From positions 3,310,944 to 3,374,943 of the forward strand of contig OZ316894.1 in assembly GCA_973895155.1 (NCBI GenBank): a DNA stretch of 64,000 bases, given 5' to 3'. The notes under the pieces were generated by a model that did no database searches, had not been told where the DNA came from, and worked only from the letters and a program-made list of their open reading frames with translations. Position 1 is the first letter of the stretch, and each line of letters begins with the position of its first letter. Positions 1 through 64,000 of this stretch are shown here, piece after piece. This DNA is from Marsupella aquatica. Its lineage: Eukaryota > Plantae > Marchantiophyta. The position numbers were made by a program, and so were the translations under genes.

Positions 1-300
1 TACAAATCATTTGCTTGAGCTCATGGCATAAGTGACCTTTCATGAAGGTCACTTGAATGCAAAAAAAGGGTAAGTCTCCCAATACCAATTGTGTGGCAGT
101 CAACACCTCGGTATTGGGCTTATCACGAGATTTTCACTCTTCTATGATGATGATAGAATAAAATAAATACAAAGTATATCCTAGTTGTTCTTCGAACAAA
201 CTAGCCTCTTACTTGCAATTATAAACAAGACTTAAAGTGTAAACTGCAAAATTTAGGGGTACCAAAGGAGGCAATCTGAACTAAGTACAACCACTTTGTA
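1..300. repeat. Dispersed repeat; host sequence of the foldback insertion
   Basis: 1-235 is near-identical to ~54230-54460. 265-297 joined to 40629-40690 matches the uninterrupted copy at ~43765-43855. Confidence 0.75.
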
Positions 301-1618
301 AGGGAGGGATATGCTTAATAGACCCCCTCCTGGACATAGTTTGCTTGATCAACCCCCTGGAAACATTTTTGCCCCAATCGACCCCCTCTTTATGATCCGT
401 ACCCTTTGTTCTTCTATAAGTTATTATAGAGTGAGTTTCTGCCTTATAAAGACCAAATTGGGTCACTTGTCACTGTAACCATTTCAACCACGAACTATGC
501 TCAGAATCACAGTGACCGAGTGTTGTCAAGCCGCAACCGTTCCCGGCACTAGAAGAAACCGGCCCGTTTTGAGACCTGGAGATGTGTGACTTGTCCAAGA
601 CCTTCATGAAATAGCGACTCCAAGGTTGTTGGTGTCATGTTAGTCACACCTTCTTGACTGAGTTTTGGTGAAGTTTTGCCAAGTCATGTTTACAACTTTT
701 AGGTAAGTTGCAACTATAACTTAGTTAAGGCAATTAGGGTGAAGTTATACAAGTGACTCTACATTAGAGTACAACTTATGAGACCACTACATTTGAACCC
801 TTAAACCTTAAAGTATGGGATCCGCGACCATATACATATGATTTTGGATACACCATATGTCATTCCACATCAATTTAATAATAGTTTAGTCATACCATTC
901 TAAACCATAATTACTTGATCTTAGATAGCATTAGTTTTCTTTTAGGCTCATCATTTGTGCTCTTAATTAATGAGCATGCAACAAGGCTATTGTAAGGTTA
1001 ATCCTAGCCCTGTGCGTTCATTTAATCTTTGCTCATATTGTGTTGTGTCAAATTTTCTTTAGGGTTTACAGCTCATGTCAACGCAAAGTGGTCGAGTGTC
1101 ACTGGGTTCAGTTCTCTCACTAAGTGTTAAGGTATGCATTGTGCGTTGCCTTTGGATACGAGTTTAGGGTGCACGGGTTTTTCAACAGGAAACACACCAG
1201 CAGAGTGCAAATGGGAGTTGAAGGTGCGCGGGAACTCGGAGGTTTTTGTCAAGGAAAAACTTGGATGTCCATTGTGCTTACCAACAACCATCGTTTAGGG
1301 CGAGGAGCTTTACGGACTTCCGCTTGTCGTGCTTGAGTGTACATCTGCCCTCTATACTTTTGGGAGCTTTGGACTAGAGCAGATGATCGGAAGCCTCGGA
1401 CGAGAGACACAAACTCCAATATCCAGCTCGTAGATCAATCCGTGATTGATTTTGTCAGGTGTGCGACCTTCAAGCTCTTCTCCATTGTGCGCTTCCAGTT
1501 GAATGCTGCAAGGTCTGAATACTATCGGGAGCTCGCATTTGGGCCAAGGTTTAGGTATTTTGTCATTGGAGGACTGAGCTGTGGGTTTAGGCCGACTTAC
1601 TATGAGCTTATGTTGTTG

Positions 1619-2960
1619 CAGCTGTGACCAATAACTGAGGAGCTGCGACCAGGAGCTTATTTTGTTGCAGCACTGCCGTGGACAAGGGGTTGTGGAGGAT
1701 CGGGGAGCTGCGACGTAGAACTGAGGAGCTGCGAAAAAGTGGGGAGTGATCTTGAAGGCCAACTATCTAGCGTGAGGTGGATCATCGTGGTTGCAACAGC
1801 GATCGGGCCCTTTTTTGCATTGGCATTGTCAGTAAGACAATCTGTGGACGCGCGAAAGAGTCGCAAGGAGTTGTTCTTGTGGGCAGAGATTGGAGTTCAC
1901 ATTTGGTAAGTCCACCTCAATAATGACATACATTATAGGTGGAGGCAATGTTATGGCCTCTTGTTGTCTTTAAACTCATTCTCCACTCACAAGAGAATGA
2001 GGATTGATTGTGTCCTGAGAAGCTTAACAATTTATGTTGTTGACATCGTCCACATTGAGTGACAGTGAGCTCAAGTTAGTGAGTGACCGATCGAAGGGGA
2101 CATTTGTGCTCTTCATTACATGCTCGGGCAAGAGTGATTGATGTACTAATCGCAAGCGCTCCCAAGTATCCATTTGTCGTTAAGGCTTGAAGCTTCACCG
2201 GGAGCTGCGACCGTCAGTGGGGAGGAGTTGGAGGTTGTGTTGCGCTCGTACACAACCTCCAAGGTACAAGGCAGGAGTTGTGCAATTTAAGGTGAGAGTC
2301 AATAGCTTTTGGGATTCACCATCTTTCATCGTTGTCATCGCTGCTCTCGTCTATCACTACGGCCGATTGCTGCTCTGCGTTTTTGCTATGGGTTGCCAGT
2401 CTGCCAGATGCTGAGTGAGACAGAGGCTACAACCTGGGTGCGCGGAGGTCCTCACTAATCCCATGGTTTACAGTTTGCAAAATGTGACAGCCCCAGTGCA
2501 CAGTGAGGTATAGGGTGTGTGAGGTATAGGGTGTTCTTACTCGTGCTATAGTCGCTTTGACTTGCTGAGTTCCAGCAAATTGAGTTTTAGGTGCGGTCAA
2601 TGAGAGTTGAGCTGTTTGAGCTGCGGTCACTGAGAGTTTAGAGTTTGAGCTGCGGTCACTGAATGCTGGCATTGAGGTGCACGCCCTTCACATTGATCAG
2701 TGAAGGCTACGGCCGGGGTGATTATGACAGTGATTCCAATGCAAACCGTCCAGGTAAGATTTATGTGACATTGTGTACAATGAAAGTGGCCCTGCTTATT
2801 GACTGCTTAATGTTTGTGTTGCAACTGGCAGCAGATGCATGGAGTGCAGCGAAGGGAGGCGCTATTCATGTGAGCTGACAAGGGAGCTGGACTTGTGAGC
2901 CGTGGTTGCAGCTACGTCTTGGAGCTACGACCTATGAGTTATGGCTAGAGCTACGACTTG
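1619..2960 (+). repeat. About 10 dispersed copies of a GAGCT(G/A)CG(A/G)C-like motif in the CACTA 5' region
   Basis: Copies at ~1639, 1704, 1725, 2201, 2617, 2646, 2921 and 2947, plus weaker variants. Confidence 0.55.
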
Positions 2961-4351
2961 ACCTGAAGGTGACGCATGAAGAGTAATTTTGCAATCCATG
3001 AATGTTTGTACTCAATGTTATAGATGCATAGGGTGGGTGTTGCATTTTGTTACTGTAAAATGTCCGTGATGTCGTGAGATGTTCTGTTCCTTGGATTGAG
3101 ACAATTCTTAGATCTCTGCATCAGCGATTATTGTATGTCATGTCTCACCTCAGATCATGAACGTGATTGGTTGGAGACTATATTAATTGGGGAGGAGCTC
3201 CAATCCGTTGTCATTGCTTCTCAGTGGAGTGTTGTTTTAGTAAGCTACAGGGGGCAACAGAGCGCAAGTTGCTGCTTGCAAGTTCACGCCTGCTACCTGC
3301 TACCTACGACTTCCGCCTGAAAGGTATGACATTCACATATGTGCATTTCTGGTCTCCAGTTGATCAATGTACTTATTCCCGCTGCCTTGAAATGGACCTC
3401 AAATTTCCATGCTCCAATACGGTACTGTGATCGAAGCCTATCACGATGCAAAAACAGAGGAGAGGCAGAATCAGAGCCCGGACACCAACGTGTACAGATA
3501 TCATGAAGCTAAAATAGAGGAGAGGAAGAATCAGTGCTCGGCTCGGACACCAAAGTGTACAGACATCATGAAGCTAACTACAAGCTAGCAGATAGGTCAA
3601 ATGCTCCCAAATCGAGTCAGAGGAAAGTTACTAAGACTACCTTCACAACTCTCAAGTCTGGAAAGTAAAAATCAGCCTGAGACACGTAGCAAGAACTGTT
3701 GTCTGCTAGGAACTGTTGTCTGCTTTCTTGGGGATCGTCATGTGTATGTAATTGCATACACATTCTACCTGAGGGGAGTATGATTGTACACCTCAGGTAG
3801 AACCGAGTACTATCTATCGCATGATATAATTCCTCTACAATTTTGTATTAATGTTGCCTAAGTGCTTTGTTGTATTGTTTTGGTTGTAATGACGTCACTT
3901 GCATTTCATAGTCAGTCTTAGTTGGTTGGCTTGGTACTCATTTGCTTTTCACTCCCTCTGGCTAGTGAATTTGTCTATTGTTGCTGAGCCTTAACATTTG
4001 TGTTTCTGTGGGGCTGAGCAGAGTTTGTTCCATCTAGAAGCTGCTGTACTGAAGTGATCAGCCTCCGGCTTGGAGGTGAATCTTCAATTTTTTGTGGATC
4101 CGAGTGACTTCTGTCCAGCTGAGTTTTGCTTTGTCGGGACGATTGTGTTTGGCTAAGATGCTAGATTGTGGCTTGTCTTCTTGCTTCCAGCTTGTGTATT
4201 TTCAATTAATAGAAGTTGGGAACGAAGTGATAATTGAATTTCCTTATATTAAGCATCTTCACCTAGAAACTCAATACATAAACTCCAGGATTCCCTCGGG
4301 ACATAAAATGAGCCAAATTGTCTCAAAATTGGGAACCTGCACCCGCACTAC

Positions 4352-4694
4352 TCAAACAATTGTGTTGGGCTTGGTGGCCTTGTAAGTCTTCTTTAGCTTT
4401 CGCAATGGAGGTTGAATCTTGCAGTACGTCAAGGGGAACTTGATCTTTGAATCATGGAACTGCTTGGTACTTTCTCGCTTGCACAGAGAGACAGGGACTG
4501 TCGTAGTCTTCATGATCTGGATGCAAGGGAACCGAACTCTATGACAAGAAGCCATCTCATCATACATCTGCTCTGCAGCTCCGTTTCTTGTGGTATCACA
4601 ATATTCCTTGTACATGTTGTGATAACCTGTACGACTCTGATACGTGGACCCAGATACCGAAGTTCTTAATTGTGGTGGGCTTCTTTTCGAAGAT
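4352..4694 (-). pseudogene. RPL18A: Captured last-exon fragment of 60S ribosomal protein L18a (eL20), frameshifted
   Basis: [15 protein letters not shown] / [40 protein letters not shown]...[17 protein letters not shown] matches plant eL20. Begins after a CAG acceptor-like site; lies inside the CACTA. Confidence 0.9.
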
Positions 4695-5702
4695 CTGGTA
4701 GACACATTATTCAGCATTTGCTAACTTCGAAACTAGAAGGGTAACACATTAAACAACAGAGAAACTCACAACATCCTCCTTTGGTCCTTCAGAGTCTGTA
4801 CTTTGATTCTGAAGTTTGACTGAGTTTTTGTTTACTAAAAGAATGTGACTGTGTAAGAGTTCCATTTGGCAGTGGATTGGTTGAAGCACTTCATGCTAGT
4901 GTGTTGTCCACAGCTCTTCAACCAGCTTTCGTCTTCCTTGTCTTTCACCACTTACGATGACATCAATTCAGCTAAGACCATAGAAGGTTCCAAAGCATCT
5001 AACTTGTAAAATCGCATTCTGTTACATCAAGGACTAAGGTGTTGGGTGCCAAAGGAGACAGCACAACAAACACGCTGAAAAGACTTCAGGACTGGGTTCA
5101 ACAAGGTAGTGAAGGTGCTTAGAGCCATAGTAAGTATGCATTCTGTATCTTTCTCTGTTGATGTGAGCTTGTGCATAATGGGAGTTGTAGTTGGCAAGAT
5201 TTCCAAATATGAATAGATCCAGAAGTATGTGATCATGTACTTGCTCTATAAAGTTCTGAAGATATAAGCATTTTCTGTTAGACCAGGCAACTTGGGAGTT
5301 GGTAAGTGTCACCTGCATCTGAGGGGCTACACCGGGGCATCAGTGGAGGTTCACTTGCACAACACGACAACCAGTGAATTTTCTCTCTGCTGCAACCTGC
5401 AAGGTGAGACTTTCGGTCTTTCTGGATGAAAAAACAGGAGTTTAATATGATTGATATACATGTCCGTCGAGAATATGGGTTTATCACCAAGCTCTTTGTC
5501 TTAGGAAACTCATAAACTCAGAATCAAATATGTACTATGCACGTTTCATGCTATGTGTATACTATGACCTGTAGTTGGAACCAAGACAATGAGTGGGAAC
5601 TGATTAGTTTAGGTGGTTGCTGTTGGCGAGGCAAGTCGACCTCCTGCTCACCTTGCTCATCAAAGGACGTGAACAGAGGACATCACAACGAAAGCAACAC
5701 TT

Positions 5703-6152
5703 ATGGTGAGGACCCGCAACGCTGAACATGTGCGACTTGCACGCAAGGCAGAGATGTTGCGCCTTGAGTATGTCAGACTTGGGATCCTTCCAGCCCAGTC
5801 TGCATGGTACTTTGAGTACCCTGTTGTTTCCAGGAACAACTACAGCCGGCTTCTACCTGCTTCAGTACCCTTCCCGACATCCTTGGTATTTGTGTCTCTT
5901 GTACATGACCCGCCACAAATTAGGTGCCAAGGGTGTGTACACAGTTGCCAATATGACTGTCCTGCCTGTAGGGCTTTTGGCCCAGAATTGGATGACCGTT
6001 CTCTTGGATGCCGATTTTTGCACAGAGCACAATGTATCATCTGGAACCACTCGCCATCCTGCAGTGTGCCTGGTGATGTCACTTGTCCTGCCCTCCCAGA
6101 CCCCACCACCGGTGACTTTGGTGTCTACACATGTTTGGATCACATGCTCTAG
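5703..6152 (+). CDS. Hypothetical Cys/His-rich 149-aa protein (CACTA cargo)
   Basis: ATG-initiated ORF with a CxxC...CxxxCxxC...C/H cluster; same strand as the downstream cargo genes; no family recognised. Confidence 0.35.
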   Translation: MVRTRNAEHVRLARKAEMLRLEYVRLGILPAQSAWYFEYPVVSRNNYSRLLPASVPFPTSLVFVSLVHDPPQIRCQGCVHSCQYDCPACRAFGPELDDRSLGCRFLHRAQCIIWNHSPSCSVPGDVTCPALPDPTTGDFGVYTCLDHML

Positions 6153-6767
6153 AGGACCACTTGTCACACCGCATGCACAGACCAGATACCATTGACCTAT
6201 AGCTTAACACTCTGACTTCAACACAGAGGATATTTACTTAAAATTTTGATGTATGAGCAATTTTGGGTCCAGGGTTTAGGGTCAACAGTACATAACTTAT
6301 ATCCTATTATGCCTGCACTAAGCAAAATATCCTAATTTAAGAGGCTAGCAAACTCGCATAAAAGTCTCTATTGAAAGACTGCTTTCATGGCTGCTTTAAC
6401 TTGGTGAACATTGCAACGTTGAATGAATTAATGGGCCATGTGATAATATGCAAAATGATTTATGCCTCACTTATTTGTCTCAGCCACTATCATAACCTAT
6501 TTAGGATGTATAAATTTCAACCCTTATGACACTGCTTCATACCAATCCTCTTCGAAGAATGCCTGTTTTACATGTCACGACTATTGTATGTGATTCAAAT
6601 GCATGAAATGTTGTTGCAGATCTCCTTTGGTGAATCATAGCCACAATTAAAATTGAGGTGTTGGTGGAGAAATTGTATTAGGGGATCAGTTTTGTGTGTG
6701 GGCTCAACATACCAAAAGTATGTGTGCTCTGCATCCTTGTGTGGCCATTCCAATTCATTGCAGTAGC

Positions 6768-6911
6768 AAATGCCTTTGTACCTTAAATGCTAAATATATT
6801 TTACTTTCTGTGCAATCTGCTAAATTGTAGAGTCTATCTAAATGCCTTTGTACCTTACATGCTAAATATATTTTACTTTCTATGCAGTCTGCTAAATTGT
6901 AGAGTCTATCT
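6768..6911 (+). repeat. Tandem duplication, 2 x 72 bp
   Basis: aaatgcctttgtacc...agagtctatct occurs at 6768-6839 and 6840-6911. Confidence 0.9.
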
Positions 6912-6922
6912 CATGCGCAGGC

Positions 6923-7603
6923 ATGGCACGGCCTAAAATTCAAGCCAAAAAGCGTGTGACAGAGGTGAGAAACATAGGTGTACTTGGGGCAGATGCTACT
7001 AACTTCTCTGCAAGTCAGATTTTCCAGAAGGCAGCTCATTGTTGTGCCATTTGTGACGATGGTGGGGGCCTGGTCATTTGTGAGGGCCCTTGCATGAGGC
7101 ATTTCCACCTTAACCCGGAGTCTGACCTTGCTGCAGAAAACAACTGTCCAGGGGTGGGCCTCCCGTCAACACACCAGGTAGACTGGATGTGCACTGATTG
7201 TTTGGAGAAGTAGGCTAAGTGTGCACAGTGTGGGAAGTTGGGGTCCTATGAGGGCTCTGTTGATGCTACAGCAAATGTTAGGAAATGTCCAGACCGTTTT
7301 TGTGTGAGATTTTTCTGTTTTGAGTGTTTGCCTGCTCATGCCACAGCTTGCCCACTTCATAGGTGCAAGGCATGTGGTGAGCATGATGATGACTACTGGA
7401 CTGACATAGTCCACTGTGCTAGGTGTCCCACTATGTGGCACTATCATTGCCTGAAAGATCATCAAGCAGAGGGTTATGCTTGTGACAGAGAAATCTATGA
7501 TCACTCTGCACATGGTGTTGATCGATGGATATTTTATTGTCATCGCCATGCCATTGATCCTACCTCGCGCACTCCTGTGAGAGATCACATATCTTGGCTG
7601 TGA
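6923..7603 (+). pseudogene. Stand-alone EDM2-like multi-PHD finger protein, one in-frame TAG at 7211
   Basis: CAICDDGGGLVICEGPCMRHFH...CTDC..*AKCAQCGKLGS...CPLHRCKAC...CARCPTMWHYHCL...IFYCHRHAIDPTSRTPVRDHI parallels the EDM2 PHD cassette, which ends in TPVRDH. The two ORFs are in frame across the stop. Confidence 0.85.
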
Positions 7604-8195
7604 AGCTGAACATTGTACATGCACAGTGCACCTAATGTGGATGTACTATTTTTTGAGATTGCAGAGATTCCAATTTTGAAAAGGAGTTGGGTAGGCGAGT
7701 TTATATAGGCAGCACTTATCTTGTGCTCTGGCGTCAGTGGCTGGGTACATGCCTATACAAACTTATCCTTACAAGCCTTCTTGGAAGTATTTAGGCTGAG
7801 TGGTCATTTTCATAAACACTTTCATCAGACTGCTAGATTAAAACAGGACTTCTAAGTTGTAAGCGTATAAATTATCAGGCATGCAATTAATCAAATTGCC
7901 CTATAAGTTTGTCATTGAATGTATCCTCCTTTACAACAAAATATGTATGTGCCATGACAAGTTGGTTGCACTTCATTTCACCACGGATATGGATTTTGTA
8001 GTATATATTCAAACAATGTCCTGCATCCGTGCAGGTGCCTAGTACGTGTTGTTCACATATCCCTTGTACCTATCAAAATCGGACCTGAGCACCAGTGGGC
8101 CAGATCAACTCAAAAAGCAGGAATTTTGTTGTCCTTGTATTGTCAGGTGAGCCCATTCTTCCAAAATTCACTATCATCACGTAGGGTGTGTGTAC

Positions 8196-9068
8196 ATGGA
8201 GCCTGGTAAACGTAGAAAGTGTGACCACCCAGCAGTGTTTACAGGGGTCAGAGCGATTTTGGTCCATGGCCAGCATGGGTTGACCAAAGTGCATTGGCCA
8301 ACTGTACAGAAACGATTCTCTGAGCTCCATGGCACTGTAGTTCAGGACATCACTCCAGAGACTACACATGTTGTTGCAGGGACATGGCTATCAGTGATAA
8401 AGAAGTGGTCATGGTCCTACATGAATTCTGCAATTACTAAGCAAGGCCTAAAAGTAGTTGAGGCCTCTTGGATCACAGATTCCATAGCACATAAGATTGT
8501 ACAGGATACTGAGCAATATGAGTTGTGGGAGGATGAAGAAGCTACTGCATCAGCTTGGGCTGAACAAGAAGTCTGGGAAGCAAAGGCACGGCTTGCTGAT
8601 CTCCAATATGGACCTGTACTCAACAAAGGACAGAGCTCTACAAGGCTGAAGAGTATGTTGGCTGAGGAGACGAAGCAACCAACCCCCATTCTGAAAGGGC
8701 TGAGCATGGTATTTGTGGAGGCGGGAATTGGAGAGGTTAAGTGCAAAGTGTACAAGTCCACAATGCTTGACCTAGGTGGGACAGTGGAGGAGAATATAAC
8801 AGAGGACACCACTCATGTCATTACTAAGTCATATCCCAAAGCCTGCCGCAAGTTTGGGAAGGGAGACATTCGCTTTTATGTCATGTCCCATAATGTGTTT
8901 GTGGTTTCATATGCTTGGCTTGTGGAATCAGTAGCAGCTGGGAAGCGTCAAAACCCAATGGACTATGATCTTTTTGAGGCCTGGCCACGGAAGGGTCAGG
9001 ATCCTTACAGAGAGGACAATGAGACAACAAGTGAGGAATGGGTCATTAGCGATTCTGAATCAGAGTGA
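8196..9068 (+). CDS. Tandem BRCT-domain protein (CACTA cargo)
   Basis: Two repeats with BRCT hallmarks: HGTV..DITPETTHVV...VVEASWITDSI and LGGTVEENITEDTTHVI...VVSYAWLVESV. Uninterrupted ORF; ATG at 8196. Confidence 0.85.
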   Translation: MEPGKRRKCDHPAVFTGVRAILVHGQHGLTKVHWPTVQKRFSELHGTVVQDITPETTHVVAGTWLSVIKKWSWSYMNSAITKQGLKVVEASWITDSIAHKIVQDTEQYELWEDEEATASAWAEQEVWEAKARLADLQYGPVLNKGQSSTRLKSMLAEETKQPTPILKGLSMVFVEAGIGEVKCKVYKSTMLDLGGTVEENITEDTTHVITKSYPKACRKFGKGDIRFYVMSHNVFVVSYAWLVESVAAGKRQNPMDYDLFEAWPRKGQDPYREDNETTSEEWVISDSESE

Positions 9069-9501
9069 GGAGTAGTAGCATCAGTTTGGACACAAGTTTT
9101 TTTGTATAAATCAGATCATTGAAATAAATGTGATCTTTGAACTAATGTACCTTGTTATGGTTGGTGGCAGTTGGGCTTATTTTACTGTTGGCGGATTGTT
9201 GTTTCCTACTGCCTGGGGGTGTCACTGTAAACGTACATGCAGAGGCGGTACATTTGAGGACAGCGGAGGAGGTGGTGACACCCTCCAACATTTAGGAATT
9301 TTGTGTCATTCACTTGACAATAGGTACACTACTTGCGAACCTGTTTTTTTCTTTTGGGGTGGTTTAGGGTTTGTGAGAATTTAGTACACGTTATGTTAAC
9401 TCTTTTGGCAGATACAGTCAGGGATATATGGAACACAAATACCACCATTAGGCATCCTTGTTCATTGCTGTCCATGACTGCAGAGCTCCCAGCCTGTTAC
9501 A

Positions 9502-12500
9502 ATGCACCCTGGTCACCACCCTCCCCAGACCCAGCCCAGGGCACAGGCACTGCCTTTGCATCATCCCACAAGGATATCACGCCATGATAATAAGCTTTGG
9601 CAGCGTGAAAGGTTACGAACCAGACTTTCAGGAGCCAGTAGGATGAGATGTCCTTGTGCAATCTACCAAGGATCCCGTACCAGGGGTCTGAATGAGGTTT
9701 GGTGGCATATCGCGGTTCATGGAAGAGATCCACGACATCGAGTTTGGAATGATCCTGTAGAGGAAGATTCTTCCGACGAGGAGTGGAGGTTAGAATTTGA
9801 TGCTGCCAATGCTGCAAGACGGGCAAGTGAGGTTCTGCCTGGTGCATTTGAAAATGTTGTAGCTGGTCTCTGTGGGTTGTCAGCTCTCCAACGGGATGGT
9901 GCTCAGGCAGCACCACGTGACGAAGGAATTCATGTGGAAGAGATGGTGAGAGACATCTTCCAAGACTTGGATGCATTTCATGATGGGCTGGACAATGAAG
10001 AGGATACGGCTGCAGATGCAAGTGTGCCCCCTGTCGAAGAGCCTCTTGATGAGTTTGAGATAGGGCAGGAAACCCCTGGGCATGATGGGATGTTTGGCTC
10101 TCCCCTGCAAATACAGGAAGGCAGGAAGTCTTTGTACCCCGGTAGCAAATGTTCTAAACTGGGATTTGTCATCATGTTCCTGAACATTTGCGGCAACCAC
10201 AATGTCCCCAACGTTTTGGTTTCTGAGTTGTTGGCATTCTTGCGAACAACTGTGCTACTAGATGGTAATATTTTGCCCAAGAACATGTACGAGGCAAAAA
10301 GATGCATATCTAATCTTGGATTGAACTATGATTCGATCCATGCCTGTCCTGATGGGCATGTTCTTTTCAGAAAGGAGTATAAAGAATCGTTGACATGCCC
10401 TAAGTGTGGGAAGCACAGGTATCGGAACTCAGGAAAGTCTATGGTTCCCGCCAAGGTACTTCGTCATTTTCCACTCATTCCCAGATTTCAGCGGATGTTC
10501 AGAAGCCGTGCCATCTCGGAGATGATGACTTGGGCAACTGACAAGAAAAGTGATGATGGGCTACAACGACATGCTGCAGATTCAAGGCAATGGAAACTCA
10601 TAGATGAGATGTATCCCGAATTTGCTGCTGAGCCGAGGAATGTCAGACTTGGGCTGTCATTGGATGGGGTAAACCCATTTGGAGACAAGAACAACAAATT
10701 TTCGTGCTGGCCTGTAACTATTTTGAATTATAACCTTCCTCCTTGGATGACTACAAAGCGATTTTTTGTTCTGATGGTCCTACTGATACCAGGGCCAGAT
10801 AGTGCTGTATCTGCCAACATAGATGTGTTTTTGGCTCCCCTAGTGGAGGAATTGAGAAAGCTTTGGGAGGAAGGAGTTCTCACATATGATGTCCTACAGA
10901 GGCTTGGGAGGTTAAACCCATTCATCCTTAGAGCCATTGTCATTCTGACTATAGCTGACTACCCAGCCCATGGGATGATATCAGGCCAAACAACAAAAGG
11001 ATATTGTGCTTGTACTATCTGTGGGCGCAATGTCACCAGTGAGTACTCCAGAGCCCTGCAGAAAGTGATATACATGGGCCATCATCGTTTTCTGAAGGCA
11101 GATCACCCTTACAGAGAAAGACAAGCACTGATTGCACACTTTGGCAATGAGATTGAGCAACGTGGACCCCCGGCACGAGTGACCAAAGAGGAGATCAGGC
11201 AGTGGGGAGCACTGAGGGATGACTATATCAAACGAGGGGGCAGGGAAGATGGAGTGAGTGATCCAATAAAGCGATATGGTGTAAAAAGACTGAGCATATT
11301 GGACTTGGAGCTCAAGTACTGGAGGGTAAGCCTCTTGGAGTTGATGCTAATTGGGATACATGTTTTGGTTCAGAGCATGTGCATTCATTTCGAAGAGAGA
11401 GACTAAACTTGAGGCATTTCCTGACGCTTTTGCATTGCAACAATGCAGGAGTTTGAGCCAAGCAAACATAACATTGATGTTATGCACATTGAAAAGAATA
11501 TTTGTGAGAGTCTACTCAGATTCTTGTGTGGAGAGAAAGACACTGGTTCAGTGAGATTGGATCTTGAACAGAGGGGAATGAAACCCCATCTTTGGTTGAG
11601 GCCACATGCCCACAGAGCTGATGTGCTCTTGAAGTACCAAGCGCCCTATGTTCTGACAGACACAGAGTGGGAACTATTTGTGCAGAGGTTGAGTTCTTTG
11701 AAGGTTCCTTCAAACTATGGCAGTGCTTTCAAGAAGCATATCATGACTAGAAAGCTTGGTAGTATGAAAAGCCATGACTACCATATGTTGATGCAACAGG
11801 TGTTGCCTTTATGCCTGAGGGGCCTGTTGCAGAAGCCTGTTCATACTGTGATCATGCGACTCAGTGATGTGTTTCGGTCGTATTTGTGTGAAGGTTTGGG
11901 ATGAAACACACTTCCCACAACTGACAGAAGATGTCGCTCAGGTGCTGTGTGACCTGGAGATTTATTTTCCTCCCGCATTTTTTGATGTCATGACCCACCT
12001 ACTTGTCCATGTTGTGGAAGAGGTACACCAATTTGGGCCTGTGAGTGCTCGTTGGTTGTACCCTTTGGAACGGTACATGAAGCTACTCAAAGGTCACGTG
12101 AGAACATATTACAAACCTGAAGCAAGCATGGCTAAAGGTTACATCAAGGATGAGACTCTGGGATTTCTGACCGAATACATAGCACAATATGAGCATGTGA
12201 AGACCAGGGTGTGGAATTCTGATGAGGAAGAAGGGGTGATAGGTGAAGTACTGGAAGGGGCTGCAACCACAAAGAACCTGACCATATCTATGAGAGACTT
12301 GGCACATGACTTTGTATTGCACAACACTGTGGTGATGGAACCCTGGATACAGTGAGTGCATACATGTGCTATAATCCAGTTCATGAGCTTAAATGTTGTG
12401 TTCGTGTGGTTTTCTCCTTCAGCCTGTTCATGTTTACCCAAGCTAATGCTGTGTGGTTGTTCGTTCAGGGAGTATGAGTCATTGAAGGCGGCCCATCCCA

Positions 12501-13227
12501 CTGCAGGAACAACTTTTCCAGGTTTCATGGAGTGGATCAGAGTGGCAATTAGAGAGCATCACGAGACCCACCCAGACATGGATGCAGATGTTTACCTACT
12601 GTCTAATGCCCCAAAGTGAAGACTTACAAACAAATGAGAGCATATGGGAATCACTTCCGAGTGAAGGATGGTGACAGTGCCTACAGGGTGACGAATGACT
12701 GCGGGCTCATCACTGTATTTGAGCAATAGAGCCACAATCACGACAGGGCCTGGATGGAGATGGGATATGTGGGAGAATTAGTTGACATATGGGCTCTGGA
12801 CTATGGGGCGGTGTCCAGTCCTGTGATTCTTATGAAAGGTTCATGGGTGCGGCAGGATTGGCTTGGTAACAGGGCTACCATGAAGAGAGACAACGACGGT
12901 TTCTTGCTGGCCAATTTCAGAGGGAAATTGCCTGAATGGTCTGAGCCATTTATGTTTCCTAGTCAGGTGGAGCAAGCTTTCTTCCTGGATGTGGAAGACT
13001 CCCCAGGTTGGCGTGTAGTGTGTCATAAACAGGCCAGGCAACGTCGGATGGAAGGATCAAACCTTGAGTTTCATTTACACTCTCATAGTGCCTTTGATCG
13101 TCGGCGTTCAGACCAAGTGCCTGTAGTTCATGATAGCGGGGACTTCATTCCTGTGACAAGGGTAGATGCATTTGCTGAAGGAGGCGAATTCAGAGATGCA
13201 GATGCCAACAGTGTGCCTGTGCCATGA
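9502..13227 (+). pseudogene. CACTA TnpD transposase (Transposase_21 + DUF4218/DUF4216-type regions), spliced, defective
   Basis: Motifs IHACPDG, LRHFPLIPRFQR, RNVRLGLSLDGVNPF, NLPPW, DYPA, DVMHIEKN, MKSHDYH, FPPAFFDVMTHL, YPLERYM. GT-AG intron 11326-11448; frameshift near 11880; stops near 12617 and 12727. Confidence 0.93.
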
Positions 13228-13382
13228 GTAATGTGAATTGTTTGCATGGACATTAGTGAGGGGAAGGATGTGTAATAAAGTAATTCTGAAGCAACATAGA
13301 TGTATGGATGGATGCCTGGTGATTGTGGTTGCATTGTGTTATACGGGGTGACCATAGATGACATGTTTTTATGGTCCAGTAG

Positions 13383-16300
13383 GATGGAACAGAGTGACAC
13401 AGAGATGTGTGAGTATGAAAGGAAAGCTATGGAACAACGAGCATACGTGAAAGCCAAAATCGCAGAACTGGATCTGGAAAAGGATGTGGCTGAATTGTAA
13501 GGGAACGATTCTCAACTACACCCCTCCGCTGAGTTTGTGTGACATGAATAGTTCAATGTGGCACTAAAATTGTGACTGTATTCTCATATTGGAATGTCGC
13601 AGAGCCACAGCATTTTCAAAGAAACAAAAGGAGTACGCAAGAAGGGTGACCAACACTATCTCTGGGCCTGTGCGTCGGAGTGACAGGTTGAGCAAGAAGG
13701 TCGTACCTACAATGGCAGAATGTGGAGATGACATTGATGCTGCACAGGTGGGTGCAGACACTAGACAAGAAGATGCAGATGATGAGTATTTTCCAGAGGA
13801 AATGGATGAGGATGGGGGTTATGAAGATGAATACATTGCAGAGCAGCCCCAAAAGAAACATGTAAGTAGTTTTCCCAACAAGGTTTTGAGTTAAAAACTC
13901 TTGTTTAGAGGTTTCATATGTTCAGTACTACACATATGTACCTTGCTTAGTTCCTGACATTGTAGTTGGTGATGTGATGCAGCGTCCTGCCAGTTCTGTT
14001 TTGCCTTCGAAGCCTGTGCATGCACCATACCAGCAGGGGGGCTGACCTCTGATCAAGGTTGGCGAGGTGGTAGTAGTGGTAGATCCCAGGCTGGTGCCCA
14101 ATACTATGGCAGGGGGCAAGCTCTAGGTTATGCCCGTGGTAGAGGCAGAGCAGGTCCAAACCCACAATCTCGTGGGTATGGACGTCCACCTCAACCATGG
14201 GGATGTGAGTATATATCTATATGCCAGTTCTTTGTGAAGGCATGGCACTCCTGAATTTCAGACTGCATATCAATTTTTGACATTGTTTGGGATGTATTGG
14301 ATTCAGACAACATGAAATTCTGTCCACCTGCCATTGCATGCAGATTCTGCCCAACCTGATTGGGCAAATGCTAGTAATGATCAGTTCCAATGTCCACAAG
14401 GACAGACATGGGTTGAACCAGGTTGGGAGGATGGTGGTGGGTCGTGGAATGAACAAGGTTGGGAAGGTGGTGAAGGTAATTGGCAGGGATATCAAAATTC
14501 AGTACCTACAAACTCTGGAAGAGGAGCAGGTAATGTCTGATCTTGTCAGCAATGGAAGAACTCATTATATGTGGAGTCCATTCACGTGGGGGGGACTCTG
14601 CACATGTATAATGATAGAAAATGTATGTGTGCAGGTTGGACAGTCGAACCATCGACTCAAGTATTCACTAATGCCCCTATGCAGATGCAGCACGGAAGGG
14701 GGACAGGTATGTCGGTGAATGTTCAGTTGTTTTCCTACAGTTTGTACTTAGTTTTCAGTACATATGTTTGCACACACATACCTAGAAAGTGACATCATCC
14801 GGCCCCTGTACTAGGCTGGACAGGTGGTCCAGGGTCGCAACAATTTCAGAGTGCAGTCCCTGCACAGGCATCTACAGGCAGAGCTACAGGTATGTATGTT
14901 TGAAGAATTTTTCTTGAAGTGAAGCATTGAATGTTGCCGTCATCCATTCTGCTATATGTAGTTCTCAAGCATGAATGGCATTGTATTTTCCCAGGTGGCT
15001 TCAGAACCCCAGGTAGGGTGAATGAAGGGGTGGCCAATACAACGCCCAGTACTACCGAGAGCAGTGCACGAGGGGAGGTGACAAAGAAAGGGAACGTAAA
15101 GTTGAATGAGAGACAATGGGTGGATGCTGAGTGTCCTCGCAAGAACCGATGGCATGCTGATTTGAAAGCTGAAGTATTGCGTTGGTTAGATGTGAGTGTT
15201 ATTAATTTTAAAAAACAGCATCCAAAAGATTGGAAGACTGTATGTGAAAATGTTGCTGCCAAATGGAATTATGTGGGCAGTGATGATGGCGTGGACATAG
15301 GTTGCCTAGAGAGTACAACAGGTAAAATTATCAAGCAAGAGAGGTGGAGAATGCATAAGGCTTGGAAGGAAGGTGGGGAGAAGCCAGATATGCCTCCACC
15401 AGCCAGTTGTGATGATAAAGTGTGGGCAAGGTTAGTAGCTTATTTTGTAACAGATGCTTCAAAAAAGAAGAGTTCACAGATGACCGAGGCCAGGTTGAGT
15501 GTTTAGAACCCTAATCTGACAGGAAGGACCGGCACTACACCGACAGCTAAACGTTTCATAAGAATGAATGGCCTAGCTATGTAATTTATGCTACACTATG
15601 TACTATTTTTTAGTGTAAACCCATACATGTAAACTTTGTTTTTTAGTGTACGTTCCCTGAATATTGATCGATAACTTGTGTTTGCCATGCATGTGCAGAA
15701 AGCCCAATTGGGGCAAAGCCCTTCAAAAGAAGAGTTGAGGGCTGAAATTGTGAACACCCGGGCTCAAGAGGGTGCATCTGAATCCTCCAAGCATGTAAGT
15801 TATATGAGTTCTGATTGGTAATTGAATGACCTGCGTTGAATTTCAGGTGTACACTGTATATAACATTGATTGTGCATATATTGCCCAACATTTCATATGG
15901 AGTGATTGAACCTATACCCCTGTGTCATGTAGGGAGGTGGATCTTCACTTACAGAGATAAGTGGTCGTTTGAAGGCTGTCGAAACATGTCTTCCAGAGAT
16001 CAATGAACGTTTGAATTCATTAACTGACTTGTTCCATGTGAACTTCAAGACATTAATGGAAGCTGTTGTGTCGGTGAGAGATAAAATTGATTCCAATTCT
16101 GCAGGAGTTCCACCATCACCACTTGAGGTGGCAAAGTCGATGCACTCTTCTGGCATGCCAACGACATGTAGGCTTGAAGGTAAGGCCTTTACAACTATGT
16201 GGGATATGATTATTAAATGTATAGTTTGAATTGACATTGTTTGTTGAATGTGTTATTTTCAGTAACATATATTGTGGTTGTTGTGTCCATAGAGAATAAG

Positions 16301-17090
16301 ATAGGTGCTACAGAGAAGAAGTATGAGAACCTGGCAAATACTCGCTGTAATTTAGAGGCAACAAAGTTGCAGTCTGTACAAGCAACTTGTTTGACAGAGG
16401 GCAGTCAACCATGTTTGGATGAGGATGACATTGGCAAGGGAGTGGATGATATCAATGTTGGGGCAAATGAGGATATCAGCAAGCATGACAATGATACCAT
16501 TGAGCCAGATTCATGCTATGTAGATCTTGACTCCATTGCAGAGATAAATGATTTGCAGAATGTATCATTCTCAATGACAGGTGTGCCTCTTGTTGAGATA
16601 AATCCAACCAAAGAGTTAGTTGGTATGACACTCCCAGGTGATGAACCTGCTACTGTGACAGTCCTAACAGAGGAACCTACTGAGCCTAGCTTCACTACTA
16701 TGAAGAGAGGAAGCATGCGCACACGAAGCAAGTCTGCTGGTGGGAGCAGAGCCACGTCAAAGGTTTCATACAAACCTCCAAGAACAGTGCTGGCAGAAAG
16801 ATCTAAGGTGAAAGTGGGGAAAGCACCTAATGCTGAGGGACAAAGTGGCTTGTTAGCTGTTGATGAGAGTGGAAACACGAGTAGGATTTGCCAGAGTGCA
16901 GGTTGGTTCCACAACGTTCCATGGCAAGAGGATTCCCCCAGGTTATTCAGTAGTGTTAGTCACATTACTAGTGAAACCTAAAGCTGTCCTTCCCATTCCA
17001 AACACAAATGATGATCCTCCTCAAAAGACACTTGGAGATGCTGCAGGTTCTTTGGTATTATGGCCAAGCAAGTTCATAGAGGATCCATAA
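13383..17090 (+). pseudogene. CACTA TnpA-like multi-exon gene with an RGG/GW-rich N-terminal part
   Basis: Exon 14995-15506 (...WARLVAYF...KKKSSQMTEAR...TGRTG) and the C-terminal exon (...FHGKRIPPGYSVVLV...LPIP...TLGDAAGSLVLWP) resemble the Ptta/En/Spm and Tnp1-like domains. Several GT-AG short exons; in-frame stops. Confidence 0.7.
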
Positions 17091-19448
17091 CAATGTCATG
17101 CCATTATTTGTTTGTAGTGTGAGTCATGTTATGTAGATTTTAGATGTCAAGAAGCAGTACAAGAATCATGTCCTCTTGGAGATTCATAGTATCATGCATG
17201 TGCTTTCAGTTATCTCATCCTACAGTCATCAATTATGAGTTCCTATTTTGTCTAAATTACATTGATCACATTGTAAACTATTCCATTGGAATTCAAATGA
17301 TCTTCATTTTTTAGCAAGATTGTGATTGTGTTTAATTCTTATGAATGTTTTATGTAGGATCTGCTTATATGATGCTTTGTTTCATGTGGATGTCATTCAT
17401 GCTATGTTCATTTCTTGTATTCAATGTGTTATATTTCTAAAGTTAGAACATCAGGTTTCTATGTATTGTAATGTCGAGTGCTCTCTCTCCTTATGAACTG
17501 TCCCTCTGTGTTCATTAGTCATGGTTATAACTTGCATGTGAACCTTATTAGTTATAAACATGAGTATATAGAGTCCCAAATGGTTCTGTTGTGTGACGCG
17601 GGCCAGGGTCTCCATTGGTCTCTCCTGTGACACTAAATAGTCACACGCTAGTCGTTGTTGAATGCGGGTAAGTCATGTATGTGACTTACGATGTGACTCG
17701 CTGAAGTCATATTGCAGTCACGTCGAAACAAGGCTAGACTCCACAATAAAGTCACAAATCAGTCACAAATGGGTATCAAGCAAGTTGCAAAGCCCAGTAT
17801 CAATAGTGACTTCCATTTTTTGGTCTCAACTTTTGCAACTCCAAGGGTCACAGCGTGGGTCAAGTCACGTTGAGTCACAATGAAGTCACATGAGCCAAAA
17901 TGAGTCATATATTGCGGTCTCAGTTCACCTCGGATTCTTCTAGTGCGGGCCGCAAACTGAACTATGGCGTTGAATGTTTGCGCCGCTTATACATCAACAT
18001 TAGGATTATTCTCATGCGAAGACATTGACATGAATGTCTTCGCTTTATAAACATCATTCCGCATTTTTTTGATATCCTCCCATTCTGTTTTTCTTGTCCA
18101 CGCTCGAACAGTGACGACTTCTCAGCGGCTTTTCACGAGGGGCATGGTTCACATGTACAAGTGAAGTGAGGTTTAAGGAATGACAGGATATCAAAAACCC
18201 TAAATACCCCTTCATATGGAGAGTTTCTATAATTTAATTGGTAATGTCCAATCATGATTCAGTCATGGTTGATATGAATGCACTCAACAAAAACCAGGGC
18301 TATATATAAAGTAGTAAGACAATCACATGAAAGGGAAACAACCCAAGAGTAAATAATAACCAGGTCTTACATTACAAAACCAGCCAATGAAATGTTAATA
18401 GGGGACCAGTATCTATCACTAATTTCAAATTGAATTTAGGTGAGAAGATAATGCTAAGTGTGGTGGGAAGATAATGTGCACAATGTCTTCCCAAACAGTG
18501 CATTCATACCAACCATGACTGAATCATGATTGGACATTACCAATTAAATTATAGATTGAAACTCTCCATATGAAGGGGTATTTAGGGTTTAGGGCATTTT
18601 TTTGATATCCTCCCATGATTCCTTAAACCTCACTTTGATCAGTTGTACATGTGAACCATGTGCCTTGTGAAAAGCCGCTGAGAAGTCGTCACCGTTTGAG
18701 CGTGGACAAGAAAAACAGAATGGGAGGATATCAAAAAAATGCGGAATGATGTTTATAAAGTGAAGACATTCATGTCAATGTCTTTGCATGAGAATAACCC
18801 TAATGTCCATCATGTATAAGCGGCACAAACATTCAACGCCTACGGTTCAGTTTCTCGGGGGTCTCACTATAAGGAGGACCCCCCCATCACCTGCGACGTT
18901 TTCATGCCTAGACCCCCATACTTATTAAGTTGAAATTTTTTTTCCTCCCCCTTTCTTTCTTCTAAGAGTCTAAAATCCAATTTGTATTGCCCCTATAATT
19001 TGTGAAGTAAAGTGTCACATATCAATAAAAAATGCCTTGAAAGAAAAGATAAGTCTATGCCAGTAGTATGTTAGACATGGCACGCCCTGCAAAAGTCTTG
19101 CACCTTTTTCGACCTCAAACTTTGATCATTTCAATGCATCATTTATATTGTGTACCTAAAGGTCATCCCAATATAAACCTTGCGTACATAAGTGGGATGG
19201 CCTTTAAGGTCACAACATGAATAATCCATTCCATCAACAATCAATTTGAAACCAATCACATACTCCATCCATACTCCATTGAAAACTTCTGCTGAGAGAT
19301 GTAACATGTGACGGAGGGGAATTGAACCCCTAATTGAGAAAGGATCTCAAGTTGCCAATCTGTCACCCCCTATCCTATCCCACTACACCCACTAATATTA
19401 ACAAAACAAAACATATATACTCTCAAAAACTAAACAATAGCATGACAT

Positions 19449-22400
19449 TCATACCATTGTTTGAAGATACTGATCCAATGCACGTCTATGTATTGGATCC
19501 AACACATAGATACGATCCATAACCCCTTCTTTCATGGTTAAGCTAACACTAGCAATGACCATTTCAATATCCATCCATTTCAAATCAGTGGTATCATATC
19601 TGAATTCACTTTTGCTCTTACCAATAGGACTATACCAATTTAACAACAGTTCACAAATGGTACCTGATTGCCCTGCGAGTGGAGTTGGCCTATCCATCAA
19701 ATCAATTGGTAACCAACAATTGCCCCACCTACTACGTACCATACTTCTGTCTCATTTGGACAATCCGACCCAACCAAAAATATTTCTTACCTGCTGAGAT
19801 TGCCTCCACCGCAGCCTTATTCTTTCCTCCCTTTTTTTCTAGATCTAGTACTTGGAGCAGGATTATCATCAGACTCAAATACAATTGCACAATAAGTGCC
19901 AACATCAACAAAACATGAGTTAGGACTGGCTTCTTGCACTTTTCTCTTGCCAGTACTATAGTATAGCACTTGTTTCACCCTTGTCAGCCTATCTTTTGAC
20001 AAATGTGGATTGCCTACCAGCTGGCTTACCAGAGTGGATTTGTAAATCACCTTGCCTTCATAAGTAACAGTAGGCACTACCTTGGTTCGATTAATATGCA
20101 CATTAGTTACAGCATGGACAACTGATCCAAACACATGCCGAACTTCATGGCCTAATGTCTCAAGCTCATCTGAGGGGTCTACATCAAACTGTATATCATC
20201 TCTATGTACATCATCTGAATGCATCTCAGGAACAACAATGGGATCTGGTTCTGTTAACCATGCATCTATTCTATTCTATTCAGATCATCCTCAGGATCTT
20301 CCAATTCATGAAAATCTCCAGTTGGGCGAGGACCTATGTCCGGTGGTTGGTGCTCTACTTGCTCCTCAGAATCATTGCAAACAACTGCTTCCTTCAAAAC
20401 CACCTCTAGTGGCCAGGTCTCACTTTCCACAACCCAAGGACATGTCCACCATCTCTTTCTTGCTGCTGGTAAGGAACTTTGTGGAGACATCTGCAATTGA
20501 TGCATAAGATCCTTAGCAGCAACAAAACCTTCTTTAAGGGCTGCAACCACTAATTCATTAGTCTCAATGAGAGAATAGTCAAGTAGATTTGGTGCTTCCT
20601 CCCCTTCCCCTATAGGATGAATCTTCCCCCATACATGATCTTGCTTCTTATGTGAACGACATATCTCCAAGCCTTCTGGTCCATATTCCAGGCAGCAAGC
20701 CGGTTCAATCCAACAACACTATCCAACAGAGAGCCAAAATCATAATTTCATTCATGGCCACTCATGCCTCCTACCTTGCTGAAAAAAATCTCACAACAAT
20801 CCAAACCTAGCAAGTGGAAGGGAACACCTAGATGTGGGAACTTATCTCGAAAGGCACAAATTAACAACACAATGAAATGACATGACATGTTAACATCATG
20901 AAAGGCCTGAATAGACATCATGTCTTTCTCAATGTGTGCTGCAAAGTTCCCCCCCCACTGAATGGTCACCAAACCTCAACCACAATCTCCACAAACGTAG
21001 AAAGAATGAAACCTTGGATGCTAACACAATACGGGACCTCAAGTCATGAACTGGAGAAAAGAAAATATCTAAGTAATTTGCACAAATCTCCAAGTACAAC
21101 TGAGTTCCTAAACTTCGTTCATCTCGTACATCTCTCCTCTCATACATATCTTTCATACATTGCTGCACTCTTCTTGCTGCTATTTGTTGTGGACCTGCCC
21201 AATTCTGCCGGTCAGTCCTATTCACATCATCCCAAGCCATGCCATGTTCATGAATTGGATAATGATTGTAGACATTAGCTACATAAGATAAAGATGCATG
21301 TTGATCTCCTAGCACCAGTAAAGAAGACACTCTGTATAAGGGGTTTATCATCTTTTTCCCATTGTGAGGTTGGTCTTGGTCACCAAAGCCATACAAATCC
21401 CCATTTGGTAGAATTGAAACAGAGTATGCCCACCCTTCCCACCCAACTCCGTACCTTGGGTATGATCCATTATGCCCTATGTAATCTTCCAGCATCAACT
21501 TTTGGCGACGTGCATTACCATCACTAGCATGTCCAAGCAAAGGGCCTACCATAGCTCTACAATATTCATCCCAAAAAGCCTTTAACTGGACCCAATGCTC
21601 TCGTACCCAAGAAGCTGTGAACTTATTACAAGTTGGAAGTGCACACACAGCCAATTTAGGTAAGGACTCATGCAGAGGATTCACAATCACAACTCGGGCA
21701 TACATGCACTTGGGGCATTGTTCAAATATACTTACAATTTTATCATACCCCTCATCACCTTCACCAACTAGAATTTCCAAACCATAGGAGCATACATGCT
21801 GCTCTGAAGGTCCACAAAAACCAATGAGAGTATCATACTTTGCCTCCCACCTGAAACACAGACATGCAATTTTTCAATATCACAGCAATTGCAGCCAAGT
21901 GCTACTTGTAAAGTCATTTAAAAAACAATTGGAAAAATGTCCAGTTCCAATTACCTAGGGCGTTCTTTGATCCTTGTTTCATCCTCAGCAAAGATAACAA
22001 GCACATCCCCCTCAATGCCTAATGAGTGCTTTGCAGCAGACAACACTCTAGCAATCTCCTGAAAGGTTTCCTTCTGTAACCCGGTTTGAAAAGGTGTGAG
22101 TTTCGCTCTATCACGTTTTAGGGTCACAAGGCTAGGGGCTGTCAAGTTTCGTGCAAACAATGAGCAACTTGACGGCCCCCAAATTGGAACATAGCCTGAG
22201 CAATAGCTTGAGTCCTATTACTATAACGATTACCTTTTGGCTTCCTGCCTAAATTGCGAGCTACATCCTTCAAGAAATCCCACAAACCCTCCTTACCACC
22301 AAATGCACCATTCCTGTGTCCATTCAAAGTACTCCTAAGAAACAATCTCAAATCCTTCCAGTCTGCTGCAACTCCTAACAACTCCTCTAGTTTCTTTTCC

Positions 22401-25400
22401 TGGTGCTCAAGGCACATACTTTTTGAGCCTGCAAAGCTAACAACCAATGCTCTTTTCGTCGCACAGAGTTCAGCTTGTGCACTTGATCTCTTAACTCTGG
22501 GTTGGTCAAATAATCCAATCGTATACCACCAGTAGTGGTTCAGCTCCCTCTGTGGACTACTGCTTCCGCTTCCCTGTGCACCCGTCCACGAAAATCATCT
22601 TCTAGTGTTATAGAATCACATTCACTACAAGTTAGATTTTCAAATCCTCCTCCATTCTGTGATAACCTCAACCAATCCTTGTGTCTAAAACAGCCTGCTA
22701 TACTCACAACATAGTCTCTACTTGGATGGAAAACATCCAAGCAACAACATGGCTCACAATGCCAAGTAATTCTCCCAGACTGATCATCCAAAATGCCAGA
22801 AATATCATAAGATACACTAGTACATTTTACCTCCTTTTTCCGATTCTCTCCACATCGAACGTCTTTGTAAAACAAAATATGAAAAAACTATACATCTGAT
22901 TCTACCGGCATCGTAACATGCCATGATAAAAGTATCGGATATCGACAATCGGACTTATATCGGAAAGTCCGATGCTGACAGAATGGGAAAGTCTGATGCT
23001 AAGAGAATGGGAAAGTCCGATGCTAAGAGAATGGGAAAGTCCGATGCTAAGAGACTGGGAAAGTCCGATGTTGGGAGAATGGGAAAGTCCGATGCTGGGA
23101 GAATGGGAAAGAGCAAAACAATGAAAATGGGATACACATTGGAGCGGACGCGGGGTGCTCAGGTCACCCATCTCTTCCTTCATATATTTACTTTCATTTT
23201 GCAACCACGAGCGAGGTGCCCATCTCCTTTGACATTTCAACTCTTCATTCCTCAACTAAGTGGTCACCCATCCCAATTGCTATTCCTCCAACATGAGCTT
23301 AACTTTGTGGTTCTTATCCCTCACAATGTACATGCAAGCTTAACACTTTTATTGTTTGACTTGGAGTGTTTAGGGATTTTATACACTTCTAAATTTATTA
23401 AGACCCATAATTTGGACCTAAGCTGGGCAGAGTCGGGAGAGGCCGACAGGCAACATGCAACGATGCAGCCCCAGCCAAGCTAGAGGCAGCCAGGGTCAAC
23501 GACAACACAGCCCGGGCCGGGGAAATGAGGATGCAACGATAGTGGCAAGGGTGGAGCAAAGACGCAGCCAGCAGTGCGCCTCGACTATGGTGACAGAGAA
23601 ATGGAGGGGAGGAGAAATGGATTAGCCGACCCACCCCTCCGCAAACTATATTGAGGGTTCAAAATGTAACCGTGAGAGAAGCAACGACCGTCCAATGGGA
23701 AGACCCAAAGAAATCTCAAACGTCGGATCTTAGGTAGTTAACCTGAGTTACTTTTCTTAATCGATGACTCAAACGAGTGGCAGACTGATAAATACAAGAA
23801 AAAGAGTGGCAATGTAGTGATTATGCCACAAAAGTGTGGCATTAGACTAATAATCCCAGTTTTGCTCTTTCATGATATTGCATACATGTTTGCATCGAGT
23901 GATCTATAATTACGATTACCCTCTTACATTCCCTTGGAGCAATCAATAGAAATTTGGGGTCATTTGTGAATAGTAAAGCCCTCCTCCATCCGACTTGACA
24001 TGAGATCATTATAGTTTATTAGTTATGGAAGATTAATATTTTGGTCCTTCCAAAGCCTTGGCGTCAAGGGCAGCTCCCGATTGTCTCATCTTTCATCAAC
24101 CTTGTTGTTGTTGGACTTGCAACAAAGACTACATGCATGGGACAAGCAATCTCCTTTTAGATGATAAATTTTTGATTTTGCATGTTGAGCAAATATTGCC
24201 AAAAGGGAACAATATTTTGGGATCTTGGAAGGAGGCAAGAACAACATTCAATTAAGTCCATTTGCCTCAAGTATGAAGTCATTCAAACATGCAAGAATGA
24301 TTGTATCCTCTTTTCTAGGAAGAGTATGTCGGTGCAACTACATGCCCCATCTAACACAATAGGAATTTGTCATTTTGCCAATTGAAAATGAAAAATTTCT
24401 CATTCTCCCATCATCGGACTTTCCCATTCTACTAGCATCGGACTTTCCCATTCTCCCAGCATCAGACTTTCCCATTTTCTCAGCATCGGACTTTCCCATT
24501 CTCTCAACATCGGACTTTGTCATTTTACCACAATCGGATATAATATCCGTTCTTATCACTACGGCAATTTTCCGATCAATATTGAAACGCACATCATTTC
24601 CGTTACAAAAAACATTGGACATATCAATCAAATTTTTGTTAGGGGATCTGATGTATTTTGTAACGGATATGATCCATTTTTTACCGCATTGGAAAGGTTC
24701 CGTTGTTAATTACATCGGAAATGAAGATATCCAAAACCGAGAGTATGGCATATTGCCATTTTGTGATAATGGGAATTTCTGATTCTAAAAGAATCGGACG
24801 CCGATTGTTTGCAAAAATTGAGCATCAGAAATCAGCTAAATATGTACTAGTGATATACCCTTCCATAACACTCGAGGCACACCTCTCTCTACCCATAATC
24901 CCCAGCAAAGCAAACTCAGACCAAGATCAACAGATCCACACACACCTGTACCTGAACCTGAACTACTGCCTGTTCGGGACCCATCATCTTTAAAGAACTT
25001 CAAAATCCCGCTTTGACCAAGATGTAGGTCCCTATAATCAGTCCTCTTTGGCCTGCCCCTCTTCCCAGACCTCAAGGCAAGCATTTTTGTGTCATGCCTA
25101 GTCTCCAATGCATCCAAGTGATCTCGACTCACTAAGTGTGTCCTCAAATTGGGCTCCAAGGTAAGCTTCTTGGGGCACAAGTCAGTATGAAGCATTCCAC
25201 ATACACTACAGCGAACCTTAAACAGGAAAGACCTGTTTGCATACTCAGGAGTACTGGGATCAGGAACAATAGAGAATAGTTAGCCATCATCCCCAAGCTC
25301 CGCATTCAATCGTTGAACTATCTCAACGCCTACTTTGATGGCGTCTGCATGATCATATTCTGGCTTCTCAGAGATGTCTGCTACCTGAACCAAAGTAGAA

Positions 25401-26074
25401 GGAATGCCCCTTCTCCGACAATAGTTATCCTTGTGCTTATTGAAGACCAAGTGTTTGGTCTTAAAATTACTAAAGCAATTGGAGATGGATTTAGGGTTCT
25501 GAGAGTTGTCTGCATTGCCATAAGTTTCCCTACATTCAAGACACTCCAGATGCCCTCGAACATCTGTCCCCTCATCCCAGGTACAAATTCTCCAATTGTG
25601 ATCACCATAACCCTTCTTATGTACCCATTTCTCTAACCTCATCCACTCATCTTTCCATAGCTTTGATGGGACATCTCCCATCAATTGTGACTCAAAAGAA
25701 GCCCTTACAGGGGAGGGTGCTGGTGCTGTTGGCCCCAGTTGTGGTGTCCCAGTATTCATACCCAATGATGCAGGAGTGCAAGGATGACAGGGTACTGGTG
25801 GGATCCTCCCACCATCTCCAAGTTCTTGTTGTACAACAATAACTCTTCCATCCAGCTCAGACAAATCAATTAATTTCTCATGTACAGGTTTCACTCGACC
25901 AGGAAGTCTCTCATCCCAAAAATCAACGTCAAAGTCTAGAGTAGAGCCAATCCGAGCCCTAAAATCATGTACGGTGTGTCCTTCTTTGAATGACAAAACA
26001 CAAATTGGTAAATCAGCCTTGTCATCCCCAACTTTGCGTATTAATTTAATAGAGTTGGGTTTAGGTGCTGCCAT
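19449..26074 (-). pseudogene. P-element-like DDE transposase with two N-terminal C2H2-like Zn fingers and an AT-hook; disrupted
   Basis: Motifs FAEDET-RIK..PRW...D..IGFCG, HASDG, QDQPHNGKK..N, DRQNW, GTQLYL, FFLRLWRLW, LDCCEIFFS; N-terminal CLEC..H..H, CSVC..H..H and KRGRPKR. Intron ~21852-21954. The frame is restored (WKGISYDI) when the nested CACTA is removed; frameshifts and stops remain. Confidence 0.7.
22815..24852. mobile_element. Non-autonomous CACTA (2.04 kb) inserted in the P-like transposase gene
   Basis: CACTAGTACA...TGTACTAGTG termini; TSD ATA (22812-22814, 24853-24855); 21-bp subterminal repeats (agaatgggaaagtccgatgct) inverted between the two ends; vestigial TnpD peptide LKYEVIQTCKNDCILF at ~24260-24315. 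Confidence 0.93.
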
Positions 26075-27004
26075 TGCAATACAAATCTAGAACATGCATT
26101 GCACCATTGCTTTTGGAGTCGATAACAAAAAGACCTGCACAAATACATTTGAAATACACACAATGCAAACACATTAGGATCTTCAAGAGATGCAATGACA
26201 ACATACACATTCTCATGTAATACACATATTGTCAACATACATTTAACAATAGAAGTGCTAATAGGGCAAAACACTTTATAATGCAATTCATACAAGCAAA
26301 TGTATTCAGTGAAAATCATGATATACCGTTAAAGTTGGATAAAATATCTTTGGACAAAATATCCTTTTCGCCTGGTTTTCTAACAATTCCCGAGGTTTAG
26401 TGCTTCTGCTCATCAAAATGCAGCACTATTAGTGACAGTAATTATGACAAAATGTCAACACTAATAAAATTGGGTACTATCACCCATGATGTAGCTTAAG
26501 TATTTGCCTTGCTCATACCCCACTAAGACGTTAAACCTACGTAATAGGTTTGTTCATTATTCAGATCACTGGAGCCATGAAATGTGGTCCCTGATTGGAG
26601 TCTTCAGGTGTGGATCAATAGGATGACGGGGGCAATAAAACATCTGTCGCTGTTGTCCATGTGCTTCATGTTCCCAGATGTCCCTATCATGAGCAAACCC
26701 TTTGCTTTTGATCATCTGGAGACAATCTGTATGCCAGGCATTTGGACATCGTAGACATTGTACCATGTTCTTGACCATCTGACCCTCAAGACTCTGATAA
26801 CATGTCACACATGTATGCAGTGGGCAGGACTTTGCATCAGCTACCAAACACCCAAAGCAATAAAATCGTACACAAAAACGATCAGAGCATTTTCGCACAA
26901 TTGTAGGTGATGGTCCCACAGTGCGGCACCCATAACACATGGCCTGGTCCTGGTTACAATTTGGGCAAAACCATGGCTTCCCTCCATGATGGAGGGGAAG
27001 GACT

Positions 27005-27612
27005 TGTCGTGCGCATACATATCGCTACACAACATACATCGCTTGTCACATACATCCAGACATAGTCACACTGCCACATCACAAACACAAAAGAATGGAA
27101 TACAAGTGGAACTCATGTCCACACATGTCCAAAACCCACAATAATCTCAATACAATCGGCACAACGATCCCGGTCAACAATACCCCATCGATCCCTCACC
27201 GATCCGATTACACACGTATGTCAAGCCAACGCACCTTGCACTACTCAAGGAATCCACGTTACACAAGCGGAGCTCACAGCTACCATAGCCACACTCAAGC
27301 TCCTCTCTCTCCAAGGCTCAACATTGAAAGATGACCTTTCAATGCCTCACAAGTGAGAAGTACCCTCTCACACAAACCTGACGGAACCTTATCGGCTCCA
27401 ATAGCACTCATACCAAACATACATACTCTAATAGCACGATATACTACTACACTACTCAGAATGGCGTGACAGCTGTCGTGCGCATACATATCGCTACACA
27501 ACATACATCGCTTGTCACATACATCCACACATCTAGTCACACTACCACATCACAAACACAAGAGAATGGAATACAAGTGGAACTCATGTCCACACATGTC
27601 CAAAACCCACAA
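27005..27612. repeat. Terminal repeat block A1 (27005-27141), B1 (27142-27471), gc, A2 (27474-27612)
   Basis: A1 is near-identical to A2; B1 is near-identical to B2 (36159-36488); palindrome GACAGCTGTC at 27468-27477. Confidence 0.92.
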
Positions 27613-27613
27613 T

Positions 27614-27622
27614 CGCCCCCCT
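27614..27622 (-). promoter_or_regulatory. Putative short polypurine tract (AGGGGGGCG on the minus strand)
   Basis: G-run immediately 5' of repeat A2 on the coding strand. Confidence 0.5.
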
Positions 27623-27786
27623 AGCTGGGAGTAAGGTCCCCTAACTCTAGCTAGCCATGAGTTCTACAAGGTTGATATACACCTTTTTAGGTGTGAAGAT
27701 CAGGAGGCCGGGTGCAAGTGAGCCCCATCGATCACCTACCTGCAATCCATATCTGCCAAGAGAACACAAATGATAACTAGTCGGCT

Positions 27787-27930
27787 TCATCGACACTGAG
27801 GACACAACCATGATCCACTAGGAATCACCTGCAATGGTGGTGTCAAACATGACATGTGCCATCCTCTAGAACACTTATCACAAATCAACATAGTAGCTGC
27901 TCCTTGAGCAGATCCACACAACATACATTT
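27787..27930 (-). CDS. C-terminal PHD finger of the Gypsy polyprotein
   Basis: Canonical C4HC3: CMLC...LICDKCSRGWHMSCLTPPL..IPSGSWLCPQC; in frame with the integrase. Confidence 0.9.
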   Translation of the reverse strand, partial: KCMLCGSAQGAATMLICDKCSRGWHMSCLTPPLQVIPSGSWLCPQCR

Positions 27931-28109
27931 CAAGCCAGCACGAACATGTGCCAAGCTTGGATCTACTATACCATCAATGTTGGGAAGGTGACATGGTGCA
28001 CAGTTGCGCACATGATCCTTCCAAACCATACCATCGCGTCCCTCCAACATCAGAACACCAAAAGGCAACACTTCACGCACACGTAAGATTTTCCGGCCTG
28101 CGGTCACAT

Positions 28110-29060
28110 CAAGTGTCGTGGGTGTTGTCTACTGCAAATAAATATAATCACCAGGATGAAATCGCCGAATGCTTGCACGATAACCTCCTCCACGAATAGT
28201 GGCATACCTCAAAGTAGCACGATGTTGGGCAATGGTAAGGTTGTCGAAAGCCATGGGCATCACTCTCTAAAATACCCGTGCTCTCTCTAAACACACCTTG
28301 ACCCAAACATCAGGATCATCCAAGTTCACAACTGATGCAACATCACGATGAATAGCTGCTGGCAAATCTGGCTCTCTACCATAGAGCAAAAAGTAAGGTG
28401 AGAAGGATGCAAGTGATGCTTGCCGACTGAAACGGTAGCCCATAGCTAACCAAGGTAGCTGGAGATCCCAATCTCCCAGATGACCAACCTGCAAGCCATA
28501 CTTACGCAATCCTTTCTTCACAGTTTGCACAACTCTCTTAGCTAATCCATCTGCCTCAGGATGATCACGAGAGGTAGTACGATGATCAATCAGAGCTTGT
28601 TCACACAAACTCTCAAACTCTCCACGGAACTCAGTTCCCTGATCAGTCAACACCTCAGCTGGTGCTCTAAAATGACTGAGTACACGATCCAAAAATGTAG
28701 CAACAACTCCTCCACTGGCTTTATCTGGCAACGCCACTAGCTCAATCCACTTGGAGAAGTGCTCCACCATGACCAAAACATACCGATTATGACGTTGGGT
28801 AAGAGGTAATGGACCAGCAAAATCCAAACTCCAATGATATCCCAAACCCATGATCGGCAACGGGTGCAACTGGGGAGTGGGAGCATTAAACGATGCTCTC
28901 ACTCTATCACATACCACACACTTAGCTATCAACTGCTGGACATGAGTGTGCATACCACGCCACCAATACTGTGTCTACAGCAAGCTGTAAGTGCGCTTTA
29001 CACCAAAGTGACCCAACTCCTCGTGCGCATGTCGCACCAAATGTACTCTTTGTGATGGTT
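28110..29060 (-). pseudogene. Integrase (HHCC zinc finger + rve core)
   Basis: HEELGHFG...CVVC, WSLDFAGPLP, LTDQGTEF, DGLAKR (catalytic E appears mutated to K); in-frame TAG stops. Confidence 0.92.
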
Positions 29061-29399
29061 TGGGGACCACCAACACTCTACCATCATGCAGTACTCTCAA
29101 AAGATGGTTTCCCTCCCATCGAAACCTCTTGGCTCTCTGTAGAACCCTATCACGTTCCTTGGCATCAACACTGCCAACAATAGAACCACTGCGCAGATAT
29201 TCCAACACTTTCACATCATTGTGAATATCTTGCTGTCCAGTAGTTACCTCACTAACATCCACATCTGAAGACTCATCATCCACTCCATCCAATGAGGTAG
29301 AGTCCACAGATCCACTGTATGCTGGCACCCAACAAAGAAAGGCAGATGCATGCCATCCTAGCACCATCTCCTTATCTGACTCATCATGCCATCTGGCTC

Positions 29400-30900
29400 C
29401 AGTCTCATCTTGCTGACTGGTACATGGATTGCGGCTTAATCCATCTGCATCCAAGTTCACTTTTCCAAGCCTATGCACCACCTGGAAATCATACTCCTGT
29501 AACAACAATGCCCATCGTGCAAGCTTCCTTGTAAGCTTGTCAGACTCCATTAACCACTTAAGAGGCTGATGATCAGTGATCAAGGTGAAGGGGTTACCAA
29601 ACAAGTAGCAACGAAAGTGTGCAACAGCCCACACTGCTGCCAAACACTCTCCCTCATAAGAGCTATACTTAGCCTCTGCTGAATTGTTTGATCTACTGGC
29701 ATAAGCCACAACAAACTCATTCCCCTCATCATCCTTCTGAGTCAGCACTGCTCTAAGTCCTACTCCACTCCAATCAGTGTGTAGCTGAAATGGTCTGCCT
29801 GAAATGGGTCTTCTCAAAATAGGGGATGATGCCAACCTTTGCTTCAACTCCTGAAAGGCATGCTCCTGGTCATCACCCCAAATCCATTCCTGATCCAACT
29901 TAGTGAGTATGGTCAAAGGTTTAGCAAGCTGGCTAAATCCTTTAACATACCTCCTGTAGTAGCTCGCCAATCCCAAGAATGCACGAACTCTGCTCACATT
30001 AGTAGGACAAGGAATCTGTGTAATGGCCTCCACTTTAGTCTGCTGTACACCCAATCCCCCTAGGTATATAGTGTGGCCCAAATACTCAATCTGGTCTTGG
30101 AAGAACTTACACTTGCCAGGATGGAGCTTCAACCTATGTGCTCTCAATCTCTCCAACACAATCTGCAAGTGCTGCTAATGTTCTTCCACAGTAGAAGAAT
30201 AGACCAAAATATCATCAACATAACATCTGACAAAATCCAAACCTGCAAGGATTTGATCCATGACTCTCTGGAACTCAGCTGGTGCATTCTTCAACCCAAA
30301 TGGTAAGAATAACCACTGATACAAACGATCTTTGCCATAAGAATCAATCCCCCAGAATGTTGTCTTGGACCTGTCAGCATGCCTAATTGGAAGCTGATGG
30401 TACCCTGCCCTCAGATCCAATGAACTGAAAACCTTTGCATGCCCCACAGCATCAAAGATCTCCTCAGGTGTGGGCATGGCATATCGATCAGATTTTGTCT
30501 GGCGATTAATAGGTCTGTAATCACCACACATGCGCCTATCTGTGTAATTGCCATGCACATCCTTCTTGGCTGGCATCACTGTGGCAGATGCATACTCCCC
30601 ATATGAAATCTCCACCAATCCAGCCTCCAACAAATCTTGAGTTCTGCTTTGAATCAGAGCTCTCTCCATGTCACTATAACGGTATGGTCTACGAAAGATT
30701 GGCGCATCACTAGCCAATTCAATCTGAATACCAGGACCCTTCAGTGTCCCCAAATCCTTCATGCTGAATGCAAAACAATTCCAATAACTCTTCAGGAATC
30801 GATGCATGCGACGTCTCTCCTCCCCTGTTAACTTAGGGCCAAACTGTGGTTCCCAACTTTCCACCAAATCCCTAATATCTCTTTGTAGGGTAGAAGAGAT
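29400..30900 (-). pseudogene. Reverse transcriptase and RNase H
   Basis: RMCGDYRPIN, LDLRAGYHQL, LPFGLKNAP, YVDDILV, LHTDWS, YASR, YEGECLA, TDHQPL, ADGLSR. Confidence 0.95.
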
Positions 30901-31089
30901 AGCCAATGATTGCTGTTTAGCAGTAGATTGAGTAGTCCCTTCCTGCTCAACAATCTGTCCAGCCTTGGCCAATCCTGCCATAGGTCCATGGACTGTCTGC
31001 TCGCCCCCAGCTGTGGTCAATACTGTCTCAGTGGACCGCAAGCTCACCAAGGGACAATCAGTAATTCCAGTAGAGCGCATCCGCAACTA

Positions 31090-32070
31090 TTCAGCTACTC
31101 CCAAGCTGATAATCCAAGTCAAACAATTCAGGTCCATTGCTTGACCAAGAACCTGGCGCCGCAAACCCTCTGACACAGAGGCAACTGCAGTGGTGCCAGT
31201 CAAAAATCCCATAGCACGCTATCTCTCATCAGCAGTAGGCTCCACTAACTGCTGGAGAGCTGTGTCCCACACAAGTCCAGGGCCACCTGCTCTGAATGCA
31301 TATGAAGCAGAGTGGCTTACAAGAGTGGGTAATGCACAACGTGGGCGCCCAGCTGCATTGACCATTGCCAATGGAGGTCTATCAGGTTGGGTCACACCCT
31401 ATGCCCGACGCCCTGGATCCAAACTATCATCCACCACTAAGGCTGGTGAGCGTGGAATGTTGTCAAATGCGCGCTTCAGCACCTCACATGGGATCAAATT
31501 AGTCCACCATAAGCATGGACGATGTGCACGAAAATCCACACGTGCAGCATCCAATAACACAGTAGGTCCAATCCAAGACCTCACCTGGTGAACACTGGCA
31601 ACAATCTGACTACGATCATCACCTAACAATGGCACATTCTCCAAAATGTATGTTGGAGATTGTGTCTGATGTAGCTGGAGATGACGCAGTACCCGTAACA
31701 TCTCCCAAAACAATGCAGAGCGTGGATCATGAAGTCCATGCCCAATGCCAGCTCTAGATTGGCCCTGACATGGCCAACCAGGAATCACCAAATCAATGGG
31801 GCCAACACGATGTAGATGATCCGCCCCCAACAATGAAATATCAGCAGGTAGTGCATGCTGATAACCACGAACAGCATCCACTGGCAGCAACTGTGGATAT
31901 CTATCCACCAACATAGCCACATGTCGCAATGAGACCCTCCGTGCTGTCTCATCTGTCTCCACATACAAATAACGACGCATAGGAATTCCTGGCTGAAGAA
32001 CAGCAGCCAATCCAGTGCTAATCCCACCAAAAAGATCCAACAAACAAATACCCTCCGGTGGATATTGCCA
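31090..32070 (-). pseudogene. C5 DNA cytosine methyltransferase domain within the Gypsy polyprotein
   Basis: Motif I LLDLFGGISTG, II YVETD, IV GWPCQG, VI ILENV, VIII AHRP.LWWTN, IX ER*RAMGF, X LGQAM; located between protease and RT, in frame. Confidence 0.9.
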
Positions 32071-32562
32071 AGCAATAGGAGTGGTATGCAATGGTGAAAG
32101 AGTCACAGGTCCATTTGCAAGAGACTGCTCTGCTCCTGACTGTGGTGTAAAAGCATGACGCCATGCATCATGTACCAATCGTGCTGCGGCCTGTAGCAAG
32201 GCTTGTGTAGTGCCCCACACTGGTGGCACAACACTGCCAACAGGTAATCCTCGCATGATGTGCTCCTCATGAGACTCCTCCAATGGTGGAACATCGGCTG
32301 CATGCGCATTACCCTCAATCAAATCATCAGGTCCAGCAATTACACCACTGAATGCTGCCAAAGACAATGGTGTGGATTTAGGGCCTCCCACAGGTCCACT
32401 AAATCTCACTGGCAATTTGCTCAATCGAGCATCTCCTGACTGCCAATCAGGTCTATATGACACTGATTCCTCCCAAAAATCAAGAATAAATCCCATGGGG
32501 TAGAGCACTGTACATCCCACCAACACATCATATGACTCTGCCTTAGTCAGAATAGCTCGCGC

Positions 32563-33222
32563 CTATATCTGTGAGCTATCTGTGGTATGACCTTCCTGAA
32601 TCCTCAAATCAAGTGCTCTCCTGGTGATATGCTGTGTAGGTGTAGGTCCCCCCAATGAAGTCTGAATGGGAAAGGGACAATCCTCCAAATCCTCTGGACG
32701 CAATCTCAATCCATGTATGGCAGACTTCCCCAACATCAAGGGCTGAGCACCAGTATCCAGTAACACTCTCTCTGGCTGGTATACTGCTCTAGAAGGCCCA
32801 ACTAATCGAAAGATACCACTCCGATTATCCAATGACACAACACTAGGTTTAAACCTAGTCCTCTCAAATGCAGGGCGTGTTGGTAAATCCACCAACCTCG
32901 CTGCTGCTGCATGCCATGTCTCACTAGTAGCAGTAGGTGGTATGGTCTTTACTGCTTCAACACTGCAAGCTGCTTCTGCATGGGAAGCAACAACTGGAGT
33001 GTCCTCACAGAGTGTAGCTGCCAATCTGAACACTTCTGCAGGACCAACTCCCAAGTTCAGCATGTCTGTCGCTGAAAATAATGGGGTGCGTACTATGGCA
33101 GTAGCCACCCCCAGCAGGGTACCTGTCATCCCTACTGTATCACTACCGGATTCTGCCAACTTACCCACGCCAGGGTTTGTCCGAACCGGGTTCATAGAGG
33201 CAGTCTGAACTGTCTCTGACAA
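32563..33222 (-). pseudogene. Aspartic protease region of the polyprotein
   Basis: VLLDTGAQPLMLG active-site motif. Confidence 0.85.
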
Positions 33223-33231
33223 TGCAAAAGA

Positions 33232-34905
33232 CTAAGGAAGCTTTGTCTGCCGACGTGCATCTCCCCTCTGTGGATCTAGCTCCACTACTGCTCCTCGGGG
33301 CTCAAGAGCTTTGGCTGCCCCACGTGTCAAAGCTGCTGATGCATCAATATGTGCAGTGCCACACATGAATCCCATGGTGGCAAGATCTCCATCAACTCCA
33401 TAAGATGTGGAAGGACCATGGGATGTGGAAGGTCCATAGGATGTAGATGCCCCATCACCAGAAGTAGGTCTCACCTGGGAACTAGCCATGGCAGCTAGCT
33501 GTTGCTCCAATTGAGAAATCTTAGCATCCTTTGGATCTATGGTTACAGTAGGGGCAGCGTCACCTCCCTGTCTCCCTGCATGTGGCATGCCACGACCACG
33601 TCCACCACCTCTACCTCCTCCTTCTCTTCCCTGATCATGTGTACGGGATCCTCCCCTCCGTAACTCAGGGTGGAGTGAGAAACACCTATCCTTGGTGTGT
33701 CCAGGAGCTCCACAATGATCACACTGTCGCTGATCAGGTGCTGATGCTCCCCCTGATCCTCTATGATCTGGACAATATCTTTGTGCATGATCCCCACCAC
33801 AGGTCCAACATCTTGACTGTTGTCCAGCATAAGAGGGCATAGGTCTCTGGCTGGTAGACTCTCGTGCAGTAGGCTTCTCCCTCTGGCTCTTCCGTGCAGT
33901 AGACTGTGGTGTGGATGTAGATGCAGCCTTTGGTGCTTCCTTGGCAAATCCAGAAGTCACCACCTTCTCATTCACCATATTGAGCTCAATGCGCTCAGAA
34001 AGGGTGAAAACAACTGCTAATGTGGGATCTACATCCCTAAGCAGAGTGACATCTCTCACTCTGTGTCGCAATTCTCTGTCCAGAATTGCATACCAAAACT
34101 GGACTGCCTGAGCCTCTGTCACTCCCTTGGTGACAGTGATCAATCTGCGCATACGTGTGTATGCCTAACGTAGGCTCTCTCCAATCTTGCGTTAGAACTC
34201 CTGAAGACCCTTCAACTTATCAGTTCTCACACTCTGATAGTTCTGCTTCAGTACCTCAAAGAATTCCACCACAAGATTAAATGCTGGCGCAACTCCAGTT
34301 CCTATCACAATCACACCGGCAGGAGTAGTGGTGGATGCTGCTGGAGTACTGCTGGTGGATGGTATGCCACTCTGGCTAGTGCTGCTAGAAGAGGCAACAG
34401 CTGTGGCAATGGGTTGGGCAGCCGCACTAGTGCCATAGGTGATGGACACGTAATTAGGTGACCAATGCTGCCTCCATGCCTCAATCTCAACCAAATGAGC
34501 CTTCCGAAACTCATAGTAGTCATCCATGGGTGGCCCCTCCAAATGCTGAAATAATCTCTTCCATGCCATGAAAGGGTTAAACAACGTGGCGTTACGCAAT
34601 GTCTGCATATCGCACCACGTATCAAACTCCTGGATGAAGTCATCCAGATCAGTTGTGCCAACTGCACCAGAGTATCATCGTGGGCCCTTTGTAGCCCCGT
34701 ACATCTCGTCCATATCCCACAACAAAGGTGCAACCACCTGATGATGAGGAGAACTGGTCACTGAGTCCTCATCAAAATCACTGTCTGAAGCTGCACTGCT
34801 GACTGCTACCAATGCCGCTGGCCGAAACTGTGCCCCACTCCGAGTGAAACCGGTCCATCGTTCATCGGGTAATCCAGCAGCACCAGAAGAATCCGTGGTG
34901 ACCAA
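33232..34905 (-). pseudogene. Gag with two zinc knuckles
   Basis: CWTCGGDHAQRYC and CDHCGAPGHTKDRC followed by an RGG-rich stretch; same frame as pol; in-frame stops. Confidence 0.8.
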
Positions 34906-36147
34906 CGCTAACCTAATCTATGTGCTAACCCTAAGGGCAATCTATCCCTGTTAGCACCACAAGCACTCACCATGGTGTGTTGGGCATCACTCCAACATCA
35001 CCAGGAGAGAAATACATAACACAACTAGAATGTCCGGTTGCAAACCCGGATCACTCCTATAGAATCAAGCGCCCACGCCAAACTAACATGGCGCATAACA
35101 GGAAGCATGTGTGGAGAGGATCCAACAACAAGAAGAGGATTTACCACAACTCTCCACACCAATCAATCAGAAATACATGTAAATAATGTGCATATAGTTC
35201 AATGTAGGGCCTTCATAATAGGCTTCAAGAATCCCGCGTCAATTATTCAAGAATCCATCGCAAACTAGCTAAAACAAAGTATCTAGATGAATTCAAAAGT
35301 GCATAAAACCCCTAGGGCCTCATTCCTTGGACATCAAATGTGGAAGGAAGCATGTACAATGTACCACATAGAAACTTGCTAGTTAAGCGCATGAGAGGAG
35401 GAATAGCTTTGGGATGGGTGACCTCTCACTTGTCATTATGCACCAAATCTGCCACTCCAAAATGGCAGCACTTGCAAGTACTCCTCACGTCCAGCAAGCT
35501 GGCTTGCTGACCCGCCCGCTCTGCCCTCACGCCCCTCGTCCCGAGTAACCACGAGTTGCCTCGAAGCCTCGAAACGCCGAGATGAGCCAAAGAGTGAGCC
35601 CTTCACGCCCGCTACGCCAAATCGAGTTTCGGCAACATTCAGATTTCCGTCTCTCAGTTTCCCTTCACAGAACGACGTACAGTCGAGAGTTGCGGATCAG
35701 CTACGAGCAGTCGGCGCCCTGTCGATCGGATCCGCAAGTTGCAGCAACTTCGCGCGGATTGGCCCTTCCACATAACCGCGCGGAGCATCGGCAGATCGCC
35801 GCTTCACTTGCGCCTTATCACAGTAGTCAAAAATCAGATCTGAAGCCTCGTGGATGACTTCCACTGTCCGACGATCTGCCAACATTCGCGGAATGCTTTC
35901 CTCCACGAAAACCAACATTCAAACTCGGCTACAACAGCAGCGTTATGTGCCCAGATCCGGTGACACAATGAGCAATCTTCAATGATCTGTGATCTCTTTC
36001 CTCAAAATAGCATTCGCCAACACAAACTGCAGCAGATTGAAGGACTAACAATCTACTCAATGAGATCCGAGATACCACGGATCCACGCAACAGATTGAAA
36101 CGATTTCCACAAACCGTCACCAACTCAATCAATCCGATTCGCATCTG

Positions 36148-36159
36148 ATCTTTCAATGT
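36148..36159 (-). promoter_or_regulatory. Putative self-priming primer-binding site
   Basis: The 12 nt flanking the inner edge of B2 (plus strand atctttcaatgt) are the exact reverse complement of 36338-36349 (acattgaaagat) inside B2; no TGG-type tRNA PBS is visible. Confidence 0.55.
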
Positions 36160-36488
36160 AATCTCAATACAATCGGCACAACGATCCCGGTCAACAATAC
36201 CCCATCGATCCCGCACCGATCCGATCACACACGTATGTCAAGCCAACGCACCTTGCACTACTCAAGGAATCCACGTTACACAAGCGGAGCTCACAGCCAC
36301 CATAGCCACACTCAAGCTCCTCTCTCTCCAAGGCTCAACATTGAAAGATGACCTTTCAATGCCTCACAAGTGAGAAGTACCCTCTCACACAAACCTGACG
36401 GAACCTTATCGGTTCCAATAGCACTCATACCAAACGTACATACTCTAATAGCACGATATACTACTACACTACTCAGAATGGTGTGATA
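36159..36488. repeat. Terminal repeat B2 (5' end of the element on the coding strand)
   Basis: About 98% identical to 27142-27471 (about 7 differences seen); not preceded by repeat A. Confidence 0.92.
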
Positions 36489-37250
36489 GACTGCACAGGG
36501 GCAAGAGTCATTAGGGGCTTTATCTCCAACCACATAATGAAATTGCCTGTGACATGGCCCATCACAAATTACCAACTTCCCACCATGCTCACAAATTGCA
36601 CAAACATGAGGGCTGGTTTGTAGAATCTCTTGCTCAAAGAACAAGGGAATACGCAATACCTCTTCTAAAGAGGCTCCTCTGTCAGAGGACGGTGTTGCTT
36701 TCTTTATGTTTGAAGTCCTTGTCGGCATGGTTACAACTGAAATCATCACAAAGCACATCACATATGAGAGGGACATGTATGATAGTGGGCAATCCATAGA
36801 CAAAGATAAGGTTAATCATAGCACTTGGAGAAATCCACATTTCAAGTAGTTACAAACCTGCTCCAATGATCTGCAATCCTCCCTCCCAAATGAAGTCAAC
36901 TACACAGTGCAGCCTGGACACCCACCAACCAAGACATACATAAATACAATGCCAGCTTGCGAAACTTTGCCACATAATGGGAATGAAAATTATTCTCATA
37001 TATCATGGATGGTACAATTGCAGCCTTGCAAACAAAGGCCTAGTCATCCTGCTAGTCATATATGAACAACGCATCCATGTACTATCAGGGACTACAATGT
37101 CAAGCATCCATGGGCTGTAACCTTAGCTTGATCTGGAATATTATCTGGGGCTACAATATCAAGCTCAGTTATATGTGGAATAGTATCTGGGACTACAATG
37201 TCAAGCGTGTCCGGGATGACAATCTTGCGTAAAAGACACTCATTTTGAGG

Positions 37251-37490
37251 TCAAATGGTTGGCCTTATACAAGAGCACCTCCAGCAACGTGTGACAACTT
37301 TGCCATGCTTTCCCATGTATGTCCTAGTAACAAGTCTTCCACGCATTTTCAAGCAGAAGCAATGGAACCATTCAAAATTGCCATCACCAACCCTGCACTT
37401 CACACAAGATTCACACCAGCAGCATTCATCTGGATGCTGCAGAAGGAGCTTCTCATAATTTGCTTCTAATGTAATGCCCAATTTAGCCAT
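37251..37490 (-). CDS. Hypothetical small Cys-rich protein (79 aa)
   Basis: ATG ORF with CCWCESCVKC, EWFHCFC and CWRCSC; upstream of and co-oriented with the PHD gene. Confidence 0.3.
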   Translation of the reverse strand: MAKLGITLEANYEKLLLQHPDECCWCESCVKCRVGDGNFEWFHCFCLKMRGRLVTRTYMGKHGKVVTRCWRCSCIRPTI

Positions 37491-38239
37491 GGCACTATTT
37501 CTTTTACTCGGTGAATGGCCAGGCGATCAGACGTGCAATGACAGGCAACTTACAATTCACGGGGTACAGTATGTGCTCTAGCAAATTGCTTCACCGCAAG
37601 TGCTGGTGCTCACAGCTGCAAGCGCTGATGACAACCTCTACAATTGCTTTTGCAACCTGTGAACAAAATTAAAACCACCATTTCAATAAGTTTCAAATGC
37701 TGCAAGCGCTGAAGACAACCAATTGGCCATGCTTATTACGACAGCAATAAACAAATAATTGGGCTCAACAAACTTGAATAGCTAACCTGAATAGGATCAA
37801 GTTCAGAATCCGGAATGGTAATGCCCTTGCCCAGAAGCTTGAGAAACAAAAGAGAAAACAAGCAAACGAGCCTCATCTGTTACCGACCACATCTTGACCA
37901 GGCCCGCCACTCAGTATGGCTGGAGGCTATGGTCCCCCCTGAGTAAACACTTACATACACACTTAAAGAAAATTGCAGGAACCAGCCGACGGGTCAATGT
38001 ATGGATGATGTCGAGACAAATGACAACAGTACTCAATATTCGGCTGGGAAGTCAAAAATGGATCTCAGTAGTGGCTCCAAACCATAGCTGCAAGGGCATG
38101 GCGAGCTTTAGACTGAGGACAAAAAACTGAAAGAGCTTATCGCCATTCACGGAGCTCAGAACTGGAATTTTACTTCTGATAAGCTAAACGGGCAGATCAG
38201 GTGCCACATCGTCTACGACCGCTACCAGATAAGGTGTGC

Positions 38240-38780
38240 CATGCGTGGCCTGTCTAGACCAACACTGGTGCATGACTTGGCGATTACCCGTGACTATGTT
38301 GTCTTCATGGACTGTCCGCTGCGTCTCGATCCAAAGCGGATGGTCATGAAGGATCAAATTGCAATCGCTCACAGCACAAGCACGCCTTTCCGTTTAGGTC
38401 TACTGCCGAAATATGCCAAGGATGAAACGGAGATGCGCTGGTCCGACTTTCCTTCAGCCATCAATTTCCACGTCGCAAACGGATGGTAGGAAGGAGATGA
38501 AATCGTTTTAGTTACGTGCCGAATGCCAACAGTGGATCTGCTTCGGATCACTGACGCTTGCCCGCGATTGCACGAGTATCGGATCAACTGGAAGACTGGA
38601 GAGACTACGGACAGAAGGCTGGGGGAGTTCGATACTGAATATCCCGCGATTAACAAGAATTATATTGGCAAGAAGACCTGATACATCTACACAGCTACTC
38701 GTTCAGCTGCAGTCAACAGCCAATCTAGCAGATATGGAATCATTAAATTTGATTTGAGTAACGGACCGGAGTTGGGTAAA
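38240..38780 (+). pseudogene. Captured carotenoid cleavage dioxygenase (RPE65/CCD family) fragment
   Basis: PTLVHDLAITRDYVVFMDCPL, GLLPKYAKDETEMRW, FHVANGW*EGDEIVLVTCR, RLHEYRIN.KTG, EYPAIN.NY.G.KT*YIY, GIIKFDL; two in-frame stops. Confidence 0.85.
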
Positions 38781-38869
38781 GAAACACTGCAGGTCGGAGG
38801 GAATGTGGGAGGTGTCTTCTGGCATGGGCTTCAAACAATAGCAAGCAAGCACAAGCATGAAACAATAGC

Positions 38870-39835
38870 AAGCAACCAAGCACGATTGTCAAAGCAGAAA
38901 GCGCCCACCACCCGGTTGAGCAACGTACATAGCAATGCTGGCAGCAGCCCTGGCACTCCTGTTTGAGCAAGCATTGAGAGAGAGCAGCAACGCAGCACTC
39001 TCGCTCCCATTTCAGCAAGCTAGCATGCAGCTCCCATTTCAGCAAGGTAGCAGCTTCCGTTTCAGCAAGCAGCAACGCCACACTCCCGGCACCCACCTCC
39101 TGTTTGAGCAGCTGCAATGCAGCACTTGCAACAGCCACACTCCCGCCCGCACTCCCTGTTTGAGCAACAACACAGCAATCACATAAACTTTCCTATCATT
39201 TCAGCAAGAAGGAACGTAGCACACTCCCTCAACCACAGACAGTAGCGCACCTATACACTCCAACCTTGTAGCGCAACACTCTCGCCTGATCATTCACTCC
39301 AAGCAGCAGCGCAGCCGAGAAGTCTTGCTCTCCCCTTCACTCTAAGCAGCAGCGCAGTTGAGAACTCTTGCTCTCCCCTTCACTCTAAGCAGCAATGCAG
39401 CCGAGAACGACCTCGATCCTTCACTCCAAGTAGCAGCACGCAGCCGAGAACACTTGGTTGATCCTTCATGTCAAGCAGCAGCGGCAGCAGCGCAGCCACG
39501 AGCGCAACACTCTCGCTCTCCCCTTCACTCCAAGGCGTAGCCGATAACTCTTCAAAATCCTTCACTTCAAGCAGCAGCGACAGTAGCGCAGCCAAGAGCG
39601 CAACACTCGTTCTTGATCTCCCCTTCACTCCAAGATGCAGCTGACAACTCTCGCTCAATCCTTCGCGAGCAGCAGTGCAGCCTAGAAATGTTGGCACTTC
39701 ATCCTTCACTCCAAGTAGCCATAGCAGTAGCGCAGGCGAGAGCACAACACTCTCGCTCGATCCTTCTTCACTTGCATCCAAGGTCACAACACTGACTCTC
39801 TCTCGATCCTTCTTCGCTCCAAGCAGCAGCACACT
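38870..39835. repeat. Degenerate tandem array (ccttcactccaagcagcagcgcagcc and gtttgagca units)
   Basis: Many imperfect ~35-60 bp units; similar low-complexity units at ~52300-52520. Confidence 0.7.
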
Positions 39836-40691
39836 TGTTTAGACCCCCGTTTACACCATTTGCTGCGAGGTACAAACAAAAGAGTCTCTCGTCCCAAACA
39901 ACGGGTGGGGCCAAAGGGATAGTGGAGGGAAACCACACGGGAGGAGACTGACAAGGGCCAATTGAGGGAAACGAGACATGTTAACGGAACAATTCAAACT
40001 TAATCCCGGTCAAACCCTAAACATGAGTCCCCAAAAAACCAGACCCACTTAAATCATTCTCAAATTCTTCCCATGTTAAACATGACTTAGGAAATTATAT
40101 TGGGAATGTTATGTGTGCCATGTGTACCAATGATATAGTGACACGTGTAATTTACATAGTCCGATTCAAGGACCCCCTAACTTCCTTGTATGCCTTCCAT
40201 CTACATAGTCAAAAATATTAATATCCCTATTGTTCTTACAAGTTGTCCAACATATAAAGTCGACCCTATTGTTCTTACACAAATCTTCTTAAGTCTTCCG
40301 AGAAACCCAATTAACGGACGCTATACTTAGTCGCACGTGATATGAGATTTTTGCAAAGTGAGACCCTGAGTTCAGTTTGTGGCCCGGGAACGGTTGCGGC
40401 TTGACAACGCTCGGTCACTATGATTCTGAGCATGGTTCGTGGTTGAAATGGCTACAGTGACAAGTGACCCAATTTGGTCTTTGTAGGGCAGAACCTCACT
40501 CTATAATAACTTATAGAAGAACAAAGGGTATGGATCATAAAGAGGGGGTCGATTGGGGCAAAAATGTTTCTAGGGGGTTGATCAAGCAAACTATCTCCAG
40601 GAGGGGGTCTATTGAGCATATCCCTCCTTTTAAAGGACTAATGGAAAGTACTGAAAATGTCATTAAAATGGGGTTGACTACCCTCCCCAAA

Positions 40692-41000
40692 CTTGAGGTT
40701 TCACTTCCACAAAATGGCATATCACATCCGACGAAGTATAGGGTCATTTTATTGGTTCAAAGAAAAGACTTAAGAATTTTTTTAGAAGAATAATAGGGGG
40801 TTTTTAATCCAATTTTGAGACTTATAAGAACATTAGGGTCCTTATAACCAAATTTTTGGAATATTCCAACTTTATAATAATTTGTTTCTTACATTTTAGG
40901 GGGTTGAAAAATAATTTGTTTCTTACATTTTAGGGGGTTTGAGGCCTCAAAACGTCGTAGGTGATGGGGAGGCATCCATATAGTGAGACCGGCCCCCGAG
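40692..41000. mobile_element. 309-bp MITE of the P-like family
   Basis: Ends CTTGAGGTTTCACT / AGTGAGACCGGCCCCCGAG; exact 8-bp TSD TCCCCAAA (40684-40691, 41001-41008); empty paralogous site at ~43845-43860. Confidence 0.85.
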
Positions 41001-41008
41001 TCCCCAAA

Positions 41009-41950
41009 AGGCTAGGCACACTTCCACAAGTTTGAGGACAGTTCCAACAATGTTGTGCAAACTTCCAAAGACTTGGCATGCAAGATCTAACCTTGAAATT
41101 GTTTCCAAACAATCCTAACCATGCCATGTCATATTTTGGTCATTATGAAATATTCTTGGAATATGGACAAGGAATATGTCCTTTTTGTGTAGAAATGGGA
41201 CTAATTTCAGTAACCCTCAAAGTTTGTGTGACACAAGGCAATACAAGACACACAAACTTTTCAGATATGAAAAAACTCAAGCTTTGCATTTCCTTCCGCA
41301 CCAAGCTTCCATTCCTGATTTTATTGTCTTCCTTCTCTTCTCATGCATCCACATTAAAAAAAAGTCATTATCTTCAGTAGGACAGATCTAGCCATAAAAA
41401 AGCAAAAATACTAGCCAAACAAAAAGAAGGGGACGTTCAATCATGACGAACAAACTGTGTGCTCTAAGATCTCTACAATGCACTCCAAAGTCCAGCGGCG
41501 GTCCTCCTAGCCAACATTGTCCTTCCACACTCTTGGTATGGCATCAAAGTGTTTAAACTGAACATTGGAATTGGGCAGTACGTTGGCTGTCCCTTAAGTT
41601 CTTGGCCCCGTTCTTGGCTTGAACCCCAAATATAATCTGAATACTAAAAACCCCGCCAAACCTAACCTAACCCTCAATTTCTACCAAAGTTCCAATAGCC
41701 TTCTTTGGTTACGCCCTTCCATAGCCCTTCTATAGCCCTCCAATAATAGCAATAGCAACTGAGGCCACGTACATTAATTGTTTAGTCCCTAAATATAAAG
41801 GCCCAAACCCTAGCTACACCCATGCATACTTTTAGCTATTTTATTGGGACAGATTAAAACTACTATTCTCCCGACTATTCTTTGTGATTGAATACACGTG
41901 TACCAATGGCATAGTGACAAGTGTACCGGCAATTAGAACATGCCATGTGT
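41009..41950. repeat. Dispersed repeat (continuation of the host repeat)
   Basis: 41009-41195 matches ~43857-44040; 41226-41950 matches ~54463-55200. Confidence 0.8.
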
Positions 41951-41952
41951 CC

Positions 41953-42352
41953 TACAGTCTATGGTTCTAAGGACCTGGCTTCCCTTTCTGAGACTTTCTT
42001 GTATCAATAGGTCAGCTTCTTTCTTTTTGGAAATTTTCTTGTTACCAACCAATAGGTCAGCTTCTTCCCTTTTCGAGATTTTCTTGTACCAATACATCAG
42101 CTTCTAGATTGACTCAGCTCATTTCCACGAGTCTGATCCCCAAAAATAGACTTTTCTCTCCGAGACTTTCTTTAATTAACAAGTCAGCTTTCAGATTGAC
42201 TCTGCTCCCTTCCAAGATTGTAATCCCAGGAAATCCCTCATTCTTGAGGAAATGTTAAAAAAAGGCTAGATTTGGCCTCTTTCCCTTGTCTAGTCTTAGT
42301 GATAGTGCTCATGGACATTTGCTTTCAATACCTATATCTATGCTCGAGACAA
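41953..42352. repeat. Dispersed repeat with internal aataggtcagcttct units
   Basis: Second copy at ~55994-56473. Confidence 0.8.
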
Positions 42353-43099
42353 TGGGAATAATTTCTCTAACATAATTTGTAATACTTGCAGTGAACTGCA
42401 ACAACGAGCGGCTCGTCTTCAGGAGCCAAAGAGGAAAATATTGGACCTGTTCATACGGGATGAACTCATAAAGATCACACTCAAGGGAGGCTTTTGTATC
42501 ATTCTTGGAGGTCACACTCTGTTGCTCATCCGAAGGAGTCAATATGCATAATCCATGACAAAATGGACCATTGTAAAACACTACTCTAATGCCATGGCTG
42601 CCCAAAGAATGTGACGGTGCACTACGACTTCCTACCACAGTCACTGGGATTTGGACACATGGCCATGGCCCAAAAGCTGCCGCTTAGTATAATTTGGCAT
42701 GTTGGCCATCGGATTCAAACTCAAGTATTGGTTCCATTGACTCAATTCTAAGGATATTGGAAAATCCAGAACTCATGACCAATTCGCTTCTAGAAGGATC
42801 GGACCTGATTCAACAAACGTGTTTGGTAACATTTTTATATGGAAGGAAATATGTCCTAACAAAAGGATGATGTTTAGAAAACATTTTTGGAGGATACAAC
42901 TTTTATTGCCTACCAAGGTAGACTTCTTTAGTCTCATAGATTCTACTATTTTGTTTGATACCAAATAATTTTGAACAGAAAACTGTATCTCCAAGGAAGA
43001 GTTTATGTTACCATTGACATTTCAGCAGAACATGCTTTGTTTGTTGATTATGTACAGGCGATTCAACTTTGCGGCCACGACCTGACTGTTACAGACCTG

Positions 43100-44370
43100 T
43101 CCAACGGACTTCAAAACTACAGCTTGACAATGCCCCAAACAATAACCAAAACTGCTTTGTCATGGCTTATTTGTCACTTTAACAGCAAACCAAGGTTTTG
43201 AGGAGGTTCAACTTGGGTTTCTTATGGTTGGTCACACACATGAAGATGTTGACGCAATGTTTGGGAATTTATCAGAATCTTTGATGCATAATCCGACTTG
43301 GACATTACCAGATTTGATGACCTTGTTCATGAAGAGGAGGACACCATTCAAGTCCCCTTTCGCATGTTGTTCAAGAGGTACCTTAGACTTTAAATTTCTT
43401 TGGTCAGGGCCTGATTCATTGGTTGAACACAAAAAAGCGTGTCTGTTCCATTTCTATGTTAGACATGATGGCATGTCATGCATGCTTTCAATATCAACTA
43501 AAGTGAAATGATGATGTACCTTGGCTGCCCAATGATGGCATTGAAATGTGGTCATGGACAAAAGATATATGGCTATCCATTAACCTTCCAACTGGAGTGT
43601 CAAAGCGACTACCTATGACTGAGATAAAAATGTTGGCTGATGCACGCATCAAGGGATACAAAAGCATTTGAAGTGCTTCCAATTGATTAGAGATAGAAGT
43701 GCTACAGGTCAACTGCAAGATTGAGGGGTACCAAAGGAGCCTGTCTGAACTAATCTTGGTCATAGGAGCCAATCTGAGCTAAGTACAACCACTTTAAACT
43801 ATTGATGGAAATGACTGAAAATGTCATTAAAATGGGGTTGACTAGTACCCTCCCAATAGGTTGGACATGCTTCTTCAAGGTTGGGGGCACTGTCAACAAT
43901 GTTGTGCACACTTCCAAAGACTTGGCATGCAAGTTCTAACTTGTAAAGTTTTCCAAACAATCCTAACCATGTCATGTCACATTTTGGTCATTATGGAATA
44001 TTCTTAGAATATGGACAAGGAATATGTCCTCTCTGTGTAGAGAACCTGGGAGACTTTTAAGTACCCTTCAATCTTGCTTTTGACCTATAGATGATTTAAA
44101 AGAATCTTGGGATGATCTCATCAAATATTGGAAGAGTGTGCTAGCAATGTCGGAAATAGAGGTTGTGCAATATCGAGTTGAAGATGAACCAGAATAGAAG
44201 AGTGGATTTTGGCCGAGGACAAATTTGAGAGACAATGTTTCTATAGCTTTCAGGAATGTTGCATATGAACTGGATCCAAAAGAAGACTATGTTGGACCAG
44301 TGAAGAACAAGCCTCATAAAGCCTTTAAGCCATGGGTAGATATTGTGAAGGGACAGTTTGTCTCTTATAC
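43100..44370 (+). pseudogene. Degraded DDD-type transposase remnant (Sola-like / DUF7869-like), interrupted by a repeat at ~43765-44050
   Basis: KLQLDNAP.N.QN.FVMAYLS...FEEVQLGFLMVGHTHEDVDAMF motif; multiple frameshifts. Confidence 0.6.
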
Positions 44371-47300
44371 AAGTATTGTTTTATAATGATGCAAAGACTA
44401 AACTAATTAAGGATCAATGAGGGTCTATCATTCTCCTTATTGTGTCAAGAGAGGTATTTTAAGAATGAAATTCTTATGGATGGTGATTTATGTTGCAAAG
44501 GACTCAATTAGACTTAATTAGAGTTAATATTAATTAGTTAATTCTGTTAAATATATTTAGGAAATACTGGAGCCTGGTATTGTCAAAATGGAGGTTTTGG
44601 TTTGTTCCTAGGTGTCAGTAATGTTTTTCAAGGATCAGACACATAGGCCAAATTCTGATCCATACAACACCTTAAATTGCCTCTAGCCATATAAAGGGGG
44701 AAGTGTCCAAGAGTTCTCCGTTTTTCACTTTCCTCTCATGAATTCATCTTCTCTCCTATTCCATATTGCTCCACAATTCAGGAAAGGATACTGTTTAGTG
44801 TGAAACCTGGTGTAACCAGGTTTTTGTCATGGCTAGTGGTGGTTTAAAAACAAAAGACAATTGCCACTGCTTGTAGAACATGTGACTGCACTTGAATGCT
44901 TTTAGTTTTTCCTTATCTCCCTAGCTTTAATCTAATAGAGTCAATGAGTAGAACACACTCACCTGGGGCCAAGTCGCCAAAGGTGCCACAAATGGTTGAG
45001 GCTGACTAGTCTTCTTTTGCTGCCAGTGGGGGCAGTGTCATTCGATCTGCCAACAAATGATAATGAAATCTTGTAACCCATTAGTGTAGTTTTGCGGTTG
45101 TGTTTCAATTGTTCTTACTGTCTGTTATGTTATATATATTGGCACCGGAATGCAATGAACTCATCTAGGAAGGAACGTAGATTTAACAGGATCCACCAGA
45201 ACGAATTCCTTGCAGGTACATACGCCCGTGATCGATGTATATACCAGTTGGTCCTTTAAACAGAATACCACTTTGTTTTGAGGGGTTTACAATTTGGATA
45301 CTAACAGGCTGAGAACGTGTGAAATTAGTCATAGAGATATTTACACTGTCTATAAATCCCGCGTAAGTATTACTTCTAGGATACGAGTTTCCAGTGCGTT
45401 TCCCAAGTCTCTTGTGCTCAAATAGTTGTCTCCTCAAGAGATGCCGGCTGGTGGCCTAACCAAGTCTCTCTCCGGAACTTGTACGTTTTGCAAAATTTGT
45501 TTCTCTTCCAGGGCTTCAATTGGCACCTTCCGATTCAACCTCGACTGTTTTGCTGTCCATGTTTTCATATGGAAATGCCAGCCGATGATCACGAAGAATT
45601 CTGGTCATAAATCCGCTGCTATATATGAGGTGTGATTGACCTGGGGATTGACAACCACCCAAATTTCGAAAGATGATCAGAACGCATGATTCAATTTGAA
45701 CCACCGGATAATCAAGAGGCAGCCAGAAGAGATTCCAGTACTAACCACAATTATTTGTGAAAGAAATTATTAAGCGATCAGAAGCCTATAACTGAAGAAT
45801 TAAACAACCCACTGTCGGCTGAGGGGAAATTCCATGGCTATTCGGACAAGTCCATGAGACCTTCCCCAACCGCATGTGCTCCAAGTTTTAGCTACAGTAC
45901 TGCGTCCAGCATAATTCATCGTCGAAATGTCTGTCAGGCCAGGGCCTAATACAACTCAGTCACAAAAATCTTGATCAATTAGAGATTAACGTCTTACTGC
46001 TGTTAATTGTAGTCAGGTTAACTGCAGATGTAGAGAAAGATTGAATCGAAAGATTGCGTGAAGTCTAGCAGTCTACGTATATATACATAGTTTCAACAAC
46101 CCAAAAATATTTGCACATCTTTGAATTATTTCTGACGTAGGAGACGCAGCTCCACAAAGAAACTGAAGTCCGTGTACTGGAAGGTGAGCTGCACCATTGA
46201 GGCCAGACCAGGCTTCTATAGTCGAAGGTTTCTGTGTTCGATCCCGCTACAGAACACAACTCAGTTATGATTTTGCCGGCTCTGGACATGTCAATGTGGA
46301 GCGAATTCTTTTAATAATTGAACAGCAAATTTGTGAAACACAATTCTGACCTGGAATGAGAGATGTGAGATTGACAGTAAACTAAGATTACAGAAGACGG
46401 GGCCGAAAAGTGATGTCGGTATGGCATCACCCCATCGGGGAACTCAGGAGACACAAATATGTCAGTTCTTGTCGTAAGTCCACTTGTTTTTATGGAGACA
46501 GTACATAGAACAAGGGGCTTCACTCCCGGCTAGGTCAATTAAATAATGTTTTGGGCATCCCCTATGTTTGTTACTAGCCCAATGCTCTTGTCTTACACCA
46601 TCTTCATTGAGATTATGCTTTACTTGTGGTCGGGTTATCACTGTTACTATTCACTGTTACTATTTTTATTGTCCTTGTGGTTGGGTGATGGATTCTGGCC
46701 ATTAAAAATTAACCATAGGTTTTTCAAAAGGTTCAATATAAGTTTTTCTTTTCTTTTCTTTTCTCACTAGCCTCTAGTGACTTATGGTCATGACATATGA
46801 TGAATCTTTATGACGAAAGGTGATGGATCATGACTTTAGTGTTCATAATCTTTTCTATCCCTAAATTTTAAAACAACTACCGAATTAAAGGCCAATCAAG
46901 TTTTGACATTTCAGAGCCCATACTAAAACGGAGCCGATACGTTTAGCTTTCGACGATTGTCTAACAGTCACCGAACTACTCTAGCTGCAACTCCGATTCA
47001 TTCACCCCCAAGATTTGGGTGAGTCTGTGCCAGCTTGCACTCGTTCTAAGATTTTATTGCTTTTGAATAGAAAACCTCCTCCGCTGTAAGAGAAGCATTG
47101 ATTGCACAGCTATTAATTGGAGAACTGTGCTCCTTCTGCTACAGCAGTTCGACAGGCTGTTTACAGAACCCTGCCTAGTCAGTGGGCATGCAAGATCCTT
47201 CATTAATGGGAATGCCAGTGGAACAGCTCTGGATAATATTAATTTTACTTCCGAACTTGATTTCCAAACTCAGACGAGACCTCCCGGAGTACCACGTTTC

Positions 47301-47972
47301 TCAGGTCCGTGTCTAAAACTGTCTCTACTCCGTATTTAAACTGTCCCTAGCCCGAGGAGGGTCATTCAATCAAGGTAATTCGAAGGTATGAAGCTGGGGT
47401 CGGATGGTTTTGCAAAGAGATAGCTCGTCAAGATATATAGCACTTGCACTTCGGTCCAAGAGCTCCAATCGTAGGTGTTGCGAGACTTCGAGGTAAGGCA
47501 TTACAAGAATATATGCGGTATGTAGACTGGCGAGTGGTGACTGCACATTTGCTTCTCTCCAAACTCCTAACTTAAGTTTTATTATTAGTTCGTGGCAGAG
47601 ATGACTTCGATCCCAATGCACCATTATCGACCGTGAACGAACGTGAGCAGGGAGATGCATTTTCTGTCAATGCCTGATGCTACATTACTGTCAACATACG
47701 CGGTCGAGAGAAGTTTGTCTGCGTGCACCCAGTTCGTCTAATTATGCAAATGAATGTCGTCATATGAGTTGAATTGAAATCCAGTAGTGACAAGGTACTT
47801 GATTGGTTTGAATTGCAGGGGCTCGGACCAAGATTTATAGAAGGCTACGACAGCGATCGTCGAATCTGTAGGAAATTCCAGGGCTACGCAACTAGCTCCT
47901 AGTCTCGTTCAGTTTCGCACTAAGTAACTGGGAATAGTCGCTTGCGTTGAAGTTGAATTTCAACACTCAAAA

Positions 47973-48908
47973 ATGGATCAGCATCACAATCCAATTTTCC
48001 TTCATCTCTTAGTACTCGTGTTCGTGGGCTTTGCCCTCCTCCCTCCCGCCTCTTCTTCGAAACCCCCCACGATCAGTCCCCATGGCACCCTCTCCATTCG
48101 CACATCCGGCAATATAACCACTGTAGTTATCTACAACCCGCCAATAAACCTCTTCGACTTGAAGCTCGGAGCGGATCTGTTTGCCTTCTTAAGCTCCCTA
48201 GATCCCTCTAACCGCACCACGCCACCGCCCAAGGTGGTGATCTTTCGCAGCGGCGATCCTGAACTCTTCATAGCGCATCTCGACCTCCACGCGTTTCTGC
48301 CCCCTATTACACCTGAGAAGACTCTTCTGACGCAACTGTACCTAAGCGGGCTTGCTCTACTGCAAAATTTGACGACGACTGTGTTCATTGGGGAACTCAA
48401 TGGGGAAACGACCGCCGGTGGCAGTGACTTTCTTCTCCAAATGGACATGCGATTTGCAGGCCCGAAAGCACGCCTTGGGTCGTTGGAGACGTCAATTGGC
48501 CTTACGTTGGCCTCAGGCGGGATGCAGTATCTTGGTCGGCTGATCAACAAGGGGAGGGCCATGCAGTATCTGCTCTCGGGAGATAGCGTGGACTGCAAGA
48601 CCGGGAAGGAGAACGGCTTGTTCAATGATTGTTTTCGGAGCCAGGAGGAATTGGAGGAGACTGTTTTCGCGTTGGCGAAGAGGATTGCCTTGAGGCCGGA
48701 GCAAGGACTGCAAGGGACCAAGGTCGCGCTGCAATCGCTAAATCCCCCCGCCAGCGTGCTTGCGGCAGACCAGATTGCTATTCAGCCGTTGTTTGCGAGT
48801 CCAGTAACGCTTGCGTTGATCCAAAAGTTCCTGGTGCTGGATAAGAATCAAACGAGGAGCCCGTTTGAGTTGGGGTTGGATGCTACGCTCGCAGAATTAT
48901 ATCAGTAG
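47973..48908 (+). CDS. Enoyl-CoA hydratase/isomerase (crotonase) family protein with N-terminal signal peptide, intronless
   Basis: 311-aa ORF with hydrophobic leader; NPPINLFD, KVVIFRSGDPELFIAHLDL, GGSDFLLQMDMRFAG, LETSIGL...GG...L.RLI..GRAMQYLLSG. Confidence 0.88.
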   Translation: MDQHHNPIFLHLLVLVFVGFALLPPASSSKPPTISPHGTLSIRTSGNITTVVIYNPPINLFDLKLGADLFAFLSSLDPSNRTTPPPKVVIFRSGDPELFIAHLDLHAFLPPITPEKTLLTQLYLSGLALLQNLTTTVFIGELNGETTAGGSDFLLQMDMRFAGPKARLGSLETSIGLTLASGGMQYLGRLINKGRAMQYLLSGDSVDCKTGKENGLFNDCFRSQEELEETVFALAKRIALRPEQGLQGTKVALQSLNPPASVLAADQIAIQPLFASPVTLALIQKFLVLDKNQTRSPFELGLDATLAELYQ

Positions 48909-50475
48909 GTCAATGAAGAACTTCCGGTCAATGAAGAACTTCCAGCTTTTTATAAAGAAATGTCGTGAGTTACATTCTCAAAACAGTAATCTCAACGAGC
49001 CGCAACGTTGAGGGTTTACCTGAACCCTTGGTTTGGCACCGTCAGAAGACTGCCCGATTTGTTTTCCCTTATGGTCTTTAAGGTTAGTGATGGAAGCGGG
49101 ACGCTGCAGCTATAGACCATTTTACTGCTTAGAGATCTTGGTTTCCCGTATTTTAGTTTCATATCTACATATCAAAAGCCGAGTAAAATGTCTGATACAA
49201 CTGTGAATACCATTAGCATGCATTCCCCCAGCGGATTCGTGGGCTTATTGGGCTGTCATGATGTGAGATTCACAGGCTCTAAGGTTAAAGTTTTTGGTTA
49301 CTTTAAAGGAGGACCAACAATGGCCACCATAAACATCACAGATTTGAATCACCCGAGCACAGAAATTCATCCACGGTGCAGATCTAGAAATTGTTGATTT
49401 AATTGGTTTCTTGCCAAGTCGAGAGAGCCTTTTTGTGATGCATTCTTGAGGTTAAAGCTCCCGTACAGTGGGACTGGTTTCTTTCCGCTTGAATTGGAAG
49501 GGATGCTCCCACACAGAGCACTTACGTAATTTGAGCATACATTGTATATTCTTTGCTGGCCGCATCTGGGCCCTTGTTCGTATACTTTATTGCCCACTTC
49601 TGGTCCCAGAAATCTGGCTTCAATTATTTCATACTCATTCCACTGTTATATAATTCTTTGCGCCCCGAAATCTGATTTAACACCGTTATCTTTCGTGGTT
49701 TATGAAGTCTGTCGAACTCTCGATCTGCACACTACTCTTCGTTTTTTCTGCTGCCTGTGTTTAACCAGGGGGCAATCGAATCAGACAGACAGTACCACCA
49801 CCACTCACACATAGAGTTGGCTTTCACGGATTTCATTGTCCTGAGTGGTGGAATTGGATCCAATTCGAAACTTCACTTCAGCAGCGATCTTGCAATTCCC
49901 TGCGCTTCCCAATTCCAGTCAGCACAATAGATAATATTGCATGTAGTTACTATCCGGGTTCATAGCAAGTGCGCGGTCAAAAAAGACATCCCGAAACTCT
50001 ATCTACATCATCAATTGTGCACTTGGTGGGAACTTCTCAGAGGTACTGTTATGTGGTATCTGTGGATGCGAAGGCGTCAAGTCGCACAAATGTGGTCCAA
50101 CTTTACAGCAAAATTTTGGCATTTCATAGAGAAACCTGATCAAATTGAAGGCAGCAGATGCCACAAAAACTCAGCTGCTATGGTCCCCGCTATGGTCTCA
50201 ATTCAACGTATTTGTGTAGTTCACCTGTGGATCGTTGTAGCCTGTGTGGCAGTTTCTCGGCCTAAGGTTCTAATTTGGATGAGTGTGATTTTAAGGATAG
50301 TTGAGAGTCTGGTCTGGCGATTTCTCGCTTAAAGAGATGAATGCCTGCGGATCCTCCTGGTTTGCAGTATGTGATAATCACAACACTGTAAGCAACTCTC
50401 CTTTTAAAATGAGATACTTTCTAATTCTTTTAAAAGAGCACTTGCCTTTTAGGAGCTACAGGCTGTCATTATCAA

Positions 50476-50912
50476 GTGCACAAGTTGACTTTCATTAGTA
50501 AATGTGCTTCAGTTTCATTAGGAGTGGTCTTGGGCTCCACCTTTTATGGTGAGTACACTATTCAGGTTCTCATTATGAAGTGCACAAGTTGATTCTCATT
50601 AGGAATGGGGTTCAGTTTCATTAGGAGTGGGCTTGGGCTCCACCTTTTATGGTGAGTACACTGTGTGCAAGAGTTGACTCTCATTACGAATGGGCTTCAG
50701 TTTCATTAGGAGTAGGATTGGGCTCCACCATTTACGGTGAGTATACTGTGCACAAGTTGACTCTCATTAGGAATGGGCTTCATTTTCATGAATGGGCTCG
50801 TGCTCCACCTTTTATGGTGAGTATACACCAGAGGACGCGAATTGGGTCTCACTAGGAATGGGCGTCAGTTTCATTAGAAATGTGCTTGAGCCCCACGTTT
50901 TATGGTGAGTAC
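50476..50912. repeat. Tandem repeat, ~5 x 85-100 bp
   Basis: Unit gtgcacaagttgactctcattaggaatgggcttcagtttcattaggagtgggcttgggctccaccttttatggtgagtacact. Confidence 0.85.
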
Positions 50913-53738
50913 ATTGTGCCCCACTCGACAAGATTGAACAGTGCCAAGACAGGGAATGAGGCTTTTATACGGGAAGACAAAATATCCCACAAAAAATTCC
51001 CACAAAAAATGGCTAAACCCTAGTCACATTTTTTTCCTGTTTCATTTTAGCAGAAATCAGAGTTTTAATGTGCTGTTAAGATAAGACATTCATCAAAATA
51101 ATTACCCTCCGTATGATGTCCAAACCCCTTTAACCAAAAAAAGAAACCATTACTTTTGATTTATGTTTTTGCCCCTTAAAATAAATATAAGTTTACATTT
51201 AAACCAAATCCCAACAATGGCGGAATTTTTACCGAGCACAGTACTTGCAACAGCTGCAGGCCCTGTACATGGCAAATTACACCATTGTTTACACTGTGCA
51301 CATGGCAAACGACACCATTCTTTTACTCCCTGCACATGGCCAACTACAACAACAACAACAAAATTCCAATGTGAGACGCAACCAGACACCAAGCAATGGC
51401 CAGAAGTTTTCCACGAAAGGGGTTTTTTGAGCAATGGCGGAAATTTTTTCAATTTTAAGACAGCAAATGCAAACTAAAAACTCTGTCAGGGAATTGAACC
51501 CTGAACTATCCAGCGAAGTCGACAGTCTTCCAAGCACAGTTGAGTCTAGTAGCCCTGAGAATGCAAGCCCTATCGTGAGGATACGAGCTCCATTCGTTGC
51601 CCTGCACTTATGTAATACATTTCCAAAAGATTCAGCACTCTTCTTCCAGCCGGGCTTCCAGCACCGCTCTCTGGATGGGCTTTCAATCCGAACTAATTTC
51701 ATGTGCAATTCGCTTCTAACATCGAACAAAGGATCCGACGGGAATGTAAACACAAAATTTCTATCCATAAACAAAGGGGCTAGATCCAGGGGAGCATCTA
51801 CGGGAGCATCTATATACGATGTTCTCAGCCCACATCGACAGTGGCTTGTGCTCTAACTGGAGTTGGAGTTCGTTGACTCAAGCTCAGTCTGTATGGTAAC
51901 GCTACCATTCTATTCAGAGGAACTGGAAGTACATGTAGTTGAGACTTAGGCAAACATCCAATTTCTATGGGCTCGTCAAAGTTCGAGAGAACGTTAGAGC
52001 CTTACTGGTTAGTGTAGCTGCCAACACACTGAAGCCGAATTCCGGCCCGTGCACAATGCACTGAAACCAAAATGAAAGAGAGAGGACCAAAGCAAGCACA
52101 CAGCCAAGGCCAAAATTGAGCGCAGCCTTCACAGTCAAGCGACCAAACACACAGCCAAATAGAGCAGCGAGACCAAAATAAGCTGAAAAAGTCAAAAAGA
52201 GGATTTAGCCAACTAGCAAAATGAGGACAAGCAGCCGACGCCGAAACAAAAACACAGCCAAAATGAACCTGAAACAGCCGAAAGAGCCAAACAAAAATGA
52301 GCCGAAAAGACACAGCAGCTCAGCTCCCAGCACTCCATTTGAGCATTGGTACCAGTTTGAGCACCAGCTACCATTTGAGATCAGCCCCCAGTACTCCATT
52401 TGAGCACAGCAGCCACCTCCCTCCATTCGAGCACAGCAGGTAGAGCAATGAGGCCCCCTCCATTCAAGCACAGCAGCTCAAACCAACGCACTCGATTTAA
52501 ACAGCAACAAGCCCAACAGCAGATAGTGCTTTGACATGCCCTATTAGCCGTAATGATGTGAGACTCTAAGGTTCTAACTTTTGCTTTTACAATAGCAGGA
52601 CCAACAGTGGCCATCATTGATTGACCTGAGCACAAAAATACGTACAGCAAGCCTCATTACGTGCAGATCTGGAAATTGTTGAAAGATCTGGTTTCTTGCC
52701 AGGTCAAGAGAGTTTATTGTCGTACAATCTGGAGGTTTAATAAGCAGTCATCTAGAAGCAAAAAAAGTTCTGAATTTGTGAGCAGGCATTGTACAGTCCC
52801 TATGTAAGTGCAAACTGTAGGGGGAACTGGGGAAATCTATACGTGGAATCCCGCTATTCAGTGCAAATTTTTGTTAGTGACTCCGTAAAACGAATACACA
52901 GAAATTGCAAGACTGTAACTTATATGAGTTCCGAGTTAAGCCAACCCGTACAGGAAATGCAGAAACTTAATATTTTTACCTTTCACATTATAGCCTAATG
53001 CCATAAATAATAACTTACTTAGATTTTGTTTGTTTACTTGAAAAGCAATGTATACACAGATACTGCACGTTGGTCAGTTTTGCAACACCACCTAAAATCT
53101 TGTCTCGTGAAGGACCTAAATTTTCAATGACTTGTGTTTTGTGCTAACCTGTTTGTGGGGATTTTCACTGCAGTAATAGACGCTGGACTTTTTGGGTATG
53201 GCATCGCCCATCCTTGAATGTTGTGCTTTGAGTTCTTCCTTGCAAGTTAGAAGATAGGTCAAGGAGCTGCCACACTAAGAACTCTAGTGACCTTCTCATT
53301 TGAGAAGAATGATGTTCATGAATCCATCCTCCTAAAGTAGTTGACCTTGAATTTCTACTCATTCATATTGCGATTGAAATTTATTGATACTTTGTTGTTG
53401 ATACCAAACTAAGCTGCTTTCCATACGTTGTCACTTAAGAGTACATTGCGTGCAACTTTTTTTTTTAAATTGCGTGCAACTTTTAAGGTCTAGACCCCCT
53501 AAAAATATTTTTTTCTTGCCATTATGTACTTTAAAGCAGCCATTTTTTACTATGTTTACCCCTAAAAAACTGTAAGTAAAGTTTTGTTTTGAGTTAAACA
53601 ATGCCTATAAAGAAAAGATAAGTATCCAATAAGCTAATTAGAACCCAAAATTTTGCAGTCATTCAATTTGCTTTGTCTTTCCATTCAATGCAACTTACTC
53701 CGCCTCTCCACTTGATAGTACATTCTACATCTCTCATA

Positions 53739-55409
53739 CTTGGGGGTCTCACTATATGGAGGCATCCCCATCACTTGCAATGTTTTAAGGCCTTAGACCC
53801 CTAAAATGTTTAAAAAAACTTTTTAACTGCTGTAAAGTTAGAATTTTTTAGAATGTTCCAAAATTTGATTATAAAAACCTTAATGTTCTTATAAGTCTCA
53901 AAGTTGGATTTATAAATCATGAGTCATTTTTGTGCAACTGAAATACTCGAGCTCCTAGTATATAGTCCATAGACCACAAAACTAAATAATTATACATATT
54001 ATTATATGGTTGTGCAACCATCAACTTGTCTACGTTGCTCTCTACACTCTCAATTAAATACTATAGCATGGTGGGCACCATACACTATGAATAAGAAGGT
54101 AAACACTATCCGTTGCCTATTCAAGGCATCAATTCTCTACCTTGCTTCATAAACTGTTGCATGATTGGATTATTTCCATATAACAGAGGGGAATTGAGCC
54201 AATGTGAACTTACAAATCATTTATTTGAGCTCATGGCCTCAGAGAAGATGCATAGGTGACCTTCATGATAGGTCACTTGAATGCAAAAGAAATGTCCTCC
54301 CAATACCAGTTGTGGCAGTCAACAGCTCAGTATTGGGCTTATCACAAGATTTTCACTGTTCTATGATGATGATAGAATTAAATAAATACAAACTACATCC
54401 TAGTTGTTGTTCAAAACAACTAGTAATTTACTCTTACTTGCAATTATACACAAGACTGAAAATGACACAAGGCAATACAAGACACACAAACTTTTCAGAT
54501 ATGAAAACTCAAGCTTTGCATTTCCTTCCGCACCAAGCTTCCCTTCCTGGTTTTATTGTCTTCTCTTCTGACTCACGCATCCACACTAAAATAATCAGTA
54601 TCTTCAGCCGGACAGAAAGCCAGGGCATTTAAACAAATACGCCAGGGCATTTAAACAAATACTAGCCAAACAACAAACAGCCGACGTCCAATCATGACAA
54701 ACAGATAGTATGCTCTAAGACCTCCACAATGCACTCCAAAGTCCAGCGGCGGTCCTCCTAGCCAACATTGTCCTTCCACAATCTTGTTATGGCATCAAAG
54801 TCTAACGTTTGACCTCTATGTGAAGTGATAAAGTGTTTAAACCGAACATTGGAATTGGGCGGTATATTGGCTGTCCCTTAAGTTCTTGGCTTGAACCCCA
54901 AACCTGAATACTAAAAAGCCTTGCCTAACCTAACCTAACGCTCAATTCCTACCAAAGTTCCAATGGCCTCCTTCGGTTACGCCCTTCCATAGCCCTTCTA
55001 TAGCCCTCCAATAGTAGCAATAGCAACTGAGGCCACATTAAATTGCTTAGCCCCTAAATATAAAGGCCCAAACCCTAGCTACACCCATGCATACTTTTAG
55101 CTATTTTATTGGGACAGATTAAAACTACTATCTTTGGGAATACAGGTGTACCAATGGTATAGTGACAAGTGTACTGGCAATTAGAACATGCCATGTGTCC
55201 TATGCATGTACATGACACAAAAAACCTTTAATTTCTTAAACAATTCATGAAATGTGACCTATTTGATGAGGGTCTATTGTTCTTTAAAGTACACCAAAAA
55301 AATTCATGGACCCTATTCCACAAACCTTTGGAAGTCTTTCTTCAGGACCATTTATATGACCCTATACTTTGTCACACGTGATGTGGCGGTTCCGTGGAAG
55401 AGACCCTCG
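53739..55409. mobile_element. Older non-autonomous member of the P-like TIR family
   Basis: Left end CTTGGGGGTCTCACTATATGGAGG matches 18854 onward; right end ...gaccctatact..cacgtgat...gtggaagagaccctcg matches 40281-40370; TSD not recognisable. Confidence 0.6.
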
Positions 55410-55993
55410 CTCCCCCCCCCCCCCCCCCAACAAGAGTTAGAGGGCTAGAGTTTACAATAGCCCCAATGTATTCATCGAAGTTGGGAGGCGGCGCTTGCAT
55501 ACTCCAATGCCATCATAAGATCCTTCATTTGTAGTTTGAATACATTGGCCACAATGATTCGACCAAGTTGGGAGGCCTCGCTACGGTGTGTGGGTGCTCC
55601 AATCCAACCATAAGATCATTCATTTCTAGTTTGAATATGATAGTCATAATATATTCAACCAAGCAGGGAGGCCGTTGCGCTTTGGACTTGGGTACTCCAT
55701 TAGGGCTACAGCCGTTGTTATTCACACATTACACATTTACTTTGTGATGTTACTATACTTAACCAACCACACTCACTCTTATCAGGCTGCATAGTCAGCC
55801 TGAAATGTGTGATAACACTTTCACAAAAATATTGTTGTGTAGAGTGGGGCGAGAGAATGTGAAACTTTGGGTCCACTTGAAGAGAATCTTCATAGTTTGG
55901 TCCATTGAAAGAAAAAAGTTTGATTTGGAGGTCCACTAAATGTATCTCTGCTAAAATTTGTGCCATGCAAGCATCTTTTTGTTACGTTACCTT

Positions 55994-56473
55994 TACAGTC
56001 TATGGTTCTAGTGACCTTCCCTTTCCGAGACTTTCTTGTATCAATAGGTCAGCTTCTTTCCTTTTGGAGATTTTCTTGTTACCAACTAATAGGTCAGCTT
56101 CTTTCCTTTTGGAGACTTTCTTGTAGCAATAGGTCAGCTTCTCTAGATTGACTCAGCCCATTTCCAGGAGTCTGATCCCCTTCTTTTATTTTTGAGACTT
56201 TCTTGTACCAATAGGTCAGCTTCCCTAGATTGACTCAGCTCATTTCCAGGAGTGTGATCCGCAAAAATAGACTTTTCTCTCCGAGACTTTCTTTAATCAA
56301 CAAGCCAGTCAGATTGACTCTGCTCCTTTCCAAGATTGTAATCCCAAAAAATCCCTCATTCTTGAGGAGGAAATGTGAAAAAAAGAGGCAAGATTTGGAC
56401 TCTTTCCCTTTTCTAGTGTTAGTGATGGTGCTCAAAGACATTTGCTTTCAGTACCTATATCTATGCCCGGGAC
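55994..56473. repeat. Dispersed repeat (copy of 41953-42352)
   Basis: Direct sequence match. Confidence 0.8.
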
Positions 56474-56540
56474 AATCTCGTCTTTCAAGTTTGTATTAGA
56501 CCAAGGAAAACTCTAATGCAATTTAGAAAACCAAGCTCTT

Positions 56541-56638
56541 GTCGGGTCACACTTTAGACCTGGATAGTACTCACCTCCATAGACAGGCAGTCGGGTCACA
56601 CTTTAGACCTTTATAGTACTCACCTCCATAGACAGGCA
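56541..56638. repeat. Tandem duplication, 2 x 49 bp
   Basis: gtcgggtcacactttagacc..atagtactcacctccatagacaggca occurs twice. Confidence 0.9.
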
Positions 56639-57756
56639 CCTCAAGCGCTTTTTGATAAGTGGGCCAGGGGCTACACCCAAGTCATGAAACACAAAGGTTG
56701 CGCTACTAAGGGGAAACACCTTAGTAAAACTACAATAGTAATCACTCCTTATACTTCATCTGTAGTTCCACTCTGAGTATGGCATGCCTCTGTTGACCAT
56801 ACCAAGGGCGAACATACCCATCAGCTTGCAAAATGAGAGCCCCAAAAAATGATGGTCGATGTGAAATTCATTTTAGTGTTCGATGCTGAACTTGATAACA
56901 GTGTAGTTGTTCCAAACGAGTTTCACTCGTTTTAAAGAAAATCTTGCAATCGCAAAAGTCGCCTGTACACCTGACCCTGCAACTATGTTTAATACAACAC
57001 TCACTCAGACTAAATCTAAACAGCACAATTCTCCAGAGCTGGACGGAGGCAATCCATCCACCTTGCAACCTCACGGTGGTCAATTTTTGCTACTTAGATT
57101 CCATGCAATCCCTGTACTGGCATGCTGCAATACTTCACCCAAACCAGTAAAAATAGACAAGGGCTACCTGTACGTCAAATCAGGGACTGAATTGCCTACA
57201 AAGCATGTAATTTTCATCCGATCCATCTGCTCTGCTCTATTCCAAAGTTGGGACCGGAAGCCAAGCCAGATTCGAAAGTTAATGTAACACTTCGGAACGA
57301 GAGCATTCCGAAGTACTTTGGAAATTTCAAGTTGAATCTGCGTAAGGAGTTCTGGACTCCTTGCAATTCGATTATAGTGTTCCCATACGAGTACTCCTGC
57401 TTGATCATCATTTGTCGAATACATTCAAGGAAGTATGCATAATCTGCTCTTCACCATTTATTAGTTTCCTGGAGAAATTACCACAATATGCCTCCTTTAA
57501 ACCACGGTTTCAACCGAGCAACAATAAATACTAGTCTGCTGTCCGAGGAGGACAAACACCACAATGCCCAGAGGTGGCGGTGCTCGAGGGTTGTTGCGTG
57601 TGGGAAACGGTCATTTAACCACCTTACACGACAACTCACCATCTTCAAAGTAGGAGAAACAAATTGCTCCTCTACAAAAGGACTCCCTGAGTGGGCTCGT
57701 CAAACGAACGAGAACAATGAAAGAAAAGTAGAGGAAAAACTAATTGCAATTCTGTA

Positions 57757-60141
57757 CTAGTCAAACTTCAAGTAAGCAGTCTGTTGTTTCTCTGGGCTCA
57801 GCGCATGCTTGGCGAGCTGATGCTGATACTTCTTGCGCAACTTGATGGCTGCATGAACGCTGCTGTGGACCTGGATGATCAACTTCATTTCGTTGAAAGT
57901 TTTGATTGCATCGTCCATGGATTGGATATCTCTCAGAAGCTTGCTTCTGTTCTGAACAAGAATAGCGGCGACACAGAACACTGACAGCTCCTCGTCACCA
58001 GTTCTCTCGAGAAGGGTGCTGCTGAGCAGTGGCAACCTGTGACGATTTTTCATTAGCAGCCCTCCCGGTCGGAGACCACAAAGAGGGCCCCTTCCTAGGA
58101 AATTGACAGCAAAGGCACCTGAGTTTGAAATAGTCATGTCCGATGAGAATTCGTGCGGTGGAGAGCCATACTGTGACGAGAAAGACATTGACGGCGGTAC
58201 CGAAACACTGTGATCATCAGACCTCCCACTCTCCGATAACAGACTAGTGGGGAACAGCCTCAACTCCAGGGCATCCAAGCAATTGAATTCCAAGGACAAG
58301 GCCATGGCCTGATTGAAGTCGGCAGCCCACATCATCTCCCACATGCATAGCGATTCACCAAACGACATCTCCCTCCTAAACAGTACAAGAAGCATTCGAA
58401 ACGCAAAAAGAAAGTTGTCTGCCCCCACTCCTGCGAGATGCTTCGACATTTGCGGATCCGTCACTTCCAATATCCTGGACAGTGCTTCCAGTTGCTTCAT
58501 CACTCCCACAGGTCCCTCCATCTGGAAGTTTTGGCGTACCCGCTTGAACAAGCTTTCGAAGCACCAAAAAGCATCCGCATCATCCTCGAAGATGACAATG
58601 AACGGAGATAGAAGGTCACTCATACCTTGACAATACCCAGTTTTGGGATCAACCCACGCATACACTGCGAGAATATCAGACATGCGTGCCATGTTCTTGG
58701 CATCACCATAGAAATCCAGGTGCCTGTCCGTCCGCACAACATCAACAGCAATTCTATGCAACATCCACAACCATTCAGCGACTCTCTCGTCACTGGCACT
58801 TCTCCCCAAAGCCGCCACTGGCTCATGCAGCGAATCACATTCCATGTGTACTTTGGAACCCACCCCTTGGGCTCCTAGATGCTGCTTTTGACCCTCATCC
58901 TCCGCAAAACCTCTCGTGGAATCCCTAATTTTTATTCCCCTGTCTTTCTTCCTTCTATCTCTCAAAAGCCAACTATTGATTCTTTTCATGGAACCTGCCG
59001 ACCAACTCAGAGGTCCACTGTCCATCGAGAAAGTCCTCTTAGGCTTATTAAGATGATTTGCAGTCTCCCTAATTTTTACTATGTGGTTATTGTCCTCTGT
59101 TAGGCGATTCGAATGGTCCACACCAGTCGAACATTCTCGACTACTACTGCTGGCAGGTGGATCCTCCATCCTTTCCACCTCGTTCGTTATCCCTAAACCG
59201 TTGGCGTAGTCCACACCTGTTGAAGGCTCTCGACTACTCCTCTCCACTTCCCTAAGATCCCCCTCGGACTGATCTCGTGTCGGAGATCTCGACAATCTCA
59301 ATTTCGTATCGGCTTCTGACTCCTGTAGAGCTCCTTGATGGTTCTCCTCTGAGACCTCACTAGAGCGGTTTTTGTACACGGAATCGAACACAGCTCCCAC
59401 ACTTGCAGGGGGGCTGTCGGAGTCCTCATCGGAGGTAGCAAGTTTCCTACGAGGAGAAATCGTTTTCTCATCTAGTGGTGAATTTTGGGTAATTACTGGA
59501 CTCTCCGCAGCCTCTTCTTCTATGCATTCTTCTTCTTCACCTTCTCCTTCTTCTTCTTCTTCGTCATCATCTTCTTCTTCCTCCTCCTCTTCTTCTTCAG
59601 GCAAGGCTCCGACCGATGGTATCCCTCCGTCAGCTTCCTTGAGAGGATTACCACTGTCCTTGTTCGATAACCGAGCATCCATCACTTTGGAACCTACGGT
59701 GTAAGCCAAATTTCCTGTGCCAATACTGCCATGCATTTGGTGGCACTGTTCCACAAGCTTGCGGTAACGCTCCCTCCTTGCCGCACGCATGCCCTGCCGA
59801 TACTCGGCAGTAGTCCCAAGGCCATAACACCCCAGCAGAAACTCCCATACTTCGGCACGGATGGAATGGTCGACTCCCCCGAGAGCAATCGACTTGAGGA
59901 GTCTATGAAAACCAACAGGTCTCCCTTCGTAATCAAACGCCGCCTTCCATTTCCGTGACTTCAATCGTTTGGCACCCTTAACATTTTTCCTAGGCGGTGG
60001 CCGCAAAAACGCAGGGACCTCATCATGATCTCCCCGCACTTCGGGTTTCTTTTGTTTGACCGATGATTTATTTGTTCTCGTTCTCACGCCAACTGGGCCC
60101 GTGCACGACCATGATGAAGATGCGTCCCAATCCGCCGACAT
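57757..60141 (-). CDS. TBC-domain Rab GTPase-activating protein (GYP7/TBC1D15-like), intronless CDS
   Basis: GGVDHSIRAEVWEFLLG; arginine finger IAVDVVRTD; glutamine finger GYCQGMSD; FAFRMLLVLFRRE; acidic insert splitting the TBC domain; ATG at 60141. Confidence 0.93.
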   Translation of the reverse strand: MSADWDASSSWSCTGPVGVRTRTNKSSVKQKKPEVRGDHDEVPAFLRPPPRKNVKGAKRLKSRKWKAAFDYEGRPVGFHRLLKSIALGGVDHSIRAEVWEFLLGCYGLGTTAEYRQGMRAARRERYRKLVEQCHQMHGSIGTGNLAYTVGSKVMDARLSNKDSGNPLKEADGGIPSVGALPEEEEEEEEEDDDEEEEEGEGEEEECIEEEAAESPVITQNSPLDEKTISPRRKLATSDEDSDSPPASVGAVFDSVYKNRSSEVSEENHQGALQESEADTKLRLSRSPTRDQSEGDLREVERSSREPSTGVDYANGLGITNEVERMEDPPASSSSRECSTGVDHSNRLTEDNNHIVKIRETANHLNKPKRTFSMDSGPLSWSAGSMKRINSWLLRDRRKKDRGIKIRDSTRGFAEDEGQKQHLGAQGVGSKVHMECDSLHEPVAALGRSASDERVAEWLWMLHRIAVDVVRTDRHLDFYGDAKNMARMSDILAVYAWVDPKTGYCQGMSDLLSPFIVIFEDDADAFWCFESLFKRVRQNFQMEGPVGVMKQLEALSRILEVTDPQMSKHLAGVGADNFLFAFRMLLVLFRREMSFGESLCMWEMMWAADFNQAMALSLEFNCLDALELRLFPTSLLSESGRSDDHSVSVPPSMSFSSQYGSPPHEFSSDMTISNSGAFAVNFLGRGPLCGLRPGGLLMKNRHRLPLLSSTLLERTGDEELSVFCVAAILVQNRSKLLRDIQSMDDAIKTFNEMKLIIQVHSSVHAAIKLRKKYQHQLAKHALSPEKQQTAYLKFD

Positions 60142-61949
60142 CAAACTCTAAATCCCTCCTTGCGGTCCGATTTCTCATTCATACGGCCAACTCGAAATCC
60201 AACACCCACAATCACATGAGCAAAAGTAAAGCTGAAGAGTCAACCTCGACGGAGTAATCAACCCCAACACCAGAAGTGCTCCTTCCTCCACACCACAATC
60301 CCTCTCCCACCACTCTCCTCGTCCGGGAATCGACAGCGAAAACACCAACACCTGCAGCGCATCCTGTGGGCACAACGGGGCAATAACCGAGCCAACACTC
60401 ACTTCCCGAAATGAGTCTTCAAGCCATACAACAAATGCAATCTAACTCTGCAAAGAAACCGCGTCTTCTCCAGAGTCTTAGGTCAACATCTAATTCCCAC
60501 ACTATGGAATGCATCCACCGCAACTGTAGCAGTAGTAACAATGGCTCTCAACCTCCAAAATCATGATGCCGACTGAACTTATGAAGATCTCACTCCCATT
60601 GAAACCTAATCACCTCCATCGTCTTCATCGTCACCTTCATTCCACACCCAATGCCGTCAAACAAGCAAGCGCATCTATCCCCCCACCGAATGTGAGGTCA
60701 TCTACTGTACAAACACTGCACACGCGCTATCAAAAAGGGGTCGGTCACTCCTCCGTAAGGGTAGAGATTGACCCTATTTAGTCGACTGGACGTGATGCGA
60801 TTTCAGTCCCTCACTCACTATCTCGCTCAATCACTCTTCTTGCCGGGAAAACGAAGTTGCTGCTCCTCTTCTGCGACGGACTTCTTCTTCTTCAATCACT
60901 CCCCTCGGACTTCCAGAATGAAGGAACAAAGGACCAGTTTCTCCTTCCTTTTCGACCATCACGATAACCTAATCATCATCGCCCTCCCTCAGCAGTCGAG
61001 CAAGCAAACGCATCTAATCCACCACCAACTGGAAGATCACTACACAGTACACAAAACTAAGAGGTTCGTTTACACATCCGCCAAGAAAGGCAGTCAGTCA
61101 GTACGCAATGAAACCTATTCTTCTATCAACCGGATCCGAAGCGATTTCATTCACCAGGAAATCACTCTCCCTCCGTCTCAAAGAATGCTCGCTTGCTCTG
61201 TAAGAAAGAGGAAACTACTATACGTCTCCTCAGTGAGACACTCCTCCCCCTTTCTCCGTATCCTCCTCCTTTACCTCCTTCGGCTCCTTCTTCCTCTCCT
61301 TCTTCTTCTCCAGGGACTCCACTTGGTGCACTTCTGGACAGACTGATCTGTTTCGTGCGCTGCTTTTACCTTTCCCACCACCACCGTAGCCACCGGAAAG
61401 AATATGACGCGATTTCTTCAGAAGCCTTCCATGGTCGTCACTAGTCAGTCCTGCCGACCAGTGGCGTCTCGTCCGAGCAGTGTCCGAGATGGTGGCGGGC
61501 CGAGAGCATCCACTACTGACGCACCCAGGCCGCACCCACTCCAGATCCTCCACAGTAACCAACAACACCAGGCTTTTGCTCTGCGCATCTCATCTAATCT
61601 CAATATCTCGTCCTCCGTATCATCGCTGGACTCTGCCCGATCTGTTTCACTAGTCCTCCGGTACTATTGCTCCTACTTTTCACCCAGTTCGGCTGGCCAG
61701 ACGATCTTGGACTCGACGGATCGAGGAGGAGGGAAGCTCTCTGCTCTGCTCAATCTCATGGCCACAGCGTGGCTGCCTCTCTGGATACTGGCCGATCTGT
61801 TACGGAGTACTACTGCTCCACTACTGTTGAGGCAGACGACAAGCTTCGGCTGGCCAGACGATCACGGAGAAAGGAGCGAGAGGGAGGAGGGGAATAGAAA
61901 AGGGACAAGACAGACGGGTCAGACCAGACGGCACGAGGCCAGCAGGAAG

Positions 61950-62700
61950 GAAGGGCTTCGAGTGACTGTTCACTGGGACCTCATTTACCCTAGGGATAAG
62001 CCTTTTCTTTAGTGGCAAAAATAATAGCTACTGTAGATTCCGCATATTTTGTGACAAGGCGGAAGTAAGGGCTTCGAGTGACTGTTCACTGGGACCTCAT
62101 TTACCCTAGAGACAAGAGATTTTTTTAGTGGCGAAAAGTAGTTCTCAGTGGCAAAAATTGGCTAGATTCGGCCTGTTTTGTGAGAAGTGAAGTAAGGGCT
62201 TCGAGTGAGTGTTCACTGGGACCTCATTTACCCTAGGGATAAGCGTTTTCTTGAGTGGCAAACATTAGCTAGAGTTCACATATTTTGTGACAAGTCGGAA
62301 GCAAGGGATTCAAATTAGCTAGATTCGGCATATATTTTGTGAGAAGGGGAAGTTAGGGCTTCGAGTGACTGTTCACTGGGACCTCATTTACCCTAGTGAC
62401 AAGTGATTTTTTTAGTGGCGGAAAGCAATTCTCAGTGGAAGAAATTAGCTAGATTCCCCATATTTTGTGACAAGGTGGAAGTAAGGGCTTCGAGTGACTG
62501 TACACTGTGACCTCATTGACCATAGGGAGAAGTTGTTTTAGTGGGAACAAGTATTTCTTAGTGGCAGAAATCAGAGATTCCACATGTTTTGCGATGATGT
62601 GGAAGTAAGGGCTTCGAGTGACTGTTCATTGGGACCTCATTTACCGTAGGGACCTGCCCTTCATTTAGTGGCGAAAATTAGCTAGATTCCATATTTGTGA
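61950..62700. repeat. Tandem repeat, 6 x ~115-160 bp
   Basis: Core agggcttcgagtgactgttcactgggacctcatttaccctag occurs six times. Confidence 0.9.
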
Positions 62701-63075
62701 CAAGGTTTGGGCAGTTGGGGGCGAATATTTGCTAGATTTTTTCCACCATGGTGACAACTTTTGTTCCCTTGAGGCGGAAATTAGCTAGATTCCACCATTG
62801 CACCATATTTTGGGCATTTGGAGCGAAAATAGCTACAGTACATTCCACCATTGTGACAAGTTTTGGGCACTTGAGGCGAAAGGTAGATTCCATCATTGTG
62901 ACTAGTTTTGGCCACTTGAGGCGAAAATTAGGTCGATTCCACCGTGGTGACAAGTTTGGGGCACTTGGAGCGAAAATTAGGTCGATTCCACCAATGTAAC
63001 AAGTTTTGTTCACTTGGTACCAAAATCCTCATTTGTGACGACTTTTTTCCACTTGAGACTAAAATTGGCTAAATT
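62700..63075. repeat. Tandem repeat with ~50-bp units
   Basis: Units gaggcgaaaattagctagattccacc..gtgacaagttttgggcactt. Confidence 0.8.
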
Positions 63076-64000
63076 TTGTTATCTTCCATTAACGAGTTTC
63101 CACTCACCCCATTAGTAGAATCCAATGGTTATCCTAATTCTAGGGAATCTGACAATCCAGATAATCCAAGAAAAATTGATCTTTTGTGGATCCTCTCCCC
63201 ATAGGTAGATTTTAAAAATGTGAGCACGTACATCGTCATGTAGTCAACCTTCTGTGCATAATAGGTAGCTCGCCAGCATAAAATGGTGGCACCCAATAGG
63301 CAGCAACACATGAGTGGATGAGGAATGGTCCCTCAGAATGGGAGAGAGGGAGTGAGGGAAATACAGTCTACACTCCCTAAGTACACAAGAAGAAACCACG
63401 GCTATGCAGTCCTTAAACCGTTCCTTATTTTCTGTTTGTATTTTTCAGGGCCATCTGGAGCGTAATGCCCTGGTCAAGATCTGGATCATCTTTTTACAAA
63501 GATTCTCCTCAACTTTTACTAAAGATAACAAGAATGAAATCTAGTAAAACTTTAAGTGTACTAAGTTCTTGTTTCCGGAGTATTATGGGCACTTATAGGC
63601 CCTCAAAACTCAAGCTGAATCTCTCATTTTTTTCAAGGAATTATATCCCCCAATGCCCTCCAACGAGGACTTTACTGTATACATATGGTTTTGTAGTATG
63701 TGATAAGTGCATGTTATTTTTAAACTTTGCACCTATAGATAAGTAGCATGACTGTTGATTCTTCCCGGGGATAGATTTCTCACCTTCAGCCCTCCCTCTC
63801 CCCCTCTATTACTTGTAACATTTCATCTCAAAATGCTCAGAAAAAAAGGAACGATCTATCAGACTTGCAATAAGGAATATTTTGCACTAATGGACTGTGC
63901 ACTCAGGTAGATCAGATAGTGTAAAGAAGGGAAAAGGCAAAGCCACAGTACATTGTGGTGAAACCGTTGCAAGGTTGCTTACAAAAACCGTAACTATGAG

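Follow-up and report, generated by a model that had tools for sequence, protein, structure and literature searches.

An EDM2-type PHD cassette carried by a CACTA and a P-superfamily transposon in Marsupella aquatica

Two transposons and their PHD cassettes

The window analyzed here, a 64,000-nucleotide stretch of contig OZ316894.1 from Marsupella aquatica, contains a non-coding foldback element of ~1.4 kb (302..40629, no strand assigned; segments 302-546, 17949-18853, and 40371-40629), which was the insertion target of two autonomous elements, one CACTA and one P-like. The CACTA element (547..17945, plus strand) has the TIR CACTAGAAGAA and a 3-bp TSD, CGG (544-546 and 17946-17948); its assignment to the CACTA/EnSpm class follows from CACTA...TAGTG termini, the 3-bp TSD, and a Tnp2 transposase, all of which are present. 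Domain searches revealed Transposase_21 (E 8e-70), DUF4218, DUF4216, and a weak Transposase_24 match, and located the transposase (TnpD) reading frames at 9478..13227 (+). Upstream of these lies copy 1 of a PHD cassette (6923..7603, +), an intronless frame of 226 codons with an N-terminal ARxK motif. Between the cassette and the transposase is a second accessory gene, encoding a twin-BRCT protein (8196..9068, +; BRCT E 2e-13 over two stretches). A Cys/His-rich ORF upstream of the cassette (5703..6152, +) matched neither a known family nor the cassette profile.

The P-superfamily element (18854..40370, minus strand) has TIRs of the form CTC(A/G)GGG(G)TCTCACT and an 8-bp TSD, TTCAGTTT (18846-18853 and 40371-40378), a TSD length that is not unique to P elements. 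The inverted repeat at 302/40629 was considered as its TIR and was rejected once the 8-bp TSD was found at 18846/40371. The element measures ~10 kb when nested insertions are subtracted. Stops and frameshifts disrupt its transposase (19449..26074, -), as does an inserted MITE (22811..24851, no strand assigned) that carries 24-bp subterminal repeats; the MITE-free joint, 22810 to 24852, occurs in three of four public runs. A carotenoid-oxygenase fragment is also found inside the element, and the cassette profile did not match the ORF at 37251-37490. For the P-like transposase, searches of Pfam and of PDB sequences returned no significant match; the predicted structure of its core was poor (pLDDT 45), and fold searches were uninformative. 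A complete relative, L002, has termini of the same type and a perfect 8-bp TSD. Its transposase matches P/THAP9 clusters at 0.92-0.94 and has candidate D(2)H residues D728, D847, D894xxH897, and E1089, in an order agreeing with the P-type DDE motif (PMC3698922). No THAP domain was matched in the intact ORFs of L002 or a further relative, L003, where unassigned Cys/His motifs are present. No similarity was detectable between the CACTA and P-like transposases.

Copy 2 of the cassette lies inside the P-like element and is split into a 5' part (36489..36728, -; 80 codons, including one TSD copy) and a 3' part (26566..27000, -; 144 codons and a stop). The intervening sequence is a 9.5-kb Gypsy retrotransposon (27005..36488, -) with a 4-bp TSD and an A...B-A-B repeat layout; it encodes a protease, C5-DNA methylase, RT, RNase H, integrase, and PHD, with several in-frame stops. 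With the Gypsy removed, the copy 2 frame is open over 224 codons. The boundaries of both host elements are TSD-flanked and enclose their cassettes. An initial annotation of this DNA had described two cassettes with shared motifs, each upstream of its transposase and in the same orientation as it; the coordinates, motifs, orientation, and location were all confirmed. It had also described each copy as encoding a protein of ~220 amino acids. Neither copy does so as it stands, given the Gypsy in copy 2 and, in copy 1, an in-frame TAG (7211-7213, codon 97) that had gone unmentioned. Contigs from public runs have CAG at this codon; position 7211 is C in nearly all depth in three of four runs, and in most depth in the fourth, in which the call depends on the end of a single contig. 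The empty Gypsy site (joint 27000 to 36489) is likewise present in three of the four. Because the run contigs show CAG and an empty site, the families carry open cassettes, and the stop of copy 1 and the split of copy 2 look private to these copies. A splice-acceptor-like AG directly precedes the start codon in both, so upstream exons are possible.

Ancestry and selection of the cassette

The cassette contains 2.5 atypical PHD fingers of the EDM2 type. Its EDM2-type identity, proposed earlier, was borne out by sequence matches (E 1e-25 to EDM2 and 1e-8 to NSD2). Together with EDM2 and EDM2-like proteins it has these fingers and a closing YC..H.ID...TP.RDH segment, at ~30% identity. EDM2, however, is a protein of ~1300 amino acids with an RFD and a methyltransferase-like domain, whereas the cassette has ~220 and lacks both: the ORF stops directly after the PHD module with no RFD match, and the methyltransferase-like domain is absent. 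No DNA-binding family was detected in the cassette protein by domain search. The NSD1-3 PHD cluster shares Pfam families PF23011, PF22908, and PF23004 with the cassette, and the NSD PHD-C5HCH is a structural match, but NSD proteins are far weaker sequence matches. When a tree was built with host EDM2-like and NSD PHDs, all 16 stand-alone proteins formed one long-stemmed clade among the EDM2-like proteins (support 100/99) and NSD fell outside the plant group. Within this clade, location inside a transposon is shown only for the CACTA and P-like families of the window; the remaining 14 of its 16 rows are proteins without DNA context. A quick tree placed liverwort C-terminal-PHD paralogues as the neighbor of the clade (support 88); a careful tree did not reproduce this, so no donor is claimed. 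A topology joining the CACTA-type subgroup with liverwort paralogues was rejected (p-AU 2e-5). Several CACTA-type relatives, 52-81% identical, are full length, and several database relatives appear frameshifted or truncated. A metagenome scan with the cassette alignment gave 53 pattern matches and no relatives.

Relative to EDM2, the cassette has a His-to-Cys ligand swap, a deletion of ~18 residues, and conserved family-specific residues that EDM2 lacks, and the acidic stretch before finger 1 is gone; finger 1 keeps the host residues at its Gly-Gly-x-Leu, Cys-Asp-Gly, and Trp positions. By these sequence criteria the cassette is a remodelled module and not a plain EDM2 copy, and the H3K9me2 specificity of EDM2 is therefore not simply transferable to it.

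The two copies were also compared directly. Their coding alignment scored 104 against a shuffle maximum of 39 (n=200), while the similarity of the 500-nt flanks did not exceed shuffles. The proteins are 49% identical over 186 codons. Synonymous sites are saturated, with pS 0.747 and identity at 9 of 33 four-fold sites; pN is 0.334, and the dN/dS ratio does not exceed ~0.3 (bootstrap upper limit 0.32). The initial annotation had held that the zinc ligands are kept despite divergence of the DNA; this applies to 29 of the 38 core Cys/His of copy 1, which are identical in copy 2. Across 12 stand-alone rows and 26 host-conserved Cys/His columns, Cys or His is retained in 296 of 312 cells. The outcome named as damaging to the proposal, dN/dS near 1 with ligand loss, was not found, and purifying selection is supported. 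A second such outcome, a separate small mobile unit inserted into both elements, is ruled against by the absence of shared flanks and of a flanking TIR and TSD pair, sought around both copies. Collectively, an accessory gene under selection, of single origin and present in two superfamilies, is well supported. The exchange between superfamilies proposed earlier is supported as far as one origin in two unrelated superfamilies. Since the complete element L002 contains a transposase and no cassette, the cassette is an optional gene for P-like elements. It was found in 0 of 35 P-like loci, few of which reach far enough upstream to show one.

Candidate role of the cassette protein

The N-terminus of histone H3 (residues 1-9) was the reference motif for a comparison of cassette tails. 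Upstream of finger 1, [AST]RxK occurs in 15 of 18 stand-alone N-termini and in 2 of 107 host stretches. The summed H3 likeness of the N-termini was 302 against a shuffle maximum of 232 (n=2000), for rows that share ancestry. Most cassettes have a basic, apparently H3-like tail where EDM2 has its acidic stretch, and net charge changes from -4.2 in the host acidic stretch to -0.06 in stand-alone cassettes. Copy 2 has no ARxK tail, some clade members have [AST]RxK several residues after the first Met, and an M[AST]RxK start is seen in 3 of 142 host-side proteins as well; alternatively, the motif could reflect start-codon context combined with a nuclear localization signal. The lost acidic stretch and apparent H3-like tail in 15 of 18 members are newly described here, and the loss may have changed or abolished H3 binding. 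The predicted cassette model (mean pLDDT 74, with residues 1-26 below 50) resembled H3-binding PZP and NSD PHD-C5HCH structures at E 1e-4 to 1e-2 with low whole-chain TM; a search of PDB sequences gave no structure close to an EDM2-type reader cassette.

H3K9me2 is among the marks bound by the PHD fingers of EDM2 (PMC7472560). The reading we favor, tentatively and at a little short of even likelihood, is that the cassette is a selected accessory gene derived from one EDM2-like host gene and encodes a probable histone-tail reader or decoy that blunts silencing. Under this proposal an EDM2-like gene was likely captured once, trimmed to the 2.5-finger module, and transferred at least once between the CACTA and P superfamilies. 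The protein is predicted to bind H3 tails on chromatin and, without the RFD and methyltransferase-like domains, to compete with host heterochromatin readers. In most members the ARxK tail would mimic H3, and would either close the protein's own first finger or absorb host H3K4/K9 readers. Silencing would then be blunted without any DNA target sequence, and we propose that the module could move across unrelated elements because no DNA-binding domain has to co-evolve with element sequence. A bolder version, in which bryophyte DNA transposons exchange a portable anti-silencing module combining an H3-tail mimic and a chromatin-binding, EDM2-derived reader as a decoy for H3K4/H3K9 readers and writers, seems rather unlikely. 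In that version the module would be the equivalent of VANC without its sequence dependence, and would bring the histone mimicry of viruses to transposons. EDM2 itself acts both ways on transposons, silencing and activating (PMC3632883), so any cassette effect could have either sign.

An unlikely alternative is that the CACTA and the P-like element each picked up, in separate captures, a gene of a stand-alone host family of this lineage, with the selection between the two copies acting mainly in the host and the transposons carrying the gene as cargo. It would fit the 14 clade rows lacking DNA context, the existence of short EDM2-PHD host genes such as Marchantia Mp4g03050 (280 aa), and the carotenoid-oxygenase fragment, evidence that the P-like element does take up genes. 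Those short or C-terminal host paralogues that have names nevertheless fall outside the stand-alone clade, none of its 16 members was traced to an annotated genome on look-up, and other copies of both families have an uninterrupted frame, with several diverged CACTA-type proteins full length.

It is also distinctly unlikely that the protein is a recruiter instead of a decoy, bringing ASI1-AIPP1 to the heterochromatic transcripts of its element to yield full-length transposase mRNA. The cassette lies upstream of each transposase in the same orientation, and EDM2, ASI1, and AIPP1 favor distal polyadenylation over heterochromatin (PMC7472560, PMC7529245, and PMC10241880). Against this, the cassette lacks every other EDM2 domain, the AIPP1-binding part of EDM2 was not located in the literature examined, and nothing would limit the action to the cassette's own element.

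Chromodomains and PHDs on some integrases tether them to marked chromatin, and the cassette might similarly be an adaptor that directs integration. Both elements landed in one small foldback repeat and the predicted fold is like that of histone-reading modules, but the adaptor would have to bind two transposases without detectable similarity, and L002 moved without a cassette; a single window does not allow target bias to be assessed. We regard this as improbable. So, too, we doubt that the selected protein serves some other role, as in self-repression of the element or as a scaffold no longer reading histones: family-specific residues foreign to EDM2 and the missing acidic stretch would suit such a role, but the host-type positions of finger 1 are retained. 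A neutral captured fragment or small independent mobile unit, suggested by two broken window copies and by defective-looking database relatives, is very improbable and already largely refuted by ligands conserved while synonymous sites are saturated, by the lack of own termini, and by lesions missing from other copies.

Relation to known systems and significance

Pack-CACTA and Pack-MULE elements are TIR elements that hold host-derived gene fragments. The cassette differs from these: its ORF is complete, its start and stop are conserved, it is under long-term purifying selection, and it resides in elements with a transposase gene of their own. VANC of the Mu-like VANDAL elements is, like the cassette, an optional accessory gene beside a transposase. 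It is similar to the host chromatin regulator MAIN, its probable origin, and so offers a precedent for a host-derived transposon factor (PMC13547354). The action of VANC depends on particular sequence motifs, and PMC5735166 and PMC13547354 describe it as specific to dicot MuDR elements, whereas the cassette has no detected DNA-binding domain and occurs in two superfamilies, with a putative anti-silencing role. KnitGypsy-Dnmt3 and SymbioDIRS-Dnmt3 likewise represent a transposon-acquired host chromatin gene under purifying selection (PMC5890265), but these are enzymes fused in a retroelement Pol, and the cassette is free-standing, non-catalytic, and found in cut-and-paste elements. A literature search, with subscription journals, Repbase, and supplements outside its scope, found no report of a transposon-encoded EDM2-type PHD gene.

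If the favored reading is true, accessory genes pass between transposon superfamilies, here CACTA and P, and there would be a second, portable anti-silencing route beside the sequence-specific VANC of one Mu-like lineage. The cassette is a minimal natural form of the EDM2 reader, and at 220 amino acids its direct expression in Marchantia or Arabidopsis is feasible, making transposon escape from H3K9me2 silencing testable.

Two transposons that carry the cassette

Plant transposons are nested within one another in the window, and two of them, both located within one small foldback element, carry the EDM2-type PHD cassette. A CACTA element (547–17945, + strand), whose termini match and which is flanked by a CGG duplication, contains cassette copy 1 (6923–7603, +) together with Tnp2 frames, a Cys/His-rich ORF (5703–6152, +) within a module at 5543–6300, and an intronless twin-BRCT ORF (8196–9068, +), which is a further candidate for an accessory gene acting on chromatin or in repair. 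Contigs end loose at 5543 and 6300, the edges of the module, so it may be present in other elements too. A P-like element (18854–40370, − strand), whose termini read CTC(A/G)GGG and whose target duplication is 8 bp long, holds cassette copy 2 (36489–36728 + 26566–27000, −), a broken transposase and a broken carotenoid-oxygenase fragment of the RPE65 family (38112–38750, +). It is interrupted by a MITE (22811–24851) and a Gypsy element (27005–36488, −). A small Cys-rich ORF upstream of its cassette (37251–37490, −) gave no match in a Pfam search. The terminal sequences of the P-like element recur in short non-autonomous derivatives at 40692–41000 and 53739–53910. The Gypsy element has a 4-bp TSD and encodes a DDE integrase, a C5-DNA methylase domain and a PHD finger; its repeat order A...B-A-B (A ~330 bp, 98% alike; B ~140 bp, 96% alike) is known from DIRS elements, and the DNMT-bearing Gypsy of the same study comes from a charophyte alga (PMC5890265). 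Outside these elements are an intronless enoyl-CoA hydratase-family ORF (47928–48908, +; hydrophobic N-terminus, CpG not depleted, o/e 0.88), a Rab-GAP TBC gene in a single open frame of 796 codons (57757–60147, −), and tandem repeat arrays at 50477–50917 (~85 bp) and 61918–63064 (45–130 bp units).

The initial annotation held that the two carriers belong to unrelated superfamilies, and this stands. A relative outside the window (L002:192–6287) is a P-superfamily element in complete form; it has a single 1520-codon frame that is intact, a 16-bp perfect TIR, a perfect 8-bp duplication and termini of the same kind as those of the window element. Its candidate catalytic residues, predicted from sequence, occur in the order D, D, D(2)H, E, that of P transposases (PMC3698922). 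In an atlas search its transposase matched P/THAP9 clusters at 0.92–0.94, ranking under one unnamed cluster at 0.95. Named relatives of the P-like transposase occur in Riccia and Adiantum, which makes a bryophyte the likely source of the window. Pfam and PDB sequence searches gave nothing significant, the structure model was too poor for use, and the L002-type clade is covered by no Pfam family. No similarity was found between the CACTA and P-like transposases (probability 0.3%).

Identity and origin of the cassette

The best matches among longer proteins were EDM2-like (E 1e-25 to 1e-23), followed by NSD2 (E 1e-8). A predicted structure (mean pLDDT 74) matched PZP and NSD PHD-C5HCH structures; TM-scores over the whole chain were low (0.2–0.3). 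The top atlas match was a streptophyte NSD-type PHD cluster (0.93). Five full-length stand-alone relatives (217–245 aa) were found among 117 candidates, and further ones among the best 150 of 689 profile matches, several of which look truncated or frameshifted. All 16 stand-alone proteins looked up are unnamed or "hypothetical" records (Logan, JGI, ENA), known as proteins alone.

From 169 extracted regions, leaving out the long row P0155 and very partial or redundant rows, trees were built with 62 rows (quick) and 53 rows (careful). In the careful tree, which includes host EDM2 and NSD PHDs, a single branch (100/99, stem 1.04) sets all 16 stand-alone rows apart inside the plant/algal EDM2-like group, which is itself separated from NSD and other distant outgroups (96/92). 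The stand-alone rows have in common a derived Cys at one ligand (12/12; the 24/24 hosts that have a residue at this place have His). They also lack ~18 residues and stop right behind the module. Copies 1 and 2 fall in different subgroups of this clade; grouping of the CACTA-type subgroup with liverwort paralogues, the sole alternative compared, was rejected (p-AU 2e-5). Short EDM2-PHD-only proteins also occur outside the clade (P0039, P0044, P0045, P0052, P0078, P0130 and P0053, including Marchantia Mp4g03050); three of these have a MARxK start, possibly a convergent form.

The cassette did not behave as a small mobile unit of its own: within ~1.2–1.6 kb searched around either copy, no inverted-repeat pair with a duplication was found (~0.6 in shuffles), and the flanks of the two copies have nothing in common. 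None of 35 P-like loci had a cassette, six of these matching the transposase N-terminus with 0.2–7.8 kb upstream and L002 alone being shown to be complete; the cassette is optional. Splice-acceptor-like sites directly precede both cassette start codons, and upstream exons are possible.

Selection and the state of the two copies

Over 186 aligned core codons, the copies are 61/72/41% identical at codon positions 1/2/3 (pS 0.747, pN 0.334). The upper 97.5% bound of dN/dS is 0.32, with about half of the bootstraps saturated, and the comparison spans the transposon phase and any host-ancestor phase alike. Across 12 stand-alone rows that are full length or nearly so (32–91% identical, median 42%), Cys/His is retained in 296/312 cells at 26 host-conserved columns, and 12 of the 16 exceptions are in one single column. 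Neutral decay, with dN/dS near 1 and random loss of zinc ligands, was not what was found.

Both copies in the window are damaged: copy 1 has a TAG at codon 97 and the reading frame of copy 2 is split. Contigs of four of 11 public runs (X1, X2, X5, X6), one of which may be the window's own source, were compared with the window. Position 7211 is C in 6584/6584 (X1), 301095/302843 (X2) and 197/197 (X5) depth units, and in 3128/4200 for X6, resting on one contig end. Copy 1 shows three further differences from the run majority, of which two change an amino acid; this fits decay of copy 1 alone. In X1, X2 and X5, but not in X6, there is a joint that omits exactly the Gypsy element and one duplication.

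Possible roles of the encoded protein

Besides its 2.5 PHD fingers, EDM2 has a methyltransferase-like domain; it binds H3K9me2 and acts in concert with ASI1 and AIPP1 on polyadenylation across heterochromatin (PMC7529245, PMC7472560, PMC10241880); its effect on TE silencing depends on the locus (PMC3632883). RFD was found in angiosperm EDM2 matches.

The N-terminus also differs between hosts and the stand-alone family. The acidic stretch before finger 1 in hosts, where 12 residues have a net charge of −4.2 on average (n=123), is missing from the stand-alone proteins (−0.06, n=18), for which 18 of 22 candidate N-termini were usable. An [AST]RxK motif occurs in 15/18 of these, immediately behind a Met in 10/18, versus 2/107 host stretches; it is present in copy 1 and absent in copy 2. 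The H3(1–9) motif is the reference for tail likeness, and the summed likeness of the stand-alone tails, whose rows are related, was 302 (shuffle mean 179, maximum 232). The motif is possibly a start-codon context, and the same M[AST]RxK-type start is found in 3/142 host-side proteins; a localisation signal is also possible.

The cassette protein may recruit the ASI1-AIPP1-EDM2 complex, may target integration, or may have another role; a host gene family may also have been captured twice. As a predicted reader without effector domains, its simplest action would be competition with the readers of the host, and a protein needing no DNA site would be portable; we hold this competition reading tentatively, at a little under even chances. 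In the literature accessible outside supplements, subscription journals and repeat databases, no report of a TE-encoded EDM2-type PHD gene was found, and PMC11982613 gave nothing relevant. Chromatin factors carried by TEs are already known; examples are VANC (PMC5735166; PMC13547354) and the Dnmt3 that some Gypsy and DIRS elements encode (PMC5890265). Judged from sequence, the EDM2-type cassette is quite probably an accessory gene that selection maintains in TEs for one function or another.

Follow-up and report, generated by a model that had tools for sequence, protein, structure and literature searches.

The window, a 64,000-nucleotide stretch of contig OZ316894.1 from the leafy liverwort Marsupella aquatica, contains a dead Gypsy copy that belongs to a clade of green plants and whose polyprotein runs, by Pfam, in the order protease, cytosine methyltransferase (DNMT), reverse transcriptase, RNase H, DDE integrase and PHD finger. 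On the coding strand the element is laid out as X-internal-Y-nn-X-Y with a 4-bp target duplication at both flanks; along the plus strand the order is 4-bp repeat, Y, X, spacer, Y, purine tract, internal region, primer site, X and 4-bp repeat. Inserted copies of this element and its relatives begin and end inside their own LTR. The features of the window copy are as follows.

26566-27004, minus strand: downstream half of an NSD-like PHD frame, interrupted by the element.
27001-27004, unstranded: left 4-bp target-site duplication, located by the empty-site joint, where the 4 letters fit either side.
27005-27142, minus strand: Y2, the terminal Y copy (repeat comparison), its CA end being the 3' integrated end; probably the displaced left tip of the cDNA.
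27142-27143, minus strand: X2|Y2 joint, exact in the window copy, its position ambiguous by one base (27142 fits both sides); a putative fusion of both cDNA tips.
27143-27471, minus strand: X2, the inner X copy (repeat comparison with X1); presumably the end of U3, R and U5 of the downstream LTR.
27468-27477, unstranded: 10-bp perfect palindrome, CA-nn-TG, the uncut internal attachment site, with a 2-bp spacer at 27472-27473.
27474-27613, minus strand: Y1, start of U3, directly after the purine tract (repeat comparison).
27614-27623, minus strand: polypurine-tract-like G run adjoining Y1.
27793-27927, minus strand: PHD finger at the polyprotein end (Pfam PF00628, E 9e-12).
28131-29060, minus strand: integrase with an H2C2 zinc domain and an rve core, interrupted by stop codons and with the third catalytic position mutated in the window copy.
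29491-30543, minus strand: reverse transcriptase and RNase H (Pfam RVT_1, E 4e-19; RT_RNaseH, E 2e-36).
31402-32562, minus strand: segment with a C5 cytosine methyltransferase domain (Pfam PF00145, E 1.4e-9).
32623-32775, minus strand: aspartyl protease, a weak match (Pfam PF13650, E 0.007, below the curated cut-off).
33235-34674, minus strand: presumed gag region, assigned by position, with CCHC-like knuckles in the translation.
36148-36159, minus strand: primer-binding site, 12 nt, complementary to the tract at 36338-36349.
36160-36488, minus strand: X1, the 5' terminal X copy (repeat comparison), its start being the 5' integrated end.
36338-36349, minus strand: predicted transcript start and self-primer inside X (X positions 140-151), with a second copy at 27321-27332.
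36489-36492, unstranded: right 4-bp target-site duplication, identical to the left repeat.
36489-36815, minus strand: upstream half of the NSD-like PHD frame, interrupted by the element.

Repeat comparison bears out the X-polyprotein-Y-nn-X-Y layout given in the preliminary description, with X at 329 bp and Y at 138 bp. X1 and X2 differ at 7 of 329 positions (BLAST E 3e-162), and Y1 and Y2 by 3 substitutions in 138 positions plus one 2-bp indel (BLAST E 1e-60). The palindrome at 27468-27477 is indeed perfect and joins both end motifs across 2 bp. The clean 4-bp duplication and restored PHD frame described there also hold: removal of the element with one 4-bp copy leaves an open PHD-type frame, and three of four sequencing runs (labelled X1, X3 and X4) contain the empty site as a contig joint from 27000 to 36489 at which the 4 letters fit both sides, in contigs of depth 511-1636, a measure that is not copy number. 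The remaining run, X2, holds a loose end reading the left flank of the insertion. The 'host' PHD frame into which the element inserted may be repetitive in its own right. One integrated end of the window element carries two transitions.

The clade is Gypsy by descent and enzymes and noncanonical in structure. Protease, reverse transcriptase, RNase H and integrase stand in Ty3/Gypsy order (Pfam), the integrase has the rve domain of DDE enzymes, a primer site and a purine tract border the LTR unit, and insertions show TG...CA termini with a duplication within the Ty3/Gypsy range of 4-6 bp; the complete LTR that Ty3/Gypsy elements carry at both integrated ends is missing. Among solved proteins matched by sequence, the Ty3 polyprotein scores best (E 1e-91) and, of the integrases, that of prototype foamy virus (PFV) comes next (E 1.6e-16). 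All 27 aligned relatives retain the second Asp and the Glu of the DDE triad. The aspartyl protease reaches E 8e-4 in the relative L146 (Pfam); the gag region at 33235-34674 has no Pfam match. Among the characters of DIRS (PAT/Ngaro) elements, the split direct repeats are present, target duplications occur where DIRS elements lack them, and Pfam found no tyrosine recombinase in 18 element ORFs (at least 100 aa) or in 13 of the 16 ORFs of L146. In the window and in L146 a PHD finger, with no chromodomain match by Pfam, follows the integrase. Both carry the C5 methyltransferase PF00145, as in the KnitGypsy-Dnmt3-like clade, whose A-coding-B-A-B repeats are likewise present. In a quick tree, built without six rows set aside for their length (L074, P0016, P0040, P0042, P0084 and P0104), the window reverse transcriptase and the DNMT-bearing Klebsormidium sequence P0056 fall in one 38-row clade with SH-aLRT 100. 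P0056 is probably the KnitGypsy-Dnmt3 element. Pfam finds a PHD finger in the window element and none in P0056.

The layout, given in the preliminary description as characteristic of tyrosine-recombinase retroelements, is already in print for a Gypsy element, KnitGypsy-Dnmt3 of Klebsormidium nitens (de Mendoza et al. 2018, PMC5890265, Fig. 4c legend), which, in the portions of that paper available, combines DIRS-like A-coding-B-A-B repeats with Gypsy domains and a cytosine methyltransferase in Pol, the same combination as in the window element. As to mechanism, the main text of that paper contains neither 'target site' nor 'circular', and the parts available are silent on attachment site, duplication, mode of priming and route of integration. 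We found no published integration mechanism for the layout; subscription papers, theses, Repbase notes or the Chlamydomonas repeat library may hold one.

The layout is family-wide and occurs in independent insertions, so that a one-off event is ruled out for the clade. Among 79 metagenome loci, 24 distinct insertions from three subfamilies end in Y-nn-X-Y, and at the 5' end neither an ordinary full LTR nor the mirror form (Y before X) occurs in any of the 19 relatives in which that end is visible; these loci are short-read metagenome assemblies of unknown hosts, and the counts concern relatives rather than host copies of the window family. Target duplications match at 3-4 of 4 bases in 11 of 14 both-ended loci, 6 of them exactly (chance about 5e-11), and a clear duplication is absent in the other three (L082, L103 and L141). 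The duplicated sequences vary among sites and show no resemblance to the palindrome; of the 9 loci with a complete X-int-Y-X-Y structure, 8 retain 3-4 of the 4 bases. Within a copy the X pair and the Y pair have diverged alike (r 0.88, n 10, means 0.112 and 0.111). Fourteen further insertions terminate in Y alone, which one-LTR circles would explain, as would linear cDNA cut twice, recombination between Y copies or a collapsed assembly. The viral collection (66 loci) is mostly distant, at 27-33% identity across the reverse transcriptase region only, and the four viral loci examined for repeats (L001-L004) have no X or Y match. Examination of the genome collection (77 loci) covered L146-L153 and a few more; its close members, all short or collapsed contigs, have the palindrome or the primer site but no flanking sequence.

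The internal palindrome is constant where the X|Y joint is not. Its 2-bp spacer is found in all 24 scored copies, and the palindrome recurs in the distant relatives L137, L146, L147 and L148; L123 and L153 have it only as 2-mismatch versions, and the sequences of L149 and L150 end before the region. A relaxed search allowing 2 mismatches is nonspecific, also matching L001, L155 and L165 outside the clade. By contrast, joint length varies in 8 of 22 copies, compared with a background of 0.06 indels per 10 bp in the rest of the repeats (binomial 3e-5, Fisher 0.001), with 14 of the 22 exact and all scored joints exact or within 3 bp; joints were scored by eye in A/T-rich sequence from copies 2-20% diverged, with three subfamily-b joints excluded as ambiguous. 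The boundary between X1 and the primer site is intact in all 7 subfamily-a copies. Two joint variants retain a base matching the primer site or purine tract, and L092 and L093 have a 5-bp duplication near the joint in common. The joint thus looks newly made in each cycle. An exact copy of the palindrome 10-mer also lies upstream of pol in L166, a locus outside the tree sampling.

Because the purine tract precedes Y and the primer site follows X, the sequence supports Y-nn-X as the reverse-transcription LTR, in agreement with the preliminary description. The G run immediately precedes Y1 in all three related subfamilies. The alternative unit, X-Y, was rejected: the unit flanked by the purine tract and primer site is Y-nn-X, and TG/CA is not conserved at the cDNA tips across subfamilies. 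In four subfamilies, with four different sequences, the primer site co-varies with a complementary tract inside X, from which self-priming is predicted, a signal that had been overlooked. Compared with 8 control stretches in each of 18 distinct loci, the primer-site duplex outscored the best control in 13 and did not do so in the other 5; complementarity extends over 13 nt in L146 and 12 nt in L148. A tRNA-type primer site was rejected on its lack of a TGG start and the position of its complement inside X (with no tRNA set compared).

We propose, with confidence a little above even, that DDE integrase cuts the CA-nn-TG palindrome of the upstream LTR after the cDNA tips have been end-joined into a circle. 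Transcription would start in X1 and end in X2, and the first 12 nt of the transcript would pair with the primer site as a self-primer. Plus-strand synthesis from the purine tract would then yield the linear product Y-nn-X / internal / Y-nn-X, the X tip and Y tip of which would be fused in every cycle, often imprecisely to judge from the scars. A staggered cut after CA on both palindrome strands would create two ends with 2-nt 5' overhangs, and strand transfer with a 4-bp stagger followed by repair would account for the observed outcome, in which the spacer is lost and X-internal-Y-nn-X-Y lies between 4-bp duplications. These circle, cut and joining steps are read from the sequence of integrated copies. 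The upstream internal site was used in all 14 informative copies (equal-choice odds 0.5^14 = 6e-5), and this 14:0 bias excludes random opening of a symmetric circle; with two equivalent sites on the circle, the model needs an extra step. The upstream site may be preferred as the first to become double-stranded, after the second strand transfer and long before the plus strand reaches the downstream LTR. The upstream-cut product alone would retain R at both transcript ends, so that it could copy again. The opening of a 2-LTR circle at an internal attachment site, already suggested in the preliminary description, thus gains from the internal CA-nn-TG ends, the lost spacer, the 4-bp duplication and a joint apparently new in each cycle, but a circle alone leaves the upstream use unexplained, and joining after integration would give the same product.

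The part common to both orders of events, an internal site cut by DDE integrase and tips joined anew, we regard as quite probable; that joining precedes integration is only slightly favoured. The reverse order, a distinctly less probable though serious contender, would have the upstream palindrome cut in linear cDNA, both new ends integrated, and the chromosome, left broken where the X tip faces the short Y arm, sealed by host repair. It needs no circle, leads to an identical product, and accounts for the 14:0 upstream use without a mark persisting on a finished circle; it is compatible with variable joints and with Y-only copies as double cuts. The L098/L128 inversion agrees with this order as well as with the circle model: one of its breakpoints coincides with the X2 tip and the other falls 15 bp inside Y2, with a duplication matching at 3 of 4 bases beyond them, a pattern that free tips would produce. 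Breaking the chromosome each time an element inserts, however, should cost more sequence at the joint and some duplications, whereas no scored joint deviates by more than 3 bp and 8 of the 9 complete loci retain 3-4 duplication bases; this objection is weak because surviving copies are a filtered set.

Copying in the manner of PAT/Ngaro elements appears improbable. The transcript would run from X1 to Y2, the inner Y-nn-X would restore the ends through template switches, DDE integrase would open a palindrome-closed circle, and the X|Y joint would be inherited. The A-internal-B-A-B layout equals that of split-direct-repeat elements, as far as these are described in PMC8969392 and PMC5890265, one consistent orientation would follow, and the 14 exact joints and the duplication common to L092 and L093 agree with inheritance; against this, the primer site adjoins X1 and the purine tract adjoins Y1, as ordinary synthesis of a Y-nn-X LTR requires, and joint length varies among copies while the spacer and X1 boundary are constant. 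It is very unlikely that the circle is integrated by a tyrosine recombinase which a DIRS/PAT element provides in trans. Such elements typically have this layout, but the TG...CA ends, the conserved DDE residues, the lost 2-bp spacer and the variable 4-bp duplications indicate integrase chemistry, and DIRS elements are described, in the part of PMC8969392 available, as without duplications. Least credible of all is a one-off rearrangement or misassembly of an ordinary Gypsy element. No assembled piece spans the window copy, but the 24 similar insertions and 19 relatives without a normal 5' LTR already refute it for the clade, the empty site with its 4-bp duplication is seen in three of four runs, and the layout is in print for the Klebsormidium relative (PMC5890265, in part).

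PAT, Ngaro and TOC1 elements employ a tyrosine recombinase. They share with the clade the A1-internal-B1-A2-B2 layout, in which an inner copy holds the fused ends (PMC8969392, in the part available); the clade differs in having an rve integrase, 4-bp duplications, a primer site and a purine tract. The in vivo role of circle-junction cleavage in foamy virus is disputed. In vitro support for it comes from prototype foamy virus (Delelis et al. 2005, PMC1180852), whose integrase, in the available parts of that study, cuts the LTR-LTR palindrome after CA on both strands, giving 2-nt 5' overhangs, with 2 nt lost at integration, much as we propose for the clade. There the palindrome is made by joining LTR tips and the provirus is LTR-ORF-LTR; in the clade U3 itself encodes the palindrome, and no attachment site is present where the tips are joined. 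The accepted view for LTR elements and retroviruses is that linear cDNA is integrated by its LTR tips and that 2-LTR circles arise as by-products of nuclear end-joining (PMC7197481, as available). Predicted self-priming is shared with the Tf1/Sushi and Tcn1 chromoviruses, Ty3/Gypsy elements that are present in non-seed plants and have ordinary LTRs and a chromodomain (PMC6317226, in the sections available), in contrast to the PHD finger and DNMT, with no chromodomain match, seen here. The reference survey of plant LTR elements in the same source required a 5' and 3' LTR, TG/CA ends and a duplication, and would be blind to copies of this clade because they lack the required 5'/3' LTR structure.

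It is an evenly balanced proposition that, in an ancient Gypsy clade extending from green algae to liverworts, the attachment site has moved from the cDNA tips to a U3 palindrome and end-joined 2-LTR circles have become the obligatory integration precursor. If so, circular DNA would be the normal integration precursor, and the productive form, of a natural LTR retroelement, and the PAT/Ngaro layout would have been reached by convergence with a DDE enzyme in elements invisible to LTR-finding software. The clade would be a natural system, testable in a liverwort or alga, that uncouples attachment site from cDNA tips and leaves a tip-joining scar in every productive insertion; an integrase able to open duplex DNA at a short internal palindrome would also be interesting as a means of inserting circular donors. 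REM1 of Chlamydomonas is a PHD-bearing Gypsy element. Chlamydomonas Gypsy-7a_cRei, compared by description, likewise has a PHD finger in a green-lineage Gypsy polyprotein, and its legend, in the part of PMC9940879 available, speaks of 'LTR subparts' and of left and right LTRs differing by 8 bp.

The split-repeat layout that the preliminary description attributed to the Gypsy element at 27005-36488 (minus strand) is present in the window: on the coding strand, the first copy of the longer repeat part (X1) is followed by the primer site, the internal region, the purine tract, the first copy of the shorter part (Y1), a 2-bp spacer, X2 and Y2.

36488-36160, minus strand: X1, 5' end of the element on the coding strand, before the primer site
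27613-27474, minus strand: Y1, after the purine tract and before the 2-bp spacer
27471-27143, minus strand: X2, between the 2-bp spacer and Y2
27142-27005, minus strand: Y2, 3' end of the element on the coding strand

Within this copy the X pair shows 7 differences over 329 sites, and the Y pair 3 over 138 plus one 2-bp indel. Two identical 4-bp repeats flank the element, the fused-end palindrome reported inside it is indeed perfect over 10 bp (27468-27477), and excision in silico yields an open PHD-type frame, as had been claimed. In three of four public runs, empty-site contigs connect 27000 with 36489, and 4 letters at the joint are compatible with both sides, independent confirmation of the element ends and of the duplication. 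Coverage of the element in those runs is very deep and comprises thousands of variant contigs, which indicates an abundant family, depth not being equivalent to copy number. In all four runs coverage of the 5' untranslated part (35125-36135) is much thinner than elsewhere in the element, which suggests that this part differs among subfamilies.

The same arrangement recurs among 79 metagenome loci, retrieved with an alignment of 27 relatives and screened by self-comparison and by searches using X and Y from three subfamilies: 24 distinct insertions end in Y-spacer-X-Y, after merging of duplicate loci (L069/70, L088/89, L095/96, L098/128, L103/104 and L116/117). Y precedes X at the 5' end in none of the 19 distinct loci where that end is visible (a count that leaves aside L114, in which X is partial), and the set therefore holds neither an ordinary LTR-ORF-LTR copy nor a mirror copy. 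Where both ends are available (14 loci), three or four of the four flanking bases match in 11, exactly so in 6 (chance ~5e-11); duplication registers of 3, 5 or 6 bp fit less well, and L082, L103 and L141 have no flanking match. The duplicated sequences differ among sites and are unlike the palindrome in sequence. Fourteen further insertions have a Y-only 3' end, with the duplication kept in three both-ended ones (L101, L110, L129). Downstream of pol, the exact 10-bp palindrome is also present in the distant relatives L146, L147, L148 and L137, whose contigs end without flanks, and in the first three of these it follows a G run by 60-112 bp; relaxed palindrome matches are unspecific. The split-repeat layout is a real, clade-wide feature. 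A solo X-Y occurs in L107 (6060-6526) with 3/4 bases of the duplication, and at L089:2867-3344 a subfamily-b element has, beside its Y-X-Y end, an inserted subfamily-a element.

By enzymes and descent the window element is a Gypsy element, structurally non-canonical, and not DIRS. Pfam matches comprise a protease (weak match), a C5 DNA methyltransferase, reverse transcriptase (RT) with RNase H, an H2C2/rve integrase and, at the C-terminus, a PHD finger; no tyrosine recombinase was detected in 18 element ORFs of at least 100 aa, nor in 13 of the 16 ORFs of the largely intact L146. Nine internal TAG stops in the main frame and a mutated third catalytic position of the integrase mean that the window copy is dead. 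RT relatives are present in Calypogeia, Marchantia, Klebsormidium, Closterium, Haematococcus and Tetraselmis, and in a quick tree, with six rows left out, they form one 38-row clade (SH-aLRT 100) that includes all 13 loci with an observed palindrome. Members of this plant and algal clade in the same tree (L146-L153) are located on contigs of prokaryotic genome bins, most likely through eukaryotic contamination. In one relative protein (P0082) a precomputed match to PF05869, a Dam-type methylase family, replaces the C5 methylase. An in-frame TAG and, after it, a Gln codon lie between the methyltransferase and RT regions of L146 (3489-3497), and the same pair stands immediately upstream of the RT match in L069, L070, L077 and L101; across subfamily a, an in-frame TAG in this interval is inconsistent. 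The L146 context matches the tobamovirus read-through motif, a likeness that would suggest programmed read-through.

Every subfamily has a G run before Y1 and a primer site after X1, as expected for the LTR unit originally claimed, and on these sequence landmarks the LTR produced by reverse transcription is identified as Y-spacer-X. The primer site has its complement in a tract within X, the self-priming signature described for Tf1/Tcn1 elements (PMC6317226), with the transcript start here predicted. Compared with 8 control stretches, this duplex exceeds even the best of them at 13 of 18 distinct loci, and the pairs comprise four different sequences in four subfamilies; further primer-site matches span 13 nt in L146 and 12 nt in L148. 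The predicted self-primer tract doubles as one arm of a local hairpin (window 36338-36363) whose second arm is similar to the primer site, and a comparable hairpin occurs in subfamily c; it could regulate the transcript start or priming.

The spacer of the internal palindrome is 2 bp in 24/24 copies. The X|Y joint, scored by eye with subfamily b excluded, deviates in length in 8 of 22 copies (range -3 to +1); the background indel rate within the repeats is 0.06 per 10 bp, the X1 boundary is unaltered in 7/7 subfamily-a copies, and in two joint variants a single retained base matches the primer site or purine tract. Within-copy divergence of the X pair equals that of the Y pair (r 0.88, n=10), indicating that all four repeats are reset together. 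One insertion (L098:7555-16358 with L128:2054-6069) carries an internal inversion with breakpoints at the exact X2 tip and 15 bp into Y2, as expected if the tips are free ends; ~650 bp are lost at the internal break, and 3/4 of the duplication is kept outside.

We propose that ordinary LTR synthesis would yield a linear Y-spacer-X/internal/Y-spacer-X molecule whose tips, judging from the joint scars, would be newly joined in every cycle by host end-joining or an RT end-to-end jump, either of which fits the scars. PAT-like copying, under which the X|Y joint would be inherited, we regard as improbable, and little weight is left for all remaining explanations. Integrase would cut both strands of the internal palindrome, in each case after CA, and integrate with a 4-bp stagger, the spacer being lost. 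Of the suggested opening of an attachment site inside the LTR, the outcome is seen in the copies and the chemistry is inferred; in vitro, foamy virus integrase cuts likewise and with an identical 2-nt geometry (PMC1180852), at an LTR-LTR palindrome rather than an internal one.

The suggested 2-LTR-circle precursor fares less evenly: tip joining is suggested by the scars, but the upstream palindrome was opened in 14/14 informative copies, window included (6e-5 under symmetry), which counts against the simplest circle model because a finished 2-LTR circle has two equivalent sites. The upstream site may be favoured if the upstream LTR, double-stranded directly after second strand transfer, is bound first. 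This explanation of the bias would also fit if integrase cut and integrated linear cDNA and the host sealed the tips afterwards, a sequence of events that we consider possible and rather unlikely. We lean modestly towards tips joined before integration, and are fairly confident of the core that both orders share.

The layout is already published once, for KnitGypsy-Dnmt3, a methyltransferase-bearing Gypsy of Klebsormidium nitens given a DIRS-type repeat structure with Gypsy domains in the legend to Fig. 4c (de Mendoza et al. 2018, PMC5890265). By term search, 'target site' and 'circular' are absent from the main text of that paper, and its three supplementary files add nothing; the element is named in no other paper found by our literature search. 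The integration route is absent from the text consulted of PMC9940879, PMC8969392, PMC7197481 and bioRxiv 10.1101/2020.06.13.149070 and undescribed in the literature found; theses and Repbase notes, like the REM1 paper and the full Chlamydomonas repeat library, may bear on its novelty. No published account turned up for the internal attachment site, the 4-bp duplications, the scarred joint of the tips, the self-priming or the one-sided opening.

Several other features lie in the window.

57757-60147, minus strand: uninterrupted 796-codon RabGAP-TBC ORF
19817-22594, 24836-27004 and 36489-36815, minus strand: interrupted NSD-like PHD frame and nearby ORFs
8151-15506, plus strand: CACTA-like element (Transposase_21, E 8e-70; upstream ORF with two BRCT domains)
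47928-48908, plus strand: uninterrupted ORF resembling enoyl-CoA hydratase, its N-terminus hydrophobic and signal-like

Over the part searched, the TBC protein shares 95% identity with a protein of Calypogeia fissa and 73% with Marchantia, which points to a leafy liverwort as the host. Given the deep empty-site contigs, the interrupted PHD frame may be part of a repeated DNA element; ORFs near it have no Pfam match, and their motifs may resemble those of P-element-type transposases. A MITE-like insertion at 22935-24538 carries inverted arrays of 24-bp subterminal repeats. For the enoyl-CoA hydratase-like ORF, horizontal transfer is one possible origin.
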